A stretch of DNA of 64,000 nucleotides from a bacterium (lineage in GTDB: Bacteria; Hinthialibacterota; Hinthialibacteria; Hinthialibacterales; Hinthialibacteraceae), in assembly GCA_963662285.2 (NCBI GenBank), contig CAXXMV010000002.1, positions 1,568,001 to 1,632,000 on the forward strand, read 5' to 3'. Below the pieces are notes generated by a model. That model searched no databases, was not told the DNA's origin, and saw only the letters and a list, made by a program, of their open reading frames with translations. This document shows positions 1 to 64,000 of the stretch, in pieces (the stretch's first letter is position 1; every line of letters begins with the position of its first letter). The position numbers were made by a program, and so were the translations under genes.

Positions 1-2
1 AC

Positions 3-719
3 ATCACTGCACCATTCGTATACATTGGCGTGCATGTCATGCAGTCCCCAGGGATTAGGCAGTTTTTGGCCAATGGGCATAGGGCCTCTCATGGCGGTTT
101 CGAGGTTTCCGCCCCACCACATGTATTGGTTGGCTAGTTGGCTCCATTCTTTGTTGATGCATTCGGGAGCATTACCGAATGAAAAGCGGGTTGTTGTGCC
201 TGCGCGACAGGCGTATTCCCATTCGGCTTCGGTAGGTAAGCGGAAAGTTCCCACGTTCAGCTGGTTCATCTGGGATATGAATCTTCTGGTATTATGGAAA
301 TTGATGCTTACGACAGGATTATTGGGGTCACTCTGAAATGCAGAATGATTGTATCCCATGATTGTTTCAAATTGCACTTGTGAAATTTCGTATTTACCGA
401 TGTAAAACGGTCTGGTGATGGTTACTTCATGTTGGGGGGTATTATATTTATCGTCTCTGTCTTCAATAATCTCATCTTCAGAAAGCCCCATCATGAATTT
501 ACCTGCTGGTATCAAAACCATCTCTAAAGCAGTGGCGCTTTTGGGGAGTTGGGCAATTTGAATGGTGATGGTTGGAAAACCATTTGCTGTCGGCTCGCCT
601 TGGATGATAGTTGCGGTAATATCCTGGGGTGGCGCAGGAATTATTTTGGGTTGATGTACAACAATATTACATCCTGCACAAATCAATAGCGCGATCGAAA
701 TACAGAAGAAATGTTTCAT
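3..719 (-). CDS. Formylglycine-generating enzyme (FGE-sulfatase/SUMF1) domain protein, possible lipoprotein; runs off the window start
   Basis: Not in the ORF track; translated by hand from ATG 719: MKHFFCISIALLICAGC...LEMVLIPAGKFMMG...PQHEVTITRPFYIGKYEISQ...FRLPTEAEWEYACRAGT...KLPNPWGLHDMHANVYEWCSD, all hallmark FGE-family motifs. Confidence 0.9.
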   Translation of the reverse strand, partial: MKHFFCISIALLICAGCNIVVHQPKIIPAPPQDITATIIQGEPTANGFPTITIQIAQLPKSATALEMVLIPAGKFMMGLSEDEIIEDRDDKYNTPQHEVTITRPFYIGKYEISQVQFETIMGYNHSAFQSDPNNPVVSINFHNTRRFISQMNQLNVGTFRLPTEAEWEYACRAGTTTRFSFGNAPECINKEWSQLANQYMWWGGNLETAMRGPMPIGQKLPNPWGLHDMHANVYEWCSD

Positions 720-723
720 CGGC

Positions 724-2904
724 TCATCCTGTTTCCATTGGAATATTTAATTCCAGGTCTTCGTTGATGAAGAATTGTATTTCATGAATTTGATAATTAG
801 GAGCGGTGATTGTCATGGTGTGTTCACCCTCCTCTATGCTATCTATATAATAAAAACCACTGCTGTTGCTGGTGGTTTCCTTGTCTCCAATTTTCACTAC
901 GGCATTGGGAATCAGATTGTAATATACGGCGTCGAAGATAAACCCATACACTGTTGAGGTCGAATAATCCGGCGTGGGACTGGGAGTAGGCGTGGGCGTC
1001 GGCGGCGCGGGCAACAAGCGAATATTCATATTCTGATTCTTGGAGAAGAACCGGGTTAAGGTAAATTCATAATATCCCTCCGCCTGCGCCAGAATCGTAT
1101 ACACATCCGCATTAGGTAAAATGAGTTGATATTCCCCGTTCCATCCGCTGTGGGTAACCTCATCGCCTGCTGAGATTCTGGCGCCCTCAATCGCCTGACC
1201 GCCGATCAAACCCCGCACTTTGCCGGTAATATAGATTTCATCGCCGGTTAGAATTGGCGTGGTTGGTGTGATGGTCGGCGTGTAGGTTGGTACTGGAGTA
1301 TACCCGATTGGAGTAGGCGTCGGGTCGAATCCCTGTAAAAACTGAACTGGTCCCTGCGGTTCGAAGGGACCGTAAAAGATCGGGTGTCCCGTCCTGGTAA
1401 TACAATAAACTTTGAATTCATAGGTTCGATTAAACACTGGACCGTTATGGAAACGGGGCGCCAGCCGGGGCGTTGCATCTCTCCATTCCAGATACTCTTT
1501 GGCGCCGTCAGCCGTCCGGCCTAAATAGGTATACTGCCCGGACTGATTCTCTCGAACGTATACATGAACGTCGGAGATATCATTTGGATTAATTCCGGCT
1601 TGAGCGTAGTTCCATCGGATAACCAGGGCGCGGTCATTCATGCCGTCGTAGTCCATCCCGTTGCTAAGGTCGCTCATGGTGGATAGGTCGTCGGTTATGA
1701 TTACAGTCGATCCAGTTGGATAGGTCGGCGTAATGGTTGGCGTAGCGTTAGCACCGAGAGTGGGCGTACTGGTTGGAATCGGAGTTGGATCGTCGCCATG
1801 AAGAAATTCCACCGGACCGGAATTATTGTATGGTCCATAGAAAAACGGAAAACCGGATAGGGTTAAGAAAAACACTTTGAACTGGTATTCCTGATTGAAT
1901 GAAGGACCGCTCTTGTAGGGATTGGCAATCCGGGGTGCGTCTTTCCTCCATTCGAAATATGTCGCTGAACCGCTCGCGGTCCGTCCCAGGTAATCATAAT
2001 TCTGATTGTCACGTTTCACCCAGACATGAATATCTAAAATCTCGTTGGGATCAACGGGAGCGTTTGCGAAATCCCAGCGGACGACCAAACACCGGTCGGT
2101 CGCGTCATCATAATCCCGCCCGTTGCTTAGATCGCTCATAGTGGTTAGATCGTCGGTTACGATAACCGTCTCGCCTGCGGCAAAGGTTGGCGTAGGCGTT
2201 GGAAGAACTGTGGTGGGAGACGGCGTATTGGTTGGCGTGGGCGTTTCTATTTCCGTGGGAGACGGCGTCACGTCGGGCAGTTCGCTGGGCGTGGGAGTTG
2301 GCGATAGCGTCGGGGTGGGCGATTCTTCCGGAGTGGGCGTTGGAGTAATTCCACTATGGGTAATGCGAACCGATCCGTTCTGCAAGGTCAGGGTGATATG
2401 CCCGTCATTGAGTTGGGTGACTTTTGTACCGGTGGTTTTGAAGGTTAGTGGAACCACTTGATCGGGCGCATCGTCTTTAACGCGCAACTTTAATTTCACC
2501 AGCGTTCCGCTGCCCTCAACCGCTATATATCCAGCGCCATTGATCAGGACTGCTTCCGATAAACGGTTGCCCTGGGTTTTTGAGGCATCGTTTTCATAAG
2601 TAGACCACCCCTTGCACAAGGTTCCGTTCACGGATGAACTGCCGGAGACGAATTCCAGCGGGTATTCCGGCGTGGTGTTGGGTAGATCGATGACAATGCT
2701 GAAACCCAATAATCCTTCTACATTTTCAACGCCTACCTGAACCCAAAATTCCTGGCCGGGGTGCGCGGTTTCTTCGCCGGGCAATGATAGCGTTGTTTGT
2801 CCATGCGCGTTAACGGGTGTTATCGCAAATGCGAGAAGGAGTATGATGGAAAGGAGAATCCATTGATTATTCAGGTTTCTACCTTTATTAAAATGCATGC
2901 TCAT
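724..2904 (-). CDS. Secreted protein: cohesin domain, Pro/Thr linkers, two copies of an unknown ~125-aa module, two carboxypeptidase-regulatory-like domains
   Basis: Signal peptide ending VNA; cohesin-like 'GQEFWVQVGVENVEGLLGFSIVID...GSGTLVKLKLRVKDDA'; TPTP linkers; duplicated 'TDDLxTMSDLSNGxDYD...YLGRT...EWR' module; 'ITGKVRGL/VYGFIFDA...GFYYI' domains. Start moved from 2931 to ATG 2904 (GAAAGGG upstream). Confidence 0.8.
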   Translation of the reverse strand: MSMHFNKGRNLNNQWILLSIILLLAFAITPVNAHGQTTLSLPGEETAHPGQEFWVQVGVENVEGLLGFSIVIDLPNTTPEYPLEFVSGSSSVNGTLCKGWSTYENDASKTQGNRLSEAVLINGAGYIAVEGSGTLVKLKLRVKDDAPDQVVPLTFKTTGTKVTQLNDGHITLTLQNGSVRITHSGITPTPTPEESPTPTLSPTPTPSELPDVTPSPTEIETPTPTNTPSPTTVLPTPTPTFAAGETVIVTDDLTTMSDLSNGRDYDDATDRCLVVRWDFANAPVDPNEILDIHVWVKRDNQNYDYLGRTASGSATYFEWRKDAPRIANPYKSGPSFNQEYQFKVFFLTLSGFPFFYGPYNNSGPVEFLHGDDPTPIPTSTPTLGANATPTITPTYPTGSTVIITDDLSTMSDLSNGMDYDGMNDRALVIRWNYAQAGINPNDISDVHVYVRENQSGQYTYLGRTADGAKEYLEWRDATPRLAPRFHNGPVFNRTYEFKVYCITRTGHPIFYGPFEPQGPVQFLQGFDPTPTPIGYTPVPTYTPTITPTTPILTGDEIYITGKVRGLIGGQAIEGARISAGDEVTHSGWNGEYQLILPNADVYTILAQAEGYYEFTLTRFFSKNQNMNIRLLPAPPTPTPTPSPTPDYSTSTVYGFIFDAVYYNLIPNAVVKIGDKETTSNSSGFYYIDSIEEGEHTMTITAPNYQIHEIQFFINEDLELNIPMETG

Positions 2905-2970
2905 GTCAACTACCCTTTCATACAGTTTCACTTGTTACTGATATAACACATATTTACAAGGATTGAAAGA

Positions 2971-3013
2971 AGCGGGAGTTTCATTGTTCAATATTTGTCA
3001 AGAAACTCCCGCT
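2971..3013 (-). terminator. Intergenic stem-loop after array gene 1
   Basis: AGCGGGAGTTTC ... GAAACTCCCGCT perfect 12-bp inverted repeat; only a weak U-tract on the coding strand. Confidence 0.55.
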
Positions 3014-3031
3014 CGTTATTTAATTTCAATA

Positions 3032-4800
3032 CTATTCAGGGTAATTCAGGTTGATTCTGATTTGCCCGTCATTTACCAGCGTCTGTTGTTCGTCGACTTG
3101 AATTAGTAGCGGTTCTGTCAGGGCGCCTGATAAGTCGAACTTCACCGACATCAGGTTGCTTTGGCCTTGTTGCAATGGCGTTCCCAAGGCGCCTGACAGG
3201 ATTAGGCGGCCTGGTTCGGAGTCGTTGACGGCCAGCAACCCTGATGGAACCAGCCATCCGCTTGCCGCCCCGTTGAATTGCAGCTGTTCTGGATTGTACG
3301 ACAGGTCTATGCGTAAACCTTGTACATCATCCGCATTATCGATTTGGAAGGTTACAATCCATGAACTATCCTGCTGCTCGAAGAGCACATTCATGTTTCG
3401 GGCGGTTTGGCGTTTTGATACTTTGCCAGCTGGCAACGGCTCATCCGGCCCCCATTGATCGTGATCTGTATCAGCAGGGAACCAATCAATCAGCAACGCG
3501 TATTTTTGCAGAACCAGCGAGGCGTCCAGCGTTCCCGCTACATCATCGTCGTTCACATCAGCTGCTATCGGGAAATTGAGCCAAGGCTGCATAGGATCAG
3601 GATAGTATTCAGGATAATCGAGCACCGGATAGCCAGGGAAACTGTCTATCAATTCAGCGTTGAATTGCAGCAATAGCGATGCATCGACTGAGCCTGCCTG
3701 AGCGTTGTCGTTGAGGTCGCCCCACATGAAGGGGATGTAAATCTTTATCACAAACTGTTGAGCAGGCGAGTGGTTGATTCCACCGTTGGCGATGCCGCCG
3801 CTGTCGAATAGAGTTGCGGTTGCATCAAACACGCCGTGTGTATTCACATTTGGCGTGAAGCGCAAGGTTCCACCTGCATCGATGGTTGGCGATGCCGAGA
3901 ACAATTCGGGGTTGCTGGTTTCAACGTCGAACCAAACTATCTGAGATGATTCGTTCGCCGGACCAGTGCTGATCGCAGTCGCCCATGCGGGAAATGTATG
4001 CTGCCCGCCAGTGGCGTTGAGAACCACCGCAGTAGCGCCCGCGATGAAGGATGGAGCGTCGTTGACCGGATCGGCGGTAATGCTGAAAATGTAAGGCGTC
4101 GAACTATCGATGCCGCCGTTGGCGGTTCCACCTGAGTCATGCAGAACGGCGGTGGCGTTGCAAATACCGTACTCGTCGCTAGCCAATGTATAACGTAACG
4201 CTCCGGACGCATCGATGGTTGGTTGAACAAAGAACAGCGATGCATTATCAATATCCAACGTGAAATTCAAATCCTGCCAAGATTCATAGGCTATGCCTGG
4301 GCTGATGTCAGTAGCCCAGCCAATGATTTCATGGGCGCCGGAATCTTCCAGCACAACTTCGTTGGCGCCGCCCGTGAAGGTCGGGATATGGTTTGGACCG
4401 AGAACTGTGGCGCTCCAGATTTCTGTACTGTAAGCGATAGCGTCTTCGTTCAAACTTGTTAGCGGAGTGAAACTAACAGATATAGGCGTAAAGTCGGCTA
4501 ACGTCTCGTTGACATGCAGTTGGAATTTCATCAACGACCCTGCACCGCTCGCTAAAGCATCCGTAGCGCTGGCGCAGGTGAAGATGGCTATTTCGGGGCT
4601 GGAACTGTTTACAACCAAAGGCCCCCAACCGTTTTCTGTGGAGGTTCCAACCTTGGTCGCTGAACCTGGAACGTAAGTTACTTTGCTTGGGTCGAGGTCT
4701 AGGGCTATGCGGTAGCCGACGACGCCTGATGCGTCGGAGATGTTGATGGCTATTTCTACGTCTTGATTTCGGTTGACGTTGATTTCGCTCGGTTCGAGGG
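3032..4800 (-). repeat. Copy 1 of ~1.77-kb constant region shared by the array genes
   Basis: Near-identical DNA at ~6266-8035, ~10100-11870, ~14673-16445, ~19434-21200; diverged copy at ~23990-25755. Confidence 0.92.
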
Positions 4801-6064
4801 AGAGGATGGGAACAGATGCAGGTTCAGCAAAAAACATCCGCCCATACGCACCACTACCAGAACCATCTTGAGGATAACTCGTATAGGCAAAGGCTATATT
4901 TCCATTATCATTCATATCAATATCATAAGGTGCATGCGTATCATAATTTGTATATGCATTTACATAAAATTCGTCTCCTATAGGATTTCCAATTGGATCG
5001 AAACGTTGAGCATACATACCCCTTGCATATCCATCTTGATCAGTACTCTGCCAACCAATAATGAAATTACCATAATTATCTATAGCAATGCAGGGAGTTG
5101 ATTGATCATTTGTTGTATAGGTATTGACCAGAATTTCTGATCCAAGAGTATTACCATTTGAATCAAATCGTTGAGCCTTCACATCATAATCGGATAAAGA
5201 ATTATCTTGCCAAGTAATCACATAACTCCCACTATCATTCATTGCAATACGTGGACCACTTTGATGTCCAGTGGTTGTAGAATTGATTAGAGTTTCGGAA
5301 CCAACCTCATTACCATTTGAATCATATCGTTGAGAATATACACCATAACCTGATCCATCTTGCCCATCACTCTGCCAAACGGTAATAAAATTACCCGAGG
5401 AATTCATCGCGATGCCTGAGGACATTTGATAACCCGTAGTGTATGTGTTGACTTGAAATTCAGTGCCAACTTTGTTTCCATTACTGTCAAACCGTTGCGC
5501 ATACACACCACGGTCTGATCCATCTTGCCCGTTGCTATCCCATATAATAATGAAATCACCCGAAGAATTCATGGCGATATCTCTGGGAAATTGATTATCC
5601 GAAATGTATGTGTTGACTTGAAATTCAGCACCTATTTTGTTTCCATTACTGTCAAACCGTTGTGCGTATACTCCCTCCCCTGAACCATCTTGTCCATCAC
5701 TTACCCAAGTAATAACAAAATCACCAGTAGTTTTATTGATTGCAATTTGAGCACTCCTTTGATAACTGCTAGAGTAAGTATTTACTTTTATTTCACCCGT
5801 TAATGGTGTTGCATCGCTATCAAAAATTCTTGTATAGACACTATCCTGTGAACCATCTTGCCAATCACTTTGCCATGTATAAACAACTCGCCCATTGTTA
5901 TCCATCGCACAAGACGGATAACCTTGATGACTTGAAATATACGTATTTAGCTGAAATTCGTTTCCGACTGTTATCAGTTCAGAAGCACACACATTCATTG
6001 AACTAACAACAATTCCAATAACTGCCACAATATTCATGTACTTTGATAGAATTAGCCGTTTCAT
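3032..6064 (-). CDS. Array gene 1: secreted 7-repeat (EFQVNTY-type) putative beta-propeller + constant cohesin-Ig-Ig-dockerin-cohesin body
   Basis: Seven ~55-aa repeats (EFQLNTY/EIKVNTY/EFQVNTY... with QDGSxxGVYAQRFD); shared C-terminal body with 'GDLNDNAQAGSVDASLLLQ' and 'ADVNDDDVAGTLDASLVLQ'. Start ATG 6064 follows GGAGGAG. Confidence 0.88.
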   Translation of the reverse strand: MKRLILSKYMNIVAVIGIVVSSMNVCASELITVGNEFQLNTYISSHQGYPSCAMDNNGRVVYTWQSDWQDGSQDSVYTRIFDSDATPLTGEIKVNTYSSSYQRSAQIAINKTTGDFVITWVSDGQDGSGEGVYAQRFDSNGNKIGAEFQVNTYISDNQFPRDIAMNSSGDFIIIWDSNGQDGSDRGVYAQRFDSNGNKVGTEFQVNTYTTGYQMSSGIAMNSSGNFITVWQSDGQDGSGYGVYSQRYDSNGNEVGSETLINSTTTGHQSGPRIAMNDSGSYVITWQDNSLSDYDVKAQRFDSNGNTLGSEILVNTYTTNDQSTPCIAIDNYGNFIIGWQSTDQDGYARGMYAQRFDPIGNPIGDEFYVNAYTNYDTHAPYDIDMNDNGNIAFAYTSYPQDGSGSGAYGRMFFAEPASVPILSLEPSEINVNRNQDVEIAINISDASGVVGYRIALDLDPSKVTYVPGSATKVGTSTENGWGPLVVNSSSPEIAIFTCASATDALASGAGSLMKFQLHVNETLADFTPISVSFTPLTSLNEDAIAYSTEIWSATVLGPNHIPTFTGGANEVVLEDSGAHEIIGWATDISPGIAYESWQDLNFTLDIDNASLFFVQPTIDASGALRYTLASDEYGICNATAVLHDSGGTANGGIDSSTPYIFSITADPVNDAPSFIAGATAVVLNATGGQHTFPAWATAISTGPANESSQIVWFDVETSNPELFSASPTIDAGGTLRFTPNVNTHGVFDATATLFDSGGIANGGINHSPAQQFVIKIYIPFMWGDLNDNAQAGSVDASLLLQFNAELIDSFPGYPVLDYPEYYPDPMQPWLNFPIAADVNDDDVAGTLDASLVLQKYALLIDWFPADTDHDQWGPDEPLPAGKVSKRQTARNMNVLFEQQDSSWIVTFQIDNADDVQGLRIDLSYNPEQLQFNGAASGWLVPSGLLAVNDSEPGRLILSGALGTPLQQGQSNLMSVKFDLSGALTEPLLIQVDEQQTLVNDGQIRINLNYPE

Positions 6065-6208
6065 AACATCTCCTCCTTTTGTTTTTTGGATAATCAAAAT
6101 TATCCTATTATCACTATGGTTTATATGCGGATAAAACATATGTTTTTTTGATCATTATCAATTTTTGACTTATGAAACTTGATCTTCTCTTCCTTGGATA
6201 AGAAATTA

Positions 6209-6243
6209 AGCAGGAGATTTCATGCGAATAGAAACCTCCCACT
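6209..6243 (-). terminator. Intergenic stem-loop after array gene 2
   Basis: AGCAGGAGATTTC ... GAAACCTCCCACT, related to the other array hairpins; pairs with G-U on the minus-strand transcript. Confidence 0.5.
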
Positions 6244-6265
6244 CGTTATTCAATTGATTTCAATA

Positions 6266-8035
6266 CTATTCAGGGTAATTCAGGTTGATTCTGATTTGCC
6301 CGTCATTTACCAACGTCTGTTCTTCATCGACTTGAATTAGTAGCGGTTCTGTCTGGGCGCCTGCTAAGTCGAACTTCACTGACATCAGGTTGCTTTGGCC
6401 TTGTTGCAATGGCGTTCCCAAGGCGCCTGAAAGAATCAAGCGGCCTGGCTCTGAATCGTTGACGGCTAGCAACCCTGATGGAACCAGCCATCCGCTTGCC
6501 GCCCCGTTGAATTGCAGCTGTTCTGGATTGTACGACAGGTCTATGCGTAAACCTTGTACATCATCCGCATTATCGATTTGGAAGGTTACAATCCATGAAC
6601 TATCCTGCTGCTCGAAGAGCACATTCATGTTTCGGGCGGTTTGGCGTTTTGATACTTTGCCCGCAGGCAGCGGCTCATCCGGCCCCCATTGATCACAATT
6701 CAAATCGGCGGGGAAGCAATCAATCAGCAACGCGTATTTTTGCAGAACCAGCGATGCGTCCAGCGTTCCCGCCACATCATCGTCGTTCACATCGGCTGCT
6801 ATCGGGAAATTAAGCCAAGGCTGCATAGGATCGGGATAGTACTCTGGATAATCGAGCACCGGATAGCCAGGGAAACTGTCTATCAATTCAGCGTTGAATT
6901 GCAGCAGCAGCGATGCATCGACCGAGCCGGCTTGAGCGTTATCATTGAGGTCGCCCCACATGAAGGGGATGTATATCTTTATCACAAACTGTTGAGCAGG
7001 CGAGTGGTTGATTCCACCGTTGGCGATGCCGCCGCTGTCGAATAGAGTTGCGGTTGCATCAAACACGCCGTGAGTATTCAGGTTTGGCGTAAAGCGCAAG
7101 GTTCCACCTGCATCGATGGTTGGCGATGCCGAGAACAATTCGGGGTTGCTGGTTTCGACGTAGAAGAACCAAACGCTCTGATCGGATTCGTTGGCCGGTC
7201 CAACGCTGATGGATGTCGCCCATCCTGGGAATGTATGCTGCCCGCCAGTTGCGTTGAGAACCACCGCAGTGGCGCCCGCGATGAAGGATGGAGCGTCGTT
7301 GACCGGATCGGCGGTAATGCTGAAAATGTAAGGCGTCGAACTATCGATGCCGCCGTTGGCGGTTCCACCTGAGTCATGCAGAACGGCGGTGGCGTTGCAA
7401 ATACCGTACTCGTCGCTAGCCAATGTATAACGTAACGCTCCGGACGCATCGATGGTTGGTTGAACAAAGAACAGCGATGCATTATCAATATCCAACGTGA
7501 AATTCAAATCCTGCCAAGATTCATAGGCTATACCTGGGCTGATGTCAGTAGCCCAGCCAATGATTTCATGGGCGCCGGAATCTTCCAAAACAACTTGGTT
7601 CGCTCCACCTATAAAATACGGCTGATGGTTTGGACCAAGCACGGTGGCGCTCCAGATTTCTGTACTGAAAGCGATGGCATCTTCGTTCAAACTTGTTAGC
7701 GGAGTGAAGCTGACAGATATAGGCGTGAAGTCGGCTAACGTCTCGTTGACATGCAGTTGGAATTTCATCAACGACCCTGCACCGCTCGCTAAAGCATCCG
7801 TAGCGCTGGCGCAGGTGAAGATGGCTATTTCGGGGCTGGAACTGTTTACAACCAAAGGCCCCCAACCGTTTTCTGTGGAGGTTCCAACCTTGGTCGCTGA
7901 ACCTGGAACGTAAGTTACTTTGCTTGGGTCGAGGTCTAGGGCTATGCGGTAGCCGACAATGTCTGAAGCATCGGAGATGTTGACGGTGATTTCTACTCCT
8001 TGATTTCGGTGGACGTTGAGGTCTGTGGGGTTGAA
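6266..8035 (-). repeat. Copy 2 of constant region
   Basis: Near-identical to 3032-4800. Confidence 0.9.
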
Positions 8036-10027
8036 GTCGATTGTTGGTAGTGGCTTATTATCGATTATGAAATTCCCAATCGATTCTGGCCCATCACCTA
8101 CCCAAAAAGAATTGATGACACTATTAGTTTCAGTATCAATTACTGAAACTGAATCATCATTGTTATTAGTCACATAAATACGGGATCCATTGTTGTTTAT
8201 CGATATCCCATGCGGAGCATCTCCAACAGGAATAGTTGTAATAACCATATTCGATAGAGTGTTTATAACCAAAACATTATCATCATCTCGATTTATAACA
8301 TATAATAAATTCTTTGTAGGATGCGCCACAAGACTAATTGGTGTATTACAAACGCTGATTGTATGCAAAGTGCTATAATTCATTGTATCGACAACTGCCA
8401 CAATACCTGCACTGTCACTAGCTATATAGAGACGCGAATCGTCAGCGGATGTTTCAAACGCCAATAATGAAAATGGTACAGTGAATGATGTTTTAATACT
8501 GTTGGTTATTGCATTGATTACATAAACTCGATTCGTATTTCTATCTCCAACATAAACATTCTCTCCTGCATAATCTGTACAGACGCCAATAGGGTATGAT
8601 CCAGCAGAGATTGTTGTTATTACTGAATTGTTACTTGTATCGACGACTAATACATAAGAAGGACTTTGAGTAACAATATAAAGCTGATTTCCGTTGGGGT
8701 TGACAGCCAAATGCAAGGGGATTCCAGATATAGAAATAGTATCAATAACAGTATTTGTTATGGTATCTATAACTGAAACATCACCACTATTTGCGTTAGA
8801 CACATAAACACGATTCATTTTGGGATTTGCAGCAACACACCTTGGAAATGTTCCGACTGGAATTGTTTGAATAACAGAATTGTCATCAAAATCAACGAGA
8901 GATACCTCATTTGAATTTGTCAATGGAATGTATCCAAGAATCTGTGGAATGATCGTTTCCTGAACAACAAATTCATATGCGCCAATATCGTATGCCGATC
9001 CTTGAGGACGCGACACTCCTCTCTGATCAACTGCAAGACCTGTTGGGGCATAATCAATAGCAGGACTTCCTGTCAATAGTGCATGAGTTTGAGTTGGTCC
9101 GCCATTATCTGCTAAAGAATCAAATAAAGGATCAATTCCTACCATGTTTCCATTAACACCATCAGGCACTCCTCCTGTGCCAACAATATTATACTGAGAA
9201 GTTGTAATAGAACCTTGGATATCCTTATTTGAATTTGTTGCTGAATTACCATAAACAATACTATTTATTAAACTATTGCCTGAACTACCCCATAATAGAA
9301 TTCCACCACCACCATACGCAGTTGCGGAATTTCCAGTGATAGTACAATTTGAAATAGAGACATTAGTGTTCCCGTCCACTCCACCCCCTTTTTCTGCTGA
9401 GTTTCCTGTAATAGTACAATTCGATAAATTGATAGATGAAGCAGAATACTGATCACCGAATACTCCACCACCATCTTTTGCTGTATTTCCAGAAATCAAG
9501 CAATTAAAGGCATTCAAGGTCCCGGAAACATATATCCCTCCACCCCAATCATTGGTCGTCCTACAATTAAGTATGGCGCAATTTTCTAATGTAAGTACGG
9601 AATTAACATAAATGCCAATACCCCCACCTTTTCCATAACCTCCATTACCATTTTGCATTGTCAAATTACGTATCGTAACAGTTGAATTTTGCGTTATTGT
9701 AAAAATACTGACGCTATCATTTCCGTCCAATGCTAAGGTATCTGCTCCAAGACCATCAATAGTTATTGCTTTGCCACTTATATACAATTGCGAATTCAAA
9801 TATATAATCTGACTGGATAATGAAGAATCAAAAACAATTGTATCACCACTAACTGAATCTGTGATTGCCTGCCTTAGTGATCCAGCACCACTGTCATTCG
9901 TATTAGTAACTGTTAGCGAGTACGAATTTTGCGTTAACAATACTACGCAACACATCACAGATAACAAAACAAATAATACCTTTTTTAATGCTAATCTTCC
10001 ATGTTCTGATACGTTATCTTTGTTCAT
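6266..10027 (-). CDS. Array gene 2: secreted beta-helix (choice-of-anchor Q-like) + YVTN beta-propeller + constant body
   Basis: 'VTNTNDSGAGSLRQAI', GGG-rich 'NCTITGNSA' repeats, 'LADNGGPTQTHALLTGSPAID...DQRG...DIGAYE'; YVTN repeats ('RVYVSN', 'RIYVTN', 'VSVIDT'); shared C-terminus. SD GGAGG. Confidence 0.9.
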   Translation of the reverse strand: MNKDNVSEHGRLALKKVLFVLLSVMCCVVLLTQNSYSLTVTNTNDSGAGSLRQAITDSVSGDTIVFDSSLSSQIIYLNSQLYISGKAITIDGLGADTLALDGNDSVSIFTITQNSTVTIRNLTMQNGNGGYGKGGGIGIYVNSVLTLENCAILNCRTTNDWGGGIYVSGTLNAFNCLISGNTAKDGGGVFGDQYSASSINLSNCTITGNSAEKGGGVDGNTNVSISNCTITGNSATAYGGGGILLWGSSGNSLINSIVYGNSATNSNKDIQGSITTSQYNIVGTGGVPDGVNGNMVGIDPLFDSLADNGGPTQTHALLTGSPAIDYAPTGLAVDQRGVSRPQGSAYDIGAYEFVVQETIIPQILGYIPLTNSNEVSLVDFDDNSVIQTIPVGTFPRCVAANPKMNRVYVSNANSGDVSVIDTITNTVIDTISISGIPLHLAVNPNGNQLYIVTQSPSYVLVVDTSNNSVITTISAGSYPIGVCTDYAGENVYVGDRNTNRVYVINAITNSIKTSFTVPFSLLAFETSADDSRLYIASDSAGIVAVVDTMNYSTLHTISVCNTPISLVAHPTKNLLYVINRDDDNVLVINTLSNMVITTIPVGDAPHGISINNNGSRIYVTNNNDDSVSVIDTETNSVINSFWVGDGPESIGNFIIDNKPLPTIDFNPTDLNVHRNQGVEITVNISDASDIVGYRIALDLDPSKVTYVPGSATKVGTSTENGWGPLVVNSSSPEIAIFTCASATDALASGAGSLMKFQLHVNETLADFTPISVSFTPLTSLNEDAIAFSTEIWSATVLGPNHQPYFIGGANQVVLEDSGAHEIIGWATDISPGIAYESWQDLNFTLDIDNASLFFVQPTIDASGALRYTLASDEYGICNATAVLHDSGGTANGGIDSSTPYIFSITADPVNDAPSFIAGATAVVLNATGGQHTFPGWATSISVGPANESDQSVWFFYVETSNPELFSASPTIDAGGTLRFTPNLNTHGVFDATATLFDSGGIANGGINHSPAQQFVIKIYIPFMWGDLNDNAQAGSVDASLLLQFNAELIDSFPGYPVLDYPEYYPDPMQPWLNFPIAADVNDDDVAGTLDASLVLQKYALLIDCFPADLNCDQWGPDEPLPAGKVSKRQTARNMNVLFEQQDSSWIVTFQIDNADDVQGLRIDLSYNPEQLQFNGAASGWLVPSGLLAVNDSEPGRLILSGALGTPLQQGQSNLMSVKFDLAGAQTEPLLIQVDEEQTLVNDGQIRINLNYPE

Positions 10028-10053
10028 TTTGGCCTCCTATAACTATTATATTT

Positions 10054-10087
10054 AGCAGGAACTTCAATATAAAAAGAAGTTCCTGCT
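10054..10087 (-). terminator. Intergenic stem-loop after array gene 3
   Basis: AGCAGGAACTTC ... GAAGTTCCTGCT perfect 12-bp stem; no U-tract follows on the minus strand, so it may stabilise RNA rather than terminate. Confidence 0.5.
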
Positions 10088-10099
10088 TGATACTTAATA

Positions 10100-11870
10100 C
10101 TATTCAGGGTAATTCAGGTTGATTCTGATTTGCCCATCGTTAACTTGCGTCTGTTGTTCGTTGACTTGAATTAGTAGCGGCTCTGTCTGGTCGCCTACTA
10201 AGTCGAACTTTACCGACATCAGGTTGCTTTGGCCTTGTTGCAATGGCGTTCCCAAGGCGCCTGACAGGATTAGTCGGCCTGGTTCGGAGTCGTTGACGGC
10301 CAGCAACCCTGATGGAACCAGCCATCCGCTTGCCGCCCCGTTGAATTGCAGATGTTCTGGATTGTACGACAGGTCTATGCGTAAACCTTGTACATCATCC
10401 GCATTATCGATTTGGAAGGTTACAATCCATGAACTACCCTGCTGTTCGAAGAAGACATTCATGTTTCGGGTGGTTTGGCGTTTTGATACTTTGCCAGCTG
10501 GCAACGGCTCATCAGGGCCCCATTGATCGTGATCGGTATCAGCAGGGAACCAATCAATCAGCAACGCGTATTTTTGCAGAACAAGCGATGCATCCAGCGT
10601 TCCCGCCACATCATCGTCGTTCACATCGGCTGCTATCGGGAAATTAAGCCAAGGCTGCATAGGATCGGGATAGTACTCTGGATAATCGAGCACCGGATAG
10701 CCAGGGAAACTGTCTATCAATTCAGCGTTGAATTGCAGCAGCAGCGATGCATCGACTGAGCCTGCCTGAGCGTTGTCGTTGAGGTCGCCCCACATGAAGG
10801 GGATGTAAATCTTTATCACAAACTGTTGAGCAGGCGAGTGGTTGATTCCACCGTTGGCGACGCCGCCGCTGTCGTAGAGAGTCGCGGTTGCATCAAACAC
10901 GCCGTGGGTATTCAGGTTTGGCGTGAAGCGCAAGGTCCCACCTGCGTCGATGGTTGGCGAGGCCGAGAACAATTCGGGGTTGCTGGTTTCGACGTAGAAG
11001 AACCAAACGCTCTGATCGGATTCGTTGGCTGGTCCAACGCTGATGGATGTCGCCCAACCTGGGAATGTATGCTGCCCGCCAGTGGCGTTGAGAACCACCG
11101 CAGTAGCGCCCGCGATGAAGGATGGAGCGTCGTTGACCGGATCAACCGTAATGCTGAACACGTAAGGCGTCGAACTATCGATGCCGCCGTTGGCGGTTCC
11201 ACCGGAGTCATGCAGAACGGCGGTGGCGTTGCAAATACCATACTCGTCGGAAGCCAGTGTATAACGCAATGCTCCTGATGCATCAATGGTTGGCTGGCTG
11301 AAGAATAACGATGTATTATCAATATCCAATGTAAAATTCAAATCCTGCCAAGATTCATAGGCTATGCCTGGGCTGATGTCAGTAGCCCAGCCAATGATTT
11401 CATGGGCGCCGGAATCTTCCAACACAACTTGGTTTGCTCCACCATTAAACGACGGCTGATGGTTAGGACCAAGCACGGTGGCGCTCCAGATTTCTGTACT
11501 GAAAGCAATGGCATCTTCGTTCAAACTTGTTAGCGCATTAAAGGTTACCGAAATAGGCGTGAAGTCGGCCAGTGTATCATTAACGTGCAACTGGAATTTC
11601 ATCAACGATCCAGGGCCGCTCGCTAAAGCATCCGTAGCGCTGGCGCAGGTGAAGATGGCTAACGCAGGGCTGACGCTGTTTACTACCAATGGCCCCCAAC
11701 CGTTTTCCGTTGAGGTTCCAACCTTGGTCGCTGAACCGTCGACGTAGGTTACTTTGCTTGGATCGAGGTCTAGGGCTACTCGGTAGCCGATGATGCCTGA
11801 AGTGTCGGAGATGTTGACGGCTATTTCGATATCTTGGCTGCGGTGGACGTTTAGGTTGGTGGGTTGAAAT
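10100..11870 (-). repeat. Copy 3 of constant region
   Basis: Near-identical to the other copies. Confidence 0.9.
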
Positions 11871-14593
11871 GATAAAACTATGCCTTGCTGAGTGAAATCA
11901 TAGGGATCATGATTATTTTGAGGACTATAGGCAAATCCAGAAAGTAAGTTATTCCATTCATCAAAAACAGGAACGCCTATCCTACTACGTAAAACCATGA
12001 CATCATTCCAGTCATCTTGCTCCAAATCATTATTTTCGATATTTACTACATCTCCGGCGCTTAACCCTGCATTAGCAACGAAACTTGAAATATCGGAGAT
12101 ATGATTGTGGTCGCATATGAGTTTTATTAAATTACTGTTATTTGTAACATCCAGACTGGTTAATTGATTGTTATAGCAATATAGATAATTCAAATCTGGA
12201 TTCTGGGATATATCCATATTGGTCAATTGATTTTCTGAACATGAAAGAGAATATAGATCAATGTTTTGAGAAACATCTAAACTTGTTAATTGATTACTGT
12301 GGCATAGTAAATGCGTTAAAACAGCGTTATTTGAAACATTCAAACTTACCAATTGATTTAACTGAGTTTCCAAGTTCATTAAATTACCATTTGATGAAAG
12401 ATCGAGACTCGTCAATTGGTTCCCGCCACAAACAAAATGCGTCAAAGCAATATTCTGAGAGAGGTCTATATTCGTTATTTGATTATTTCCACAATTGAAA
12501 TGTAATAACGCACTGTTCTGAGAAACATCTAAACTAGTCAGTTGGTTAACAAAACAATATAGAGTTCCCAATAATGTGTTATGACTGACGTTCAAATTGG
12601 ATATTTGATTAAAATCACAATTCAAATATGTAAGTGTAGTGTTTTGGGATATGTCTAAACCAGTTAATTGATTTCCACTACAATTAAAAGTTGTCAAGCC
12701 AGTGAAAAACTCGATACCTGATGCGCTAGCAATATTCTTCGAAGATACATCCATAGAAGTTATCTGTGCTGCATCTGTTGCGGTAAAAACCTCTCCTGAA
12801 CTAACTCCCATGATGATTTCAACCGCTGCGCGGAAATTGGGATCAGGGAAATTTTCGGGTGTGTTGATATTTTCACTACTATAATGCAAGATTGTTCCGC
12901 CTACTCCTACAGAGAAGACATCGTTGCCTGAGTTTCCCCACACTCCATAAAGTTGTTGAGTCGTGCCGCTGCTCATAGCGTTCCAACTCGTTCCATCGAA
13001 ATAGAGGATTGCGCCGTTGGTTCCCACGGCAAAAACATCACTACCTGAATTCCCCCACACGCCATTAAGACCTTCAGTAGTGCCACTGCTCATGGCGTTC
13101 CAACTGCTGCCGTCGTAATGCCTTATCATTCCTGAATGCTCCAAGGCAAACACATCGCTGCCAGAACTTCCCCACACGCTATTAAAGTTTTCAGCCGTAC
13201 CACTACTCATGGTGCTCCAACTCGATCCATCGTAATGCAGGATCGTGCCGCTCAATCCTACGGCAAAGACATCGCTGCCCGAACTCCCCCACACACTTTG
13301 AAGATTTTGAGCCGTACTGCTGCTCATGGCGCTCCAATTCGTTCCATTGAAATGCAGGATCGTGCCACTGTACCCCACAGAAAATACATCACTGCCCGAA
13401 CTCCCCCATACGTCTCTAAGGTCTTGAGTCGTGCCGCTGCTCATGGCGCTCCAATTCGTTCCATTGAAATGAAGGATCGTGCCACTGTACCCCACGGCAA
13501 ATACATCACTGCTCGAACTCCCCCACACTCCTCTAAGGATTTGAGCCGTGCCACTGCTCATGGTGTTCCAATCCGCACCATCGTAATGCAGGATCGTTCC
13601 ATTGTACCCCATGGCAAACACATCACTGTCAGAACTCCCCCATATACCGTAAAGGTGTTGAGTCGTGCCGTTATTCATGATGGACCAACTCGAACCGTTG
13701 AAATGCGGGATCGTACAATTTTCCCCCACGGCAAAGACATCGCCGCCCGAAGTTCCCCACACTCCTCTAAGTATTTTAGTAGTGCCGCTGCTCATGGCGC
13801 TCCAACTCGATCCATCATAATGAAAGATCGTACCACTGAATCCCACAGCAAACACATCATTGCCCGTGTCTCCCCACACTCCTGTAAGATTTTGAGCCGT
13901 GTTGCTGCTCATGGAGTTCCAACTAGATCCATCGTAATGCAGAATTGTTCCATTATACCCCGCGATAAAGACATCACTGCCTGATATCCCCGACACATCA
14001 TAAAGGATTTGAGTAGTGCCGCTGCTCATGGCGCTCCAACTCGCCCCATCGTAATGCAAGATAGTACCAGTATGCCCCACAGCAAAAACATCGCTTCCCG
14101 AACTTCCCCAAACTCCATAAAGGTGTTGAGCCGTACCACTGCTCATGGTGCTCCAACTCGCCCCATCGTAATGTAAGATCGTGCCAGTATATCCCACAGC
14201 AAAGACATTGTTGCTCGAAATCCCACACAATCCAAAAATATGTTGAGTCGTACCGCTGCTCATGGCGCTCCATGTTGATCCATCGTAATGAAGGATCGTA
14301 CCGTATTCACCTACGGCAAACACATCGCTCCCTGAAGTCCCCCAAACCCCTTGGAGGTTTGTCGTCGCTCCGCTGCTCATGGCCATCCACTTCGATCCAT
14401 CGTAATGCAGGATCGAGCCGCTATCACCTACAGCAAATACATCGCTGCCCGAAATCCCCCACACTCCTTGAAGGTTATTTTCTGTCGGCATTGGGCTCTG
14501 CCATTCCCACTCTTCAGCAATAACCAGGGATGAGATAAATAAAAATGATACGAATACGGTAAAAATCACAGTGAATCTGGCTTTGTTTGTCAT
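10100..14593 (-). CDS. Array gene 3: secreted 14x39-aa (WGSSGSDVFAVG) repeat propeller + internalin-type LRR + constant body
   Basis: 14 repeats of LxGVWGSSGSDVFAVGxxGTILHYDGxxW; LRR cap 'FPDPNFRAAV' and 'NQLTSLDVSQN' repeats; shared C-terminus. Confidence 0.9.
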   Translation of the reverse strand: MTNKARFTVIFTVFVSFLFISSLVIAEEWEWQSPMPTENNLQGVWGISGSDVFAVGDSGSILHYDGSKWMAMSSGATTNLQGVWGTSGSDVFAVGEYGTILHYDGSTWSAMSSGTTQHIFGLCGISSNNVFAVGYTGTILHYDGASWSTMSSGTAQHLYGVWGSSGSDVFAVGHTGTILHYDGASWSAMSSGTTQILYDVSGISGSDVFIAGYNGTILHYDGSSWNSMSSNTAQNLTGVWGDTGNDVFAVGFSGTIFHYDGSSWSAMSSGTTKILRGVWGTSGGDVFAVGENCTIPHFNGSSWSIMNNGTTQHLYGIWGSSDSDVFAMGYNGTILHYDGADWNTMSSGTAQILRGVWGSSSSDVFAVGYSGTILHFNGTNWSAMSSGTTQDLRDVWGSSGSDVFSVGYSGTILHFNGTNWSAMSSSTAQNLQSVWGSSGSDVFAVGLSGTILHYDGSSWSTMSSGTAENFNSVWGSSGSDVFALEHSGMIRHYDGSSWNAMSSGTTEGLNGVWGNSGSDVFAVGTNGAILYFDGTSWNAMSSGTTQQLYGVWGNSGNDVFSVGVGGTILHYSSENINTPENFPDPNFRAAVEIIMGVSSGEVFTATDAAQITSMDVSSKNIASASGIEFFTGLTTFNCSGNQLTGLDISQNTTLTYLNCDFNQISNLNVSHNTLLGTLYCFVNQLTSLDVSQNSALLHFNCGNNQITNIDLSQNIALTHFVCGGNQLTSLDLSSNGNLMNLETQLNQLVSLNVSNNAVLTHLLCHSNQLTSLDVSQNIDLYSLSCSENQLTNMDISQNPDLNYLYCYNNQLTSLDVTNNSNLIKLICDHNHISDISSFVANAGLSAGDVVNIENNDLEQDDWNDVMVLRSRIGVPVFDEWNNLLSGFAYSPQNNHDPYDFTQQGIVLSFQPTNLNVHRSQDIEIAVNISDTSGIIGYRVALDLDPSKVTYVDGSATKVGTSTENGWGPLVVNSVSPALAIFTCASATDALASGPGSLMKFQLHVNDTLADFTPISVTFNALTSLNEDAIAFSTEIWSATVLGPNHQPSFNGGANQVVLEDSGAHEIIGWATDISPGIAYESWQDLNFTLDIDNTSLFFSQPTIDASGALRYTLASDEYGICNATAVLHDSGGTANGGIDSSTPYVFSITVDPVNDAPSFIAGATAVVLNATGGQHTFPGWATSISVGPANESDQSVWFFYVETSNPELFSASPTIDAGGTLRFTPNLNTHGVFDATATLYDSGGVANGGINHSPAQQFVIKIYIPFMWGDLNDNAQAGSVDASLLLQFNAELIDSFPGYPVLDYPEYYPDPMQPWLNFPIAADVNDDDVAGTLDASLVLQKYALLIDWFPADTDHDQWGPDEPLPAGKVSKRQTTRNMNVFFEQQGSSWIVTFQIDNADDVQGLRIDLSYNPEHLQFNGAASGWLVPSGLLAVNDSEPGRLILSGALGTPLQQGQSNLMSVKFDLVGDQTEPLLIQVNEQQTQVNDGQIRINLNYPE
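12885..14480 (-). repeat. Intragenic tandem 117-bp repeats (14 units)
   Basis: Recurring 'gctgctcatggcgctccaact...cgtaatgcaggatcgtgcc' at 117-bp period. Confidence 0.85.
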
Positions 14594-14623
14594 CGTAATA
14601 AAATCTCCTTTATTGAATGAATA

Positions 14624-14659
14624 AAGCAGGAACTTCTATCCACATAGAAGTTCCTGCTT
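14624..14659 (-). terminator. Intergenic stem-loop after array gene 4
   Basis: AAGCAGGAACTTCTAT-ccac-ATAGAAGTTCCTGCTT perfect 16-bp stem. Confidence 0.6.
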
Positions 14660-14672
14660 ACGTATTTATTTC

Positions 14673-16445
14673 TTACTCATAAATCGAATAATCAAAGTTC
14701 ATCCAAATTTGCCCGTCGTTGATCAGCGTCTGTTCTTCATCGACTTGGATTAGTAGCGGTTCTGTCAGGTCGCCTACTAAGTCGAACTTTACCGACATCA
14801 GGTTGCTTTGGCCTTGTTGCAATGGCGTTCCCAAGGCGCCTGAAAGAATCAAGCGGCCTGGCTCGGAGTCGTTGACGGCCAGCAACCCTGATGGAACCAG
14901 CCATCCGCTTGCCGCCCCGTTGAATTGCAGCTGTTCTGGATTGTACGACAGGTCTATGCGTAAACCTTGCACGTCTTCTGCGTCGTCGATTTGGAAGGTT
15001 ACAATCCATGAACTATCCTGCTGCTCGAAGAGCACATTCATGTTTCGGGCGGTTTGGCGTTTGGATACTTTGCCAGCTGGCAGCGGCTCATCCGGCCCCC
15101 ATTGATCGTGATCGGTATCTGCGGGGAACCAATCAATCAGCAAGGCGTATTTTTGCAGAACAAGCGATGCATCCAGCGTTCCCGCCACATCATCGTCGTT
15201 CACATCGGCTGCTATCGGGAAATTAAGCCAAGGCTGCATAGGATCGGGATAGTATTCAGGATAATCGAGCACTGGATATCCAGGGAAACTGTCTATCAAT
15301 TCAGCGTTGAATTGCAGCAATAGCGATGCATCGACTGAGCCTGCCTGAGCGTTGTCGTTGAGGTCGCCCCACATGAAGGGGATGTAAATCTTTATCACAA
15401 ACTGTTGAGCAGGCGAGTGGTTGATTCCACCGTTGGCGACGCCGCCGCTGTCGTAGAGAGTCGCGGTTGCATCAAACACGCCGTGAGTATTCAGGTTTGG
15501 CGTGAAGCGCAAGGTTCCACCTGCATCGATGGTTGGCGAAACCGAGAACAATTCGGGATTGCTGGTTTCAACGTCGAACCACAACGACTGAGCTGATTCG
15601 TTAGCCGGACCAGCGCTGATATCAGTCGCCCAACCTGGGAATGTATGCTGCCCGCCAGTGGCGTTGAGAACCACCGCAGTGGCGCCCGCGATGAAGGAAG
15701 GCGCGTCGTTGACCGGATTGGCTGTGATGCTGAATACGTAAGGCGTTGAACTATCGATGCCGCCGTTAGCGGTTCCGCCGGAGTCATGCAGCACGGCGGT
15801 GGCGTTGCAAATACCATATTCGTCGGAAGCCAGCGTATAACGCAGCGTTCCTGACGGATCGATGGTTGGTTGAACAAAGAACAGCGATGCATTATCAATA
15901 TCCAAAGTGAAATTCAAAGCCTGCCACGATTCATAGGCTATACCGGGGCTGATGTCCGTAGCCCAACCAATAATTTCATGAGCGCCGGAATCTTCCAACA
16001 CAACTTGGTTTGCTCCACCCGTGAAGGTCGGGATGTGGTTGGGACCGAGAACAGTGGCGCTCCAGATTTCTGAACTGAAAGCGATGGCATCTTCATTCAA
16101 ACTTGTAAGCGCATTGAAGGTAACTGAAATAGGCGTAAAGTCGTCTAGCGTATCATTGACGTGCAGTTGGAATTTCATCAACGACCCTGCGCCGCTCGCT
16201 AAAGCTTCCGTAGCGCTGGCGCAAGTGAAGATGGCTATTTCGGGGCTGGCGCTATTAACAACCAAAGGCCCCCAACCGTTTTCTGTAGAGGTTCCCACCT
16301 TGGTCGCTGAACCTGGGATGTAGGTTACTTTGCTAGGGTCGAGGTCTAGGGCTACTCGGTAGCCGACTACTCCTGAAGCGTCGGAGATGTTGACGGCGAT
16401 TTCGATGTCTTGGCTTCGGTGGACGTTTAGTTCTGTGGGGTTGAG
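14673..16445 (-). repeat. Copy 4 of constant region
   Basis: Near-identical to the other copies. Confidence 0.9.
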
Positions 16446-19202
16446 AGAGAGTAAGGTAGAAGAAGGATTGGAATTGGACGTAATTCGAATTTGATCGATT
16501 TTCGGGCTGTAGATGGGCGAAAGTGAATGTAATTTCGCCTTCCATCGGAGATCATTGCCTGTGGTTGGGAAATCGAATTGCACGCCCGATTTCACTTGGA
16601 AGAATTGGCTGCCGCCGTTATTGCTCAGGTAATAATCCACGCTGGTATTAGTTGGCAGCGAACTAAGCGTTGAGGTTAGAGTCGCATTGATGATGTCGTC
16701 GGTTTCCGTATCAATTTCAAGCGAGACGCCTGTTCCCTGAGTGGTGTTAAAGAGATTGTGTGGATTTTGTTTATTCAAATACAGGCGATTGGGTTGGCTT
16801 TGATTCCCCGCGATTATATCCAAATCTCCATCATTATCAAAATCTCCAAGGGCTGCTACCCGTGTATTATGAGTATCGGATGTAATATCTGATCCGGTTA
16901 CGCTGTTGAATGGAGCCGACGTTCCGCTGTTAAGATAGAGTCGATTGATTTGGTTTCCATAATTACCCGCAATCAGATCCAAGTCCCCATCTTCATCTAC
17001 ATCTCCCAAGGCGACTGAATAAGTACTGTGAGAATCGGAAGTAATGTCCGAGCCTGTGATGCCATTGAAGGGAGCCGCCGTTCCGTTATTAAGATACAGT
17101 CGATTAATTTGGTTATTAAAATTCCCCGCAATTAGATCTAAATCCCCGTCTCCATCCATATCTCCCAAGGCTACTGAAATAGTATCATGAAAATCCGATG
17201 TAATGTCCGAGCCAGTGACGCCGTTGAAGGGAGCCGACGTTCCGTTATTAAGATAGAGTCGATTGATTTGGTTTCCATAATTACCCGCAATCAGATCTAA
17301 ATCCCCGTCTCCATCCACATCTCCCAAAACTACCGAATAAGTATTATGAGAATCCGAGGTAATGTCCGAGCCTGTGACGCCATTGAAGGGAGCCGCTGTT
17401 CCGTTATTAAGATACAGTCGATTAATTTGGTTGTCATAATTCCCCGCAATCAGATCTAAATCCCCGTCTCCATCCATATCTCCCAAGGCCACTGACAGAG
17501 AATCAGAAACATCCAAAGTAATATCCGAACCAGTGACGCTGTTGAATGGATCCGCTGTTCCGTTGTTAAGGTACAGACGATTGGTTTGGTTACCATAATT
17601 CCCTGCAATCAGGTCCAAATCCCCATCTCCATCAATATCTCCTAAAGCAACTGAATAAGTATTATGAGAATCCGAGGTAATGTCCGAGCCACTAACGCCA
17701 TCGAAAGGAGCCACCGTTCCATTGTTCAAATACAAACGATTGACTGTGTTGTAATTATTCCCCACAATTAGATCCAAATCCCCGTCTCCATCCATATCTC
17801 CTATAGCGAAAGAAAAAGTCTGATTAACATCTGAGGTAATGTCCGATCCTGTAATGCCATGGAAGGGGTCATCAGTGGCATTGTTCAAATACAGACGATT
17901 AGTTTGGTTTAGGTTACCCGCAATCAGATCTAAATCCCCATCTCCATCCATATCTCCTAAGGCAACTGGCCGAGTATTATAATCATCCGAGGTAATGTCC
18001 GATCCGGATATGCCATTGAAGGGCGCCGCAGTACCGTTGTTTAAATACAGACGATTGATTTGGCCGTAATTCCCTGCGATCAGATCCAAATCCCCGTCTT
18101 CATCTACATCGCCCAAAGTTACAGAACAAGTATCGTGAGAATCCGAGGTAATGTCTAAGCCGAGGATTCCGTTGAAGGGAGTCGCCGTTCCGTTGTTAAA
18201 ATACAGATGATTGATTCCATTGTCCCCAGTGACCAGATCCAAATCCCCGTCTCCATCTAAATCTCCCAAGACTACTGAAGAAGTTACATAAGCATCCGAT
18301 GTAATATTTGAGCCGGTAACTCCGTTGAAAGGATCTGCCGTTCCATTGTTCAAATATAGACGAGTGCTCTCAAAAAGATTCCCCGTAATCAAATCCAAAT
18401 CACCATCTCCATCCATATCTCCTAAGATGATTGATCGAGAATTATGAGAATCTAAAGTAATGTCTGATCCGGTGACTCCATTGAAGGGATCTGTTGTTCC
18501 GTTGTTTAAATATAAGCGATTGGTTTGGTATCTATTACCTTCGACCAGATCCAAGTCACCATCTCCATCTACATCTCCCAGAGTTACTGACCAAGTATCA
18601 TGAAAATCCGAGGTAATATTCGAACCAGTGATGTTGTTGAAAGGATCCGCAGTTCCATTATTCAAATACAGACGATTGATTTGGCCGAAATTCCCTGCGA
18701 TCAGATCCAAATCCCCGTCTTCATCTACATCTCCTACAGTTACTGACGTAGTATCATGATTATCTGTGGTGATATCTGAGCCAGTGACACCGCTGAAGGG
18801 AGTTGTCGTTCCGTTATTTAAATATAGACGATTGATTTGTCCATTATTTCCGGCAATCAGATCCAAATCTCCGTCTCCATCTACATCTCCCAAAGCAATA
18901 GCAGGAGTATTATTTGTATCCGAAGTAATGTCCAAGCCAGTGGTGGTGGATACGGAGAACGCGCCGTACTTGGCTTTACGCCAGGCTAGGATAAGTTGTT
19001 GTTCGTCCGTCGACCAATTGGCGTTGGTTGCTGCGTTATCTTTCAAAGCATCCGTCGAAAAATCTTCAGTAAACGGTAATCCTGGAGTTGCTGCATCGCT
19101 TTTCCCCGGAATAACAGCCAGCAATAAACACAGCGGTAATAAAAGATCAATCCAAAATCTGTGTGATGAAATATGACAGAGAGGTAACGCTAACTTTTTC
19201 AT
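14673..19202 (-). CDS. Array gene 4: secreted 14x FG-GAP/VCBS repeat propeller + constant body
   Basis: 14 repeats of ~52 aa 'LGDxDGDGDLDLIAGNxxQxNRLYLNNG'; shared C-terminus ending WMNFDYSIYE. Start ATG 19202 follows AAGGAG. Confidence 0.9.
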   Translation of the reverse strand: MKKLALPLCHISSHRFWIDLLLPLCLLLAVIPGKSDAATPGLPFTEDFSTDALKDNAATNANWSTDEQQLILAWRKAKYGAFSVSTTTGLDITSDTNNTPAIALGDVDGDGDLDLIAGNNGQINRLYLNNGTTTPFSGVTGSDITTDNHDTTSVTVGDVDEDGDLDLIAGNFGQINRLYLNNGTADPFNNITGSNITSDFHDTWSVTLGDVDGDGDLDLVEGNRYQTNRLYLNNGTTDPFNGVTGSDITLDSHNSRSIILGDMDGDGDLDLITGNLFESTRLYLNNGTADPFNGVTGSNITSDAYVTSSVVLGDLDGDGDLDLVTGDNGINHLYFNNGTATPFNGILGLDITSDSHDTCSVTLGDVDEDGDLDLIAGNYGQINRLYLNNGTAAPFNGISGSDITSDDYNTRPVALGDMDGDGDLDLIAGNLNQTNRLYLNNATDDPFHGITGSDITSDVNQTFSFAIGDMDGDGDLDLIVGNNYNTVNRLYLNNGTVAPFDGVSGSDITSDSHNTYSVALGDIDGDGDLDLIAGNYGNQTNRLYLNNGTADPFNSVTGSDITLDVSDSLSVALGDMDGDGDLDLIAGNYDNQINRLYLNNGTAAPFNGVTGSDITSDSHNTYSVVLGDVDGDGDLDLIAGNYGNQINRLYLNNGTSAPFNGVTGSDITSDFHDTISVALGDMDGDGDLDLIAGNFNNQINRLYLNNGTAAPFNGITGSDITSDSHSTYSVALGDVDEDGDLDLIAGNYGNQINRLYLNSGTSAPFNSVTGSDITSDTHNTRVAALGDFDNDGDLDIIAGNQSQPNRLYLNKQNPHNLFNTTQGTGVSLEIDTETDDIINATLTSTLSSLPTNTSVDYYLSNNGGSQFFQVKSGVQFDFPTTGNDLRWKAKLHSLSPIYSPKIDQIRITSNSNPSSTLLSLNPTELNVHRSQDIEIAVNISDASGVVGYRVALDLDPSKVTYIPGSATKVGTSTENGWGPLVVNSASPEIAIFTCASATEALASGAGSLMKFQLHVNDTLDDFTPISVTFNALTSLNEDAIAFSSEIWSATVLGPNHIPTFTGGANQVVLEDSGAHEIIGWATDISPGIAYESWQALNFTLDIDNASLFFVQPTIDPSGTLRYTLASDEYGICNATAVLHDSGGTANGGIDSSTPYVFSITANPVNDAPSFIAGATAVVLNATGGQHTFPGWATDISAGPANESAQSLWFDVETSNPELFSVSPTIDAGGTLRFTPNLNTHGVFDATATLYDSGGVANGGINHSPAQQFVIKIYIPFMWGDLNDNAQAGSVDASLLLQFNAELIDSFPGYPVLDYPEYYPDPMQPWLNFPIAADVNDDDVAGTLDASLVLQKYALLIDWFPADTDHDQWGPDEPLPAGKVSKRQTARNMNVLFEQQDSSWIVTFQIDDAEDVQGLRIDLSYNPEQLQFNGAASGWLVPSGLLAVNDSEPGRLILSGALGTPLQQGQSNLMSVKFDLVGDLTEPLLIQVDEEQTLINDGQIWMNFDYSIYE
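16780..18930 (-). repeat. Intragenic tandem ~156-159-bp repeats (14 units)
   Basis: Recurring 'atcagatctaaatccccgtctccatccatatctcc' motif. Confidence 0.85.
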
Positions 19203-19376
19203 GATGCAAATCTCCTTATGATAAATATGTTTTTTACTCATTATTAACTTTTGTTTTATGAAACTTGATCTTCCCCTTCATCGATGGAAAACATCAAGTG
19301 TCAGAAGGCGTGATTCCACTGATCTTTCTATTAATACTGTAATCATTGTAATAACATAACAAATGAATAAGAGAAT

Positions 19377-19412
19377 GAGCAGGAGTTTCTAAGTTAATAG
19401 AAACTCCCACTC
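19377..19412 (-). terminator. Intergenic stem-loop after array gene 5
   Basis: GAGCAGGAGTTTCTA ... TAGAAACTCCCACTC, same family as the other hairpins. Confidence 0.55.
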
Positions 19413-19433
19413 GTTATTCAATTGATTTCAATA

Positions 19434-21200
19434 CTATTCGGGGTAATTCAGGTTGATTCTGATTTGCCCATCGTTAACTTGCGTCTGTTGTTCGTTGACT
19501 TGAATTAGTAGCGGTTCTGTCTGGGCGCCTGCTAAGTCGAACTTCACTGACATCAGGTTGCTTTGGCCTTGTTGCAATGGCGTTCCCAAGGCGCCTGAAA
19601 GAATCAAGCGGCCTGGCTCTGAATCGTTGACGGCCAGCAACCCTGATGGAACCAGCCATCCGCTTGCCGCCCCGTTGAATTGCAGTTGTTCTGGATTGTA
19701 CGACAGGTCTACGCGTAAACCTTGTACATCATCCGCATTATCGATTTGGAAGGTTACAATCCATGAACTATCCTGTTGCTCGAAGAGCACATTCATGTTT
19801 CGGGCGGTTTGGCGTTTTGATACTTTGCCAGCTGGCAGCGGTTCATCCGGCCCCCATTGATCGTGATCGGTATCCGCCGGGAACCAATCAATCAGCAAGG
19901 CGTATTTTTGCAGAACCAGCGATGCGTCCAGCGTTCCCGCTACATCATCGTCGTTCACATCGGCTGCTATCGGGAAATTAAGCCAAGGCTGCAAAGGATC
20001 GGGATAGTATTCAGGATAATCTAGTACTGGATAGCCAGGGAAACTGTCTATTAATTCAGCGTTGAATTGCAGCAATAGCGATGCATCGACTGAGCCTGCT
20101 TGGGCGTTGTCATTGAGGTCGCCCCACATGAAGGGGATGTATATCTTTATCACAAACTGTTGAGCAGGTGAGTAGTTGATCCCGCCATTGGCGACGCCGC
20201 CGCTGTCGAATAGAGTTGCGGTTGCATCAAACACGCCGTGAGTATTCAGGTTTGGCGTGAAGCGCAAGGTTCCACCTGCATCGATGGTTGGCGATGCCGA
20301 GAACAATTCGGGATTACTGGTTTCAACGTCGAACCAAACTATCTGAGATGATTCGTTCGCCGGACCAGTGCTGATATCTGTCGCCCATGCGGGAAATGTA
20401 TGCTGCCCGCCAGTGGCGTTGAGAACCACCGCAGTAGCGCCCGCGATGAAGGATGGAGCGTCATTAACCGGATCGACTGTGATGCTGAATACAAACGGCG
20501 TCGAACTATCAATGCCGCCGTTAGTGGTTCCACCGGAGTCATGCAGCACGGCGGTGGCGTTGCAAATACCATACTCGTCGGAAGCCAGCGTATAACGCAG
20601 CGTTCCTGACGCATCGATGGTTGGTTGAACAAAGAACAGCGATGTATTATCAATATCCAATGTAAAATTCAAATCCTGCCAAGATTCATAGGCTATACCG
20701 GGGCTGATGTTCGTAGCCCAACCAATGATTTCATGAGCGCCGGAATCTTCCAAAACAACTTGGTTCGCTCCACCTATAAAATACGGCTGATGGTTTGGAC
20801 CAAGCACGGTGGCGCTCCAGATTTCTGTACTGAAAGCGATGGCATCTTCGTTGAGACTTGTTAGCGGAGTGAAGCTGACAGATATAGGCGTAAAGTCGGC
20901 TAACGTCTCGTTGACATGTAATTGGAATTTCATCAACGACCCAGGGCCGCTCGCTAAAGCCTCCGTAGCGCTGGCGCAGGTAAAAATGGCTATTTCAGGG
21001 CTGGCGCTATTAACAACCAAAGGCCCCCAACCGTTTTCTGTAGAGGTTCCCACCTTGGTCGCTGAACCTGGGACGTAGGTTACTTTGCTAGGATCAAGGT
21101 CTAGGGCTATGCGGTAGCCGACGATGTCTGAAGCATCGGAGATGTTAACGGTGATTTCTACGTCTTGATTTCGGTGGACGTTGAGGTTGGTGGGTTGGAG
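19434..21200 (-). repeat. Copy 5 of constant region
   Basis: Near-identical to the other copies. Confidence 0.9.
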
Positions 21201-22589
21201 AGTGAGTATGGGATCATCTGAAGATAAAGACATAATCCATGTATCATCATGCCATATTCCACTATCATCTGCGCCACCATATAGAATCAGCTGATCATTA
21301 GCAGAATCATAGACCATTGGTGCATAATATCTTTCAGGTCCATTGTCTGTCAGCAATTCCCATTGTGTTCCATCCCATACCCACGTTTCAGATTTCATAT
21401 CAAAGTTCGGATAATTACTTGCGCCTCCATAAAGTATTATCCTATCTTTGTGACTATCATATGCCATTGAGGGAGCATAAAGATCGCCAGGAGTTTCATC
21501 GGGTATCAAATTCCAATTATTTCCATCCCACAGCCAAGTACTTTCTACATAAGAAGAATCCATTCCACCATATAAAACAGTGTTATTATTAATCATATCA
21601 TAAGACATGCCGAAAACGCTTCGGGCGGATGGCCCCGTATTGGTTGGATTATACCACTGTGCGCCATCCCATTCCCACGTATCACCTAAACGTCCAACAG
21701 CATTGCCGCCACCGAAAAGAACAATCTTTTCTCTTACTGGATCGTGAGTAATTTGGAAAAAGGTACGAGGTGTTGGTTTAATTCCGACAGGGGTAAGATC
21801 GATCCAATTATAACCATTCCATATCCATAAATCATTCAAATAATTTTGATTTGGATAAGTCCCGCCGAACATAACTACTTGATTTCCTGTCGAATCGTAG
21901 GTCATCCCTTGACCATATCGTATATGTGGAATTGTAGATGGAAATAATTGTTCCCATTGAGCTCCATTCCATTGCCATGTGTTTTGCATTGCATTTCCAT
22001 TAGAAATGGAAGCCCCTCCAAAGAGAATAACTTCTTCGCTTGACTCATCATATGACATATTAGCCCAGCGAACACCTGGGCCAGTTGTTGATACTAACTG
22101 CCACACATAGTGGGGTTGAACTGTGATGCTGGCGCCGGTGATGGATGATGGAGTGATATCGTTGCCATTCGTATCCGCCAAATCTATTATTTCCAGAGTT
22201 ATATCCGTTTGGCCAATCGAGAGGGCGGTCAAATTGATCGTGGCCACGTTTATGATTCCTGTTGGAGCCGACATGCTTCCGGTGTTGACATCCAGAAAGA
22301 TCGCTTCACCTGGCGTGGTTAGATTGACCTGGTTGGGCGCGCCGAATTCGGTCGCCGTACCAGCGGTGATGGAATCGACTGTGAGAATGCTATCATCCCA
22401 TGTCAACCGCGCACGATAATTCCCCAGTGCGCTTGCGCCAACATCGAAGACTAGCGAAACATCACCAGATGCGCCATTCACCAGGCTTAGCGAGCCGGGA
22501 GTAAGGCTTCCGGTTGCGGCATAGGTTGTTATTGATAAACCAATAACCAACGAAAATATCAAGGAAAATATACGAGATGCTGTATTCAT
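19434..22589 (-). CDS. Array gene 5: secreted extra N-terminal cohesin + Kelch-repeat propeller + constant body
   Basis: N-terminal 'LGNYRARLTWDDSILTVDSITAG' cohesin-like domain; six 'MxYD...VxLFGG...DTWxWDG' Kelch-like repeats; shared C-terminus. Confidence 0.9.
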   Translation of the reverse strand: MNTASRIFSLIFSLVIGLSITTYAATGSLTPGSLSLVNGASGDVSLVFDVGASALGNYRARLTWDDSILTVDSITAGTATEFGAPNQVNLTTPGEAIFLDVNTGSMSAPTGIINVATINLTALSIGQTDITLEIIDLADTNGNDITPSSITGASITVQPHYVWQLVSTTGPGVRWANMSYDESSEEVILFGGASISNGNAMQNTWQWNGAQWEQLFPSTIPHIRYGQGMTYDSTGNQVVMFGGTYPNQNYLNDLWIWNGYNWIDLTPVGIKPTPRTFFQITHDPVREKIVLFGGGNAVGRLGDTWEWDGAQWYNPTNTGPSARSVFGMSYDMINNNTVLYGGMDSSYVESTWLWDGNNWNLIPDETPGDLYAPSMAYDSHKDRIILYGGASNYPNFDMKSETWVWDGTQWELLTDNGPERYYAPMVYDSANDQLILYGGADDSGIWHDDTWIMSLSSDDPILTLQPTNLNVHRNQDVEITVNISDASDIVGYRIALDLDPSKVTYVPGSATKVGTSTENGWGPLVVNSASPEIAIFTCASATEALASGPGSLMKFQLHVNETLADFTPISVSFTPLTSLNEDAIAFSTEIWSATVLGPNHQPYFIGGANQVVLEDSGAHEIIGWATNISPGIAYESWQDLNFTLDIDNTSLFFVQPTIDASGTLRYTLASDEYGICNATAVLHDSGGTTNGGIDSSTPFVFSITVDPVNDAPSFIAGATAVVLNATGGQHTFPAWATDISTGPANESSQIVWFDVETSNPELFSASPTIDAGGTLRFTPNLNTHGVFDATATLFDSGGVANGGINYSPAQQFVIKIYIPFMWGDLNDNAQAGSVDASLLLQFNAELIDSFPGYPVLDYPEYYPDPLQPWLNFPIAADVNDDDVAGTLDASLVLQKYALLIDWFPADTDHDQWGPDEPLPAGKVSKRQTARNMNVLFEQQDSSWIVTFQIDNADDVQGLRVDLSYNPEQLQFNGAASGWLVPSGLLAVNDSEPGRLILSGALGTPLQQGQSNLMSVKFDLAGAQTEPLLIQVNEQQTQVNDGQIRINLNYPE

Positions 22590-22648
22590 TTTTATAATCC
22601 TTTCAGAAATATAATTATTCTAAACAGGTTCAAGAATTAAAAAACAAT

Positions 22649-22813
22649 TTATGATAAAGTCGATCTTAATCCGACTAAATATTGTCCAAGGATCATGGCG
22701 TCGGTTGTGTCGATATCACCATCGCTGTCAATATCACCTCTTTCTTGCGCATGAGTGAGAGAGGGGATTAAGATAAGCGCCAGTAACATACATAAAACGA
22801 TACGTGTCTTCAT
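22649..22813 (-). CDS. 54-aa secreted peptide: signal peptide + single dockerin-like Ca-binding repeat (paralogue of the N-terminus of 22961-23875)
   Basis: Hand translation MKTRIVLCMLLALILIPSLTHA-QERGDIDSDGDIDTTDAMILGQYLVGLRSTLS*; SD GGAAGGAGGA 7 nt upstream. Could be a truncated duplicate. Confidence 0.7.
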   Translation of the reverse strand: MKTRIVLCMLLALILIPSLTHAQERGDIDSDGDIDTTDAMILGQYLVGLRSTLS

Positions 22814-22960
22814 GGGATAATCCTCCTTCCATGATTGAGGATGTTTTCAATCTTCTAACCACCTGTATGTCTATATTTTTTCGTATTAAGTTCTTGTTCA
22901 GTTTTCAATTCCATTGGTTTATTGCACAAAATCATTGCCATGTGTCTAAGAGAATAAGCG

Positions 22961-23875
22961 TCAAGGATGCAACCTCAGGAGCCGGATTCCAAACTGGGTG
23001 TCGTGGTAGAGGGGCGTGATTTGGTAGCGATAAGCCGACTGTAAGGCTCCCCCGGCACCGGTGGAGGTCCAGCAGCCACCGCGAGCGACACGGTTCGAGC
23101 CTGATGAAGAACCTTGAGGATCAGTTTGATTACTAGACGTATAACTTTCATACCAGTTCTGGCACCACTCAAAAACATTGCCGCTCATGTCAAATAAGCC
23201 CCATGGATTGGGCAATTTTAGTCCTACTGGTTGAGTTCCATGTTCTTCTGCGTGGGGTAATGTCCAATTAGGAGAACGTGCATTATTCTGATACCAGCAG
23301 TATTGTTTTATGATGTCTTCCGCGTCGCTGTAACCCCAATAATGGATATCTGTAGTCCCCGCACGGCAGGCGTACTCCCATTCCGCCTCCGTTGGTAAGC
23401 GAAATGTACCTAACCCCAGTTGGTTTAGATTAGTAATAAACACTTGGCTATCATCCCAAGATACTGTTTCAACTGGGTTGTTCGGATTTCCGCTGAAACC
23501 GGAAGGATTACTGCCCATTACGGCTTGCCACTGCGCCTGGGTAACTTCGTATTTTCCTAAGTAAAAATTCTGCGTAAGAGTGACTTGATGCTGTGGCCCA
23601 TATGTTGGCGATCCCATAATGAACGTCCCCGCAGGAATCAGTGTCATTTCTAGCGCTATCGCTTCAACTGGGAGGTTTGGAATATTGATTACGATTGTCT
23701 CGAGAGCAGGAGCAGACAATGAATCTCGAAGCCCTACCAAATATTGTTCGAGTATCATGGCGTCGGTGGTGTCGATATCACCGTCTCCGTCAATATCTCC
23801 GTTGACTTGTGCCTGAGTGAGAGAGGGAATTAAGATAAGCGCCAGTAATATACATAAAACGATACGAATCTTCAT
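22961..23875 (-). CDS. Secreted dockerin-repeat + FGE-sulfatase (SUMF1) domain protein
   Basis: Signal peptide, 'GDIDGDGDIDTTDAMILEQYLVG', then 'MTLIPAGTFIMGS', 'RLPTEAEWEYACRAG', 'PNPWGLFDMSGNVFEWC', 'RGGCW...GIRL'. Start ATG 23875 after AGAGGA. Confidence 0.9.
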   Translation of the reverse strand: MKIRIVLCILLALILIPSLTQAQVNGDIDGDGDIDTTDAMILEQYLVGLRDSLSAPALETIVINIPNLPVEAIALEMTLIPAGTFIMGSPTYGPQHQVTLTQNFYLGKYEVTQAQWQAVMGSNPSGFSGNPNNPVETVSWDDSQVFITNLNQLGLGTFRLPTEAEWEYACRAGTTDIHYWGYSDAEDIIKQYCWYQNNARSPNWTLPHAEEHGTQPVGLKLPNPWGLFDMSGNVFEWCQNWYESYTSSNQTDPQGSSSGSNRVARGGCWTSTGAGGALQSAYRYQITPLYHDTQFGIRLLRLHP

Positions 23876-23931
23876 AATAAAATCCTCTTTAAATAAGTTT
23901 GCATGTCTAATGGACATAATTGTGTTTAACT

Positions 23932-26900
23932 TTAATGGATCATCCACTCACGAACATCCGTCGGGCTGCTTACATCAATAACTTGTATGCTAACAGATGT
24001 AAGTTGAATCTGACCATCATTAATTTGCGTCATTTCCTCATCGATGTTGATCAGAATTGATCCTACCGCATTTTCCTTTCTGTCGAATTTGACCAGGATC
24101 AAATCACTCGCGCCTTCACCCAGGGGCGCCATCAAGGCGCCTGCTATTATGAAGCGGCCTGGTTCGAGGTTATTGGTGACTATCATGCCGTTGGGGATCA
24201 GCCATTGGGTTTCTGGTTCGTCTACGTTTACTTGGGATGGATCGTAGCGCAGGACGAGACGGACTCCGCTGAGTTGATCTGCATTGTCAATTTTGAAATT
24301 GATAAAATATGAATCGCCGACCGTATCTACTGAAACGCTCATGGTTCTCGCAACGCTGCGCATACCGACTTTGCCCGCTGGCAGTGGAGCATCCGGCCCC
24401 CAATCGTCGTGATCGGTATCTGCGGGGAACCAATCAATCAACAGAGCGTATTGCTGCATGATCAGTGAGGCGTCTACGGTTCCGGCAATATCATCGTTAT
24501 TTACATCAGCTGCGGCGGGGAAATTGAGCCACGGGTGGATCGGGTCTGGATAGTATTCGGGATACTGCGCAACCGGATAACCGGGGAAAGCATCGACCAA
24601 TTCAGCGTCGAATTGCAGCAGCAGCGATGCATCAACCGAACCGGCCTGCGCGTTGTCATTCAAGTCGCCCCACATAAACGGGATGTAGATTTTGGTTACG
24701 TAATACTGAGGCGCGGAGGTTTCAACTCCTCCATTAGCGGTTCCGCCTCCGTCATTCATCACCACTGTTGCGCTGACGACGCCATGCGCTCCAACGTATG
24801 GCGTGAACTGTAATGCGCCTGACGCGTCTATGGTCGGCGTAGCGGAGAATATTTCGGCTTGTTCCGTCTGAACTATGAAAGAGGGAACCTGGCTAGATTC
24901 GTTGGGCGGCCCAACATTGATTCCCGTAATCCAGTTATACAATGTATGCTGACCGCCAGTGGCGTTGAGCACAACCGGCGTCGCTCCAACGATGAATGAA
25001 GGCTGGTCGTTGACCGGCAAAATTTCTATGGTGAAATGATATGGCGTTGACTGGTCGATTCCACCATAGGCCGTCCCGCCGTCGTCATGCAGAATGGCGG
25101 TAGCATCGCAGACGCCAAACGCATTTGCAGAGGGAGTATAATACAATGCGCCCGATATCGGATCGATCCAGGGAGATTCTGAGAATAAACCGGGATTGCT
25201 GTTATCGACGGTGAAATAGACCGATTGTCCTGATTCACTTGATGGCCCCGGCTCGATATTGGTAGCCCAATTAGCATGATTTATTTGCGGAGAATCTTCC
25301 AGCGCGATCTGATTAGGGCCGCCGTCAAAGGTTGGCGGTTGGTTTGGTCCGAGAACAGTTGCATTCCAGATATCCGCCTTAAAAGCCATGGCGTCTTCGT
25401 TGAGGCTGGTCAGGGGATTAAATGAAATAGTGATATTTTCGAGAGATGTAAAACTATCTTCTACATGAACCTGAAATTTCATAAGCGTTGCAGAATCACT
25501 GGAAATTGCTCCGCTGGCGCTGGCGCATGCAAAAATGGCAAGCGCCGGATTGGAGTCATTAACAAATATGGGGCCCCAGCCCGTTTCAGTTGATGTACCA
25601 ACCTTGGTCGCCGAACCGGGGACGTAAGTCACCTTGTTTGGATCAAGGTCCAGGGCGACGCGGTAGCCCACGGTAGAAGAGATATTGTTGGTTAACCGTA
25701 TGGTCAACTCTATGTTCTGATCAGGATTGACGGTAATGTCATCTGGTTCCAACGATAATTCGGGAATTGTAAAAGCATAGACCGAACCTGCATCAACGAC
25801 TCCATCAACATTATCAAGGCGGGCGCTAACCAGCGCGATGCCTCCAGAGAGTGTAACCACTCCAAACAAGTCGTTAGTTCCAAGATCATCGGGTTCCAGA
25901 ATAAGATTCGGGTAATGGATGCTTTGACTTTCCCAACCTGAATCCGGTTTTCTAAAAAGATACGCTATACCCTTTGAAGCATAGGTCGGGGCGCCGATAA
26001 GGACTGCATTATCATCAATTGAATTTGAATACCCGAACTTACCTCCAACAGCGCTGGACGGGTCTTTTTGTAATTGAGCGGTCTCCGTCATATCCGTCCA
26101 GCCGCTTGCGGGCTTCTCAAAAAGATATGTCGTGTTTTCATCAACAGAGGAATCACTGGCCGCTGATACGATGACAGTATTATTATCAATTGCAACATCG
26201 TAGCCGAACTGATCACCGGTTATGCCATCAGAAGCCGTTAAGGTCGCATCGGGGAACAAGGTTCCAGACCACCCGCCGCCTGGTTTAACAAATATATATG
26301 ACTTGCCATTGCCCGAATCATCAACTTGAGGAGAACCAATGACGACTGTATCTCCTGATATATCTACTTCCCAACCAAATTCATCTTTAGATTGCAGACC
26401 AATGACTGATAACGACGCATTCTCAGTAAGCGTTCCAGACCATCCCGTTATAGGTTTTTGGAATATATAAGCGCCCCCGGCGTCACTATTTTCCCCATAG
26501 GCGCCAATAACAACTGTGTCGCCAGACATCGATACTGATTTCCCAAAATCATCATTTCCGGGAAAAGTTGATAACAAGGTTGCATCTGCTATCAAGGTTC
26601 CAGACCAACCGCCCGAAGGTTTAGTAAAGATATATGCATATCCCTTGTAATTAACCGTATTCTTTTTATATGGAACTCCAACGCAAATCACATCACTGGA
26701 AATGGCGACGGCGCGTCCAAATTGGTCATTCGTAACAGGAGAGGGATTAATCAGGGTTGCGGATTTTATCCAATCGCCATTGCTCCGGGTATACACATAC
26801 GCTATTCCGGCATTTATTATGGTATTGAAATCCTTGAGAGGTTCACCGATTACCGCGATATCGCCTTCAATTGACAACTCATGACCGAACCGGGCGTTGG

Positions 26901-27042
26901 TCTCAGGAGGATCGGAAAGAATCTTTAAATCGGGCGCTATTATTTCCGCATCACAATATGCTGACAATGAAAAACTCAAAACCATTGTAAGGCATATAAT
27001 TGAAATTCTCATAAATTCATATTTTTCGATCTTTGAGATCAT
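23932..27042 (-). CDS. Array gene 6 (first transcribed): secreted 7x FG-GAP (integrin-alpha-like) propeller + diverged constant body + C-terminal TDVREWMIH tail
   Basis: Seven 'FGxxVxIxGDxxVIG' repeats; body homologous to, but more diverged than, copies 1-5; extra C-terminal extension. Start 27042 or 27060. Confidence 0.88.
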   Translation of the reverse strand: MISKIEKYEFMRISIICLTMVLSFSLSAYCDAEIIAPDLKILSDPPETNARFGHELSIEGDIAVIGEPLKDFNTIINAGIAYVYTRSNGDWIKSATLINPSPVTNDQFGRAVAISSDVICVGVPYKKNTVNYKGYAYIFTKPSGGWSGTLIADATLLSTFPGNDDFGKSVSMSGDTVVIGAYGENSDAGGAYIFQKPITGWSGTLTENASLSVIGLQSKDEFGWEVDISGDTVVIGSPQVDDSGNGKSYIFVKPGGGWSGTLFPDATLTASDGITGDQFGYDVAIDNNTVIVSAASDSSVDENTTYLFEKPASGWTDMTETAQLQKDPSSAVGGKFGYSNSIDDNAVLIGAPTYASKGIAYLFRKPDSGWESQSIHYPNLILEPDDLGTNDLFGVVTLSGGIALVSARLDNVDGVVDAGSVYAFTIPELSLEPDDITVNPDQNIELTIRLTNNISSTVGYRVALDLDPNKVTYVPGSATKVGTSTETGWGPIFVNDSNPALAIFACASASGAISSDSATLMKFQVHVEDSFTSLENITISFNPLTSLNEDAMAFKADIWNATVLGPNQPPTFDGGPNQIALEDSPQINHANWATNIEPGPSSESGQSVYFTVDNSNPGLFSESPWIDPISGALYYTPSANAFGVCDATAILHDDGGTAYGGIDQSTPYHFTIEILPVNDQPSFIVGATPVVLNATGGQHTLYNWITGINVGPPNESSQVPSFIVQTEQAEIFSATPTIDASGALQFTPYVGAHGVVSATVVMNDGGGTANGGVETSAPQYYVTKIYIPFMWGDLNDNAQAGSVDASLLLQFDAELVDAFPGYPVAQYPEYYPDPIHPWLNFPAAADVNNDDIAGTVDASLIMQQYALLIDWFPADTDHDDWGPDAPLPAGKVGMRSVARTMSVSVDTVGDSYFINFKIDNADQLSGVRLVLRYDPSQVNVDEPETQWLIPNGMIVTNNLEPGRFIIAGALMAPLGEGASDLILVKFDRKENAVGSILINIDEEMTQINDGQIQLTSVSIQVIDVSSPTDVREWMIH

Positions 27043-27427
27043 GATAATTATCCCTTTCATATTTCCGGTTCATGGCTGGATCGTAAACATGGATATCTAT
27101 AAAAAAATGATAAATTCGATGCTTACGAACCAATGCGATATTGTTCTGATTTTTTAATAATTATGGGTATAACAAAATAAGTAAAATAGGAAACAGAGGA
27201 GAATATTTGGTGAAAGCCAGCCCCATTTTATTAAGTAATGGTTAATACAGAGATCTAATTTAACGCCTAAACGTATCAATCGCAAAAATAATACTAGATT
27301 AATAGAACGAAATAGTGCAAAATTATACAAAAACGTAAAGAATACAGAATCACTAATAATATATATTTTATAATATAAGTAAATATTTTAGTCAAGAGCA
27401 ATTATATAAATTAACTATAATTTAATC

Positions 27428-27455
27428 TTTAGTATTTAGTATTTAGTATTTAGTA
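27428..27455. repeat. Heptamer tandem repeat (TTTAGTA)x4 in the AT-rich divergent promoter region
   Basis: Four perfect copies read directly. Confidence 0.9.
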
Positions 27456-27631
27456 TGTATAAGGTTGTAAAGTTAGATTATTATTAATAGAAGTGTTCTG
27501 ATTTTCGGAGCAAACGCACCAAGAAGTAAACTTTGGTCTAAGATTTGGATTTGTATTAGAACGCCTTCCGGAATCATATTCATTATCAATATCATATATT
27601 CTCGCCCTCTCTCACCTTATCATAAATATGC

Positions 27632-27730
27632 CAACAATTGTGTTGCCAACAAAATTGTTGCAGAAATATATTGACAAACTCGATACACCGATGTATTATA
27701 CCAACATAATTGTTGCCAACAGATTTGTTG
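27632..27730 (+). promoter_or_regulatory. Sigma70-type promoter flanked by four CAACA-N4-TGTTG operator palindromes
   Basis: TTGACA 27671-27676, 17-bp spacer, TATTAT 27694-27699; palindromes at 27632-45, 27647-60, 27702-15, 27717-30. Confidence 0.8.
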
Positions 27731-27742
27731 GAGGTGAATGAA

Positions 27743-28672
27743 ATGAGTACTCAACCAAAGAAACTTAAACAGGCGTGTGGAAATTGGGTAACTGGCGAAC
27801 GATTTTGGGATCGTAAAGAAGATATTGCTTTATTAATGGATCGCATCTCACAAGGCGCTCATCTAAATATGGTTGCTCAACGCCGCATGGGCAAGACCAG
27901 CCTGATGAAAGAAGTCGCTGAACGCTTTAAGGATCATTATATCTGTCTCTTTGTTGATTTCCAGAAATCTAAAGACGCCCCCGACGCGATTGCTGAACTG
28001 AGCCTTGCTCTCCAACCATATACGCCTCTATTCAACAGAATTAAGAAGATTTTCTCTAATGTATTCAATCATGTCGAAAAAATCGGGTATGGGGATATTG
28101 GAATTACCCTTCGCTCTGGATTAACCGCAGGAACCTGGCCAGATAAGGGAGATAAACTCTTCAATATACTGGCCGCTGCCGAGAAACCTGTCCTGCTCTT
28201 ACTTGATGAAGTACCCATATTGGTAAATCGAATGCTCAAAGATGACGATTCCAAAATTACCCCGGAACGGAGAGCGCAGACGGACGAGTTTATGTCGTGG
28301 TTGCGCCACAACAGCATTACCCATAAAGAGAAAGTACGCATTGTACTCTCTGGCAGCATAGGTTTTGAGCCGGTTCTGAATCAAGCCAACCTAAGCGCTA
28401 CGATCAATAATTTCGTTCCTTTCGAATTAAAACCTTGGCCGAACGAATCGGCCATCGCTTGTATCGAAGCTTTGGCGAATGAGAGCGGCGTGATATTTGA
28501 GGATGGCGCACCTGCCGAAATGGTGAAGAAACTAGGTTGTTGCATTCCTCATCATGTTCAGATGTTTTTCTCCCGCGTATATGACCGTTGCAAGCGGCGA
28601 AATAAGATGCACGTCTTAAAAAAGAGATCAGGGACATTTATAAAAACGAAATGCTTGGTACGCGAGGATTAG
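27743..28672 (+). CDS. P-loop ATPase (STAND/AAA-like), N-terminal part of a frameshifted gene
   Basis: 'FWDRKED', Walker A-like 'AQRRMGKTS', Walker B 'LLLLDE', 'IVLSGS'; SD GGAGGTG before ATG 27743. Confidence 0.8.
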   Translation: MSTQPKKLKQACGNWVTGERFWDRKEDIALLMDRISQGAHLNMVAQRRMGKTSLMKEVAERFKDHYICLFVDFQKSKDAPDAIAELSLALQPYTPLFNRIKKIFSNVFNHVEKIGYGDIGITLRSGLTAGTWPDKGDKLFNILAAAEKPVLLLLDEVPILVNRMLKDDDSKITPERRAQTDEFMSWLRHNSITHKEKVRIVLSGSIGFEPVLNQANLSATINNFVPFELKPWPNESAIACIEALANESGVIFEDGAPAEMVKKLGCCIPHHVQMFFSRVYDRCKRRNKMHVLKKRSGTFIKTKCLVRED

Positions 28673-28989
28673 TAGAATTGACTCACTATGAGGAACGTCT
28701 TAAAAGCGTACTCGACGCGGATCGCTTCACCCTGGCTATATCTATGCTTTCAGAAGCGGCGGTCGTTGGTAAATTAACGCGCGAAGCCTTGGCCGCTCTG
28801 CAAGATGAATTTTCATTTTCCGATAAAAATACAACCGGGATTCAACGGGAAATATTGCAGGTTCTCGAACACGATGGTTATCTTGAACAACGCCCTAGAG
28901 GTTATGTCTATGTTTCCAAGCTGTTGCGTGATTGGTGGAAACAGCGTTATGAGAATTTTTATACTCCAATCCTATCGAAGAAAGCGTAA
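28618..28989 (+). CDS. C-terminal (winged-helix-like) part of the ATPase in the -1 frame
   Basis: Open -1 frame KKEIRDIYKNEMLGTRG...LQVLEHDGYL...YVSKLLRDWW, typical ending of this ATPase type; joins the upstream frame at A_AAA_AAG (28618-28624). Confidence 0.7.
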   Translation, partial: KKEIRDIYKNEMLGTRGLVELTHYEERLKSVLDADRFTLAISMLSEAAVVGKLTREALAALQDEFSFSDKNTTGIQREILQVLEHDGYLEQRPRGYVYVSKLLRDWWKQRYENFYTPILSKKA

Positions 28990-28992
28990 ACC

Positions 28993-31215
28993 ATGCCTAC
29001 TAAAATAATGAAATATAATCCCGCCTTTCTGAGCGAGAAGGAACTGATCGACTCGTTCGTAGTGCGTCATACTGATTTTGAACTTATTACTGATATTGTG
29101 CGTGATAACGTTGATCCGTCTAATCAGCATGTTTTGGTGATTGGTCCGCGCGGTATCGGCAAGACTACCCTGGTTTTGCGCGTGGCCGCTGGAATTTCGC
29201 AGGATAAGGAACTCTCTGAACAATGGTATCCGCTGGTGTTCGGCGAAGAGAGTTACGGGGTGTGCACGCCGGGGGAATTCTGGCTGGAGGCGCTTTTTCA
29301 TCTGGGTCGGCAAACCGGGGAAGCGCGTTGGGAAAAGACTTACAATGAACTGCGTGAGATTAAAGATGAAGATACGCTCCGTGAAAGCGCCCTGGCCCAG
29401 CTGATGGATTTCGCCGATGAAAAGAACAAGAGGATTTTGCTGATCGTCGAAAATCTTCATCAATTACTCGGCGACCAGATCAGCGACGACGAGGCCTGGA
29501 CGCTGCGCCATACCCTGCAGCACGAACCGCGCGTCATGATACTGGCCACCGCCACTACCCGCTTTGAAGAGATCGAAAACCAGGGTAAAGCCATGTTTGA
29601 ACTCTTCAAGACGCATGACCTCAAACCGCTGGACACCGATGACTGCCGGAAAATATGGCAAGCCAACACCGGCAACGCATTCGACAACGAGTTAATCCGC
29701 CCCATCCAGATTCTGACCGGAGGCAACCCACGGCTTATCACTATTATTTCCCAATGCGCCAAGGATATTTCCCTGCAAAACCTTTTGGAAAACCTGATTG
29801 AGCTGGTGGACGACCATACCGAATATTTCAAAACCCATCTGGATAACCTGGCGCCGGTTGAGCGCAAGGTGTATCTGGCGCTGGCCGAAATCTGGGAACC
29901 GGCCACCGCCAAAGACGTGGCCGCCGCCGCCCGTCTGGATGTTAACAAAACCAGTTCTCTGCTGGGCAGACTTATAAAAAATGGCGCCGCCGTGGTTATA
30001 GACGACCGCAAGCGCACTAAGAAATATTACGTAGCCGAACGGATGTATAACATCTACTACCTGATGCGAAGAAGAGGCGGCCCCTCCAGCCGGGTCAAAG
30101 CGGTCATACGTTTTCTGGTTCCCTTTTATGGGCATAAAAAAACATTGGAACTTATCACAGACGAAGCATGCCGCCTCTCACCCGAATTACGTAAAGATCA
30201 TTATGCAGCGTATGAAATCCTACTTGATGAGAGTCCTGATAAGTTACGAAAAGAGTTATTGAAATCTACGCCCGCTCAGTTTATTGAAGCGGAAGATATT
30301 CCCGATGCGCTTAAGAAGCGAATTACATCCGAACTTAAAAACGATTCTGATTATAAAGTTAAAGAATTAAGATTGAAATCTAATGAGTTATTTAACAAAG
30401 GAGACTATAAACAAGCAGAAAAAATTGAAAGACAGATTATTAATATTTATCCAGATAAAGAAAGCGCTTGGTACAATCTAGGTTTATTGTTAAAGAATCA
30501 AAAATGCTATGAAGAAGCTGAAAAAGTATATCGCAAAGCTATCACGATAAAACCGGATTACGTTAATGCCTTGTACAATCTAGGAGTATTGTTATATGAT
30601 CAAAGGCGCTATGACGAGGCAGAAAAATTATATTGCAAAGTAATCGCTTTAAAACCTAGTTACATAGATGCTAGGCTATATCTAGGCTTATTGCTATATA
30701 AACAGAAGCGTTATGACGAATCTAAAAAAGCATATATCGAAGTTCTTGAGATACAACCTGATAACATTAATGCCTGGAACAATCTTGCCTGTCTTTTCCT
30801 TGAAACCAAAAGATACGAAGAAGCCGAAATGTATTCCAGGAAGTCATTGGAACTTTCACCTGACAATTCTACTTTTAAACATACACTGGCATTGATATTA
30901 GTTGAGATAGGCAAGATTGATGAAGCGTTTGAATTGACCAAATCATTGATTAATGATGCTGCATTGATTGATGATTTTAACAATGATGTTAATGAGTTAA
31001 TTATTGCGCTTGCTGCGAAGGGGGGGGCTACTCAGTCTATTGAAATTCTGCAAGACTCTTGCTGCGCTGAGAAGTTGGAGCCTTTGATTGTTGGTTTGCG
31101 TTTGTATATGGGTGAGGATGAGCGGGATATCCGGACACCTTTGGAGGTTTTAGAAATTGGGAAGGATGTTAGGAAGCGGATTGAAGAGCGTATGGCGAGT
31201 GGAGATAATGATTAA
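28993..31215 (+). CDS. ATPase + winged HTH + TPR-repeat protein
   Basis: Walker A 'GPRGIGKT', 'LLIVEN', 'LTGGNPR', HTH 'ATAKDVAAAARLDVNKTSSLLGRL', TPRs 'AWYNLGLLL', 'ALYNLGVLL', 'AWNNLA'. Confidence 0.88.
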   Translation: MPTKIMKYNPAFLSEKELIDSFVVRHTDFELITDIVRDNVDPSNQHVLVIGPRGIGKTTLVLRVAAGISQDKELSEQWYPLVFGEESYGVCTPGEFWLEALFHLGRQTGEARWEKTYNELREIKDEDTLRESALAQLMDFADEKNKRILLIVENLHQLLGDQISDDEAWTLRHTLQHEPRVMILATATTRFEEIENQGKAMFELFKTHDLKPLDTDDCRKIWQANTGNAFDNELIRPIQILTGGNPRLITIISQCAKDISLQNLLENLIELVDDHTEYFKTHLDNLAPVERKVYLALAEIWEPATAKDVAAAARLDVNKTSSLLGRLIKNGAAVVIDDRKRTKKYYVAERMYNIYYLMRRRGGPSSRVKAVIRFLVPFYGHKKTLELITDEACRLSPELRKDHYAAYEILLDESPDKLRKELLKSTPAQFIEAEDIPDALKKRITSELKNDSDYKVKELRLKSNELFNKGDYKQAEKIERQIINIYPDKESAWYNLGLLLKNQKCYEEAEKVYRKAITIKPDYVNALYNLGVLLYDQRRYDEAEKLYCKVIALKPSYIDARLYLGLLLYKQKRYDESKKAYIEVLEIQPDNINAWNNLACLFLETKRYEEAEMYSRKSLELSPDNSTFKHTLALILVEIGKIDEAFELTKSLINDAALIDDFNNDVNELIIALAAKGGATQSIEILQDSCCAEKLEPLIVGLRLYMGEDERDIRTPLEVLEIGKDVRKRIEERMASGDND

Positions 31216-31433
31216 AATTATTGGTTTTTTTTATACCCGGAGAGGAATTTGGGCTACGTTGGCGCTTTTAGCCCATTCTACTCGATGAGTAAGAGATGAA
31301 CTTGAAAACAGTGGTTATTATCAACCCTCACCTTGCCTCTCCCAAGTTTAACTTTTTGCTTTTCAATAATCATCTTGCCGCTCTATATTTAAATCAAATT
31401 TTTTAAGTATCTTAAAAAAAGTACATTATTACA

Positions 31434-31461
31434 TTGACTATCTTTTCAAATGTAATATAAT
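31434..31461 (+). promoter_or_regulatory. Sigma70-type promoter for the T-box/leuA transcript
   Basis: TTGACT 31434-39, 16-bp spacer, TATAAT 31456-61. Confidence 0.65.
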
Positions 31462-31481
31462 TCCCGTCTACAAGTAATACA

Positions 31482-31735
31482 AAAGGCTATGAAGAGGAGT
31501 AGTAAGTGGATTATCGGGAATCAAGAGAGCTGGTGGTTGCTGCAAACCAGTATCCCGAAACGCTGAACTCGCCTTGGAGCTGTCTCTGCGAAAGCCGCAT
31601 CAGCGGTTAATAGTCGGGATCGGAACGCGACCGTTATAACGCGGAAACGAGGGCGGCAAAATCATCGCCGCTAAAACAGGGTGGTACCACGGGTCAATTC
31701 AACGCCCCGTCCCTGATCAGGGACGGGGCGTTTTT
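31482..31735 (+). ncRNA. T-box riboswitch (leucine, CUC specifier) with terminator
   Basis: 5' GCTATGAAGAGGAGTAGTA, AG box/distal loop AGAGAGCTGGTGGTTGCTGCAAACCAG, GAA-CTC specifier (31568-70), CCGTTA, T-box AAACAGGGTGGTACCAC (31674-90), terminator AACGCCCCGTCCCTG-at-CAGGGACGGGGCGTTTTT; upstream of leuA. Confidence 0.92.
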
Positions 31736-31908
31736 ATATCTACCCCGAAATAAATATTGCATCTGAAAGGAGGTGGTGAGCGTGTCTGGCCTAACCGCCG
31801 AAGAAAGCGATCTCAGTGATCTCAAAGCGAATTTAACCGGAACTGGAACGAAAACCAATGCTGGCGGAAAACCAAACGCCGCCGCCCAAATGAAAAGGAT
31901 AAACAATC

Positions 31909-33447
31909 ATGAGTGAGAAAATTATAATCTTTGATACTACCTTGCGTGATGGAGAGCAGGCCCCTGGATTCAGTATGAATATACCTGAGAAGGTTGAACT
32001 GGCCTTCCAGTTGCAGCGCCTGGGGGTTGATGTTATAGAAGCGGGTTTCCCTATCTCATCACCGGGAGATTTTGAATCGGTCAAAGCCATCGCCCAAAAA
32101 GTTGATGGACCGCAAATCTGCGGCTTGTGCCGCGCTATGGAGAAAGACATTGACTGCTGCTGGGAAGCTGTGAAATATTCCAAGCATCCACGCATTCATA
32201 CATTTATTGCTACCAGTCAGATTCACATGGAGAAAAAACTGAAAAAATCCCAGAAAGAAGTACGGGATTATGCAGTTAAAGCAGTGCAACACGCCCGTAA
32301 ATATACCGAAAATGTAGAATTCTCCACCGAAGACGCCGCCCGCACCGACCGGGATTATATCTGCGAAGTGGTCGAGGCCGCTATCGACGCCGGCGCCACC
32401 ACTATAAATATTCCTGATACAGTCGGGTATTCCAATCCCTGGGAATACGGCGCATTGATCGAATATGTATTTGAAAAGGTTCCCAATGTCGGGCAAGCAG
32501 TCATCAGCGTCCACTGCCATAACGATTTGGGCTTGTCGACCGCTAATTCATTGGCCGCCATCCTCAAGGGCGCTCGTCAGATCGAGTGTACTATCAATGG
32601 AATCGGGGAACGCGCCGGTAACGCCTCGTTGGAAGAGGTTGTTATGAATATCAAAACCCGCGCTGATTTCTTCGGGTTCCATACTGATATCAAAACCGAG
32701 CATATCTATCCCGCCAGCCGTATGTTGACCCGCTTCACCGGAATCGGCGTACAGCCCAATAAGGCCATTGTCGGCGCTAACGCTTTCGCCCACGAAGCCG
32801 GGATTCATCAGGATGGCGTCTTGAAAGAGCGCACCACCTACGAAATTATGCGTCCCGAATCAGTGGGTTGGGCCGGACATTCCATGGTTTTGGGCAAGCA
32901 CTCAGGCCGTCACGCTTTCGTAACCAGTATGAAAGACCTGGGCTTCAGTTTGGAAGGCGAAGAATTGGAAAAAGCCTTTGAAGCATTCAAAGCGTTGGCC
33001 GACGCCAAAAAGACTGTCTTTGATGAAGACTTGCTGGCTATCGTCGATGAACAATCGCGCTCTGAAGATCAAGTAAAATACATCCTGGAAGACCTGGAAA
33101 TTAAAATCGATAAAAACGACAAGCCGTCCGCCACGGTGAAGATCCGATCCAATGGCGACATCATTGAAGGCAGCGGTTCCGGCGATGGCGCCCTGGACGC
33201 CGCTTATTCTGTTATCAAAAAGTTGACCGGCCTGGAAGACGCCGTGTTGGTTGATTATCGCGTAGGAGCAGTCACTATTGGAACCGACGCTCAGGGATCG
33301 GCTAATGTGGTCATTAAAAATCAAAATAAACAGTACATAGGGCGGGGAACTGACACCGATGTTATCCGCGCCAGCGTTAAAGCGTTTATCAATGCAGTTA
33401 ACAAGTGCTGCATTGAAGAAGAAAAAGAACATGATCCGGCTGTATAG
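31909..33447 (+). CDS. leuA: 2-isopropylmalate synthase
   Basis: 'IFDTTLRDGEQAPG', 'HCHNDLGL', 'NGIGERAGNA', 'AHEAGIHQDG', 'LGKHSGRHA', C-terminal regulatory domain. Confidence 0.97.
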   Translation: MSEKIIIFDTTLRDGEQAPGFSMNIPEKVELAFQLQRLGVDVIEAGFPISSPGDFESVKAIAQKVDGPQICGLCRAMEKDIDCCWEAVKYSKHPRIHTFIATSQIHMEKKLKKSQKEVRDYAVKAVQHARKYTENVEFSTEDAARTDRDYICEVVEAAIDAGATTINIPDTVGYSNPWEYGALIEYVFEKVPNVGQAVISVHCHNDLGLSTANSLAAILKGARQIECTINGIGERAGNASLEEVVMNIKTRADFFGFHTDIKTEHIYPASRMLTRFTGIGVQPNKAIVGANAFAHEAGIHQDGVLKERTTYEIMRPESVGWAGHSMVLGKHSGRHAFVTSMKDLGFSLEGEELEKAFEAFKALADAKKTVFDEDLLAIVDEQSRSEDQVKYILEDLEIKIDKNDKPSATVKIRSNGDIIEGSGSGDGALDAAYSVIKKLTGLEDAVLVDYRVGAVTIGTDAQGSANVVIKNQNKQYIGRGTDTDVIRASVKAFINAVNKCCIEEEKEHDPAV

Positions 33448-34467
33448 GGTGGCTTCGGTGGCTACGCTTCGCTTTTAGCCCACCCTGCGTTTGAGTGGAG
33501 TGGTTTGATTTCGGAGGTGGTTTTCAAGGGTAGAAAAAACACTACCCTTGGCGCCCGAACCGAAGAAAAAGAACATGATCCGGCTGTATAGGGTGGCTTC
33601 GGTGGCTACGCTTCGCTTTTGCCCACCCTGCGTTTGAGTGGAGTGGTTTGATTTCGGAGGTGGTTCTCAAGGGTAGAAAAAACACTACCCTTGGCACCCG
33701 TACCGAAGAAAAAGAACATGATCCGGCTGTATAGGGTGGCTTCGGTGGCTACGCTTCGCTTTTGCCCACCCTGCGTTTGAGTGGAGTGGTTTGATTTCGG
33801 AGGTGGCTTTCAAGGGTAGAAAAAACACTACCCTTGGCGCCCGTACCGAAGAAAAAGAACATGATCCGGCTGTATAGGGTGGCTTCGGTGGCTACGCTTC
33901 GCTTTTAGCCCACCCTGCGTTTGAGTGGAGTGGTTTGATTTCGGAGGTGGTTTTCAAGGGTAGAAAAAACACTACCCTTGGCGCCCGTACCGAAGAAAAA
34001 GAACATGATCCGGCTGTATAGGGTGGCTTCGGTGGAGGGCTACGCTTCGCTTTTAACCCACCCTGCGTTTGAGTGGAGTGGTTTGATTTCGGAGGTGGCT
34101 TTCAAGGGTAGAAAAAACACTACCCTTGGCACCCGTACCGAAGAAAAAAAAGAACATGATCCGGCTGTATAGGGTGGCTTCGGTGGAGGGCTACGCTTCG
34201 CTTTTAACCCACCCTGCGTTTGAGTGGAGTGGTTTGATTTCGGAGGTGGTTCTCAAGGGTAGAAAAAACACTACCCTTGGCGCCCGAACCGAAGAAAAAG
34301 AACATGATCCGGCTGTATAGGGTGGCTTCGGTGGAGGGCTACGCTTCGCTTTTGCCCACCCTGCGTTTGAGTGGAGTGGTTTGATTTCGGAGGTGGCTTT
34401 CAAGGGTAGAAAAAACACTACCCTTGGCACCCGTACCGAAGAAAAAGAACATGATCCGGCTGTATAG
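33418..34467 (+). repeat. Tandem array of 7 units (143-151 bp) bounded by 8 copies of the last 30 nt of leuA; each unit holds two REP-like palindromes
   Basis: GAAGAAAAAGAACATGATCCGGCTGTATAG copies end at 33447, 33591, 33734, 33877, 34021, 34172, 34320, 34467; intervening DNA near-identical. Confidence 0.95.
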
Positions 34468-34495
34468 TTCTTAACTTTAACAATAAGCAATCACA

Positions 34496-34528
34496 AAAGG
34501 GGAAAGTCTTAATCAGGCTTTCCCCTTT
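34496..34528. terminator. Bidirectional intrinsic terminator between convergent genes
   Basis: AAAAGGGGAAAGTC-loop-GGCTTTCCCCTTT. Confidence 0.7.
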
Positions 34529-34536
34529 GTTGCTTA

Positions 34537-35277
34537 TCAAAGAAGACTCAAAACCAATAGGCAGACTCCGGTGGCGGCTAGTTGGATGGTCAGGTTATCC
34601 AGGCTATGGAAGGTTACTGCTTCTACCATCATGGTTGTTATGGATATTAGCAGGGATGCTATCAATACTGTGTCTATCGGGTAATCAAATCCTATTGCCA
34701 GGAATATGAAGCAGCCGGTGAGGGATGCGGTGAATACCGCAAGGCTGCCTTCGATGCTGCGGTATGATTTGATTCCGGTTAAGGTGGGGACTCTGTATTT
34801 GTGTTTTCCCCAGCGAGTCCCGACTGGTTCGCCCAGGGCGTCTCCCCAGCCGGTTGCGATGTATCCGATAATGGCGAATTCTCCAAACATAATGTTGCTC
34901 AACATGCCTCCCAGGGCGGTCATCAGGAAGGGCATGATGATGTAGAACTTCTGGTAGGGCGCATCGCCGGGGCGGGCGACGGCGATATAGAGTTTACTAT
35001 TTTCGCCTACAAGAACCGCATGTATAACAACTATTCCCACAGCAGCGCCGTAAACCTGGACTGCCGGGAAGCCTCCGAGCATGGCGATCACTCCGGCCAG
35101 GGTGAAAATGGTGAAATGGTATATTTTGCGGGTATAACCTACGCGTAACTGGTATTTCTCCTTCAGGAATCCTGCAATGTATCCCGCCACAGCGCCAGCG
35201 ATGATCCCTATAGGCAGGAATATTATCCAGTTCGATAATGATGGAAAAGTCCAGTTTGATAAGAGGTAAGTAGTCAT
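34537..35277 (-). CDS. Phytol/dolichol kinase-like (cytidylyltransferase family) membrane protein
   Basis: 'YTRKIYH', 'GWGDALGEPVGTRWGKH', 'RSIEGS', 'EAV...DNL' motifs; multiple TM segments. Confidence 0.75.
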   Translation of the reverse strand: MTTYLLSNWTFPSLSNWIIFLPIGIIAGAVAGYIAGFLKEKYQLRVGYTRKIYHFTIFTLAGVIAMLGGFPAVQVYGAAVGIVVIHAVLVGENSKLYIAVARPGDAPYQKFYIIMPFLMTALGGMLSNIMFGEFAIIGYIATGWGDALGEPVGTRWGKHKYRVPTLTGIKSYRSIEGSLAVFTASLTGCFIFLAIGFDYPIDTVLIASLLISITTMMVEAVTFHSLDNLTIQLAATGVCLLVLSLL

Positions 35278-35373
35278 GTTTTTATATTAAAATCCTTGGC
35301 GCCCGGCGCCCAGCCCCCCAACAGGTGGTTTGATCAAGGGCTGACCGCAATGCGGTCTTGCCCTTGGCACCCA

Positions 35374-36102
35374 TCATTTTTTGTAATATATATTCCCGAC
35401 TTTCTTGAATGTGTTTTTAGTTTCCAGTTCGGTGTTTGATTGAGTCAATATAGCATTTATGGTTTTACTATCATTGTTATCTATTACTGTTTGTTCGTCT
35501 TTGCGCCCGTTATCGGCTAGCAGCCAGGTTGGATAATCGCGGCAATCGCCGCTTTCGAAAGGGAATATGTCGGCCTGCATACCGGCGATGAATAATGGAA
35601 TTTTAAATGGTTCAAATGAAAAGCGGCAAATTACGAATAAGCCATTGGTAAATTTATGGTTTTTGATGGATGGCAAATACATATCTAGCAGGATATCCTT
35701 GGCGGAGGTCATGATGTAGAAATTGCTTCCAGTGGCCAGGGTCAGTAAGCCGATGTTTTTGATGGTGCAATTGTTGCAGCATTGAGGTATTTTGACGTCC
35801 TTGAGATGGAGGTTGTTTTCGAGGAAATGACAGTTATGGTTGGACCTTCCTGAAATGCAGGGAGGTTCAAGAGGTTTCAGGCAAAAGCCGACTCCAACAA
35901 TATGCTTCTCCCCGCCCGCCCATTGATCTGAGGTTTTGACATCATTCCTGCCATATTTAATTATGCCTTTCAGCGTCATTATTGGATGCCTTAATATGAC
36001 GAGGAATATGAATTTAATGCCGTATTCTCTGATTAAACTACGGAAGCAGAAATCCCATAATTTGATATTCAAGAACGGATTTTTATTTTGGTCGTTTTTC
36101 AT
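35374..36102 (-). CDS. Hypothetical Cys-rich protein (possibly DUF116-like)
   Basis: 242-aa ORF with FCLKP, C...C, CCNNC, IC, GDC cysteines; co-oriented with the kinase. Confidence 0.6.
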   Translation of the reverse strand: MKNDQNKNPFLNIKLWDFCFRSLIREYGIKFIFLVILRHPIMTLKGIIKYGRNDVKTSDQWAGGEKHIVGVGFCLKPLEPPCISGRSNHNCHFLENNLHLKDVKIPQCCNNCTIKNIGLLTLATGSNFYIMTSAKDILLDMYLPSIKNHKFTNGLFVICRFSFEPFKIPLFIAGMQADIFPFESGDCRDYPTWLLADNGRKDEQTVIDNNDSKTINAILTQSNTELETKNTFKKVGNIYYKK

Positions 36103-36139
36103 GATGATGTCTCTTGTATATAACCGGAAGTTATAGCAT

Positions 36140-36171
36140 CAAGGGCAGAAAATACACTGCCCTTGGCACCC
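36140..36171. repeat. REP-like palindrome family A
   Basis: CAAGGGCAG-aaaataca-CTGCCCTTG-GCACCC; identical at 47473 and 54101, variants at 35335 and in the leuA array. Confidence 0.85.
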
Positions 36172-36464
36172 TTGTTTTCTTATCCTTGGCGCCCTTGCGT
36201 CCTTGTTATTAGTAAAGTACTTTATTACATAAAGTACATTCGAATGTTATCATAACGGTTAGTTGAATACAAGGTAACTGAGGGATTTGGTAAAGGGGAT
36301 GGTATTCTAGTTCAAGCAGGAAATGCCTGATATTATAGGGAATTGGATTATTATTTTGAGAAAATATTGAAGTAAATGGCACATTTTTGCATTACAATAC
36401 GTTATGATATAACGATGATATAATTTTTAAGCGTTACATTAAATCTTAATGGGAAGTTATTCCT

Positions 36465-39371
36465 ATGATTCGTGTTCTACACCCCGGATTTTTATTTTTG
36501 CTGCTGTTGATTCCCTTGGTCTGGTATTCAGCCAGGCAAGTGCGTGTTTTAGGTCAGGGACGCAAAGCGCTGACGCTTTTGTTACGGTCTTTGGTTCTGA
36601 TTTTATTTATCATGGCTCTTGCGGAGGTTGAACTGGTCGATAAGGGTGATTCCTTGACCGTGTTATTTGCTATCGACCGTTCTTCCAGCATTCCGAACGA
36701 TGAGCAAATGTTCAGCCTGGCTTATGTGCAAGAGAGATTGATGGAAATCCCCGAAGGCGACAGCGCCGGGATTCTCTTTTTCGGTAAGGAAGCCATGTTA
36801 AAAGAGAATCCTGGAGAGCGGGTGCAACTGGAGGATTATCATGTCCTGCTCAATAAGGAAGGTACGGATATTGAGTCGGCGGTTAATCTAAGCATGGCCG
36901 CTTTTCCAGCAGGGGTTCAGAAGCGTATTGTTCTGATAACCGATGGCAACCAGACCCAGGGTGATGCTGAAGCGGCGGTGCAAAGGGCGAAAGCCAATAA
37001 CATTGATCTGCATGTAATGCCTTTGGAATATGTTTCAGCGCAGGAAGTGTTGATTGAGGAGATTGCGCTTCCCAACCAAATTCAAGAGAAAGAACCATTC
37101 AAGATTAAAGTACTGGTCAATGCGCAGGAAGAAGGTACCGGCGTGTTGCGTCTTATGGAGAATGATAATGTAATCTCTGAAGAAAATGTTCAACTAAGCG
37201 TCGGGAAGAATGCTTTCTGGGCGCCGCGAACTATTGAAAAAGCGGGCGTCTATACATATACAGCTGTTATTGAAGCAGAGAATGACCGGCGTCCATTAAA
37301 CAATCGGGCGCAAAACTTTGCTTTTGTGCAGGGGATGCCCCGTGTGCTGCTATTGGATTCCAAAACCGATGATTCACGTTTTCTAGCATCAGCTTTGATT
37401 GCTGAAGGCATCCAGGTTGACCTGCATACGCCTGAAGCGCTGCCGGGGACATTACGCGAATTACAGATGTATGACAGCGTTATCATTTCTAATGTACATG
37501 CCTCGGAATTTTCTAAATCTCAATTAACCATGCTGGAAACCGGAGTAAGCGACCTGGGCATTGGATTGGTGATGGTCGGCGGCCCGGACAGTTTCGGCGC
37601 CGGTGGATATCAGGGGACTCCGGTAGAACGCGCCTTGCCGGTGGATATGGATATCAAGCAGCGCAAAATCATCCCCAGCGGAGCGCTAGCCATCATAATG
37701 CATTCCTGCGAGATTCCTCAAGGCAACTATTGGACGCAGGAGATTTCTTTGGCGGCGTTGGATTCTTTGTCGAGAAATGATTATATCGGACTGTTAAGAT
37801 ATGGTCCGGGTGGAGAAGGCTGGCTTTTTCCACTGGAACGCGCCGGGAATAAGAATCGGCAGCGCAATGCTATTAAAAGCCTGCCCTTTACCGGTATTGG
37901 AGACATGCCTTCTTTCGCTACGACCATGCAGATGGCTTTGGATGGTTTCAAAGAAATCAGCGCCAATATCAAACACATGATCATTCTATCGGATGGAGAT
38001 CCGGCGTTGCCGTCCCAAGGGCTGATTGATGAGATTGTTGAGAACAAGATAACCATATCGACGGTCTGCGTTGGAACGCACGCGCAGCAGTTTGTGAACG
38101 TAATGAAGGATTTGGCTCAGGCTGGCAAGGGTAAAGCATATAATGTTAAGAGCAACAAGGATCTGCCCCGTATATTTATTAAGGAAGCTATGACGGTTCG
38201 GCGTCACCTGATAGAAGAAGGTTTGTTTACGCCGGCAGTTACGCATATCAGTGAAATCCTGCAAGGTTTGGATAGCGGTTTCCCGGAATTAAGCGGTTAT
38301 GTCATTACTTCGCCCAAATCCGGCGCTGAAACGGTAATGATAACCCATAAGAAAGATCCTCTGCTGGCTCATTGGCGCTATGGATTGGGCAAGACGGTTG
38401 CCTTTACTTCAGACGCCAAGGCTCAATGGGCGGAGCAATGGATTGGTTGGGAAAATTATGCGAAATTCTGGGGTCAGGCGGTGCGGTGGACGCTGCGCTC
38501 TTCGAAGGATGATCAATTCCAGATAAAAACCTCAATCGAAGGCGATCAGGTCAAGTGCGTGGTTGATGCGCTTACCGAAGATGGTGGATTTCTCAATAAT
38601 CTAACGTTTGGATCAACCATGATTGATCCACAATATAAAACGCAAAAATTTGCAATGCGTCAGACTGAACCCGGTCGATATGAAGGATATTTTCCGTCGG
38701 ATAATGCGGGAAGTTATCTGGTAAGCATGACATACGAAGGTCCCGACGATATGGAGGGGACGTTGACCAGTGGAATTTCGATTCCCTATTCACCTGAGCA
38801 TAACAGCATCAAACAGAATGATTTAGTATTGAAGAGGTTGGCCGATGTCAGTGGAAACAGTTTTCTTTCACCTGAAATTAATGTATTTGATCATAACTTA
38901 AAGGTTACCGGAGATATGTTGTCATTATGGCCTTTGCTTTTAAGTTTGGCGGTAATATTCTTTTTCTGTGATATTGCAGTGCGACGGGTATTTTTTGAGT
39001 TGCCTCAATTACAGAGCGCTCTGCTTAAAGCGTGGAACTGGTTTATCTCTCCATTCCGCTTGAAACCTGCTCCAGTAGGTCCAGCGACTGAAGAGATCGG
39101 GCAGTTGATGCAGGCCAAAAACCGAGCCGATGATGATCATGTCTATGCTGAAGAGAAAGAGTCATTTCTGGAGCGGTTGGAATCGGTCAAAGAGAGTGAT
39201 TTAGAGGAACTGGAATCGATTGGCGTTGCGCCAAAAGATAAGCCCATGTGGCAAGAAGCGAAAAATGATGATGACTTGGAAAAATTCGAGGATGAACCGC
39301 AAGATGCTTATACCAACGCTTTATTACGTGCAAAAGATAGAGCCAAGGGCAACATTAAGGACCGGCGCTGA
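36465..39371 (+). CDS. Membrane-anchored VWA-domain + glutamine-amidotransferase-like protein
   Basis: N-terminal BatA-like TM; MIDAS 'AIDRSSSI', 'RIVLITDG'; GATase1-like 'GLVMVGGPDSFGAGGY', second VWA 'MIILSDG', 'PLLAHWRYGLGKTVAFTSD'; C-terminal TM. Confidence 0.85.
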   Translation: MIRVLHPGFLFLLLLIPLVWYSARQVRVLGQGRKALTLLLRSLVLILFIMALAEVELVDKGDSLTVLFAIDRSSSIPNDEQMFSLAYVQERLMEIPEGDSAGILFFGKEAMLKENPGERVQLEDYHVLLNKEGTDIESAVNLSMAAFPAGVQKRIVLITDGNQTQGDAEAAVQRAKANNIDLHVMPLEYVSAQEVLIEEIALPNQIQEKEPFKIKVLVNAQEEGTGVLRLMENDNVISEENVQLSVGKNAFWAPRTIEKAGVYTYTAVIEAENDRRPLNNRAQNFAFVQGMPRVLLLDSKTDDSRFLASALIAEGIQVDLHTPEALPGTLRELQMYDSVIISNVHASEFSKSQLTMLETGVSDLGIGLVMVGGPDSFGAGGYQGTPVERALPVDMDIKQRKIIPSGALAIIMHSCEIPQGNYWTQEISLAALDSLSRNDYIGLLRYGPGGEGWLFPLERAGNKNRQRNAIKSLPFTGIGDMPSFATTMQMALDGFKEISANIKHMIILSDGDPALPSQGLIDEIVENKITISTVCVGTHAQQFVNVMKDLAQAGKGKAYNVKSNKDLPRIFIKEAMTVRRHLIEEGLFTPAVTHISEILQGLDSGFPELSGYVITSPKSGAETVMITHKKDPLLAHWRYGLGKTVAFTSDAKAQWAEQWIGWENYAKFWGQAVRWTLRSSKDDQFQIKTSIEGDQVKCVVDALTEDGGFLNNLTFGSTMIDPQYKTQKFAMRQTEPGRYEGYFPSDNAGSYLVSMTYEGPDDMEGTLTSGISIPYSPEHNSIKQNDLVLKRLADVSGNSFLSPEINVFDHNLKVTGDMLSLWPLLLSLAVIFFFCDIAVRRVFFELPQLQSALLKAWNWFISPFRLKPAPVGPATEEIGQLMQAKNRADDDHVYAEEKESFLERLESVKESDLEELESIGVAPKDKPMWQEAKNDDDLEKFEDEPQDAYTNALLRAKDRAKGNIKDRR

Positions 39372-39372
39372 G

Positions 39373-40179
39373 GTGGTCTGGTTTCCACGATATTTTTTGG
39401 ACAGAAGATATCTTGGAATGTCTGTTTTAATGATGGCGTTTTTGCTGGTTATATCATGCGGCGGTTCCACGCAGAAGAATGGTGAACCAATTACCTTGGA
39501 TCACGATCCACCTGCTTTGAGCGTCGGGCATGCGTTTTATTACCAGCACACCGGACCCAGGCCTTGGAGCAATGGCTTGCAGGATGCCAGTGGAGGGCGT
39601 CTGGTGGTTGTACCTGAGCAGGATGCCAGTCAGGCCAAGTCGCTGATTAAATATGAAGAACACTTTGAGAATTCTATAGGATCTCAGGTTGGATACATTG
39701 ATAAGAAATACCGGCTTCATCAGCAAGATATTGAGTCTGGCGATCTGGCCTTGAAATTTATTTATTCTCCTGCTTTAGAATTGCGTTATCTTTCTTTGAA
39801 GAAGGATGAAACAAAGACTTATAAATCCAGTTTTGTTTTACACGCGTCCGGACACGAAGCGCCGCAGGGCGGCGGCAGTATTGTTGCTAATGTAGAGCGT
39901 GATTATGACGTCCGCATCATTTCTCCTGCAGGGGCTTATCTGTGTCGGCAATTTAAGTCGGATGTATGCATCGAGACAACGGTTCAGGATGTCAAGACAG
40001 TTTTTAAGGCCAAAATAATATCATATTGGTGTGATAATATCGGGTGGTTTGTGCAGGAAGAATACGCTTTTGAACCGATGCAGCGAAATGGTGAAGCGGT
40101 GCAACCAGCCTATCGGGCTGAAAGCATTTTGTCGAAATATAAGCCGATGGATCCCAACAGTCTTAGACCAGTAGAATAA
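39373..40179 (+). CDS. Hypothetical lipoprotein
   Basis: Lipobox-like 'FLLVIS-C'; likely start GTG 39373 directly after the upstream stop (the ORF-track start 39220 overlaps the VWA gene). Confidence 0.65.
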   Translation: MVWFPRYFLDRRYLGMSVLMMAFLLVISCGGSTQKNGEPITLDHDPPALSVGHAFYYQHTGPRPWSNGLQDASGGRLVVVPEQDASQAKSLIKYEEHFENSIGSQVGYIDKKYRLHQQDIESGDLALKFIYSPALELRYLSLKKDETKTYKSSFVLHASGHEAPQGGGSIVANVERDYDVRIISPAGAYLCRQFKSDVCIETTVQDVKTVFKAKIISYWCDNIGWFVQEEYAFEPMQRNGEAVQPAYRAESILSKYKPMDPNSLRPVE

Positions 40180-40202
40180 GAAAGCGGATTTATCGTTATG
40201 TA

Positions 40203-40233
40203 AGAAGGAGCAAGTTAACCACCTGCTCCTTCT
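40203..40233. terminator. Stem-loop between convergent genes
   Basis: AGAAGGAGCA ... TGCTCCTTCT. Confidence 0.6.
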
Positions 40234-40279
40234 GTGATTTATGAATTTCTAATTAGATTGCTCGGCGGTTGTATTATTA

Positions 40280-40585
40280 TTACCCGGCTTTTGATGCGTC
40301 CCAATCCGAACCATGAGTAACGTCATCTTTGGAGTTTCGCCTTTTATCCTCGTCAAATTCAAAATTGGCGTTTTTCTCGATATATTCCTTTTGATCATCG
40401 GGGACTTCATCTTCAGGGAATATAGCGTCTACCGGGCATACCGGAGCGCACGCATCGCAATCAATGCATTCATCCGGATTAATGTATAACATGTCGTCGC
40501 CTTCGTAAAAACATTCAACAGGACAGACTTCTGCGCAATCGCCATACTTGCAGTTTACGCAAGATTCGGTAACAACATAGGTCAT
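40280..40585 (-). CDS. fdxA: Ferredoxin (FdxA-type, 3Fe-4S/4Fe-4S)
   Basis: '[26 protein letters not shown]...[21 protein letters not shown]'. Confidence 0.9.
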
Positions 40586-40880
40586 TTTATTTCTCCTTTA
40601 TACTTATACATCTGTTACAACATCAGTACATCTGTTACAACATCCAGGTTTAGTGATATCAAATCAGATTATTGCTTTGATAGATATGGTTATACATTTT
40701 CTTTATAAATAATGCAACCCCGTAAATAAAAAACATTCCTGCTATTCTTGAAATATAAATCTGCAAAGAATGAATTATCAGTAAAAAATTGAATATCTTA
40801 CTGCATGAAATGCATGGAATAAGCCCCGGAAATACAGGGGCTTATCTTGTTTTGCATTAATTATGATAGAGTTGTTTTTC

Positions 40881-41807
40881 TTAATGAATCTCCCAATTCA
40901 TGACGTCAGTCGGGATGGCGAAAGTGGCTGTGGTCCATCTGGCATCGGTGTCGCCGTCGCCTACCCACATCATTTGAGAGTCATAACCTCCCGCTGCTAG
41001 ATCTGTATCGATGCACAAATGGGTAAAACTCATTGAACTTCCTGCAAGAGGCGTGGGAAGCATGGGATTCCAGCCTAATTGATCCATAAGGTCATAATCA
41101 ATTTCAGCCGGCAGAGGATCTGGATCGCTGTAATACTTGCTTCTTTCAATCGAATCCCAGCTGATTTTGGCTTCGATGGTGTATTTACCTTCTTCTACTA
41201 TTACTACGACTTCCCATGCTTCGTTTACTTCTCCACGAACTACGGTTCCATCTTCGAGAGTTTTATCGGCTACATCAGAACGATTGCCCAGCCGGGTTCC
41301 GACGCACCATCTTCTGGTTGTTTCAACGGTTTGGTCTTCCGTTGCGCCAATGGCGATGATCATTTCGCCGGGCAGCCACTGGTTGTCGGCTTCATAATCC
41401 TGGAAAAAGTCGGGGTATAGTAAAATTTCCTGCTCAGGATTATTGGTGAAATCGATGAACCACTGCACTCCATCTCGTTCCCACCATTGGGCTGGTATTG
41501 TACTATCGACGTGGGAGATCACGTCATCTTCCACTACGGCGGCGCAGTACAGGGCTTCATCGTTGTACATCATGGCGAATGTGCAGACCGTGTCGGGATC
41601 ATTCCAGTTTGTACCGAAGGTATCCACAACGCTGTCTTTATCATAGGTTACCCATTCGGCATTGTTCCAGTCGCCGACATCGCCGTCAATGGCGGGGCCG
41701 CCGGTGAATTGAATGGTGTATTGGGGAGCGTCAGGATTTTGCGCCCAAACTGACATTCCACAGATAACCGCTAAAAACAATACTGACAACTGCAAAAATT
41801 TTTTCAC
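40881..41807 (-). CDS. Secreted CBM9/DOMON-like sugar-binding protein with C-terminal TDVMNWEIH tail
   Basis: 'PAIDGDVGDW', 'YNDEALYCAAVVEDD', 'WERDGVQWFID', 'YTIEAKISW'. Start GTG 41807 after AAGGAG. Confidence 0.75.
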   Translation of the reverse strand: MKKFLQLSVLFLAVICGMSVWAQNPDAPQYTIQFTGGPAIDGDVGDWNNAEWVTYDKDSVVDTFGTNWNDPDTVCTFAMMYNDEALYCAAVVEDDVISHVDSTIPAQWWERDGVQWFIDFTNNPEQEILLYPDFFQDYEADNQWLPGEMIIAIGATEDQTVETTRRWCVGTRLGNRSDVADKTLEDGTVVRGEVNEAWEVVVIVEEGKYTIEAKISWDSIERSKYYSDPDPLPAEIDYDLMDQLGWNPMLPTPLAGSSMSFTHLCIDTDLAAGGYDSQMMWVGDGDTDARWTTATFAIPTDVMNWEIH

Positions 41808-41951
41808 ATTTAATCTCCTTGTTTTTTCTTTAATAAATGATTGTATTACCAGAATTAGACGGATGATTCGCTTAATCCATAAATACAAATATATCGTAAA
41901 CTAGGATTTATACAATGATTATTTTTTCAAGTTCAGATATGTTTCAATAGA

Positions 41952-43187
41952 TTATTTCTTCCATTGGTCTGCGCCGATGTCAATCTGCTGATCACGCGCC
42001 TGTTGGTCGATATCGTTTTTTATGGAGGGCAGAGACATCCCCTGATCGATGATTTTGGCGGATGGTTTTGTAAGATGAAGATCGCCTTTTTGAACGTCCA
42101 CGAACAACTGGCTGAAATCTCCGATCAAATTATGTTCTAAACGAATGGCCTGGTCTGTTTCAATCGACATGCCTGGTCCGCTGAGAAGATTGTTGGCGAC
42201 CAGCAAGCCCTGGTTATCGTGAATGATACGCAACAAGCGGTTCATGCGGTTATCAGGATCGAAAATGGTGTTATTGATAATCTGGCAATCCTTGGTGTGA
42301 TCGGCCAGGATGCCAGATTCCGGGGTGCGGGTTACAAAGTTATTGCGTACAATCATGTTGGTTCCATGAATGGAACTTTGGTTGGGGCCGATGCCGCTGG
42401 AGTTGCCCAGGGCGATGCCGACGTCGCAGTCGATGATGGTGTTGCGTTCGATGATGCAGTCTTCGGCGTGATGCCACATGAAGACGCAGCCGCGTCCTTC
42501 ACGGGTCCGGCCTTGGATGTTCATGAAAACATTGTCGCTGATAAGCCAGTTTTTGGCGTACATGGCGTCAATTCCGCCGATGTAGTTGCCATTGAAGGTC
42601 TTGGGCGTATCGGTTTCGTCGTTGCTGAACTGTTTGGGGTGATCGTTATAAAAGAGGCAGTGTTGTATGCGGATGTTTTTAGGCCGTATTTCTTCACGGT
42701 TCTCTTTTGGGATGCGGACTGATTTAACGCCGCGCTGCCAGATATTATGGATTACGCAATTATAGATAGTGAGGTTCTGGACGTTGTGATCCGAGTTGAT
42801 TTTGAATCCATTCCATTTGATGTTTTGAATGGTTATATCCGCCACGGTAACGCCTGAGCATGATCGGAAGCCTACTAATTCGCCATGAATGCTTTTTGAT
42901 CCATCGAGAATTACTGCTTTGCGGTCGCCGGATGCGCTGCGCAGGCTGACGTTATCGGCGCCAATCTCCAGATAGCGCGGCATGTAGTAGGTTCCATCTT
43001 CTAGCAGAATAGTCTGGTTTGGTTTAACTTTTTCAACTGCTGAGAACAATTGCTCTACGTTTGAGGCGTGGATGATGTTGGTTGTTGGAAGGGGTAGAGG
43101 AGGCGCTGAGGGCGGCCAGGGCTGGGCGACCGCCTCTAAAGATGCGAGTGAAAATATTAGAGTAATAATGTAGAGATTGGTTTTCAT
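41952..43187 (-). CDS. Secreted right-handed parallel beta-helix (pectate-lyase-like fold) protein
   Basis: Signal peptide; 'TILLEDGTY'; repeated 'IxNCxI/IxxNxF' strands; 'IDQG...DID...DIGAD' ending. Confidence 0.8.
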   Translation of the reverse strand: MKTNLYIITLIFSLASLEAVAQPWPPSAPPLPLPTTNIIHASNVEQLFSAVEKVKPNQTILLEDGTYYMPRYLEIGADNVSLRSASGDRKAVILDGSKSIHGELVGFRSCSGVTVADITIQNIKWNGFKINSDHNVQNLTIYNCVIHNIWQRGVKSVRIPKENREEIRPKNIRIQHCLFYNDHPKQFSNDETDTPKTFNGNYIGGIDAMYAKNWLISDNVFMNIQGRTREGRGCVFMWHHAEDCIIERNTIIDCDVGIALGNSSGIGPNQSSIHGTNMIVRNNFVTRTPESGILADHTKDCQIINNTIFDPDNRMNRLLRIIHDNQGLLVANNLLSGPGMSIETDQAIRLEHNLIGDFSQLFVDVQKGDLHLTKPSAKIIDQGMSLPSIKNDIDQQARDQQIDIGADQWKK

Positions 43188-43391
43188 TATTTTTGATCCT
43201 TACATTGTTATGATTGAATATGATTATAGCATAAACTGATGGGACACGCTTTCGCTTTGTCCCATCCTACGCGCTGTAACTGTAACAAAATACCTTATGG
43301 GGTGACTTGATATCAAGTGATTGGAAATATATGAAGTGAACTCAATCAAGGGCAATGTCATTAACTTAAGTTATTGAAATGACCCCAAAAA

Positions 43392-43730
43392 GGGGAGCAT
43401 CGGCTTCTAGCCGGTACGCCAATACCTTCGGTTCTCTTCATACAAACATGAATTCATGACAACAGCCAACATTTCGTTTGGCATAATAATATCATGGCTT
43501 CTGAATGTAATGAAAAAGGTTTGGCCAGTATCATGTATGTGAGGAAGGATTCTACGAGACATTTTGAATGGGTTGACAGGTTTATAGGTTTCTTTGACAC
43601 ACCGGCTAGAAGCCGATGCTCCCCTGGATCGGTTATTCATTTTTCATCCCCCTCTCTGCATGAAAATTTTTATGCGCGATGGGGTTCATTCTATCTTATT
43701 TGACACACCGGCTAGAAGCCGGTGCTCCCC
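43392..43730 (-). mobile_element. Truncated REP-associated tyrosine transposase (RAYT-like) remnant with three flanking REP copies
   Basis: Peptide 'RRILPHIHDTGQTFFITFRS...VVMNSCLYEENRRY' resembles RAYT N-termini; REP ACCGGCTAGAAGCCGRTGCTCCCC at 43601-24 and 43707-30, inverted at 43392-415. Confidence 0.65.
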
Positions 43731-43940
43731 GTTTCATTCTCCTCTCCTGATTTGTGTACGGAGAGTAGCCCGGCGGGCGAGGGGACAGCTGGTTAACTTA
43801 ATGACATTGTTTTATGACTCCCCCCCCAGGATGGGGGGGAGAATTTGATTATCGTGATTTTGATGATCGCTATAGCAATTGATTGCGCTGATATAACTGG
43901 TATGTTAAAGGACGCGAATATCTTAGGGAGAACAATCATC

Positions 43941-46900
43941 ATGGGTAGATTATTGTTGGCTTTCTTGTGTCTGTTTTGTGCTTTTTCGGGAACTGCTTCG
44001 GGGGTAGTGTTTGAGGATCGATGTCAGTCTGTTGATAATTGGACATTTATCGATTATTCGGGGCAACTGCAAGTTGATATTGTCGATGATTTAAGTTGTC
44101 CGCCGGGCTATGGTCCGCAGGTTATGAATATTCATGGCGATGTGGCTATGGGCTTGGCTGAGGCGCCGCCTTTGCGGGAAGGTACTTTTATCGTTTTGTA
44201 TAAAGAGAATGCTCCCGCTGTGGAAGACGCTGATGGCGTGGTCATGGTATGGGCGCAATATGATAAGGATACCTCGGCGGAGCATAACACCAAAATCAAG
44301 CGGCCCCATGTATGGCTGGAACAGGATAATGACCTGGGTTTCCAATTCCGGGTAATAGACGCTGAGGGCAAGGAATATCCCGCTGAAGAACGGGTCGGCG
44401 TCGGGCTGGTTACTGATTCGTGGAATCAGACCAATTGGATCTGGCAAAAGGTGCAGATCAAAGGCAACCGGTTAAAAGCCAAATTCTGGCCTGCGGAAAA
44501 AGATGAACCCGATTCGTGGGCTATTGAGACTAACTATGATGCTAAGGGCGACCGCTTTGGCTTGCGGATTAACTCTGGATCGATCCGTGTGGCTTATTTT
44601 GCAGCGGACGTGAAGGATATCCATCCCCAGACGCCGCCCGCCTATCTTTTTTCTGAACGGGAACGCCTTGTTGATCCAGATTACTTAAGATTGAAATTAT
44701 TTACTAATGCTCAAAAACAGAGCCGGGAAAAATTTGATCTAGTATTTTCTTGTGATAACAAGGTAATTAGTAAAGCGGATATCACTTTGGATATTCTCAA
44801 GGGACATAATGAAACTTCCATTAACTTGGAGACCGATGCTCCTATATCTAATATATTAAAAGCGGATGAAAACGTATATATTTCAGAAATACCATCCAGC
44901 GGATTATGCAAAGTATCGTTAACGAATCCTACCGGCAATTATTTCTCGCAATGCTCATTTGAAATCGTTTCTCAATCAAAATTGATGGATCAATTCGGCG
45001 GCGCATGGAAATTTCTGAATCGGCTTGATGGCGCCATCCATGACTTGGATAAAGACACTGAGTGCTATAAATCCCTGCGGGTTATCAAAGACGCCGCCGC
45101 CGCGCATCTTGAACAGACCCGTACATTGTTGAGAGAGGGGAAGACCTCTGAGTCAGAAACCTCTTTCCGCTTCGTTATCGAAGCCTTGGCTGAATTGCGC
45201 GGATACAAGAGCGCCTGGCTTAAGGAACTGGGATTGACTTTGGATTTGGATTTTGTTCCAGAGGTTTTTGAGGATAAGCAGGGAATCGTCGAACCCAAGC
45301 ATGGCGTGGTTGATTTCTATTCGCCCAATTACCAAATCTCGTTTGATAATCCAACATCACAAGCCAAAAGTTTGGTGATGGGGCGCTCCTATGAGATTGA
45401 GATTCCCTGGAGCGTGACGGGCGGCGCTATCGACCGCGATTTTAGTTTCGATGTACGCCTGGTCAGCCCATTGGGAAACCGGGTTGTAGCGCAATCGAAG
45501 GCCGCCCCGAAGGTTCCCACCAGTCGATGGAAGCCGGGCGAGGTTTATAAACAGCGCATTACCTTGAATGTATTGGCGGAAGACGCGGTTAAACGGCCTG
45601 CGGAACCAGTAGTGCTTGATGAACTACATAACTTGTTGGTGACGGTGACTGATCCCAAAACGGGAGCGCGGGTTTTATTGGGCAACCAACCCGGCGATCA
45701 AATTGACCGGGTGGGAACCAGTTTTCTGGTTGATAGGTTTTATGTATCCAGCAGTCTATTGGAAATCGGCGCTTTTGAACCGGATGCCGCCGATATTGAG
45801 GTGAATAAGGAGCGGCGCGTTATTGCGACTTTACGTAATTTTGGAGATGAAACCGCTTTGGTTGATGCGGTCTTAACCGTTGCAACCGAGTCTGGCCGGG
45901 TGGTATTCCAAAAAGCGCAGTCGGTTAGCATTGCCGCCAATGCGAAGCACAAGGTTAAATACTATTGGTCAAGCAAGACGGCGGGCAACCTTACCATTAC
46001 TCTTCGGCTGATGCGTGATGGTATCACCCTGACTGAAGCCTCGCGGGAATTGATGGTCAGTCCACCATCAGGTCAGGATGTTGAGGTTATAAAACAGAAC
46101 CATGTGGAACAACGCTTGGGGCGGTTTGTTACTTCTATCATGGTTAACATGCAGAATGGTAAGAATCCAGTTACGGTTCGGGTGTATGCCGATAATCGGT
46201 TGGTGGGAGAGAAGACCGGATCGACCGATGAAATTGTGGTTGATGCCGAACCGTGGTTTGGTTATTACGATATTGTGGTTGATTGCGGCGCCTATTGTTT
46301 CGAGAAGCGCGTGGTGGCCACCGTGGTTGAGACCAAGGGTAAGTATCTGCTGGTCAATGGAGAACCGTTTATAGTAAAGGGCGTCAATGTGCATGGCCTG
46401 GATTCAGGCAGCCCGGAACGCACCGCCAGCATGATGAGGGTCATGCGCGAGTTGGGCTTCAACGCCTGGCGGGGCGATTATCCCGCACGCTGGCAGATGG
46501 AGTTGGCCTATGAACTTGGCAGCGTCTATACCGTGCTGGCGCCATTCAGCTGCGCCCGGACTCCAGAAATTTTTGGAGCTCAGATTGGACCGCCCTTAGG
46601 GACGGCGCGGGAACTGACCCGCTTGTTTATTGAGCGCTACAAGGATTCTGCTGGAGTATTGTTGTGGAATTCATGCAACGAAATCCAGGGCGAGAATATT
46701 GATTTTCTATTGTCGCTCTATCCGCTCTATAAAGCCTATGATCCGTATCAGCGCCCGGTGCATTACGCCAATCTTTACGGCCAGGATTTGTGGCAGGGTC
46801 AGGATGCAATGGGAGTCAATTACTATTTCGGCGAGGGACAAACAGCTGTGGATCGTCAGATATTGATTCAGCGCAGCCTTGATCTGGCGGTGTCTCATGA

Positions 46901-47408
46901 TATTCCTGCCATCTTCTGTGAATATAACAGTTACCAGGGCGCCATTCATTCAACCGGAGTGGAAGCCATGGAAGGCCTCTTCTCATGGGGAGTGGAGCAG
47001 GCTGGCATGTCGGGCGGCTTCTTATACATGCGCCCCAATAGCACCTCCCACCCCGGAGTTATGGATGGTTCATTCAATACCCATAAGATTTTTGATGAAG
47101 CCATAATTAAAGCTTTCGCTGATGCCGAGATTGCCCTCTTATCTACATCTGGCAGCGGTTATCAGGCACGGATTAAGAATAAACGCGATTGCACCCTGCG
47201 TCAGCTAACGATTAACTACTCTGTTAATAATGTCGCGTGTGATCAGGTTGTTCTGGATGATCTGGCGGCTAAGGGATCGGTGGATTTAACCTTGCCGATG
47301 CCATCCGATGTTGGCAGGCCGGATTTCATTATCACCGGGACTTTGGAATTTGTTACGCATTATGGGTTTAGGAATAAGGTTCCATTTAAGATGGTGGCAT
47401 CTGACTAG
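43941..47408 (+). CDS. Large secreted multidomain glycoside hydrolase (C-terminal GH2-like clan-A TIM barrel)
   Basis: 'LLVNGEPFIVKGVNVH', 'MRELGFNAWR', acid/base 'WNSCNE', 'DPYQRPV', nucleophile 'FCEY'. Start ATG 43941 gives a signal peptide. Confidence 0.75.
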   Translation: MGRLLLAFLCLFCAFSGTASGVVFEDRCQSVDNWTFIDYSGQLQVDIVDDLSCPPGYGPQVMNIHGDVAMGLAEAPPLREGTFIVLYKENAPAVEDADGVVMVWAQYDKDTSAEHNTKIKRPHVWLEQDNDLGFQFRVIDAEGKEYPAEERVGVGLVTDSWNQTNWIWQKVQIKGNRLKAKFWPAEKDEPDSWAIETNYDAKGDRFGLRINSGSIRVAYFAADVKDIHPQTPPAYLFSERERLVDPDYLRLKLFTNAQKQSREKFDLVFSCDNKVISKADITLDILKGHNETSINLETDAPISNILKADENVYISEIPSSGLCKVSLTNPTGNYFSQCSFEIVSQSKLMDQFGGAWKFLNRLDGAIHDLDKDTECYKSLRVIKDAAAAHLEQTRTLLREGKTSESETSFRFVIEALAELRGYKSAWLKELGLTLDLDFVPEVFEDKQGIVEPKHGVVDFYSPNYQISFDNPTSQAKSLVMGRSYEIEIPWSVTGGAIDRDFSFDVRLVSPLGNRVVAQSKAAPKVPTSRWKPGEVYKQRITLNVLAEDAVKRPAEPVVLDELHNLLVTVTDPKTGARVLLGNQPGDQIDRVGTSFLVDRFYVSSSLLEIGAFEPDAADIEVNKERRVIATLRNFGDETALVDAVLTVATESGRVVFQKAQSVSIAANAKHKVKYYWSSKTAGNLTITLRLMRDGITLTEASRELMVSPPSGQDVEVIKQNHVEQRLGRFVTSIMVNMQNGKNPVTVRVYADNRLVGEKTGSTDEIVVDAEPWFGYYDIVVDCGAYCFEKRVVATVVETKGKYLLVNGEPFIVKGVNVHGLDSGSPERTASMMRVMRELGFNAWRGDYPARWQMELAYELGSVYTVLAPFSCARTPEIFGAQIGPPLGTARELTRLFIERYKDSAGVLLWNSCNEIQGENIDFLLSLYPLYKAYDPYQRPVHYANLYGQDLWQGQDAMGVNYYFGEGQTAVDRQILIQRSLDLAVSHDIPAIFCEYNSYQGAIHSTGVEAMEGLFSWGVEQAGMSGGFLYMRPNSTSHPGVMDGSFNTHKIFDEAIIKAFADAEIALLSTSGSGYQARIKNKRDCTLRQLTINYSVNNVACDQVVLDDLAAKGSVDLTLPMPSDVGRPDFIITGTLEFVTHYGFRNKVPFKMVASD

Positions 47409-47472
47409 GGTGGTTGTTATCAACCCTCACCCGCTGTTTTTCGGATTATGGAAATAAAGAAGTGAAATCAAT

Positions 47473-47504
47473 CAAGGGCAGAAAATACACTGCCCTTGGC
47501 ACCC
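47473..47504. repeat. REP-like palindrome family A
   Basis: Identical to 36140-36171. Confidence 0.85.
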
Positions 47505-47545
47505 GCTATCCATTTTACGTGATGGGATTCAAAATATTTAAACGA

Positions 47546-47576
47546 AAAAGCCCTCCAGATATCCGGAGGGCTTTTT
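47546..47576. terminator. Bidirectional intrinsic terminator
   Basis: AAAAGCCCTCC-loop-GGAGGGCTTTTT between convergent genes. Confidence 0.75.
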
Positions 47577-47627
47577 GTAAATGCATAGAATTGGAAATAA
47601 ATCTAATTATAAATGCATCGAAGATGC

Positions 47628-49088
47628 TTATTTGCTTAATTCCCAGTTAGTTACGTCGGAACTGGCTCTTGTTTCGGCGTTGAATTGGGCGGCTACTTCT
47701 TCGGCGGTTAGAGCGCCGTTATAGATGCGGGCATTATCTATGTATCCTGCCCAATTTTCACCGGCTGCGGCTTGGTTATCGCCGCCAAAGAAGAGAGGTT
47801 GAGGATCATATAATGCCTGAGCAATGGTTCGCATTCCGGCTTCTTCGCCATTGCGGTAATAGGTAAGCAAATTCCCGCTTTTGACTACTACGTGATGCAG
47901 CCATACGTTATTAGGAATGTCTTCATAATCCAGGTTGTCGTCGCCGTTGCCTTCGGTGTGCCATTCAAATTTGGTCGGGGTGAACTTAATGAATTGGCGT
48001 GGAACGAAATCAACCTTTTCGATGCTTACGCGGTTTCCAAAGATAATCTGATTTTCGGTGTTGCCTTCGGCTTGTTTCGCCCAGAATGACCATGTGAAAT
48101 CATTTTCTAATGTCATAACTGGAATAATGGCATCACCAGCTAATACATAAGAGCTTTCAGCTGTGCCATCGGAACTAATGACTGAGTCACGCTCGGAGTC
48201 GTTAACCCATGCTGAGCCGCCTTCACCTAGACCATTACCTACGTTATTGACGGTTCCATCGTTGCCATTTCCGCTGGAGTCGGCAGCCACTTCGCCATTG
48301 CCTTCTTCAAATTCCCAAAATCCGATCAATTCGGCTGGAGCGCCAGCTGATTCATAATTAAATAGAGCAGCGACGTCATCAGCGGATACAGCGTAGTCAT
48401 AGATGCGGACGTTATCAATATATCCAGCCCAGTTTTCACCAGCTGCGGCTTGGTTGTCGCCGCCGATGAATAGAGGTTGTGGATCATATAAAGCCTGGGT
48501 GATTACTTGAGATCCGGCTTCTACGCCATCGCGGTAATAGGTAAGCAAATCAGCTGCTTTGACAACTACATGATGAATCCATACATCGTTGGGAATATCT
48601 TCGTAATCCAGGTTGTCGTCGCCATTGCCTTCAGTGTGCCATTCAAATTTGGTTGGAGTAAATTTGATGAATTGGCGAGGGACGAAGTCAACCTTTTCGA
48701 TGCTCATACGGTTTCCAAGGATAATATCATTGTCACCATTACCTTCGGCCTGTTTAGCCCAAAATGACCACGTAAAATCATTTTCTAAGGTCATAACTGG
48801 AATAATCGCATCGCCAGCCAGTGCATATGCTCCTACGTCTAAGCCATTGAAACTGATGACGGATCCCCGTTCAGGATCAACTACCCATGCTGCGCCGCCA
48901 TCACCTAAACCCTGATCCAGGTTAAAGATGGTTCCATTGTTATCATTGGTGCTGGAGTCAGTAACCGAATTGCCTGACCCTTCATTAAATCCCCAAAAAC
49001 CAAGCAAATCGGCATTAGCGCCAATTGGCAATAAGAAAAGAGCTGCGAGTAAACCGAGTACTAAAGTTGAATGTTGTTTCTTGTTCAT
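47628..49088 (-). CDS. Secreted protein with two LamG-like (concanavalin A/Laminin_G_3) domains and C-terminal SDVTNWELSK tail
   Basis: Duplicated 'LxGFWxFxEGxG...DSSxN', 'FTWSFW', 'WxHHVVV', 'YIDNxRIY' domains. Confidence 0.85.
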   Translation of the reverse strand: MNKKQHSTLVLGLLAALFLLPIGANADLLGFWGFNEGSGNSVTDSSTNDNNGTIFNLDQGLGDGGAAWVVDPERGSVISFNGLDVGAYALAGDAIIPVMTLENDFTWSFWAKQAEGNGDNDIILGNRMSIEKVDFVPRQFIKFTPTKFEWHTEGNGDDNLDYEDIPNDVWIHHVVVKAADLLTYYRDGVEAGSQVITQALYDPQPLFIGGDNQAAAGENWAGYIDNVRIYDYAVSADDVAALFNYESAGAPAELIGFWEFEEGNGEVAADSSGNGNDGTVNNVGNGLGEGGSAWVNDSERDSVISSDGTAESSYVLAGDAIIPVMTLENDFTWSFWAKQAEGNTENQIIFGNRVSIEKVDFVPRQFIKFTPTKFEWHTEGNGDDNLDYEDIPNNVWLHHVVVKSGNLLTYYRNGEEAGMRTIAQALYDPQPLFFGGDNQAAAGENWAGYIDNARIYNGALTAEEVAAQFNAETRASSDVTNWELSK

Positions 49089-49255
49089 AGTAACCTCCCA
49101 TATTTACATTTATATGCCGGTCAATTAAATATCAAAATAATTCATGCATGTAAAGTGAATATTTTACATTTGATAATAAAAAATTTAAAAAGTCTTGAAA
49201 AGTCAGAAATGGTTCTCTAAATTGACGAATTCTTGATCAATCCTCACGCCATGTT

Positions 49256-51553
49256 TTACCATTGCGCAGGCAGGTATTGATCCACGTTATCAGAGGTAAT
49301 GATGGCGATTGGCAGATAGCGAATGGGATCAATCGGTTTTCCATAGAACCAATCGGCGGCTAATTTCATGGGGATGGCGCCATCGGCTTCGGGCGACTGG
49401 TAGGTAATGGCGTGGAGGCGGCCTTCTTTGATGAAGTCCATGCCGACTTTGCTGTTGCCTGCGGCGACCCGGATGATATCCTCGCGGCCTGCGTTTTTTA
49501 TGGCTTCGTTGATGCCGACCTGGGCGCCGGAATCATCGGCGCTGCTGATGCCTTTCAATTCATCGCCGAAGCGGGTAATCCATCCACTGACGACATCCTT
49601 GGTTTTTTCTGATTCGAGGTCGGTGGTCTGCATGGCCAGCAGTTTCATTTTGGGAGCAATTTTCTTTAACTCTGATACAACCGACCAGGTGCGTGAAAAG
49701 AAAGGCGAACAGCCGGGGAAATGCTGAATTATGCAATAGCCGCCTTCATAATTCATCCGTTTGGCGAACTCATGAGTTAGAAGACGGAACTGGCGCCAGT
49801 CATCGGGACCGGTCCAGGCCAATATATACTTGTGCGCTTCCGGGTCGGGCAGCAGGTTAATGGCGATGACCGGGATTCCCGCTTGATTGAGTTTTCTGAA
49901 GAGTGGAACGCAGGCTTTGGCGTCAACCGGACTGACAATGACCATGTCAGGCCGTTCGTTAATGACCTGATCGACCTGTTGGTTTTGGATATTGATATCG
50001 TTGTTGGCCGTCTTGTATTTAACATTGATGCCATAGACCTGGGCGATCTTATTCATACCCTTCATCATGCCTGTATGATATGGGTGGTCGACCGCTCTCA
50101 GGTAGATCACATTCTTGCCGGATGGGCCATCTGCTGGCGAGACGGGTTGGTTGATTTTCGTGACGCCCCAGCCGGAATATTCCATATCATACCAATGCAA
50201 TGCATCATCTTCAGGTAATGCCGCCGGATCGTCGGGGCGCTGAGGTATGGCCTTGGTGGATGGCGGCAGAATAAGCGGCTGACCGTCTTTGGGTTTTAAT
50301 TGGGCGATCTGCTCATCCTGTTGTTGGGCTAATGATAATAAATCAACGGGATTTAACGCCGGGGTGGATGCTTGCGCTTTTTGAATTGCATCACTGGAAA
50401 CCAGCGCCATTTGGGATTTTGATTGCATGCTCATAAAAAACATAGCGAAAATGGCGACTATAGAGACGCAGCCTACTACGGCGATGGCGGTTAAAGCAAT
50501 GTTTGTTTCCTTGTTAGTCATGTCGGTTTCCCTGCCTGTTTGATTTATGTGATCCATGTCAATTTCTTCAATTAATTCGTGGCGGCGCCCGCGCACTTTC
50601 TTTTGTTGGGCGGATGAGAAGGCGTCATATAATACCACGCAGGCCAGGACGAAACCGCTGGCCATTTTGCGGGTTTCCCAGCCTGATCCTATACATTCCA
50701 GCCCGTTGTAGAGTATGGTCAGGGTAAGCAGTGCGATCATGCTTTTGAGTACGCCGCCTTGGCCTCCGGTCATGGCTGTTCCGCCGATAATCACCGCCGC
50801 TACCACTTCCATTAAACTGTTGTTGCCCATAGTGGGCATGGCGGAATTGAGGCCGATGGAGAACAATGCGCCTCCCAGGCTGGCCAGGGCGCCTGATAAG
50901 GTGAAAGCGCTGATGATGTATTGATCTACTGGCAATCCGGCGTTCCAGGCGGTATGGCGGTTGCCGCCTATCAGGTAGAAGCCGCGTCCTATCCGGGTAT
51001 ATATAAGCAAGAATTCAAAGCAGATGACCAAGCCGATGGTGATTAATACGCGGGGAGGGAAGACCGACAACAGAGGCGTCTCCATCCAGGTTCCCAAAGT
51101 GAAACTTTCGACGGATAAAGTGCCTCCATGACTGTAGGTGTAGATTAAGCCCTGGGTTATTATCATCATGCCCAAGGTGGCGATGAAGGAATCCACTTTA
51201 ATCTTGGCTACCAGGAAACCGTTGATCAGGCCGATCAAAGAGCCGCACAGGATGGCGATAGAGATGCTGGCGGGCCAGCCTAGAATGGGTTGCAAGCCGA
51301 TGGTCAACATGCCGCCGAGGGTTAGGTTGGTTCCGATGGAGAGGTCTAGCTGGCCGCAGATCATCACTAAGGTGAATCCGATAGCGGCAGGCATACTGAG
51401 GCTCATGCCCTTAAGGATGGTGGTCTGGTTGTGCAGGGAAAGAAAGTGAGGCGCCGCCATTGCCATGATGGAGAAGACCACCAGCAACAGAAAATAGATA
51501 CGGTTTTCACTTAAAAAGTGATGAATCCCTTTTGATGACAGGTTGCTAAACAT
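49256..51553 (-). CDS. Sugar ABC transporter permease fused to periplasmic sugar-binding protein (RbsC-RbsB-like)
   Basis: N-half 'GQLDLSIG', 'FIATLG', 'AAVIIGGT...GGQG'; C-half 'HPYH', 'QNQQVDQVI', 'IVSPVD', 'ITYQSP'. Start 51553 after GGGAGG. Confidence 0.85.
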   Translation of the reverse strand: MFSNLSSKGIHHFLSENRIYFLLLVVFSIMAMAAPHFLSLHNQTTILKGMSLSMPAAIGFTLVMICGQLDLSIGTNLTLGGMLTIGLQPILGWPASISIAILCGSLIGLINGFLVAKIKVDSFIATLGMMIITQGLIYTYSHGGTLSVESFTLGTWMETPLLSVFPPRVLITIGLVICFEFLLIYTRIGRGFYLIGGNRHTAWNAGLPVDQYIISAFTLSGALASLGGALFSIGLNSAMPTMGNNSLMEVVAAVIIGGTAMTGGQGGVLKSMIALLTLTILYNGLECIGSGWETRKMASGFVLACVVLYDAFSSAQQKKVRGRRHELIEEIDMDHINQTGRETDMTNKETNIALTAIAVVGCVSIVAIFAMFFMSMQSKSQMALVSSDAIQKAQASTPALNPVDLLSLAQQQDEQIAQLKPKDGQPLILPPSTKAIPQRPDDPAALPEDDALHWYDMEYSGWGVTKINQPVSPADGPSGKNVIYLRAVDHPYHTGMMKGMNKIAQVYGINVKYKTANNDINIQNQQVDQVINERPDMVIVSPVDAKACVPLFRKLNQAGIPVIAINLLPDPEAHKYILAWTGPDDWRQFRLLTHEFAKRMNYEGGYCIIQHFPGCSPFFSRTWSVVSELKKIAPKMKLLAMQTTDLESEKTKDVVSGWITRFGDELKGISSADDSGAQVGINEAIKNAGREDIIRVAAGNSKVGMDFIKEGRLHAITYQSPEADGAIPMKLAADWFYGKPIDPIRYLPIAIITSDNVDQYLPAQW

Positions 51554-52562
51554 CGATCCTCCCGGATTTTCTGGCAAACCAGGTAGTTAAGCTGACTACG
51601 GTTATGAAGACAATCCCTTTAACCATCATTTGGGTGAAAGAGTCCAGACCTGCCAGGGTCATAAGATTTAGCAGTACGCCGATCACCAATACGCCGCCGA
51701 ACATTCCCAGGATGGAGCCGCGGCCTCCGGTCAGGTTCACCCCGCCCAGCACTACGGCGGTTATAGCGTTGAATTCATAGCCCAGTCCGGTTTCAAAGGT
51801 TCCCTGCATGTTCATGGAGGTCAATATGAGTCCGGCGAATGATGTGGTGAAGGCTGACAAAACGAAGGTTAACATCACGATTCGTTTAACCGGAACGCCG
51901 CTGAGCCGCGCAGCTTCGTAGGATGATCCTACTAATTGAACCTGCCTGCCGAACAGGGTGTGCTTCATCAACCAGTGGCCGATGGCGATAATGATAAGCA
52001 ACAATAGGGTGGCCAGTGGGAAGAAGCCCAGTATTTCTATCTGGGACAGATTAAGGAAAAAAGCTCCTGCGGATGTATCTTTATCGGGATAGATTTGTTG
52101 CCCGCTGTAGGCCCAGCGCAAGAAGCCGTCGAGCATAAAGAGCATGGCCAGAGTCCATATAATGGGGTTGACCCGCCAATAACCAACCGCATAGCCGTTG
52201 ATTAAACCGATGGTTAATCCAGCCATGAATCCGCAACAGAGACATGCCGCTATGCCGTAGGATTGCGCCGATATGGCCGCCAGACCTGAAAAAGCCATGA
52301 TTGATGGAATTGATATATCAAGGTAGTGCCGACTGTAGGTAATGAAGGCCACGCCAGTCGATACGATTCCCAATAGGGTGATATTGCGCATTATATTAAG
52401 CAGGTTATTTGGACTGGCGAATTTTGATGATATCAGTACGCCTGCGGCTAAGAGGAAAAGCAGTAATACGTATATTCCCAATTGGTTGAGCCATCGGCTG
52501 AACCATGAGATTTGGAGTTTTCTTTCATCTGTTTGTGAATCCGGCGTTATTGGATTTATCAT
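51546..52562 (-). CDS. Sugar ABC transporter permease (RbsC family)
   Basis: 'LDISI', 'FGRQVQLVG...AARLSG', 'YEFNAITAVVLGG...GGRG'. Confidence 0.9.
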   Translation of the reverse strand: MINPITPDSQTDERKLQISWFSRWLNQLGIYVLLLFLLAAGVLISSKFASPNNLLNIMRNITLLGIVSTGVAFITYSRHYLDISIPSIMAFSGLAAISAQSYGIAACLCCGFMAGLTIGLINGYAVGYWRVNPIIWTLAMLFMLDGFLRWAYSGQQIYPDKDTSAGAFFLNLSQIEILGFFPLATLLLLIIIAIGHWLMKHTLFGRQVQLVGSSYEAARLSGVPVKRIVMLTFVLSAFTTSFAGLILTSMNMQGTFETGLGYEFNAITAVVLGGVNLTGGRGSILGMFGGVLVIGVLLNLMTLAGLDSFTQMMVKGIVFITVVSLTTWFARKSGRIDV

Positions 52563-54047
52563 TTATTCCCCATTGGCTGCTAGTAAGACGGCGTCTTCTG
52601 ATAGTTCCTGTTTTTGCATCTGGCGGATGATGCGTCCTTTGCGCATGACAATTATACGGTCGGATAAATCAACCAGTTCGGGCAGGTCGGACGAGATCAA
52701 CAGGACGCATTTACCCTGGTCGGCCAGATTGGCGATGGCATGGTGAATCACCTTTTTGGCGCCGATGTCAACTCCACGGGTCGGTTCGTCGAGAATGCAG
52801 ACTTCGGGAGCGGTGGCCAACCATTTAGCCAGTAATACTTTTTGCTGGTTGCCGCCTGAGAATTGGACGATTTGGCGGTTCGGCTCTGGTGGATAGATGG
52901 CCAACTGATCGGCTGATTCTTGAAAGATTTCCCGGCCATTATCTTGATTGATGAATTTAGAATTCTTGATTTGCATAGCGGACAAGAGGTTATCCTGCGC
53001 GGTTAGTTGCAGAGCCAGACCCTCTAATTTGCGGTCTTCGCTCAAATAGGCCAATCCGGCCTGCATGGTTGAGCGCATATCGGTTGCGTTGATCTCTTCA
53101 TTATCCAAAGTGATGGTTCCCGCATCCAGGGGATCAATACCGCATAGGCTTCGGGCGATTTCACTGCGCCCCGCTCCAGCCAGGCCGCCTAAACCGAGAA
53201 TCTCTCCCTCGCGGATATGAAAACTGATATCATGAAAGAATCCAAAGCGGCTGCATTGATCAACCTGGAATCTAATTTCACCCGGTGATGTTTTGCGTTC
53301 GACTGAAATCTCGCTGATGGTTTGCCCCAGCATCATCTCTACTAATTTGGTGGAATCAGTGTTTTTAACATGCAGGGTATCAACTTTTTGGCCGTCCCTC
53401 ATGACGGTTACCCTGTCGGCGATTGCCAGAATTTCCGGTAGATGATGAGATATATAGATTATGGTGAGTCCGGTTTTACGCAGTTTGCGGATGATATCGA
53501 AGAGCCGGTTCACCTCTTCGCTGCTCAGGGAAGAAGTCGGTTCATCCATGATCAGGATGGAAGGTTCAGAGCCAAGAGCTTTGGCGATTTCGACCAGTTG
53601 GGCTTCGTGTTGACTGATTTCGGAAATGGCCTGTTTGGGATTTATATCCAGTCCGACCATATCAAGTAATCGCCGCGCTTCCTCATACATGGCTTTGCGG
53701 TTAAGCAGGCCATACCTGGTCGGCAGCCTTCCCGCCAGCAGGTTTTCGGCGATGCTCAGCGGTTGGGCCAGGCATAGTTCCTGGTGAATCATGGCGATGC
53801 CATTGGCTTTGGCTATGGCTGGCGAGTGCAGCAAGATTTCTGCGTCGCCAAGCAGGATTTGCCCTGAGTAATCCTGGAAAGCTCCACTGATGATTTTCAT
53901 CAAACTGCTTTTACCGGCGCCGTTTTCACCGATGATGGCGTGGACTTCACCGGATTTTATGGTGAGGTTAACCTGATCAACCGCCAGGGTGCCGGGGTAG
54001 CGTTTAGATATGTTTCTTAATTCCAGGGCAATGCTGTGGTCAGTCAT
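52563..54047 (-). CDS. Sugar ABC transporter ATP-binding protein (RbsA/MglA family)
   Basis: 'GENGAGKS', 'MDEPT', 'FSGGNQQKV', 'LDEPTRGVDIGAK'. Confidence 0.95.
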   Translation of the reverse strand: MTDHSIALELRNISKRYPGTLAVDQVNLTIKSGEVHAIIGENGAGKSSLMKIISGAFQDYSGQILLGDAEILLHSPAIAKANGIAMIHQELCLAQPLSIAENLLAGRLPTRYGLLNRKAMYEEARRLLDMVGLDINPKQAISEISQHEAQLVEIAKALGSEPSILIMDEPTSSLSSEEVNRLFDIIRKLRKTGLTIIYISHHLPEILAIADRVTVMRDGQKVDTLHVKNTDSTKLVEMMLGQTISEISVERKTSPGEIRFQVDQCSRFGFFHDISFHIREGEILGLGGLAGAGRSEIARSLCGIDPLDAGTITLDNEEINATDMRSTMQAGLAYLSEDRKLEGLALQLTAQDNLLSAMQIKNSKFINQDNGREIFQESADQLAIYPPEPNRQIVQFSGGNQQKVLLAKWLATAPEVCILDEPTRGVDIGAKKVIHHAIANLADQGKCVLLISSDLPELVDLSDRIIVMRKGRIIRQMQKQELSEDAVLLAANGE

Positions 54048-54100
54048 ATTGAGGATACCTGATGTGACGCGCTACTTGAAATTAATGAAGTTCACTCAAT

Positions 54101-54217
54101 CAAGGGCAGAAAATACACTGCCCTTGGCACCCACTTTTCCTATTCAATAATGTGGTATTTAGTGTAAAAGTGATTATTATCAACCCTCACCTAGCCTCTC
54201 CCAATCTTGGGAGAGGG
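54101..54217. repeat. REP-like cluster (family A plus CCCTCACC..CTCTCCC..GGGAGAGGG family B)
   Basis: Family A 54101-32; family B 54174-217, with partial copies at 31315 and 47411. Confidence 0.75.
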
Positions 54218-54246
54218 ATATCATAGATCAAAGTTTAATTAAAAAA

Positions 54247-54585
54247 TCAATCGTAATGGAATACTTCTTCCATGTTGGTCCACCACGCGCCTTCGGCAAC
54301 GCCCTCAAGCGGCTTTTGGCATGGTTTGCAGTGAGACCACCAATCCTGGGTGGTTGGATCCGCCGCCATTATTTGCATGTCGGCGTCAAAATCAGTTCCG
54401 GTGTATTCGAAATAGCTGAATAGATAATATTGATCGTCATCCAGTTTTTGGAGATAGATCGAGTAGTTCTGGATGTTGCAGGCGCTGATCATCTTTAATA
54501 CATCCGGCCAGGCGGCGGCGTGTAGTTTTTTGTATTCTTCGATTTTTTCTTTGTTAAGACCGATTACCATTCCATAGCGTTGCAT
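54247..54585 (-). CDS. rhaM: L-rhamnose mutarotase
   Basis: 'EEYKKLHAAAWPDV', 'NIQNYSIY', 'LFSYFEY', 'TQDWW', 'MEEVFH'. Confidence 0.85.
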   Translation of the reverse strand: MQRYGMVIGLNKEKIEEYKKLHAAAWPDVLKMISACNIQNYSIYLQKLDDDQYYLFSYFEYTGTDFDADMQIMAADPTTQDWWSHCKPCQKPLEGVAEGAWWTNMEEVFHYD

Positions 54586-54650
54586 GATTATTTTCCCCTT
54601 TATTCCCGTAGGGTGGGTCGCGTTTTATGACCCACCGGATTAATCAATTA

Positions 54651-55808
54651 TTATGGTTGAAAAGACTCTAGTTGCAGCGGATAATCTCCATACTCTCTGA
54701 CCAGTTTTACGATTGAATCATAGGTTTGGCCGGAGACGCTGGATGATACTGAATGATCGGAGGCGAAGATGTATCCTCCGCCTTTGGCGGCGTTAAGTTT
54801 ACTCAGCACTTCATGTCGTACGGCTGCTTCGTCGCCGCTTTCCCACACTTGGATATTGCTGTTGCCGCAGAAGCCGATGCGGTGGCCGTATTGTTGGCGC
54901 AGTTTATTGACGTCCATATCCGCTTTGGCTTCGAGAGGATTGTAGGCGTCGACTCCTATGTCGATGAAGTCTTCGAATATTTTATTCACATTGCCGCAGC
55001 CGTGATAAATCACCGGCAAGCCGTTGGCGTGGCATTCATCTATTATGGCTTTGACCCAGGGTTTGAAATACTCACGCCAATAGACTGGTGAAAACATCAG
55101 ACTTTTCTTATAGGCCACGTCTCCCCAAATGACCATGCCGTCTAATAATCCTCCCGAACAGCGGATCTCTTCTTTGGCGCAATCCAGATAGAACTGGCCG
55201 ATGCGGTTGATGACCTTGCCCATGCGGTCAGGATGCATCCCCATCCACAGCAGGGTGTTTTGTTGACCGATGAGCCGGGTGAGGCACTCGGAACATTCAA
55301 TGATGCTGCCGAAGACGGCGAAGTCAGGCCGGATTTTTTTGACATTGTCGAACCATGCGATGGAGTTGCGCTCGAAGCCGTCGCCCACTCCTGCGAGGTG
55401 ATTATCGCCTGATTCAAAGAAGCGCCGCCGGTCTCTGGGGTCGTCAAATTCCAGCGCTTCCAGTTTTTCTATACTGTCGGTATCCCAGGAGAGCATTTCG
55501 GGCATGGGGAAAGCATATTTTTTGCGCACTGTCGTACCAAAGCCCGTCTTGATGGTGATCTCGTCAGCGCTATCTTTTATCACCTCAAATGATTTGATGT
55601 GGGGGTCGTTATTGGGAAGGGTGACAATCCAGTCTAAATTGTAATAATCATAAGGGTTTGCGTCGTCGGGAAGGTTTAATTCGCTACGCCAGCGTTTGAT
55701 GAATCCCCCCCAGAAAAAATCGCTTATGGGAACGCGGTCCGGCTCTTCATGGCGCAGCGCTTTTTTTATCCGGTCAACTTTTTGTAAGCAGTTATCGGTT
55801 CGATTCAT
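54651..55808 (-). CDS. Uroporphyrinogen decarboxylase / MtaA-CmuA family protein
   Basis: 'HEEPDRVP', 'IWGDVAY...MFSP', 'IYHGCG', 'GGYIFASDHSV'. Confidence 0.85.
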   Translation of the reverse strand: MNRTDNCLQKVDRIKKALRHEEPDRVPISDFFWGGFIKRWRSELNLPDDANPYDYYNLDWIVTLPNNDPHIKSFEVIKDSADEITIKTGFGTTVRKKYAFPMPEMLSWDTDSIEKLEALEFDDPRDRRRFFESGDNHLAGVGDGFERNSIAWFDNVKKIRPDFAVFGSIIECSECLTRLIGQQNTLLWMGMHPDRMGKVINRIGQFYLDCAKEEIRCSGGLLDGMVIWGDVAYKKSLMFSPVYWREYFKPWVKAIIDECHANGLPVIYHGCGNVNKIFEDFIDIGVDAYNPLEAKADMDVNKLRQQYGHRIGFCGNSNIQVWESGDEAAVRHEVLSKLNAAKGGGYIFASDHSVSSSVSGQTYDSIVKLVREYGDYPLQLESFQP

Positions 55809-55872
55809 ATTCCACTCTCCCCGTCTTGATGGTAATTGGATTGTCTCATGAGGGATGGTATTTCGTCAACCT

Positions 55873-56143
55873 TATTGGTTAAGTCGATACGTCTTGTCGT
55901 GTAAAATATTGCTAACATTGGAGATGAGTTTCTTCCTGGACGTTCTGGATACTGCGCTTGAGATTTAGCCTAAGGAATATTTAATAGTGATAAAGGCTCT
56001 CGATTTACATGTTACGAATTCACGGAGTTACTAGAAAACAATGTAATTCTAATCAGTATAGATGGATGAGGCAGTGCGTTTGATAATATTTTCTTCGAGC
56101 GGCTTTGGCGAACGGTTAAGAACGAGGGAATATACCTAAAAGA
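55873..56143 (+). pseudogene. Degenerate IS3-family transposase (integrase core) fragment
   Basis: Hand translation YWLSRYVLS...TLEMSFFLDVLDTAL.. / IFNSDKGSRFT...ISIDG*GSAFDNIFFERLWRTVKNEGIYL, matching the IS3 pattern IFNTDQGSQFT...ISMDGxGxxxDNIFIERLWRSVKYE, with stops and a frameshift. Confidence 0.8.
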
Positions 56144-56431
56144 AACCTTTTTTTAATCAATCCTCTCCCGGAAGCGCATTTTTTGATTGAAACTTTTTTA
56201 AACAACGGTACGTTAAACCAATAATTATTTCAAATATTAGATAATAATACAAAAGTTGACCTTTTTTGTAAAATAGTAATATCAATCATGAAGATGCTCT
56301 GGTATAATGTCTCTAAGGGCTTTGATTTATTAATATTATCTGTTTTTCAATTATTTCGGGATGACGAATTTAACTCTTTTAGTTCTGTAATATAACCATT
56401 AAGTATTATGCTTTAATAAGGTTTTTAGTAG

Positions 56432-58672
56432 ATGAAGATTTCATTATCAAAATCCTTTAGGCGTACAATGGGAATTGCACCAATATTTGCAATCTTTGTA
56501 TTTTATCTTGTCTCACCAATATTAGCTTGGAATAATCATGATTATCAATTTTCGCCCTCATTTAATACTCATCATAATTCACGTTTAATCCAAATATCGA
56601 ACATAACCGATAGTCAACCACAAAATGATCACAAACAGATTGATCCAGAAACTTATGTATTACCATATCATGTCTATTTAACTCTAAAATCATTATTTCT
56701 TCTGTTTTTGATTATATTATTAAGTATTTTGTTTTACAAAAACCATCAGCTCCACAACCAAAACAATCATCTACTTAAAGAAGAGAACCGTTATCGCGCA
56801 ATTCTTGAAAATCAGGAAGATATGCTGTGCCGTTTCTCACCCGATTTCACCTTAACATTTGTAAATGATAAGGTCTGTGATTTTTTCGAAAAAGATAGGA
56901 ATGATCTGATTGATAATGATTTCTGGCCGTTGATCCCTCATATTGATAAGGAAATTGTCTATAACCAGATCAAATCGATTACGCCGGAAAATCCCACTAC
57001 AACATTAGACATCCCCATGATTCGACCTAACGGCGATATGTGCTGGTATCGCTGGTCGGCTTTCGCAATTTATACATCTGATGGAACAATCCATCATTAT
57101 CAAGCAACCGGACGCAATATCCACGATTTGAAAAACTCCCAGGATGCGCTCATCCAAATGAAAGAGGAAGCGGAAAGCGCCAATAAGGCCAAAAGCGATT
57201 TTCTGGCCCGCATGAGCCATGAGTTGCGCACTCCGCTTAATTCCGTAATTGGATTCGCTTCACTGCTTATAAAGAATAAGCAGAACAACTTAAGCGGTAA
57301 AGATGTTAATTTTCTGGGCCGGATTCAGAATAACGGTAAACACCTTCTTAGCCTGATTAACCAAATCCTTGATCTTTCCAAGATTGAGTCCGGTCGGATG
57401 GATTTTCATGAATCCACCGTTCATCTTAATAAGCTGGTTTGGGAAATACTCGATCAATTTGAACATCAGATTCGAAGTAAAAAAATTGAAATTCACTGTG
57501 ATATTCCCGAATCAATCATTCCCATTAAAACCGATGAAGGAAAATTGAAACAAGTGCTTTTCAATCTGCTGGGCAATGCGATCAAGTTTACCGAAAAGGG
57601 CAGCATCATGGTACGCATCACGGTCCACCAGAATACGCATTTACCTATCCGGCTGGAAGTTATCGATACCGGAATAGGCATCCCCCAAGAACAACTTTCA
57701 GAAATTTTCGAGCCTTTCTGTCAAGCGGATTCCAGTACCAGCCGTCAATATGAAGGAACCGGACTTGGTCTGACTATTTCTCAATCGCTCTGTAATTTGC
57801 TGGGCTTCGAAATTGAAGCGGAAAGTAAATTGGGTGAAGGATCATGTTTTCGTATTATTATGAATCCAGAACCTTCAGTTATTGATTACGTTGACCAGTT
57901 TGATGTCGGTGATTTTCAATTCGCCTATTCTCACAATTCAGTACTGTCCAATAAAACCGTCTTGATAGTGGATGACGAACAAGACGCCATCCTTCTATTG
58001 CAACACACTATTGAAGAATTCGGTTGCATGACAATAGTTGCCGACTCAGGTATGAAAGGCTTGAAACTGGCTGAAGAACATCATCCTGATCTCATCTTAA
58101 TGGATGTCTTAATGCCGGAAATGAATGGATGGGAATTTTTAATAAACATAAAAAGCGACCCCAAGTTATCTGATATTCCGGTAATCGTAGTCAGCGTCGT
58201 CGCCAGCGATCTTCGAGGCGTCTCCCTTGGCTTGGTCGACTTTCTCGACAAACCGGTTAAACCGGATGAACTCTACAAACTCGCCTGCAAGAATCTACAA
58301 AGAAAAAGGGGACGCGCCCTTCTCGTCAAAGTGGATAATGCTGATCGCAGTTTAACCAAATTGCTTTTGGAAAAAGAAGGTATTGAACTTTTACTGGCAT
58401 CCAACCAGGAAGAAGCTCTACATATCATCAATTCCGAATTATTGGATCTAATCATCGTCGACTCGTCAGCGCTTGACCAGGATGGCTCTATAGTGCTTCA
58501 AACAGTCCGGCAAGACATGCGTTTTCATGCTCTACCGATGATTATCACTGTCAACCGGGATTTACATGAAGATGAAATCCGACACCTCAATATCACCGAT
58601 CACATTCTCCACAAAGACAATGGCTACGAAGATGAACTCAAATCTACTATCGATAGAGTCTTTACCATGTAA
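56432..58672 (+). CDS. Hybrid sensor histidine kinase (TM, PAS, HisKA, HATPase, two receiver domains)
   Basis: 'FLARMSHELRTPL', 'NLLGNAIKFT', 'DTGIGI', 'GTGLGL', 'LIVDDE...DLILMDVLMP'. Confidence 0.93.
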   Translation: MKISLSKSFRRTMGIAPIFAIFVFYLVSPILAWNNHDYQFSPSFNTHHNSRLIQISNITDSQPQNDHKQIDPETYVLPYHVYLTLKSLFLLFLIILLSILFYKNHQLHNQNNHLLKEENRYRAILENQEDMLCRFSPDFTLTFVNDKVCDFFEKDRNDLIDNDFWPLIPHIDKEIVYNQIKSITPENPTTTLDIPMIRPNGDMCWYRWSAFAIYTSDGTIHHYQATGRNIHDLKNSQDALIQMKEEAESANKAKSDFLARMSHELRTPLNSVIGFASLLIKNKQNNLSGKDVNFLGRIQNNGKHLLSLINQILDLSKIESGRMDFHESTVHLNKLVWEILDQFEHQIRSKKIEIHCDIPESIIPIKTDEGKLKQVLFNLLGNAIKFTEKGSIMVRITVHQNTHLPIRLEVIDTGIGIPQEQLSEIFEPFCQADSSTSRQYEGTGLGLTISQSLCNLLGFEIEAESKLGEGSCFRIIMNPEPSVIDYVDQFDVGDFQFAYSHNSVLSNKTVLIVDDEQDAILLLQHTIEEFGCMTIVADSGMKGLKLAEEHHPDLILMDVLMPEMNGWEFLINIKSDPKLSDIPVIVVSVVASDLRGVSLGLVDFLDKPVKPDELYKLACKNLQRKRGRALLVKVDNADRSLTKLLLEKEGIELLLASNQEEALHIINSELLDLIIVDSSALDQDGSIVLQTVRQDMRFHALPMIITVNRDLHEDEIRHLNITDHILHKDNGYEDELKSTIDRVFTM

Positions 58673-58782
58673 TTTTAATGATAGATCGGTAAAGCATAGC
58701 CTATCCACGATATGGGCATTAAGTTTCATGCTGAATTCATCTATCTTGGAGGATAGGATTGCTAAAATGGAGAGAACGCCTT

Positions 58783-59364
58783 GTGAAGTTAACCGTAAGA
58801 AATAGAAACTATGCTTTCACTCTTATAGAATTGCTCATTGTCGTCGCCATTATCGGGATTCTTGCAGCTATTGCTGTTCCCAATTTTATGAATGCCAGAA
58901 CGCGAGCCATGGTGGCCCGATGTTACTCCGACATTCGTACGCTGGGGAGCGCTTTTGGAATGTACCAGATTGATAACAATTCCTATCCCAAAGGCGATGA
59001 TCTGTGGTACACCAACCAAATGTATCCCCGCCTTACAACTCCAATTGCTTATATTTCATCAATTCCCGTGGATCCTTTTGTTGTAAAGGACGATCCGCAA
59101 AGGCCTTTGTATCACAGCCTTTTTTACCCATGCTGGAATATTAATACAATGGTTATCTTACAGAATAAAACATGGGGCGGCATACCGGTTCGAAACGCCG
59201 TCAGTCAGGGTACGCATATATTAATCGTCAGTTCCGGCCCTGATAAACACGAGGATATTGCATCTCAATCAACGGGCGCCCTTACTTATCATATGTCAAA
59301 TGGTTTGATTTCAGAGGGTGACATTATCCGGTATGTTCCCGGAAATCAACAAGACGCTTTTTAA
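58783..59364 (+). CDS. Prepilin N-methylation domain protein (GspG-like pseudopilin)
   Basis: 'AFTLIELLIVVAIIGILAAIAVPNF', 'YQIDNNSYP', 'LTTPIAYI...DPF', 'SSGPD'. Start GTG 58783 or 58759. Confidence 0.88.
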   Translation: MKLTVRNRNYAFTLIELLIVVAIIGILAAIAVPNFMNARTRAMVARCYSDIRTLGSAFGMYQIDNNSYPKGDDLWYTNQMYPRLTTPIAYISSIPVDPFVVKDDPQRPLYHSLFYPCWNINTMVILQNKTWGGIPVRNAVSQGTHILIVSSGPDKHEDIASQSTGALTYHMSNGLISEGDIIRYVPGNQQDAF

Positions 59365-59367
59365 TCC

Positions 59368-59402
59368 AAAAAAAAGGCGGTCTCATAAAGAAACCGCCTT
59401 TT
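59368..59402. terminator. Bidirectional intrinsic terminator
   Basis: AAAAAAAAGGCGGT ... ACCGCCTTTT between convergent genes. Confidence 0.7.
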
Positions 59403-59459
59403 ATTACAAGATATAGATAATAACGATTACTGCAATAACCAATCGTCAAGTTATAACGA

Positions 59460-60950
59460 TTAATGCAACGACCATTCGCTAACTGAAGTTCCTCCGGTGG
59501 ATAGTACTAGATCTCCGTAGGTTATTTCGCTGTGCGCTCTGCCGCACCAGCTCAATTGAGCCTGACGGTCCATACCATCATCGTCGTTAACGCCAACCGT
59601 AAAGCCCATAGTCGTCAGATCGGTCCCCAGAGTGGCTTTTGGAATCTTGAATTCCACTTGATAGCCAGTGCTGGTTGTGCTGGTCGCTGCAAACCAATCA
59701 GCGTCCGCTCCGAAAACCGGATCGTTGGCTTCTACGTCTCGCCAGGCGCCGTTGGGGGTCAACACGAATTGCCCTTCGAATTGCAGTACGCCGCGTCCGG
59801 TGTCGTTACTGTCGTCGGCGTCAAAGAAGATTTCCACCGAGTCGTCTTCCCAGGTAGAGGCGTTTTCATTTCCAGCTTCAGCGCTGTCAGTAGAAATGAT
59901 GTCGTCAATAACAGTAACTCCCACGTAAATGGCGTCGGCATCGTGAACCACCTGGAAGGAATAATCATGATCCCCCAGCGCCCAACCATCATCGCCTGAC
60001 GGGATATCATACACTCCGGTGAAGGTGGTTACTTCCGCTTTCGGTGCGCCGGCGTATTCGTCGGCGCCGATGGTTCCGTCAACTGTAGGAGCGGCGGCTT
60101 GAGGCGCGACGTAGGTTTTTTTGCCCAACAGCAGGTTGCCGTAAGTCATTTCTACATGAGTGTTGCCAGACCAGACATACTGGTTTTCTACTGAACTGCC
60201 GCCATCGTCGTCGTCATTGATGCAGACGTCAAATCCGATGATATCGCCGGGTTGGGGATCGCCCAGGATACTTAGACTAATCCGGAACTCAGCGTCGTAG
60301 GCGGTACCCGCGTCATTCATTTGAGCTTGTGCGTACCAGGCTGCGTCAGGTCCGAATCCGGGGTTGCCCGCTTCGGCTTCTCGATAGGCGTTGTTGAGAG
60401 TGATGACGTACTGTCCGCCCGTCGACCATCCCTCAGGTTTCTCGCCCGCCGTATCCCGGACTTCGTAGTTGCTGTTGTCGCCGTCGACGAAGATTTCCAC
60501 GCTATCGTCTTCCCATGTGTTACCGTTCTGAGATTCGGCCGCAGCGGTGTCGTCGTATAGGATATCGTCGGTAACGCGCACCGCTACATAGAGATATTCA
60601 TCATCGTAACCGACAAATATCATGGCGCCGAAATCCTCGGTATATAGTGGACCTTGTCCGCCATTGTCGATGTGGGCGCCGCGGGTGTAATCGTCTTCCA
60701 GCCCGGCTTTAAACTCGTGCTGCTTATCGATGTTGTCGTCGAACTGGATAGCCCAATATGAATTTGTTCCATCACCGTAGGAACCACCAGCCCACATCCA
60801 TTCTTCCGGTTCAATTACGCCGTCAATAGTCGGCGGCTGTGGAAGTTCAAAAGCCATTTGAGTCTTGGTTTCATCATAAGTCGTCCGGTCAGCCATCGCA
60901 AAACCAGACGCCAACATAAGAAACGCTAATACAAATATACCCTTTCGCAT
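59460..60950 (-). CDS. Secreted protein with two CBM9/DOMON-like domains and C-terminal TSVSEWSLH tail
   Basis: Two domains with 'PTIDG', 'YDDEYLYVAVRVTDD', 'WEDDSVEIFxD', 'IGFDVCINDDD'. Confidence 0.85.
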   Translation of the reverse strand: MRKGIFVLAFLMLASGFAMADRTTYDETKTQMAFELPQPPTIDGVIEPEEWMWAGGSYGDGTNSYWAIQFDDNIDKQHEFKAGLEDDYTRGAHIDNGGQGPLYTEDFGAMIFVGYDDEYLYVAVRVTDDILYDDTAAAESQNGNTWEDDSVEIFVDGDNSNYEVRDTAGEKPEGWSTGGQYVITLNNAYREAEAGNPGFGPDAAWYAQAQMNDAGTAYDAEFRISLSILGDPQPGDIIGFDVCINDDDDGGSSVENQYVWSGNTHVEMTYGNLLLGKKTYVAPQAAAPTVDGTIGADEYAGAPKAEVTTFTGVYDIPSGDDGWALGDHDYSFQVVHDADAIYVGVTVIDDIISTDSAEAGNENASTWEDDSVEIFFDADDSNDTGRGVLQFEGQFVLTPNGAWRDVEANDPVFGADADWFAATSTTSTGYQVEFKIPKATLGTDLTTMGFTVGVNDDDGMDRQAQLSWCGRAHSEITYGDLVLSTGGTSVSEWSLH

Positions 60951-61118
60951 AGGAAAGTTCCTCCTTCTTCAGTTGTATTGAGGTGCAAGTCAAGAATATA
61001 GTCGCAAATTTTCATCATTATGTCAACCGCGTGTGCGGTTAACCGATTTATTTATTAAACCGTAATAAAAAATCTATGAGCAAACGTGATAATAAACAAA
61101 CATATTTTGGCAATCTCT

Positions 61119-63596
61119 CTATTTTTTATGCATAGGTAAAGTCAATGTGAACGTTGTTCCTTTTCCCTGTTCACTAATTAATCTTATGGTTCCCTCATGC
61201 AACTCAACTAACTCTTTGGCAATCGATAGCCCTAATCCTGATCCCTTGGCAAATTTTTGGGAAGCAGCCGTACGATAAAACCGTTCCCATATCTTTTCGC
61301 ATTCTTCAGCCGTCATCCCAATACCGGAATCCTTCACTGTAAGTGATACTGCATCAGCTACATGCGATAAACCAATATCAACCTTTCCATTTTCAGGTGT
61401 GTATTTAATAGCGTTGGAAATCAATTCCCCTACCACCCGTTCTATCTTGCTTCCATCAATATGAAGGTTAATCTCTTCGCCAAGTTTTGCGTTAAGCGTA
61501 ATCTTCTTCAGATCTGCGGCGGGGTGGTTTTCATTAATAATATTATCTACCAAAGTCTTAAAAGGAATATCGCTTTTCTCCAAAACAATCCGTCCAGTCT
61601 CAATCCGGTTAAGATCAAGCACATCGTTAATCAGGTTAGTCAGGCGATCCACAGATGTAGTGGCGCGGGTCATTACCTTTTGCTGCTTTTCGTTTAGCGC
61701 GCCTGCTATGCCCATGAGCAGATTATCGAGGCTGCCTTTGATGGCGGTTAACGGCGTGCGTAGATCATGGGAAGCTTGGGAGACGAATTGGGTTTTCATT
61801 TGGTCGAGTTGGATTAGTTGTGCGTTGGCTTCCTGCAACTCTGAATTGGCATTATTCAGGTACTGATTGGTAGTATCCAATTCTTCATTGGCGTGTTCGA
61901 GTTCTTTGGTGCGTCGATCAACTCGGTCTTCTAATTCAATGTTCAAAGTTGCGTATCTTTTCTGAATTTTCGCAAAACGATATGTCAAATAGATAGTCAT
62001 AAAAATAAGGAAAAATAAGTTGGCGAATCCGCCTTGTATATTCGTATAATAATGGATCGAAAAAATTGAGTTAAAATATGGCGTATTCATAAAAAACCAA
62101 CCGAATAATCCAAGTGAGAAAAACAATTTCCCCTCTAACCTTTTCCAATAAGCAAAAATAATAATTCGCAAAATTTCCAGCCGTAAAACCCATATAAAGT
62201 AAAGGGGAATATAATACAAATAAGGCAAAGGAACAAAGAAAAACAGTAACCACGAATATAGGGATAACCTTGAAAATACAAGTTTATGAAAAAAAAGTAT
62301 AATTATGCTCCATTGAAGATAACCAATAGAACCGAATAAATAAACTTTCATAAATGGAAAAGGTATAAATGTATTGAAATGACCGATTGAGACAGAAAGA
62401 AGGAATAACGAAAAATAAAAATATTCAGTTAGTTTAGGATAAAATAAATATATGGAAAAATGGATGATAAATAGAACAAATGGAATACCCATAAATATCA
62501 TCCAATAAAAAGTATTCTTGAAAACCTGGTATTCAACCGGACTGCTATCTCCAAAAATAGTTATTGAACCGATAGTTCCAGAGAAATTATTGCTATTGAA
62601 TATTTGATTAGAAATGGGACGAGCCGTATAACGAAGAACCGTTAATCCCGGATCCAGCGTTATATTCCATTGGATTCTGTCATTCTTAACAATTCCACCA
62701 TGACTGATATTGTCGAAGGTATATTGGGCCGGAGGATGTTCTAAGATAGTTATCGATTTTGTAGAAGATGGATTGATTATCTCGATAGTCGCATAGATAT
62801 TATCGTCAATAAGTTGAAGTTCCCGTTCAGCCGTGATTGATTGCATGGGCAACAGTTTTAATTCAGACAATTGTGCATGAGCCAGTTTTTTGTTATCTGC
62901 ATGGTTAGTGATCGCAATTCCATAAGATACTGTATCCCCTAAATGGATTTTTTCCGAATGCTGAAAATTCCACTCAATGCCATCATAAGACCATTCCGAG
63001 TAAACTATATTGAACTTAGCAACCCGCGTAACCCGTAAATAGACATCCTGTCCCGGTTCGGGCAAAGGATGATTCTTGCCGTATTTATTCGTGCTTGATG
63101 GTCTACTCCCTTTTGTAAAGCGAAACATCGACTTAACGGTATCGCCCGGTTTGTCATATTCCCCGTACCGCAAAAATGTAAAAAAAGTTTTAGAATCAGA
63201 TTGGGCAGCTTGATTGCGAATCATGGGTCCGACTTTACTCATATAGTTTAATGGCTCTCCCGTATCAATCCATTTCACTTTGGCGCTTAAACTCCATGAA
63301 CCGCTTCGGTTGGCGTACACAAAAAAACCTTCATCGGATAGTTTCCAGATGTCGTCGCCATTACCATAAATATCATAAACCAGATCGCCTTCATCCCCGG
63401 ATACCTCGACGCGGCCTGGAACCTTGAACATACCTTGCCTCGGCCCAAACTCTGGCGCCAGCCCCCAATTGGCAGTAGCGCTGAAAATGCCCAGATTAGC
63501 CGATTCCTGCGCCATGCAAGGAACAACTTGTACGAATGAGAACACAACGAAGCCGCAAAACAGAAACATTAGTTGAACAGAGACGCGCCTAACCAT
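61119..63596 (-). CDS. Membrane sensor histidine kinase (large extracellular domain, 7TM-like region, HisKA, HATPase)
   Basis: 'ASHDLRTPL', 'ELISNAIKYT', 'DSGIG', 'GSGLGL'; ~7 TM segments. Start 63596 after GGGAG. Confidence 0.9.
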   Translation of the reverse strand: MVRRVSVQLMFLFCGFVVFSFVQVVPCMAQESANLGIFSATANWGLAPEFGPRQGMFKVPGRVEVSGDEGDLVYDIYGNGDDIWKLSDEGFFVYANRSGSWSLSAKVKWIDTGEPLNYMSKVGPMIRNQAAQSDSKTFFTFLRYGEYDKPGDTVKSMFRFTKGSRPSSTNKYGKNHPLPEPGQDVYLRVTRVAKFNIVYSEWSYDGIEWNFQHSEKIHLGDTVSYGIAITNHADNKKLAHAQLSELKLLPMQSITAERELQLIDDNIYATIEIINPSSTKSITILEHPPAQYTFDNISHGGIVKNDRIQWNITLDPGLTVLRYTARPISNQIFNSNNFSGTIGSITIFGDSSPVEYQVFKNTFYWMIFMGIPFVLFIIHFSIYLFYPKLTEYFYFSLFLLSVSIGHFNTFIPFPFMKVYLFGSIGYLQWSIIILFFHKLVFSRLSLYSWLLFFFVPLPYLYYIPLYFIWVLRLEILRIIIFAYWKRLEGKLFFSLGLFGWFFMNTPYFNSIFSIHYYTNIQGGFANLFFLIFMTIYLTYRFAKIQKRYATLNIELEDRVDRRTKELEHANEELDTTNQYLNNANSELQEANAQLIQLDQMKTQFVSQASHDLRTPLTAIKGSLDNLLMGIAGALNEKQQKVMTRATTSVDRLTNLINDVLDLNRIETGRIVLEKSDIPFKTLVDNIINENHPAADLKKITLNAKLGEEINLHIDGSKIERVVGELISNAIKYTPENGKVDIGLSHVADAVSLTVKDSGIGMTAEECEKIWERFYRTAASQKFAKGSGLGLSIAKELVELHEGTIRLISEQGKGTTFTLTLPMHKK

Positions 63597-63720
63597 GATT
63601 TCTCCCACATAATGGAATTGCACACCAAGACAATCAAAGCGATTATCTCAAAAAATAGAAGAAGAGTCTACTTTAGTGGGCAGGATGGGGTAAAAGCGCA
63701 AGCGTAGAACTCAAGCAATA

Positions 63721-63760
63721 AAAAAGGGGGAGGAATAATTACTTATCATCCCTCCCCCAT
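63721..63760 (-). terminator. Intrinsic terminator
   Basis: GGGGGAGG ... CCTCCCCC stem followed by a U-tract on the minus strand. Confidence 0.6.
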
Positions 63761-63780
63761 TAATCAACAATTATAAGTAT

Positions 63781-63999
63781 TTATATCTTAGGATAAGTCC
63801 AGGGCGCACGGTATTCCCTGCTCAGTAATTTGTTGGCTGCTGGATTATCGGTTATTATTTCTTTCTCACCGTCCCAATCGATGCTATGACCAAGTTTCAG
63901 CGATAGCATACCCAGCAAACTCATCTCGGTTGAACGATGACCGATCTCTATATCACATATCGGGCGTTTTCCGGTTTTGATGCAGGATAGTAAGTCGCT
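63781..63999 (-). CDS. C-terminus of a Gfo/Idh/MocA-family oxidoreductase (starts beyond the window)
   Basis: Hand translation ...LLSCIKTGKRPICDIEIGHRSTEMSLLGMLSLKLGHSIDWDGEKEII...AANKLLSREYRAPWTYPKI*. Confidence 0.8.
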   Translation of the reverse strand, partial: SDLLSCIKTGKRPICDIEIGHRSTEMSLLGMLSLKLGHSIDWDGEKEIITDNPAANKLLSREYRAPWTYPKI

Positions 64000-64000
64000 C

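What the first reader, a model, noticed from the sequence alone, without database searches (positions are those of the whole stretch)
724..27060. Candidate non-cellulolytic cohesin-dockerin surface complex: six different beta-propeller heads on one constant body
Seen: six co-oriented secreted proteins share a ~590-aa body (cohesin, two Ig/cadherin-like domains, dockerin-like double EF-hand, cohesin). Each head is a different repeat family: 7x EFQVNTY; beta-helix+YVTN; 14x WGSSGSDVFAVG+LRR; 14x FG-GAP/VCBS; cohesin+Kelch; 7x integrin-type FG-GAP. The cluster also encodes a cohesin-only protein and two dockerin-only proteins, and has no recognisable glycoside hydrolase. Known: cohesin-dockerin pairs assemble cellulosomes, normally with cohesins on scaffoldins and dockerins on enzymes. 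Inference: each subunit has one dockerin and two or three cohesins, so subunits could dock onto each other and build a branched polymer displaying interchangeable binding heads (adhesion, matrix or prey/host recognition).
Basis: partly seen in the sequence, partly recalled or inferred. Interest (0 to 1): 0.92.

Follow-up and report, generated by a model that had tools for sequence, protein, structure and literature searches.

The report
Swappable binding heads on cohesin-dockerin stalks
An uncultured bacterium carries six neighbouring genes for secreted proteins that put six different binding heads on one shared stalk made of cellulosome-type connector modules, probably to stick to varied targets and not to digest cellulose.

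Summary
Six co-oriented minus-strand genes (3032-27060) encode signal-peptide proteins with unrelated repeat heads and a shared ~594-aa body: cohesin, two Ig/cadherin-like domains, dockerin, cohesin. Five bodies are 88-92% identical in DNA and the sixth is ~57% identical in protein. Predicted folds match solved dockerins (TM 0.85) and cohesins. No glycoside hydrolase lies in the cluster.

New points:
- The dockerin is the most constrained module (dN/dS 0.04).
- Body copies show mosaic gene conversion.
- The "cohesin-only" gene g1 is a conserved downstream neighbour of the body gene in 4 of 7 related loci. Its repeat domain ends many other surface proteins of MAGs labelled Omnitrophota.
- The "dockerin-only" proteins are an FGE-sulfatase-like protein with a single dockerin repeat and a 53-aa truncated copy of its start. 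Relatives carry that FGE domain fused as a head on the same body.
- Dockerin plus C-terminal cohesin are predicted as one rigid unit (pTM 0.87), so the dockerin may be occupied within its own chain.

Best reading: a non-enzymatic display system of interchangeable heads plugged into the g1 base. Self-polymerisation is possible but unsupported. This is a new variant of known non-cellulosomal cohesin-dockerin systems.

The parts
3..719 (-). g0: FGE-sulfatase (SUMF1-like) domain protein with a lipoprotein-like N-terminus. The gene runs off the window's left edge, so the cluster may continue there.
   Evidence: Pfam FGE-sulfatase E 6.8e-32; translation; no dockerin motif.
724..2931 (-). g1: candidate base or anchor protein. 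Order: signal peptide, N-terminal cohesin (2332-2811), PT linkers, two copies of a ~130-aa repeat domain, two CarboxypepD_reg domains.
   Evidence: Cohesin 25.4 bits (cut-off 24.1) over profile positions 3-139 when scanned alone, 20.3 bits in the whole protein. Profile comparison to cohesin A: probability 98.8%. g1-like genes lie directly downstream of body genes in L001, L002, L004 and L007. 54 relatives found.
3032..6139 (-). g2: head of ~55-aa repeats with no known family, then the body. The likely true start is the ATG at 6064.
   Evidence: The database copy P0006 has 1010 aa.
4385..4816 (-). Cohesin A of g2. In register in the other genes: g3 7622-8053, g4 11456-11887, g5 16032-16463, g6 20787-21218, g8 25336-25770.
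   Evidence: Pfam Cohesin 35 bits; alignment A5.
3770..4384 (-). Two Ig/cadherin-like domains of g2, with a VNDAPSF-type boundary motif. Relatives carry from none to about ten of these domains.
   Evidence: Weak Big_9 hits. 7285 library hits, mostly to this stretch. Relatives.
3425..3769 (-). Dockerin module of g2: two 12-residue EF-hand loops, each followed by a helix, separated by a long Pro/Tyr-rich insert and followed by a conserved FPAD..WGPD extension.
   Evidence: AF2 pLDDT 88.3, pTM 0.81. Foldseek listed ranks 1-36 are all dockerins, best 4uyp_B with TM 0.85 and rmsd 2.4. Profile against PDB sequences: 4uyp_B E 0.0023. Relatives P0159 and P0160 pass Pfam Dockerin_1 at the same position. 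dN/dS 0.04.
3035..3424 (-). Cohesin B of g2 (C-terminal).
   Evidence: Pfam 17.9 bits, below the cut-off. AF2 of dockerin plus cohesin B: pLDDT 88, pTM 0.87. Foldseek top hits are cohesins, 5k39_A E 1.6e-7.
6266..10027 (-). g3: right-handed beta-helix, choice-of-anchor Q domain, YVTN propeller repeats, then the body (6266-8092).
10100..14593 (-). g4: about 13-14 repeats of ~40 aa with no known family, internalin-like LRR, then the body (10100-11926).
14673..19241 (-). g5: FG-GAP_3/FG-GAP repeats (15 stretches), then the body (14673-16502).
19434..22589 (-). g6: an extra N-terminal cohesin-like module (22080-22589), a Kelch propeller, then the body (19434-21257).
   Evidence: The N-terminal module scores 22.7 bits, below the cut-off of 24.1. 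It is 68% identical to the N-terminus of P0089, while the best segment over the body is 49% identical.
22655..22813 (-). 53-aa ORF: signal peptide plus one dockerin repeat. A truncated duplicate of the start of g7; it may be a gene remnant.
   Evidence: Dockerin_1 22.6 bits, just below the cut-off of 22.9.
22961..23947 (-). g7: signal peptide, a single dockerin repeat, then an FGE-sulfatase domain. Its start overlaps the end of g8 by 16 nt.
   Evidence: Dockerin_1 25.7 bits over profile positions 2-23 of 57. The FGE-sulfatase domain is fused as a head to the same body in P0068, P0067 and P0157.
23932..27060 (-). g8: FG-GAP_2 head and a divergent body (23932-25806). It keeps a C-terminal tail ending in W-M-I-H that g2-g6 lack.
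14624..14659 (-). 16-bp hairpin just after the g5 stop codon. Similar hairpins follow g2, g3, g4 and g6 (for example 19377-19412) and belong to the duplicated unit.

Best explanation
The cluster encodes an extracellular, non-enzymatic display system built from cellulosome-type connectors.

Six paralogous secreted proteins carry interchangeable ligand-binding heads (propeller, beta-helix and LRR modules). Each head sits on a common stalk: cohesin A, two Ig-like spacers, a dockerin and cohesin B.

The dockerin is the shared plug. The most likely socket is the N-terminal cohesin of g1, whose C-terminal repeats and CarboxypepD_reg domains would hold the assembly at the cell envelope. The spare cohesins (cohesin A, the extra one on g6, perhaps cohesin B) would take accessory proteins that carry dockerin repeats, such as the FGE-sulfatase-like protein g7. 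The result is a cell surface that shows several recognition heads on one chassis, for adhesion to particles, matrix or other cells.

Gene conversion keeps the stalks compatible while the heads are exchanged.

Shown here: the gene array, the module order, the predicted cohesin and dockerin folds, the selection pattern, the synteny with g1-like genes, and the head diversity in relatives.

Inferred: every binding event, the location at the surface, and the biological target.
For: Folds:
- The dockerin model (pLDDT 88.3) matches solved dockerins in all 36 top listed ranks, with TM up to 0.85.
- The cohesin B model matches solved cohesins.
- Cohesin A and the g1 cohesin pass the Pfam cut-off.
- Relatives P0159 and P0160 pass Pfam Dockerin_1 over profile positions 2-55 of 57 at the homologous position.

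The dockerin looks like a shared plug:
- It is 96-100% identical among g2-g6 and 83% identical to g8. Cohesin A is 60% and cohesin B 40% identical between g2 and g8.
- dN/dS is 0.04 for the dockerin against 0.14 for the whole body, at dS 0.2-0.4.

g1 as partner:
- g1-like genes lie immediately downstream of the body gene in 4 of 7 related loci, each from a different MAG (L001, L002, L004, L007).
- Their N-terminal cohesin is 43-51% identical to that of g1.

g1 repeat as an envelope address:
- The ~130-aa repeat is found, often at the very C-terminus, in proteins with FGE-sulfatase, NHL, cadherin-like, beta-helix, FG-GAP or protease parts.

g7 belongs to the system:
- Its FGE-sulfatase domain is a fused head on the same body in P0067, P0068 and P0157.
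- Single-repeat dockerins are functional in Ruminococcus flavefaciens (PMC12270676, abstract read).

Binding function:
- g3 carries a choice-of-anchor Q domain.
- No enzyme family other than the FGE-sulfatase-like domains appears in the cluster.

Stalks kept compatible:
- DNA identity between copies is mosaic, with 100% tracts next to 83-87% tracts.
Against: - No binding was shown.
- g1 has no recognised envelope anchor. Pfam and NCBIfam reported no SLH, sortase signal, T9SS domain or lipobox.
- Dockerin and cohesin B are predicted as one rigid unit (pTM 0.87), so the dockerin's binding face may already be used within the chain.
- Two of the seven related loci (L003, L005) have no g1-like gene within 10 kb. 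A third (L006) has only a g1-repeat ORF upstream.
- g1 has one cohesin for six stalk proteins. Counting modules named above, cohesins (14) outnumber full dockerins (6) in the cluster.
- Only 64 kb of a 1.85-Mb contig is visible, so other dockerin proteins cannot be counted.
- There are no expression data.
Confidence: 0.5

Rival explanations
1. Self-assembling polymer. The dockerin of one subunit docks into cohesin A or B of another, so the six proteins form head-to-tail chains, reciprocal dimers or a branched extracellular mesh that displays mixed heads.
For: - Each chain has one dockerin and two or three cohesins.
- The near-identical dockerins would let all paralogues co-assemble.
- Cohesins are in surplus.
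- The body occurs without any g1-like neighbour in L003 and L005.
Against: - There is no direct support.
- Cohesin A is the most divergent body module among g2-g6 (dN 0.086 against 0.012 for the dockerin), which fits poorly with a conserved mutual interface.
- Most related genomes seen have a single body gene next to one g1-like gene, which suggests a two-partner system.
Confidence: 0.2
2. Locked within one chain. The dockerin binds cohesin B of its own chain to make a rigid C-terminal foot. The body is then only a stalk, and attachment uses something else, for example the short C-terminal W-containing tail kept by g8 and most relatives. The cohesin and dockerin modules would serve as structural parts, not as connectors between proteins.
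For: - The AF2 model of the two-module unit has pTM 0.87 although its 10-residue linker has pLDDT 54.
- Dockerin and cohesin B are adjacent in every family member seen, including those without Ig spacers.
- The tail motif ends g8, 9 of the 12 non-window relatives that carry the dockerin motif (P0017 and P0154 lack it; P0067 and P0118 are truncated), and other secreted proteins of the window.
Against: - Cohesin B is only 40% identical between g2 and g8 while the dockerin is 83% identical. A dedicated pair within one chain would be expected to change together.
- g2-g6 have lost the tail, yet remain under purifying selection.
- This model explains neither the conserved cohesin-bearing neighbour g1 nor the dockerin repeat on g7.
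- pTM is an indirect measure, and the interface could not be inspected.
Confidence: 0.25
3. Cellulosome-like enzyme scaffold. The cohesins recruit dockerin-bearing hydrolases encoded elsewhere in the genome, and the heads only target the complex to substrate.
For: - Cohesins are in surplus.
- Cellulosome-like systems have been inferred in another uncultured phylum, Cloacimonadota (PMC8542988, passages read).
- A GH2-like protein and CBM9 proteins lie in the same window.
Against: - Apart from g7, no ORF scanned in the window carries a Pfam dockerin.
- The family's own dockerin profile finds only the six bodies above chance; g7 and the 53-aa ORF score E 0.2-0.3.
- The cluster has no CAZyme.
- None of the related loci places a hydrolase with a dockerin next to the body gene.
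Confidence: 0.1

Closest known systems
Ruminococcus flavefaciens CttA X-dockerin bound to the ScaE cohesin (an adhesion protein docked on a cell-anchored cohesin; PMC4266597 and PMC7456326, search listings and abstract starts only)
   Same: A non-catalytic binding protein is held on the cell by a dockerin preceded by an Ig-like module, which plugs into a single cohesin on a separate anchoring protein. That is the logic proposed here for the stalk proteins and g1.
   Different: - CttA binds cellulose through CBM-like modules and has no cohesins of its own.
- ScaE is anchored by sortase; g1 has no known anchor signal.
- The host here is not a Firmicute, the heads are propeller, LRR and beta-helix modules, and there are six head variants on one stalk.
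Cellulosomal adaptor and anchoring scaffoldins (cohesins and a dockerin on one chain; type II X-dockerin to cohesin, e.g. PDB 5k39, 2b59, 4uyp)
   Same: - Cohesins and a dockerin lie on one polypeptide.
- The best structural matches of cohesin B are type II cohesins.
- The best match of the dockerin is the ScaB adaptor dockerin 4uyp_B.
   Different: - There are no enzymes, CBM or SLH modules.
- The dockerin is internal and always followed by a cohesin.
- It has a ~30-residue Pro/Tyr-rich insert between its two repeats and fails the Pfam Dockerin_1 model.
Non-cellulosomal cohesin and dockerin modules (Peer et al. 2009, recalled and cited by others, not held; Archaeoglobus fulgidus cohesin 2xdh; Clostridium perfringens cohesin-like modules 2vo8, 2jh2, 2o4e)
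   Same: Cohesin and dockerin folds are used outside cellulose degradation. These structures are among the Foldseek hits for cohesin B.
   Different: - The C. perfringens modules join glycoside hydrolase toxins.
- Those cases have no conserved cohesin-Ig-dockerin-cohesin cassette, no tandem array with swapped heads, and no syntenic base protein.
Dockerin-type giant proteins of Omnitrophota and their proposed adhesion role (bioRxiv 10.1101/2023.11.21.568195, passages read; PMC10066038, passages read)
   Same: - Related lineage, judging by the source labels of the relatives.
- Dockerin repeats sit on extracellular proteins proposed to attach to host or prey.
   Different: - Those are single proteins of more than 30,000 aa with many dockerin and thrombospondin repeats and a membrane anchor.
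- Here the proteins have 1000-1500 aa, one dockerin between cohesins, and come as a paralogue array.
Group-2 single-repeat dockerins of R. flavefaciens (PMC12270676, abstract read)
   Same: [quoted passage not shown] Dockerins truncated in this way bind the ScaE cohesin.
   Different: - g7's repeat is N-terminal and followed by an FGE-sulfatase-like domain.
- Its binding is untested.

Membership tests
Cohesin (Pfam PF00963) | Sequence match above the curated cut-off (24.1 bits) | tested here: met
   - Cohesin A: 35.0 bits (g2 body) and 24.7 bits (g8 body).
- g1 cohesin: 25.4 bits when scanned alone.
- Not met for cohesin B (17.9 bits) or the N-terminal module of g6 (22.7 bits).
- g3 had no Cohesin hit listed in the whole-protein scan.
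Cohesin (fold) | Nine-strand jelly-roll beta-sandwish resembling solved cohesins | tested here: met
   For cohesin B only. AF2 pLDDT 88. Foldseek against the PDB gave 77 hits at E<=0.001. The listed ranks 1-32 are all cohesins (5k39_A E 1.6e-7; TM by target 0.42-0.68), and two CBM chains appear lower in the list. This is a prediction, not a solved structure.
Dockerin (Pfam PF00404 Dockerin_1) | Sequence match above the curated cut-off (22.9 bits) over both repeats | tested here: not met
   - No hit for the window's module even at E<=10.
- Relatives P0159 (26.8 bits) and P0160 (28.0 bits) pass over profile positions 2-55 and 2-52 of 57 at the homologous position.
- g7 passes with one repeat only (25.7 bits, profile positions 2-23).
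Dockerin (fold) | Two EF-hand-like loop-helix repeats packed as in solved dockerins | tested here: met
   - AF2 pLDDT 88.3; helices at residues 27-37 and 80-90, each after a 12-residue D-x-N-x-[DN]...D loop.
- Foldseek listed ranks 1-36 are all dockerin chains, best TM 0.85 and rmsd 2.4.
- Profile against PDB sequences: 8 of the 13 matches up to E 10 are dockerin modules, best E 0.0023.
Dockerin (function) | Ca-dependent binding to a cohesin | not testable with these tools
   Needs ITC or pull-down with and without EDTA.
Cellulosome | Dockerin-bearing carbohydrate-active enzymes, and a scaffoldin with a CBM | tested here: not met
   No GH, PL, CE or CBM family in the nine cluster proteins. No dockerin on the other 19 window proteins scanned.
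Anchoring scaffoldin | Cohesin(s) joined to a recognised cell-wall anchor (SLH repeats or a sortase signal) | tested here: not met
   After its cohesin, g1 has a family-less repeat (weak DUF7359 hit, E 6e-4) and CarboxypepD_reg domains. No SLH or LPXTG was reported. That the repeat acts as an anchor is an inference.
X-dockerin dyad (type II/III) | An Ig-like X module packed against the dockerin and contributing to the interface | tested here: inconclusive
   The second Ig-like domain runs straight into the first Ca loop with no linker. Packing was not modelled. X-dockerin chains rank only 32-35 (E>1).

The most novel reading that the evidence does not exclude
A previously undescribed plug-and-socket surface system of Omnitrophota-like bacteria. 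A conserved cohesin-Ig-dockerin-cohesin stalk, kept uniform by gene conversion, works as a universal adaptor. It lets the cell mount a changeable repertoire of recognition heads, and dockerin-tagged accessory proteins, on a lineage-specific base protein. Through its spare cohesins it can also link stalks into a multivalent mesh for attaching to host or prey cells. On this reading the cohesin-dockerin pair was recruited as a general adhesin-display device, independent of polysaccharide degradation.
Probability: 0.3. Interest if true: 0.8.

Novelty: new variant of a known kind. Interest (0 to 1): 0.62.

Why it matters
Cohesin-dockerin pairs are the textbook example of modular protein assembly, and almost all experimental knowledge comes from cellulose-degrading Firmicutes.

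This cluster gives a compact, testable case in an uncultured lineage in which the same connectors appear to mount binding heads instead of enzymes. Three features make it useful:
- A natural series of six heads on one stalk.
- A candidate base protein.
- A dockerin under unusually strong constraint.

If the pairings are confirmed, three things follow:
- The known uses of the system widen.
- There would be a handle on how poorly known, possibly host-dependent bacteria attach to their targets.
- New orthogonal cohesin-dockerin pairs and a natural head-swapping scaffold would become available for protein engineering.

Tried and rejected
1. Complex prediction with three chains: g1 cohesin (A6), cohesin A (A5), and dockerin plus cohesin B (A3) as the partner. 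Verdict: 'no answer'. Scores were 0.04 and 0.02 against a mark of 0.32, and the controls were not run. This is no evidence for or against binding. The three-chain design is also unlike the tool's calibration.

2. First genome-contig scan with the single g2 body: 39 pattern matches, none confirmed. The second scan, with alignment A1, gave 11 loci from 40 matches. L008-L011 are partial or weak and were not used further.

3. Library-wide HMMER search with the whole body: 7285 hits, dominated by the Ig-like pair in giant proteins. Only 18 of the 156 proteins stored at that point carry the dockerin motif, and 6 of those are the window's own. That search therefore does not measure the family's size.

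4. Word-indexed searches found 12 proteins and 18 proteins, 6 of them the window's own each time. These are lower bounds, because only the 7999 candidates sharing the most words were scored.

5. ESM Atlas for the g1 repeat: best score 0.85, with fn3 and Ig-like clusters as leads only. For the g2 head: 0.94 to unnamed clusters, and BNR-type clusters only at <=0.85. No fold could be assigned to either.

6. PDB sequence searches for the heads of g2 and g4 found nothing meaningful.

7. Peer et al. 2009 is not held, so what it says about proteins carrying both modules is recalled, not read.

8. I started a comparison of the two dockerin repeats with each other.

9. The tree used 19 rows. Left out: the window's database duplicates, the truncated P0067, P0118 and P0121, and P0159-P0161, which my motif pattern did not catch.

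10. A prophage, defence-system or toxin reading was considered and dropped. Nothing or 13 points that way. The internalin and SlrP hits on g4 reflect shared LRR repeats only, far below the family cut-offs.

11. Six literature searches found no description of this architecture.

bioRxiv supplements were closed too.

Full report
**1. What is there**

Between 724 and 27060 all long ORFs lie on the minus strand. Six of them share a C-terminal body of about 594-610 aa behind unrelated N-terminal heads: g2 3032-6139, g3 6266-10027, g4 10100-14593, g5 14673-19241, g6 19434-22589 and g8 23932-27060. Each begins with a hydrophobic signal-peptide-like segment (read by eye; no predictor was run).

The bodies of g2-g6 are 88.5-92.3% identical in protein and 88-92% in DNA. 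g8 is 57-58% identical to them in protein. The heads have 37-44% G+C and the bodies 50-52%. A repeat of this size and identity is far beyond chance.

The cluster also holds:
- g1 (724-2931)
- g7 (22961-23947)
- a 53-aa ORF (22655-22813)
- a partial g0 at the window's edge (3-719)

**2. The modules**

*Cohesin A.* It passes the Pfam Cohesin cut-off: 35.0 bits for the g2 body and 24.7 for the g8 body, against a cut-off of 24.1.

*Ig-like domains.* The two domains give only weak Big_9 hits. They are nevertheless the part that finds thousands of relatives: 7285 proteins at E<=0.001, mostly giant proteins that match query residues ~130-360.

*Dockerin.* The dockerin-like stretch has no Pfam hit even at E<=10. 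Four other lines identify it as a dockerin:
- It has two 12-residue EF-hand-type loops, each followed by a helix.
- A family profile finds solved dockerins as its best PDB sequence matches (4uyp_B E 0.0023, 8ajy_B, 4dh2_B).
- The relatives P0159 and P0160, which have a shorter insert, pass Pfam Dockerin_1 at the same position (26.8 and 28.0 bits against 22.9).
- An AF2 model (pLDDT 88.3, pTM 0.81) has dockerin chains in all of the listed Foldseek ranks 1-36, the best with TM 0.85 and rmsd 2.4 A.

It differs from canonical dockerins in two ways. It has a long Pro/Tyr-rich insert between the repeats, and a conserved, confidently modelled extension after the second helix.

*Cohesin B.* It is below the Pfam cut-off (17.9 bits). 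Its model matches solved cohesins: 77 PDB hits at E<=0.001, with the listed ranks 1-32 all cohesins and type II cohesins on top.

**3. The heads**

Four of six carry recognised propeller-type repeats:
- g3: beta-helix, choice-of-anchor Q domain, then YVTN repeats
- g5: FG-GAP_3
- g6: Kelch, behind an extra N-terminal cohesin-like module (22.7 bits)
- g8: FG-GAP_2

g2 and g4 are clear internal repeats without any family. g4 also has internalin-type LRRs. All are binding-type modules. No catalytic family appears except the FGE-sulfatase-like domains of g0 and g7.

**4.

- g1 is not cohesin-only. After a full-length cohesin (25.4 bits when scanned alone; profile-profile probability 98.8% to cohesin A) it has PT linkers, two copies of a ~130-aa domain and two CarboxypepD_reg domains.
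- g7 is an FGE-sulfatase-domain protein (E 7e-45) with a single dockerin repeat at its N-terminus (profile positions 2-23 of 57).
- The second 'dockerin-only protein' is a 53-aa ORF that duplicates only the signal peptide and repeat of g7.
- A profile of the family's own dockerin finds only the six bodies above chance in the six-frame translation of the window. g7 and the 53-aa ORF score E 0.2-0.3.

**5. Evolution inside the window**

Among g2-g6, dS is 0.2-0.4 and dN/dS is 0.14 for the whole body, so the copies are not merely fresh duplicates. The dockerin is the most constrained module (dN/dS 0.04) and cohesin A the least (dN 0.086).

| Module | Identity, g2 vs g8 |
|---|---|
| Dockerin + linker | 83% |
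| Cohesin A | 60% |
| Ig-like domain 2 | 60% |
| Ig-like domain 1 | 54% |
| Cohesin B | 40% |

DNA identity between copies is mosaic: 100% tracts lie next to 83-87% tracts, and the pattern differs from pair to pair. That is the mark of gene conversion.

The duplicated unit includes a 15-16-bp hairpin just after each stop codon of g2-g6.

In a tree of the dockerin-cohesin B unit, g2-g6 plus P0017 (a Kelch-headed protein from another record) form one clade (support 96/94). P0154 is its sister, followed by g8 with P0155. The rows left out are listed under Tried and rejected. This looks like a lineage-specific expansion with head replacement.

**6. Relatives elsewhere**

The same body carries other heads in other records:
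- NHL plus cadherin (P0061)
- WD40 plus Kelch (P0106)
- WD40 plus NHL (P0112)
- FG-GAP (P0047)
- C-type lectin plus beta-helix (P0156, without Ig spacers)
- LRR (P0159, P0160)
- FGE-sulfatase (P0067, P0068, P0157)

The last case matters. The domain that g7 carries behind a dockerin repeat is fused directly to the stalk in other organisms, which ties g7 to the system.

The family looks small: 12 non-window proteins, and 11 loci in 185,579 species genomes. Both figures are lower bounds.

Where the sources give names, these are 'Candidatus Omnitrophota/Omnitrophica bacterium'. Single cases are labelled 'FCB group', 'Verrucomicrobia', 'Poribacteria' or 'Planctomycetes'.

**7. The conserved neighbour**

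In 4 of the 7 loci that hold the dockerin-cohesin B end of a body gene (L001, L002, L004, L007, each from a different MAG), a g1-like gene lies immediately downstream. This is the same arrangement as g1 after g2 in the window. A g1-type N-terminal cohesin aligns in three of them (L001, L002, L007); L004's gene aligned to g1 only over the repeats.

L006 has a g1-repeat ORF upstream and runs off its contig downstream. L003 and L005 have none within 10 kb.

Those genomes have one stalk gene per g1-like gene, whereas the window has six.

A search with g1 found 54 proteins. Besides full-length g1-likes, its ~130-aa repeat occurs in proteins with FGE-sulfatase, NHL, cadherin-like, beta-helix, FG-GAP_2, subtilase or matrixin parts. 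In many of them it is the very C-terminal module. I read the repeat as a lineage-specific envelope or stalk address. That is an inference; no known anchor motif was found.

**8. Who binds whom**

The AF2 model of dockerin plus cohesin B has pTM 0.87 even though the 10-residue linker has pLDDT 54. This suggests a fixed arrangement of the two modules, and hence possibly a dockerin occupied by its own chain. No coordinates are returned, so the interface could not be inspected. The five models varied in mean pLDDT from 61 to 88.

Three observations speak against a dedicated pair within one chain:
- The dockerin is far more conserved than cohesin B.
- A cohesin-bearing neighbour is conserved.
- g7 carries a dockerin repeat.

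The one complex prediction allowed gave no answer (see Tried and rejected).

**9. Most likely mechanism**

I commit to a non-enzymatic display system. Stalk proteins with interchangeable heads plug, through a shared and strongly constrained dockerin, into the cohesin of the base protein g1. Spare cohesins take dockerin-tagged accessories such as g7. Gene conversion keeps the stalks compatible. Confidence is 0.5 for this specific wiring. Confidence is much higher that these are extracellular binding proteins built from genuine cohesin and dockerin modules.

The rivals are not mutually exclusive with it or with each other:
- self-polymerisation (0.2)
- a structural foot locked within one chain (0.25)
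- an enzyme scaffold (0.1)

**10. Comparison with what is known**

- It works most like the CttA X-dockerin/ScaE-cohesin adhesion pair of Ruminococcus flavefaciens, and like adaptor or anchoring scaffoldins in general.
- It is not a cellulosome: no CAZyme, no CBM and no known anchor were found.
- Non-cellulosomal cohesin and dockerin modules are established. Peer et al. 2009 is recalled and not held; the solved examples 2xdh, 2vo8 and 2jh2 are among the hits.
- Dockerin repeats on proposed adhesins of Omnitrophota have been described (PMC10066038 and bioRxiv 10.1101/2023.11.21.568195, passages read). A cellulosome-like system has been inferred in Cloacimonadota (PMC8542988, passages read).
- Single-repeat dockerins are functional in R. 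flavefaciens (PMC12270676, abstract read).
- Six full-text searches found no description of the cohesin-Ig-dockerin-cohesin cassette, its g1-type partner or a head-swapped array.

I rate it a new variant of a known kind.

**11. Limits**

- All folds are predictions.
- No binding, localisation or expression was tested.
- Only 64 kb of a 1.85-Mb contig is visible.
- The metagenome and viral collections and the bioRxiv supplements were closed.
- The propeller fold of the g2 and g4 heads and the fold of the g1 repeat remain unverified.

Noticed in passing
window 23935-23970 (end of g8); ends of ORFs 40884-41900(-), 47631-49103(-), 59463-60968(-); also L003 and L005: A short C-terminal tail of the type [PT]-[TS]-x-V-x-x-W-x-[ILV]-[HYQ] ends g8 and most relatives of the stalk protein. 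It also ends unrelated secreted-looking proteins of the window (two CBM9 proteins, and near the end of a LamG protein) and proteins in related MAGs (a CotH/beta-helix protein and an S15 peptidase). g2-g6 have lost it, and 0 of 54 g1-family proteins have it. No hydrophobic stretch is visible next to it. It may be a lineage-specific sorting or anchoring signal. I did not search the literature for it.
   Followed up: partly
window 2950-3030, 6160-6260, 10040-10095, 14624-14659, 19377-19412: A conserved 15-16-bp GC-containing hairpin follows the stop codon of each of g2-g6 and is part of the duplicated unit. It may be a terminator or an mRNA-stabilising element, so the array may not be a single operon.
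   Followed up: partly
window 3032-22589 (bodies against heads): Heads have 37-44% G+C and bodies 50-52%. Identity between body copies is mosaic. This suggests that heads of different origin were grafted onto a stalk homogenised by gene conversion.
   Followed up: partly
window 22080-22589 (N-terminus of g6) and P0089: The extra N-terminal cohesin-like module of g6 is 68% identical over 149 aa to that of P0089. The best segment over the body (second Ig-like domain to cohesin B) is 49% identical, and the segment from the Kelch head to the Ig-like domains is 40% identical. This module seems more constrained, or more recently exchanged, than the stalk.
   Followed up: partly
window 13136-13984 (+): A 282-aa ORF lies antisense to the repeat head of g4 and is itself repetitive. 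It is most likely a by-product of the repeats on the other strand and not a gene.
   Followed up: no
window 28993-31215 (+): An AAA_16 ATPase with TPR repeats and a TrmB-like helix-turn-helix lies on the opposite strand, upstream of g8. It may regulate the array. The 320-aa ORF 27710-28672 between them has no family.
   Followed up: no
L007 5803-8121 and 7940-10873: In the MAG labelled Omnitrophota, the stalk gene is split into two overlapping ORFs: an SBBP propeller head, and the Ig-dockerin-cohesin part. This could be a frameshift, an assembly error or a real split.
   Followed up: no
window 36465-63623: The rest of the window encodes many secreted-looking binding proteins (CBM9, LamG, beta-helix/NosD-like, VWA/BatA-like), a GH2-like protein, a type II pseudopilin-like protein, a sugar ABC transporter and two histidine kinases. 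This fits an organism that invests heavily in its surface.
   Followed up: no

Follow-up and report, generated by a model that had tools for sequence, protein, structure and literature searches.

An undescribed nine-residue C-terminal tag on unrelated secreted proteins of Hinthialibacterota-type and Sumerlaeota-type bacteria, a candidate surface-sorting signal

Proteins of a few bacterial lineages, of the Hinthialibacterota and Sumerlaeota type, end in a short tag with the consensus T-[DSP]-V-x-[EDN]-W-x-[LI]-[YFH]-COOH. With slightly more confidence than doubt, we regard this tag as a lineage-restricted C-terminal mark by which Sec-exported cargo would be delivered to, or tethered at, the outer membrane or cell surface. 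The tag is undescribed: no paper covering it was found, and none of the NCBIfam and Pfam sorting models matches it, in line with what a sequence-only reading of this DNA had claimed. The window, i.e. the whole 64-kb stretch of DNA analysed here, contains four such tails, TDVREWMIH, TDVMNWEIH, SDVTNWELSK and TSVSEWSLH, all at the 3' ends of genes on the minus strand. The sequence-only reading had reported these tails, and its observation is confirmed as a whole: all four are present where it placed them, each behind a short linker (SSP, P, RASS and STGG, respectively).

The carrier of the first tail, P1 (23932..27060, minus strand, 1042 aa), is a secreted protein with a signal-peptide-like N-terminus, FG-GAP repeats (Pfam FG-GAP_2, 181 bits) and a weak cohesin match (Cohesin, 23.2 bits, just under the cut-off). 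Its tag comprises nine codons (23935..23961, minus strand) in front of the stop codon at 23932-23934. P2 (40881..41888, minus strand, 335 aa as listed) is secreted according to a signal-peptide heuristic and matches Pfam CBM9_1 (41.6 bits), with the tag at 40884..40910 (minus strand) and the stop codon at 40881-40883. The true start of P2 is probably a GTG near 41807, immediately ahead of the signal peptide; alignments with its relatives begin at query residue 42-44. P3 (47628..49088, minus strand, 486 aa) is secreted, with a signal peptide and two Laminin_G_3 (LamG) stretches (Pfam, 144 bits). Its tail (47631..47660, minus strand; stop codon 47628-47630) is degenerate and terminates in S-K, not in an aromatic residue or His. 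P4 (59460..60950, minus strand, 496 aa), likewise secreted and with a signal peptide, possesses two CBM9 stretches (Pfam CBM9_1, 122 bits) and the tag at 59463..59489 (minus strand; stop codon 59460-59462). The two CBM9 carriers, P2 and P4, are distant homologues (BLASTP E = 2e-4).

Five secreted paralogues of P1 without the tag are arranged in tandem at 3032..22589 on the minus strand. They have the C-terminal module of P1 in common, at about 42% identity to it, and their DNA 3' ends are about 88-96% identical among themselves, while the extension of about 15 aa that holds the tag occurs in P1 only. The tag is an add-on, joined by a short linker after the last domain, since these paralogues share the module without it. 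Since they also possess signal peptides, crossing the inner membrane does not require the tag.

The core V..W.[ILM] is found four times in the 18,821 residues of the 30 gene-like window proteins, each time at the C-terminus, where the composition predicts 0.0125 matches (P(>=4) ~1e-9); the motif is real, as had been proposed, and recurs far above chance. With one or two residues allowed behind it (V..W.[ILM].{1,2}), the core ends only the four carriers among the 162 six-frame stop-to-stop ORFs of the window with a length of 80 aa or more; among all 5894 six-frame segments there are four additional matches, in ORFs of 12-56 aa. Synonymous codons differ among the four tails and the DNA downstream is unrelated, which argues against a repeated DNA element; the tag is conserved at the protein and not the DNA level. 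Among 54 database tails T is present at -9 in 36, V or I at -7 in 51 and E, D or N at -5 in 48, the positions -4, -2 and -1 being fixed by selection because the tails were chosen by the C-terminal regex W-x-[LIVM]-[YHF].

A strict DNA pattern (T-D-V form, TAA/TAG stop) was scanned over 185,579 species genomes and gave 41 matches. Twenty-six of them stand at the end of ORFs that either reach at least 190 aa or are truncated at a contig end; according to the record titles, from which all phylum calls derive, these comprise seven Sumerlaeota/BRC1, four Omnitrophota/Hinthialibacteria, 14 naming no phylum (thus 14 of the 25 credible loci) and one doubtful Paraprevotella ORF. The remaining 15 lie in ORFs of at most 79 aa in scattered taxa. 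The tag is restricted to few lineages, as the earlier reading had it, with a taxonomic range that is a lower bound because a single form of the pattern was scanned. Copy numbers reach four in the 64-kb window and up to three strict-pattern matches per MAG, and additional variant tails occur in the flanks.

The cargo is diverse. After removal of the tails, 30 carriers fall into 24 BLAST clusters, and Pfam matches assorted families in 12 of 24 carriers and none in the other 12. Most carriers have signal peptides, which bears out the claim that the tag sits on unrelated signal-peptide proteins. Its supposed enrichment on such proteins was found at the related loci (15/17 N-complete carriers vs 26/51 neighbours, p = 0.006, by a crude heuristic) but not inside the window (export-type N-terminus in 4/4 carriers vs 18/26 others, p = 0.27, by the same kind of heuristic). 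It is likewise true that no cytoplasmic protein in the window ends in this way, but this says little where 22 of 30 proteins have an export-type N-terminus by a crude heuristic. Exceptions are a carrier of the PIG-L family without a signal peptide (L024) and one interrupted by a run of N (L040).

The tail is retained among relatives of three of the four carriers (P1, P2 and P4), down to 37% identity. P0242, the only close orthologue of P1 (81% identity), keeps it, the residues at -5 and -2 being G and L; both full-length relatives of P2, P0361 (64% identity) and P0363 (37% identity), have tag-like tails; and 52 among the 120 homologues listed for P4 end in W-x-[LIVM]-[YHF]. In the P3 family the tail is altered in the 90%- and 62%-identical homologues, and the P3 tail is a degenerate member that decays within the LamG carrier family. 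It is extremely unlikely that the tail has no separate function, as a final strand inherited with a shared C-terminal domain or as a chance or compositional likeness. CBM9 in two of the four window carriers would fit such an origin, as would the paralogy of some carriers at related loci, e.g. three tandem copies in L014; but the tail follows different folds in 24 unrelated clusters among 30 carriers, is missing from the P1 paralogues with the same module, and does not occur on the CBM9, LamG and FG-GAP homologues from other lineages. Chance is excluded by the window statistics (P ~1e-9), and all 15 scan matches outside these lineages are confined to ORFs of at most 79 aa.

In place of the tag, homologues elsewhere carry known sorting signals. 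PEP-CTERM (TIGR02595) is above cut-off in the carrier homologues P0064, P0078 and P0127, and a PEP-CTERM ending was recognised by regex in 22 among the 120 homologues listed for P3; the T9SS domain (TIGR04183) is above cut-off in P0255 and P0279. The tag occupies the very position of the PEP-CTERM or T9SS C-terminal domain. Homologues with another sorting signal at the same site are a typical attribute of sorting signals according to their curators, and the tag shows six of the eight attributes of C-terminal sorting signals listed in section 5 of their preprint (bioRxiv 10.1101/2023.06.07.544157). The PEP-CTERM/exosortase system resembles the tag in its extreme C-terminal location on signal-peptide proteins, with several copies per genome on unrelated cargo, and homologues of two carriers have it where the carriers have the tag. 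However, PEP-CTERM consists of a signature motif, a transmembrane helix and an Arg cluster, whereas the tag has nine residues and neither helix nor basic cluster; the lack of a membrane helix had been noted before and is correct. The T9SS C-terminal domain, present on FG-GAP homologues of P1, is similar to the tag in lacking a membrane helix and in ending Sec-exported, surface-bound proteins, but is a folded domain with a model length of 72 and not a linear motif of nine residues. Neither TIGR02595 nor TIGR04183 gives an HMM match to the tag. Because the helix and the basic cluster that all established small sorting signals possess are both missing from the tag, there is no ground to assume an intramembrane sorting enzyme of known type.

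PDZ domains bind free C-termini with a hydrophobic or aromatic end by strand addition, such as the outer-membrane-protein tails sensed by DegS and the substrates of tail-specific proteases. The tag resembles these ligands in its free C-terminus and hydrophobic or aromatic end, and could accordingly be a site for a periplasmic C-terminal-processing (tail-specific) or PDZ-bearing HtrA-type protease, a signal of maturation or turnover and not of localisation. We consider this quite unlikely, even though the tail is short and exposed, ends in a free carboxylate and follows a short flexible linker accessible to a protease. PDZ ligands report misfolding or direct proteolysis, whereas nothing about the tag points to a protease: no S41 or PDZ gene lies near the carriers in the window and 24 related loci. 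Such a role would also leave unexplained why homologues have surface-sorting domains in this place, and why dozens of stable extracellular-type binding modules would bear a degradation signal.

A GspG-like prepilin gene (58759..59364, plus strand; N_methyl 35.2 bits, T2SSG 22 bits) adjoins P4 and scores 57 bits against TIGR01710, below the cut-off of 88.85. It belongs to the genomic context and is at most a candidate component of the tag system. If it were one, the tag might be a linear signal for a T2SS-like or pseudopilus machine, with cargo docking on GspG-like pseudopilins, to be pushed out or displayed by way of a secretin. A prepilin homologue is encoded on the same strand at or near the carrier in 5 of 24 related loci, in two of them starting 28 and 57 bp after it, and the six pilins (that of the window and those of the five loci) are 38-45% identical. 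In the window, however, the prepilin gene and P4 are convergent, with a hairpin terminator between them (59372..59402, minus strand; 13-pair stem, then a T run), and the weak hint that the sequence-only reading saw in this neighbour stays weak. Prepilin genes make up 1 of 30 window genes and 5 of 59 neighbour ORFs; no secretin or ATPase gene lies near any carrier in the window and the 24 related loci; and the prevailing view, according to the abstract of PMC7949064, takes T2SS secretion determinants to be structural. We judge such a machine unlikely.

Under the favoured reading of surface delivery or tethering, the cargo, mostly beta-sandwich or repeat proteins (CBM9, LamG, FG-GAP and many unannotated), would be Sec-exported and folded, after which a receptor would bind the flexible tail via its free aromatic or His C-terminus and then route or anchor the protein. 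No receptor, protease or transporter was identified in the window or the 59 neighbour ORFs of the 24 related loci, nor any recurrent PDZ, peptidase, Omp85 or sortase-type gene there, so export and attachment are what we infer. The likeliest mode of binding may be beta-strand augmentation, comparable to the beta-signal of outer-membrane proteins, with the seam of an Omp85/BamA-type barrel or a PDZ-type pocket as candidate receptor. The BAM-recognised beta-signal is similarly short and C-terminal, and its consensus places a polar residue five positions ahead of an [aromatic/hydrophobic]-x-[aromatic/hydrophobic] dyad (bioRxiv 10.64898/2026.09.25.754295, section 11). The tag has T at the polar position, then W-x-[L/I]; counted from Trp it reads polar-x-V-x-x-W-x-[L/I], with a single additional residue, aromatic or His, behind it. 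The fit is partial: V/I replaces the consensus Gly, and the dyad is not the protein end, one aromatic or His residue following. Beta-signals furthermore belong to barrels, whereas the tag ends soluble domains with a flexible linker ahead of the motif. For the producer, moreover, binding to the seam of its own BamA could be harmful.

Such pairing has a precedent in the same preprint: strand 1 of BamA is the partner of a C-terminal peptide of about nine residues found on proteins with a lectin domain (bioRxiv 10.64898/2026.09.25.754295). The tail could thus also be a beta-signal mimic directed against other bacteria, as in lectin-like bacteriocins, in which a carbohydrate-binding domain docks and the C-terminal peptide blocks the target BamA. 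[quoted passage not shown] However, Llp peptides are described as hypervariable, act on other cells, occur on Pseudomonas MMBL-lectin proteins and have their cap at +2; the tag is strongly conserved, has its cap at +1 and ends a wide range of enzymes and repeat proteins, with several carriers in one genome. Pfam finds no B-lectin domain in the four window carriers, and we regard a weapon of this kind as very unlikely. Standing at the site of known surface-sorting signals, the tag probably marks its carriers for cell-surface delivery or tethering, for which the five tag-less paralogues of P1 provide a natural comparison.

Four genes of the window, all on the minus strand, end as the sequence-only reading had described, in a common nine-residue C-terminal tail, T-[DSP]-V-x-[EDN]-W-x-[LI]-[YFH]-COOH (the tag; proteins ending in it are termed carriers). 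The first carrier, P1 (23932-27060, 1042 aa), ends in TDVREWMIH and matches FG-GAP repeats and, weakly, a cohesin family in Pfam. P2 (40881-41888, a 335-aa ORF) ends in TDVMNWEIH and matches CBM9, P3 (47628-49088, 486 aa) ends in SDVTNWELSK and contains two LamG stretches, and P4 (59460-60950, 496 aa) ends in TSVSEWSLH and contains two CBM9 stretches. The tag forms the last nine residues of P1, P2 and P4, is shifted by one residue in P3, and follows in every case a linker of 1-4 residues rich in Ser, Thr, Pro and Gly. The six frames of the window comprise 162 stop-to-stop ORFs that reach 80 aa or more, and only P1-P4 among them end in V..W.[ILM].{1,2}. The loose core occurs four times in the 30 gene-like window proteins (18,821 residues), always at the C-terminus, and the composition of these proteins predicts 0.0125 core-type ends against the four observed (P = 1e-9). 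A repeated DNA element is excluded as the source of the tails, because their synonymous codons differ and the DNA past the four stop codons is unrelated. P2 and P4 are distantly homologous in their CBM9 parts (E = 2e-4); otherwise the carriers fall into separate BLAST clusters. The observation of the tag is confirmed and reaches well beyond the window: the motif is real and conserved, and it is confined to few lineages.

In the P4 family, the ending W-x-[LIVM]-[YHF] is shared by 52 of the 120 best homologues, as a rule in the form G-G-T-x-V-x-[ED]-W-S-L-Y, and the P4 paralogue P0018 (58% identity) possesses a tag ending in F. The tail of P1 is retained by its single close orthologue (81% identity), and both full-length relatives of P2 (64% and 37% identity; 1.84 billion representatives searched) possess tag-like tails. 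P3 is treated as a degenerate member of the tag group, because the tails of its 90%- and 62%-identical homologues are altered. The consensus derives from 54 database tails, counted back from the last residue before the stop codon (-1). At the free positions, T is present at -9 in 36 tails, V or I at -7 in 51 and E, D or N at -5 in 48; S, D or P occupy -8 and mostly S -3, and the W at -4, the L at -2 and the Y at -1, commoner there than F or H, stand at positions fixed by the selecting regular expression.

Outside the window, the tag was sought at the DNA level in 185,579 genomes, one per species, as T-D-V-x-[E/D/N/K]-W-x-[L/I/M/F/V]-[H/Y] with a TAA or TAG stop codon; this gave 41 matches, from which genes ending in TGA are missing owing to the pattern. 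Fifteen of these are chance-type matches, in ORFs of at most 79 aa or with in-frame stops, and belong to scattered taxa, e.g. Salmonella, Mucilaginibacter and an Archaeoglobaceae MAG. The remaining 26 terminate real-looking genes, whose ORFs are 190 aa or longer or are truncated at a contig end, and that all credible matches end at a stop codon follows from the design of the pattern. Taxon labels come from record titles plus a few source names: seven of the 26 are titled Sumerlaeota or BRC1, four Omnitrophota (one MAG) or Hinthialibacteria OLB16, and 14 merely "bacterium" or "uncultured bacterium", i.e. without phylum assignment. One Paraprevotella ORF is overlapped by a longer ORF on the opposite strand and is counted as doubtful. 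OLB16 was once placed in Omnitrophota, according to a passage of PMC9324843. Hinthialibacterota and Sumerlaeota are separate phyla in the NCBI listing. The two exact sites of the window are not among the matches, and its genome therefore lies outside the scanned collection; it probably contains further carriers beyond the window. Copy numbers amount to four in the 64-kb window and to two or three strict-pattern matches in several MAGs, with up to three per MAG. The flanks of the matched loci contain three additional carriers with variant tails: L014, in a Sumerlaeota MAG, comprises three tandem paralogous carriers, and L025 two adjacent ones. The tails of these two loci vary at -9, -8 and -1, which represents natural variation of the tag.

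Twelve of the 24 carriers scanned with Pfam match a family and twelve match none. The cargo families comprise FG-GAP, CBM9, LamG, a PQQ-type propeller with metallophosphatase, PIG-L, pullulanase X25, CBM6 and fn3, and with the tails removed 30 carriers fall into 24 BLAST clusters (E < 1e-5). Signal-peptide-like N-termini are present in all four of P1-P4. At the loci, an export-type N-terminus was called by a crude home-made heuristic in 15 of 17 N-complete carriers vs 26 of 51 neighbouring ORFs (p = 0.006). The count omits the carriers of L010 and L012, removed by an overlap filter, both of which show export-type N-termini by eye. The PIG-L family carrier of L024 is without an export-type N-terminus, and a run of N separates the carrier of L040 from an upstream piece bearing one. 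By this heuristic, the tag is enriched among signal-peptide proteins at the loci; in the window the enrichment is not significant (p = 0.27), because 22 of the 30 window proteins look exported or membrane-bound.

Small C-terminal sorting signals have eight typical attributes in the account of section 5 of bioRxiv 10.1101/2023.06.07.544157; the class meant there is that of the small tripartite signals (LPXTG, PEP-CTERM, GlyGly-CTERM, MYXO-CTERM), which share a membrane helix and a basic cluster. Six of the eight attributes apply to the tag, which agrees with this class in its position, in occurring several times per genome, in its invariant residues, in the signal peptides of its carriers and their lack of relatedness, and in homologues that have another signal or none. 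Tripartite signals contain a strongly hydrophobic stretch, the transmembrane helix, and end in a basic cluster, whereas the tag consists of nine residues, several of them charged or polar, and ends in Y, F or H without an Arg/Lys cluster. Judged by its residues, it cannot be filed in the small tripartite class, although it behaves like a member, because helix and basic cluster are both missing.

That no existing sorting-signal model covers the tails was upheld for P1-P4 and their last 40 residues (E <= 10) against NCBIfam release 20 and Pfam. Neither PEP-CTERM TIGR02595 nor the T9SS models (TIGR04183 and related) match P1-P4 or these last 40 residues. Among the homologues listed, regular expressions find PEP-CTERM-like ends in 6 of 120 for P4 and 22 of 120 for P3, and a longer domain finishing in F/Y-F/Y-R in 43 of 120 and 9 of 120, respectively. 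In NCBIfam, TIGR02595 scores above its cut-off in three of eight such proteins, three have weaker PEP-CTERM family matches and two have none. Both P1 homologues tested, P0255 (47.6 bits) and P0279 (38.2 bits), exceed the cut-off of the T9SS sorting domain TIGR04183. The tag stands in, at the same place, for known sorting domains (PEP-CTERM, T9SS) of the homologues.

The longer domain, ending in F/Y-F/Y-R-[VAILS], is found in the homologues P0034, P0055, P0062, P0088 and others, in the same position as the tag or PEP-CTERM. In the four P4 homologues that were scanned for it, ~60-85 residues follow the last Pfam match; one protein with the domain is labelled Verrucomicrobia, and no Pfam or NCBIfam model matches the domain. 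It may be another unnamed sorting domain. As far as checked, no prior description of the tag was found: the tail is described neither in the literature searched nor in passages of the phylum papers PMC9324843 and PMC8092238 or of 10.1101/2023.06.07.544157.

Counted from its Trp, the tag reads T-x-V-x-x-W-x-[L/I] followed by one more Y, F or H. Section 11 of bioRxiv 10.64898/2026.09.25.754295 gives the beta-signal of outer-membrane proteins as polar-x-G-x-x-[aromatic/hydrophobic]-x-[aromatic/hydrophobic], with the dyad at the protein end. Beta-signal and tag agree in the polar position and the dyad. They differ in that the Gly of the former is replaced by V or I in 51 of 54 tails, and in that one residue follows the dyad of the tag. 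Furthermore, the beta-signal forms the final strand of a transmembrane beta-barrel, whereas the carriers match soluble-domain families or none; no Pfam match to a barrel family occurs among P1-P4 or the 24 scanned locus carriers. For lectin-domain bacteriocins, the same preprint describes a C-terminal peptide of ~9 residues, with a Trp dyad and an aromatic or His cap, pairing with strand 1 of BamA by strand addition. This Llp motif, [aromatic/hydrophobic]-x-[aromatic/hydrophobic]-x-[aromatic/His], is located on a B-lectin protein, whereas the tag has a W-x-[L/I] dyad with the cap at +1, and Pfam finds CBM9, LamG and FG-GAP instead of a B-lectin domain in P1-P4.

By analogy with the Llp peptides, the tag is proposed to act as a docking strand recognised through its free end. 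An Omp85-type seam and a PDZ-type pocket are the candidate readers, and the carrier would thereby be exported or be tethered to the outer membrane. A sorting or tethering function is a prediction that is well supported by analogy but unproven. A more specific and rather doubtful possibility is a novel outer-membrane sorting route common to Hinthialibacterota and Sumerlaeota, in which strand addition at the free C-terminus would pass folded soluble proteins to a barrel of the Omp85/BamA type or to a pseudopilus machine, for subsequent export or for tethering at the cell surface.

Genes around the carriers bear on the second of these machines. The window contains a GspG-like prepilin gene (58759-59364), convergent with P4 and separated from it by a strong hairpin terminator. 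Its product reaches 57 bits against GspG (TIGR01710), below the cut-off of 88.85, and 31.4 against the prepilin N-terminal model TIGR02532, above the cut-off of 16.3. A homologous prepilin gene (38-45% identity) is present on the strand of the carrier in five of the 24 related loci (L004, L016, L018, L021 and L022); together with the window gene, the five form one family with a common S-N-G-L-x-S-x-G-D stretch near the C-terminus. The prepilin is the gene next to the carrier in four of these loci; its start lies 28 bp downstream in one locus and 57 bp in another. The prepilin association is a tentative lead toward the type II-like machine at which the window gene had hinted. The five prepilin genes are the only recurrent neighbours among the 59 ORFs around the 24 carriers, and no recurrent neighbour of protease, PDZ, Omp85 or sortase type was found in these ORFs or among the window genes.

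At 3032-22589 on the minus strand lie five tandem genes for giant secreted proteins. Their N-terminal halves differ and match Kelch, beta-helix/propeller, LRR and FG-GAP families, one of the five proteins having only a cohesin match, and the region contains internal repeats of 117 nt and 156/159 nt. The 3' parts, including a cohesin-type module, are ~88-96% identical in DNA, which suggests recent duplication or gene conversion. The five proteins share the last module of P1 at ~42% identity, end ~15 residues sooner and are without the tag. Directly downstream of P1 and beside these cohesin-bearing genes, a gene at 22961-23947 (minus strand) encodes a secreted protein that combines an FGE-sulfatase domain with a dockerin-type segment (22.3 bits, slightly below cut-off); this adjacency hints at a cohesin-dockerin assembly in the organism. 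A second FGE-sulfatase gene, at 3-719, is cut by the window start. Docking of the tag to cohesins was considered and dropped, because a dockerin protein for the cohesin-type modules is already present among the window genes and nothing ties the tag to cohesins.

On the plus strand between P1 and P2 (27710-31215), three co-directional genes code for a STAND-like AAA-ATPase of 740 aa that contains TPR repeats and for two small proteins without family match. A T-box leader, an element best known from Firmicutes, is present at 31480-31717 on the plus strand (Rfam RF00230, 118.6 bits against a gathering score of 93) and is followed downstream by a leuA-like gene (31909-33447). A tandem array with a 143-nt unit (33418-34467, 7.2 copies, 96% matches) starts within the last codons of this gene; it contains no long ORF and no Rfam family at gathering score.

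The study of short C-terminal sorting signals has repeatedly revealed new processing enzymes, e.g. sortase, exosortase, rhombosortase and myxosortase. If the tag is a sorting signal, a receptor or translocon has so far escaped recognition in two uncultivated phyla, both of which appear rich in polysaccharide-binding surface proteins, and the tag would be a simple predictor of their surface proteome. It would also be a rare linear signal that moves or anchors folded proteins at the Gram-negative outer membrane. Should the novel route exist, the tag would give folded periplasmic proteins a linear signal for secretion or display, one that could be transplanted. Because the tag resembles a beta-signal, it raises the directly testable question of whether BAM-type machines may be used by soluble cargo.
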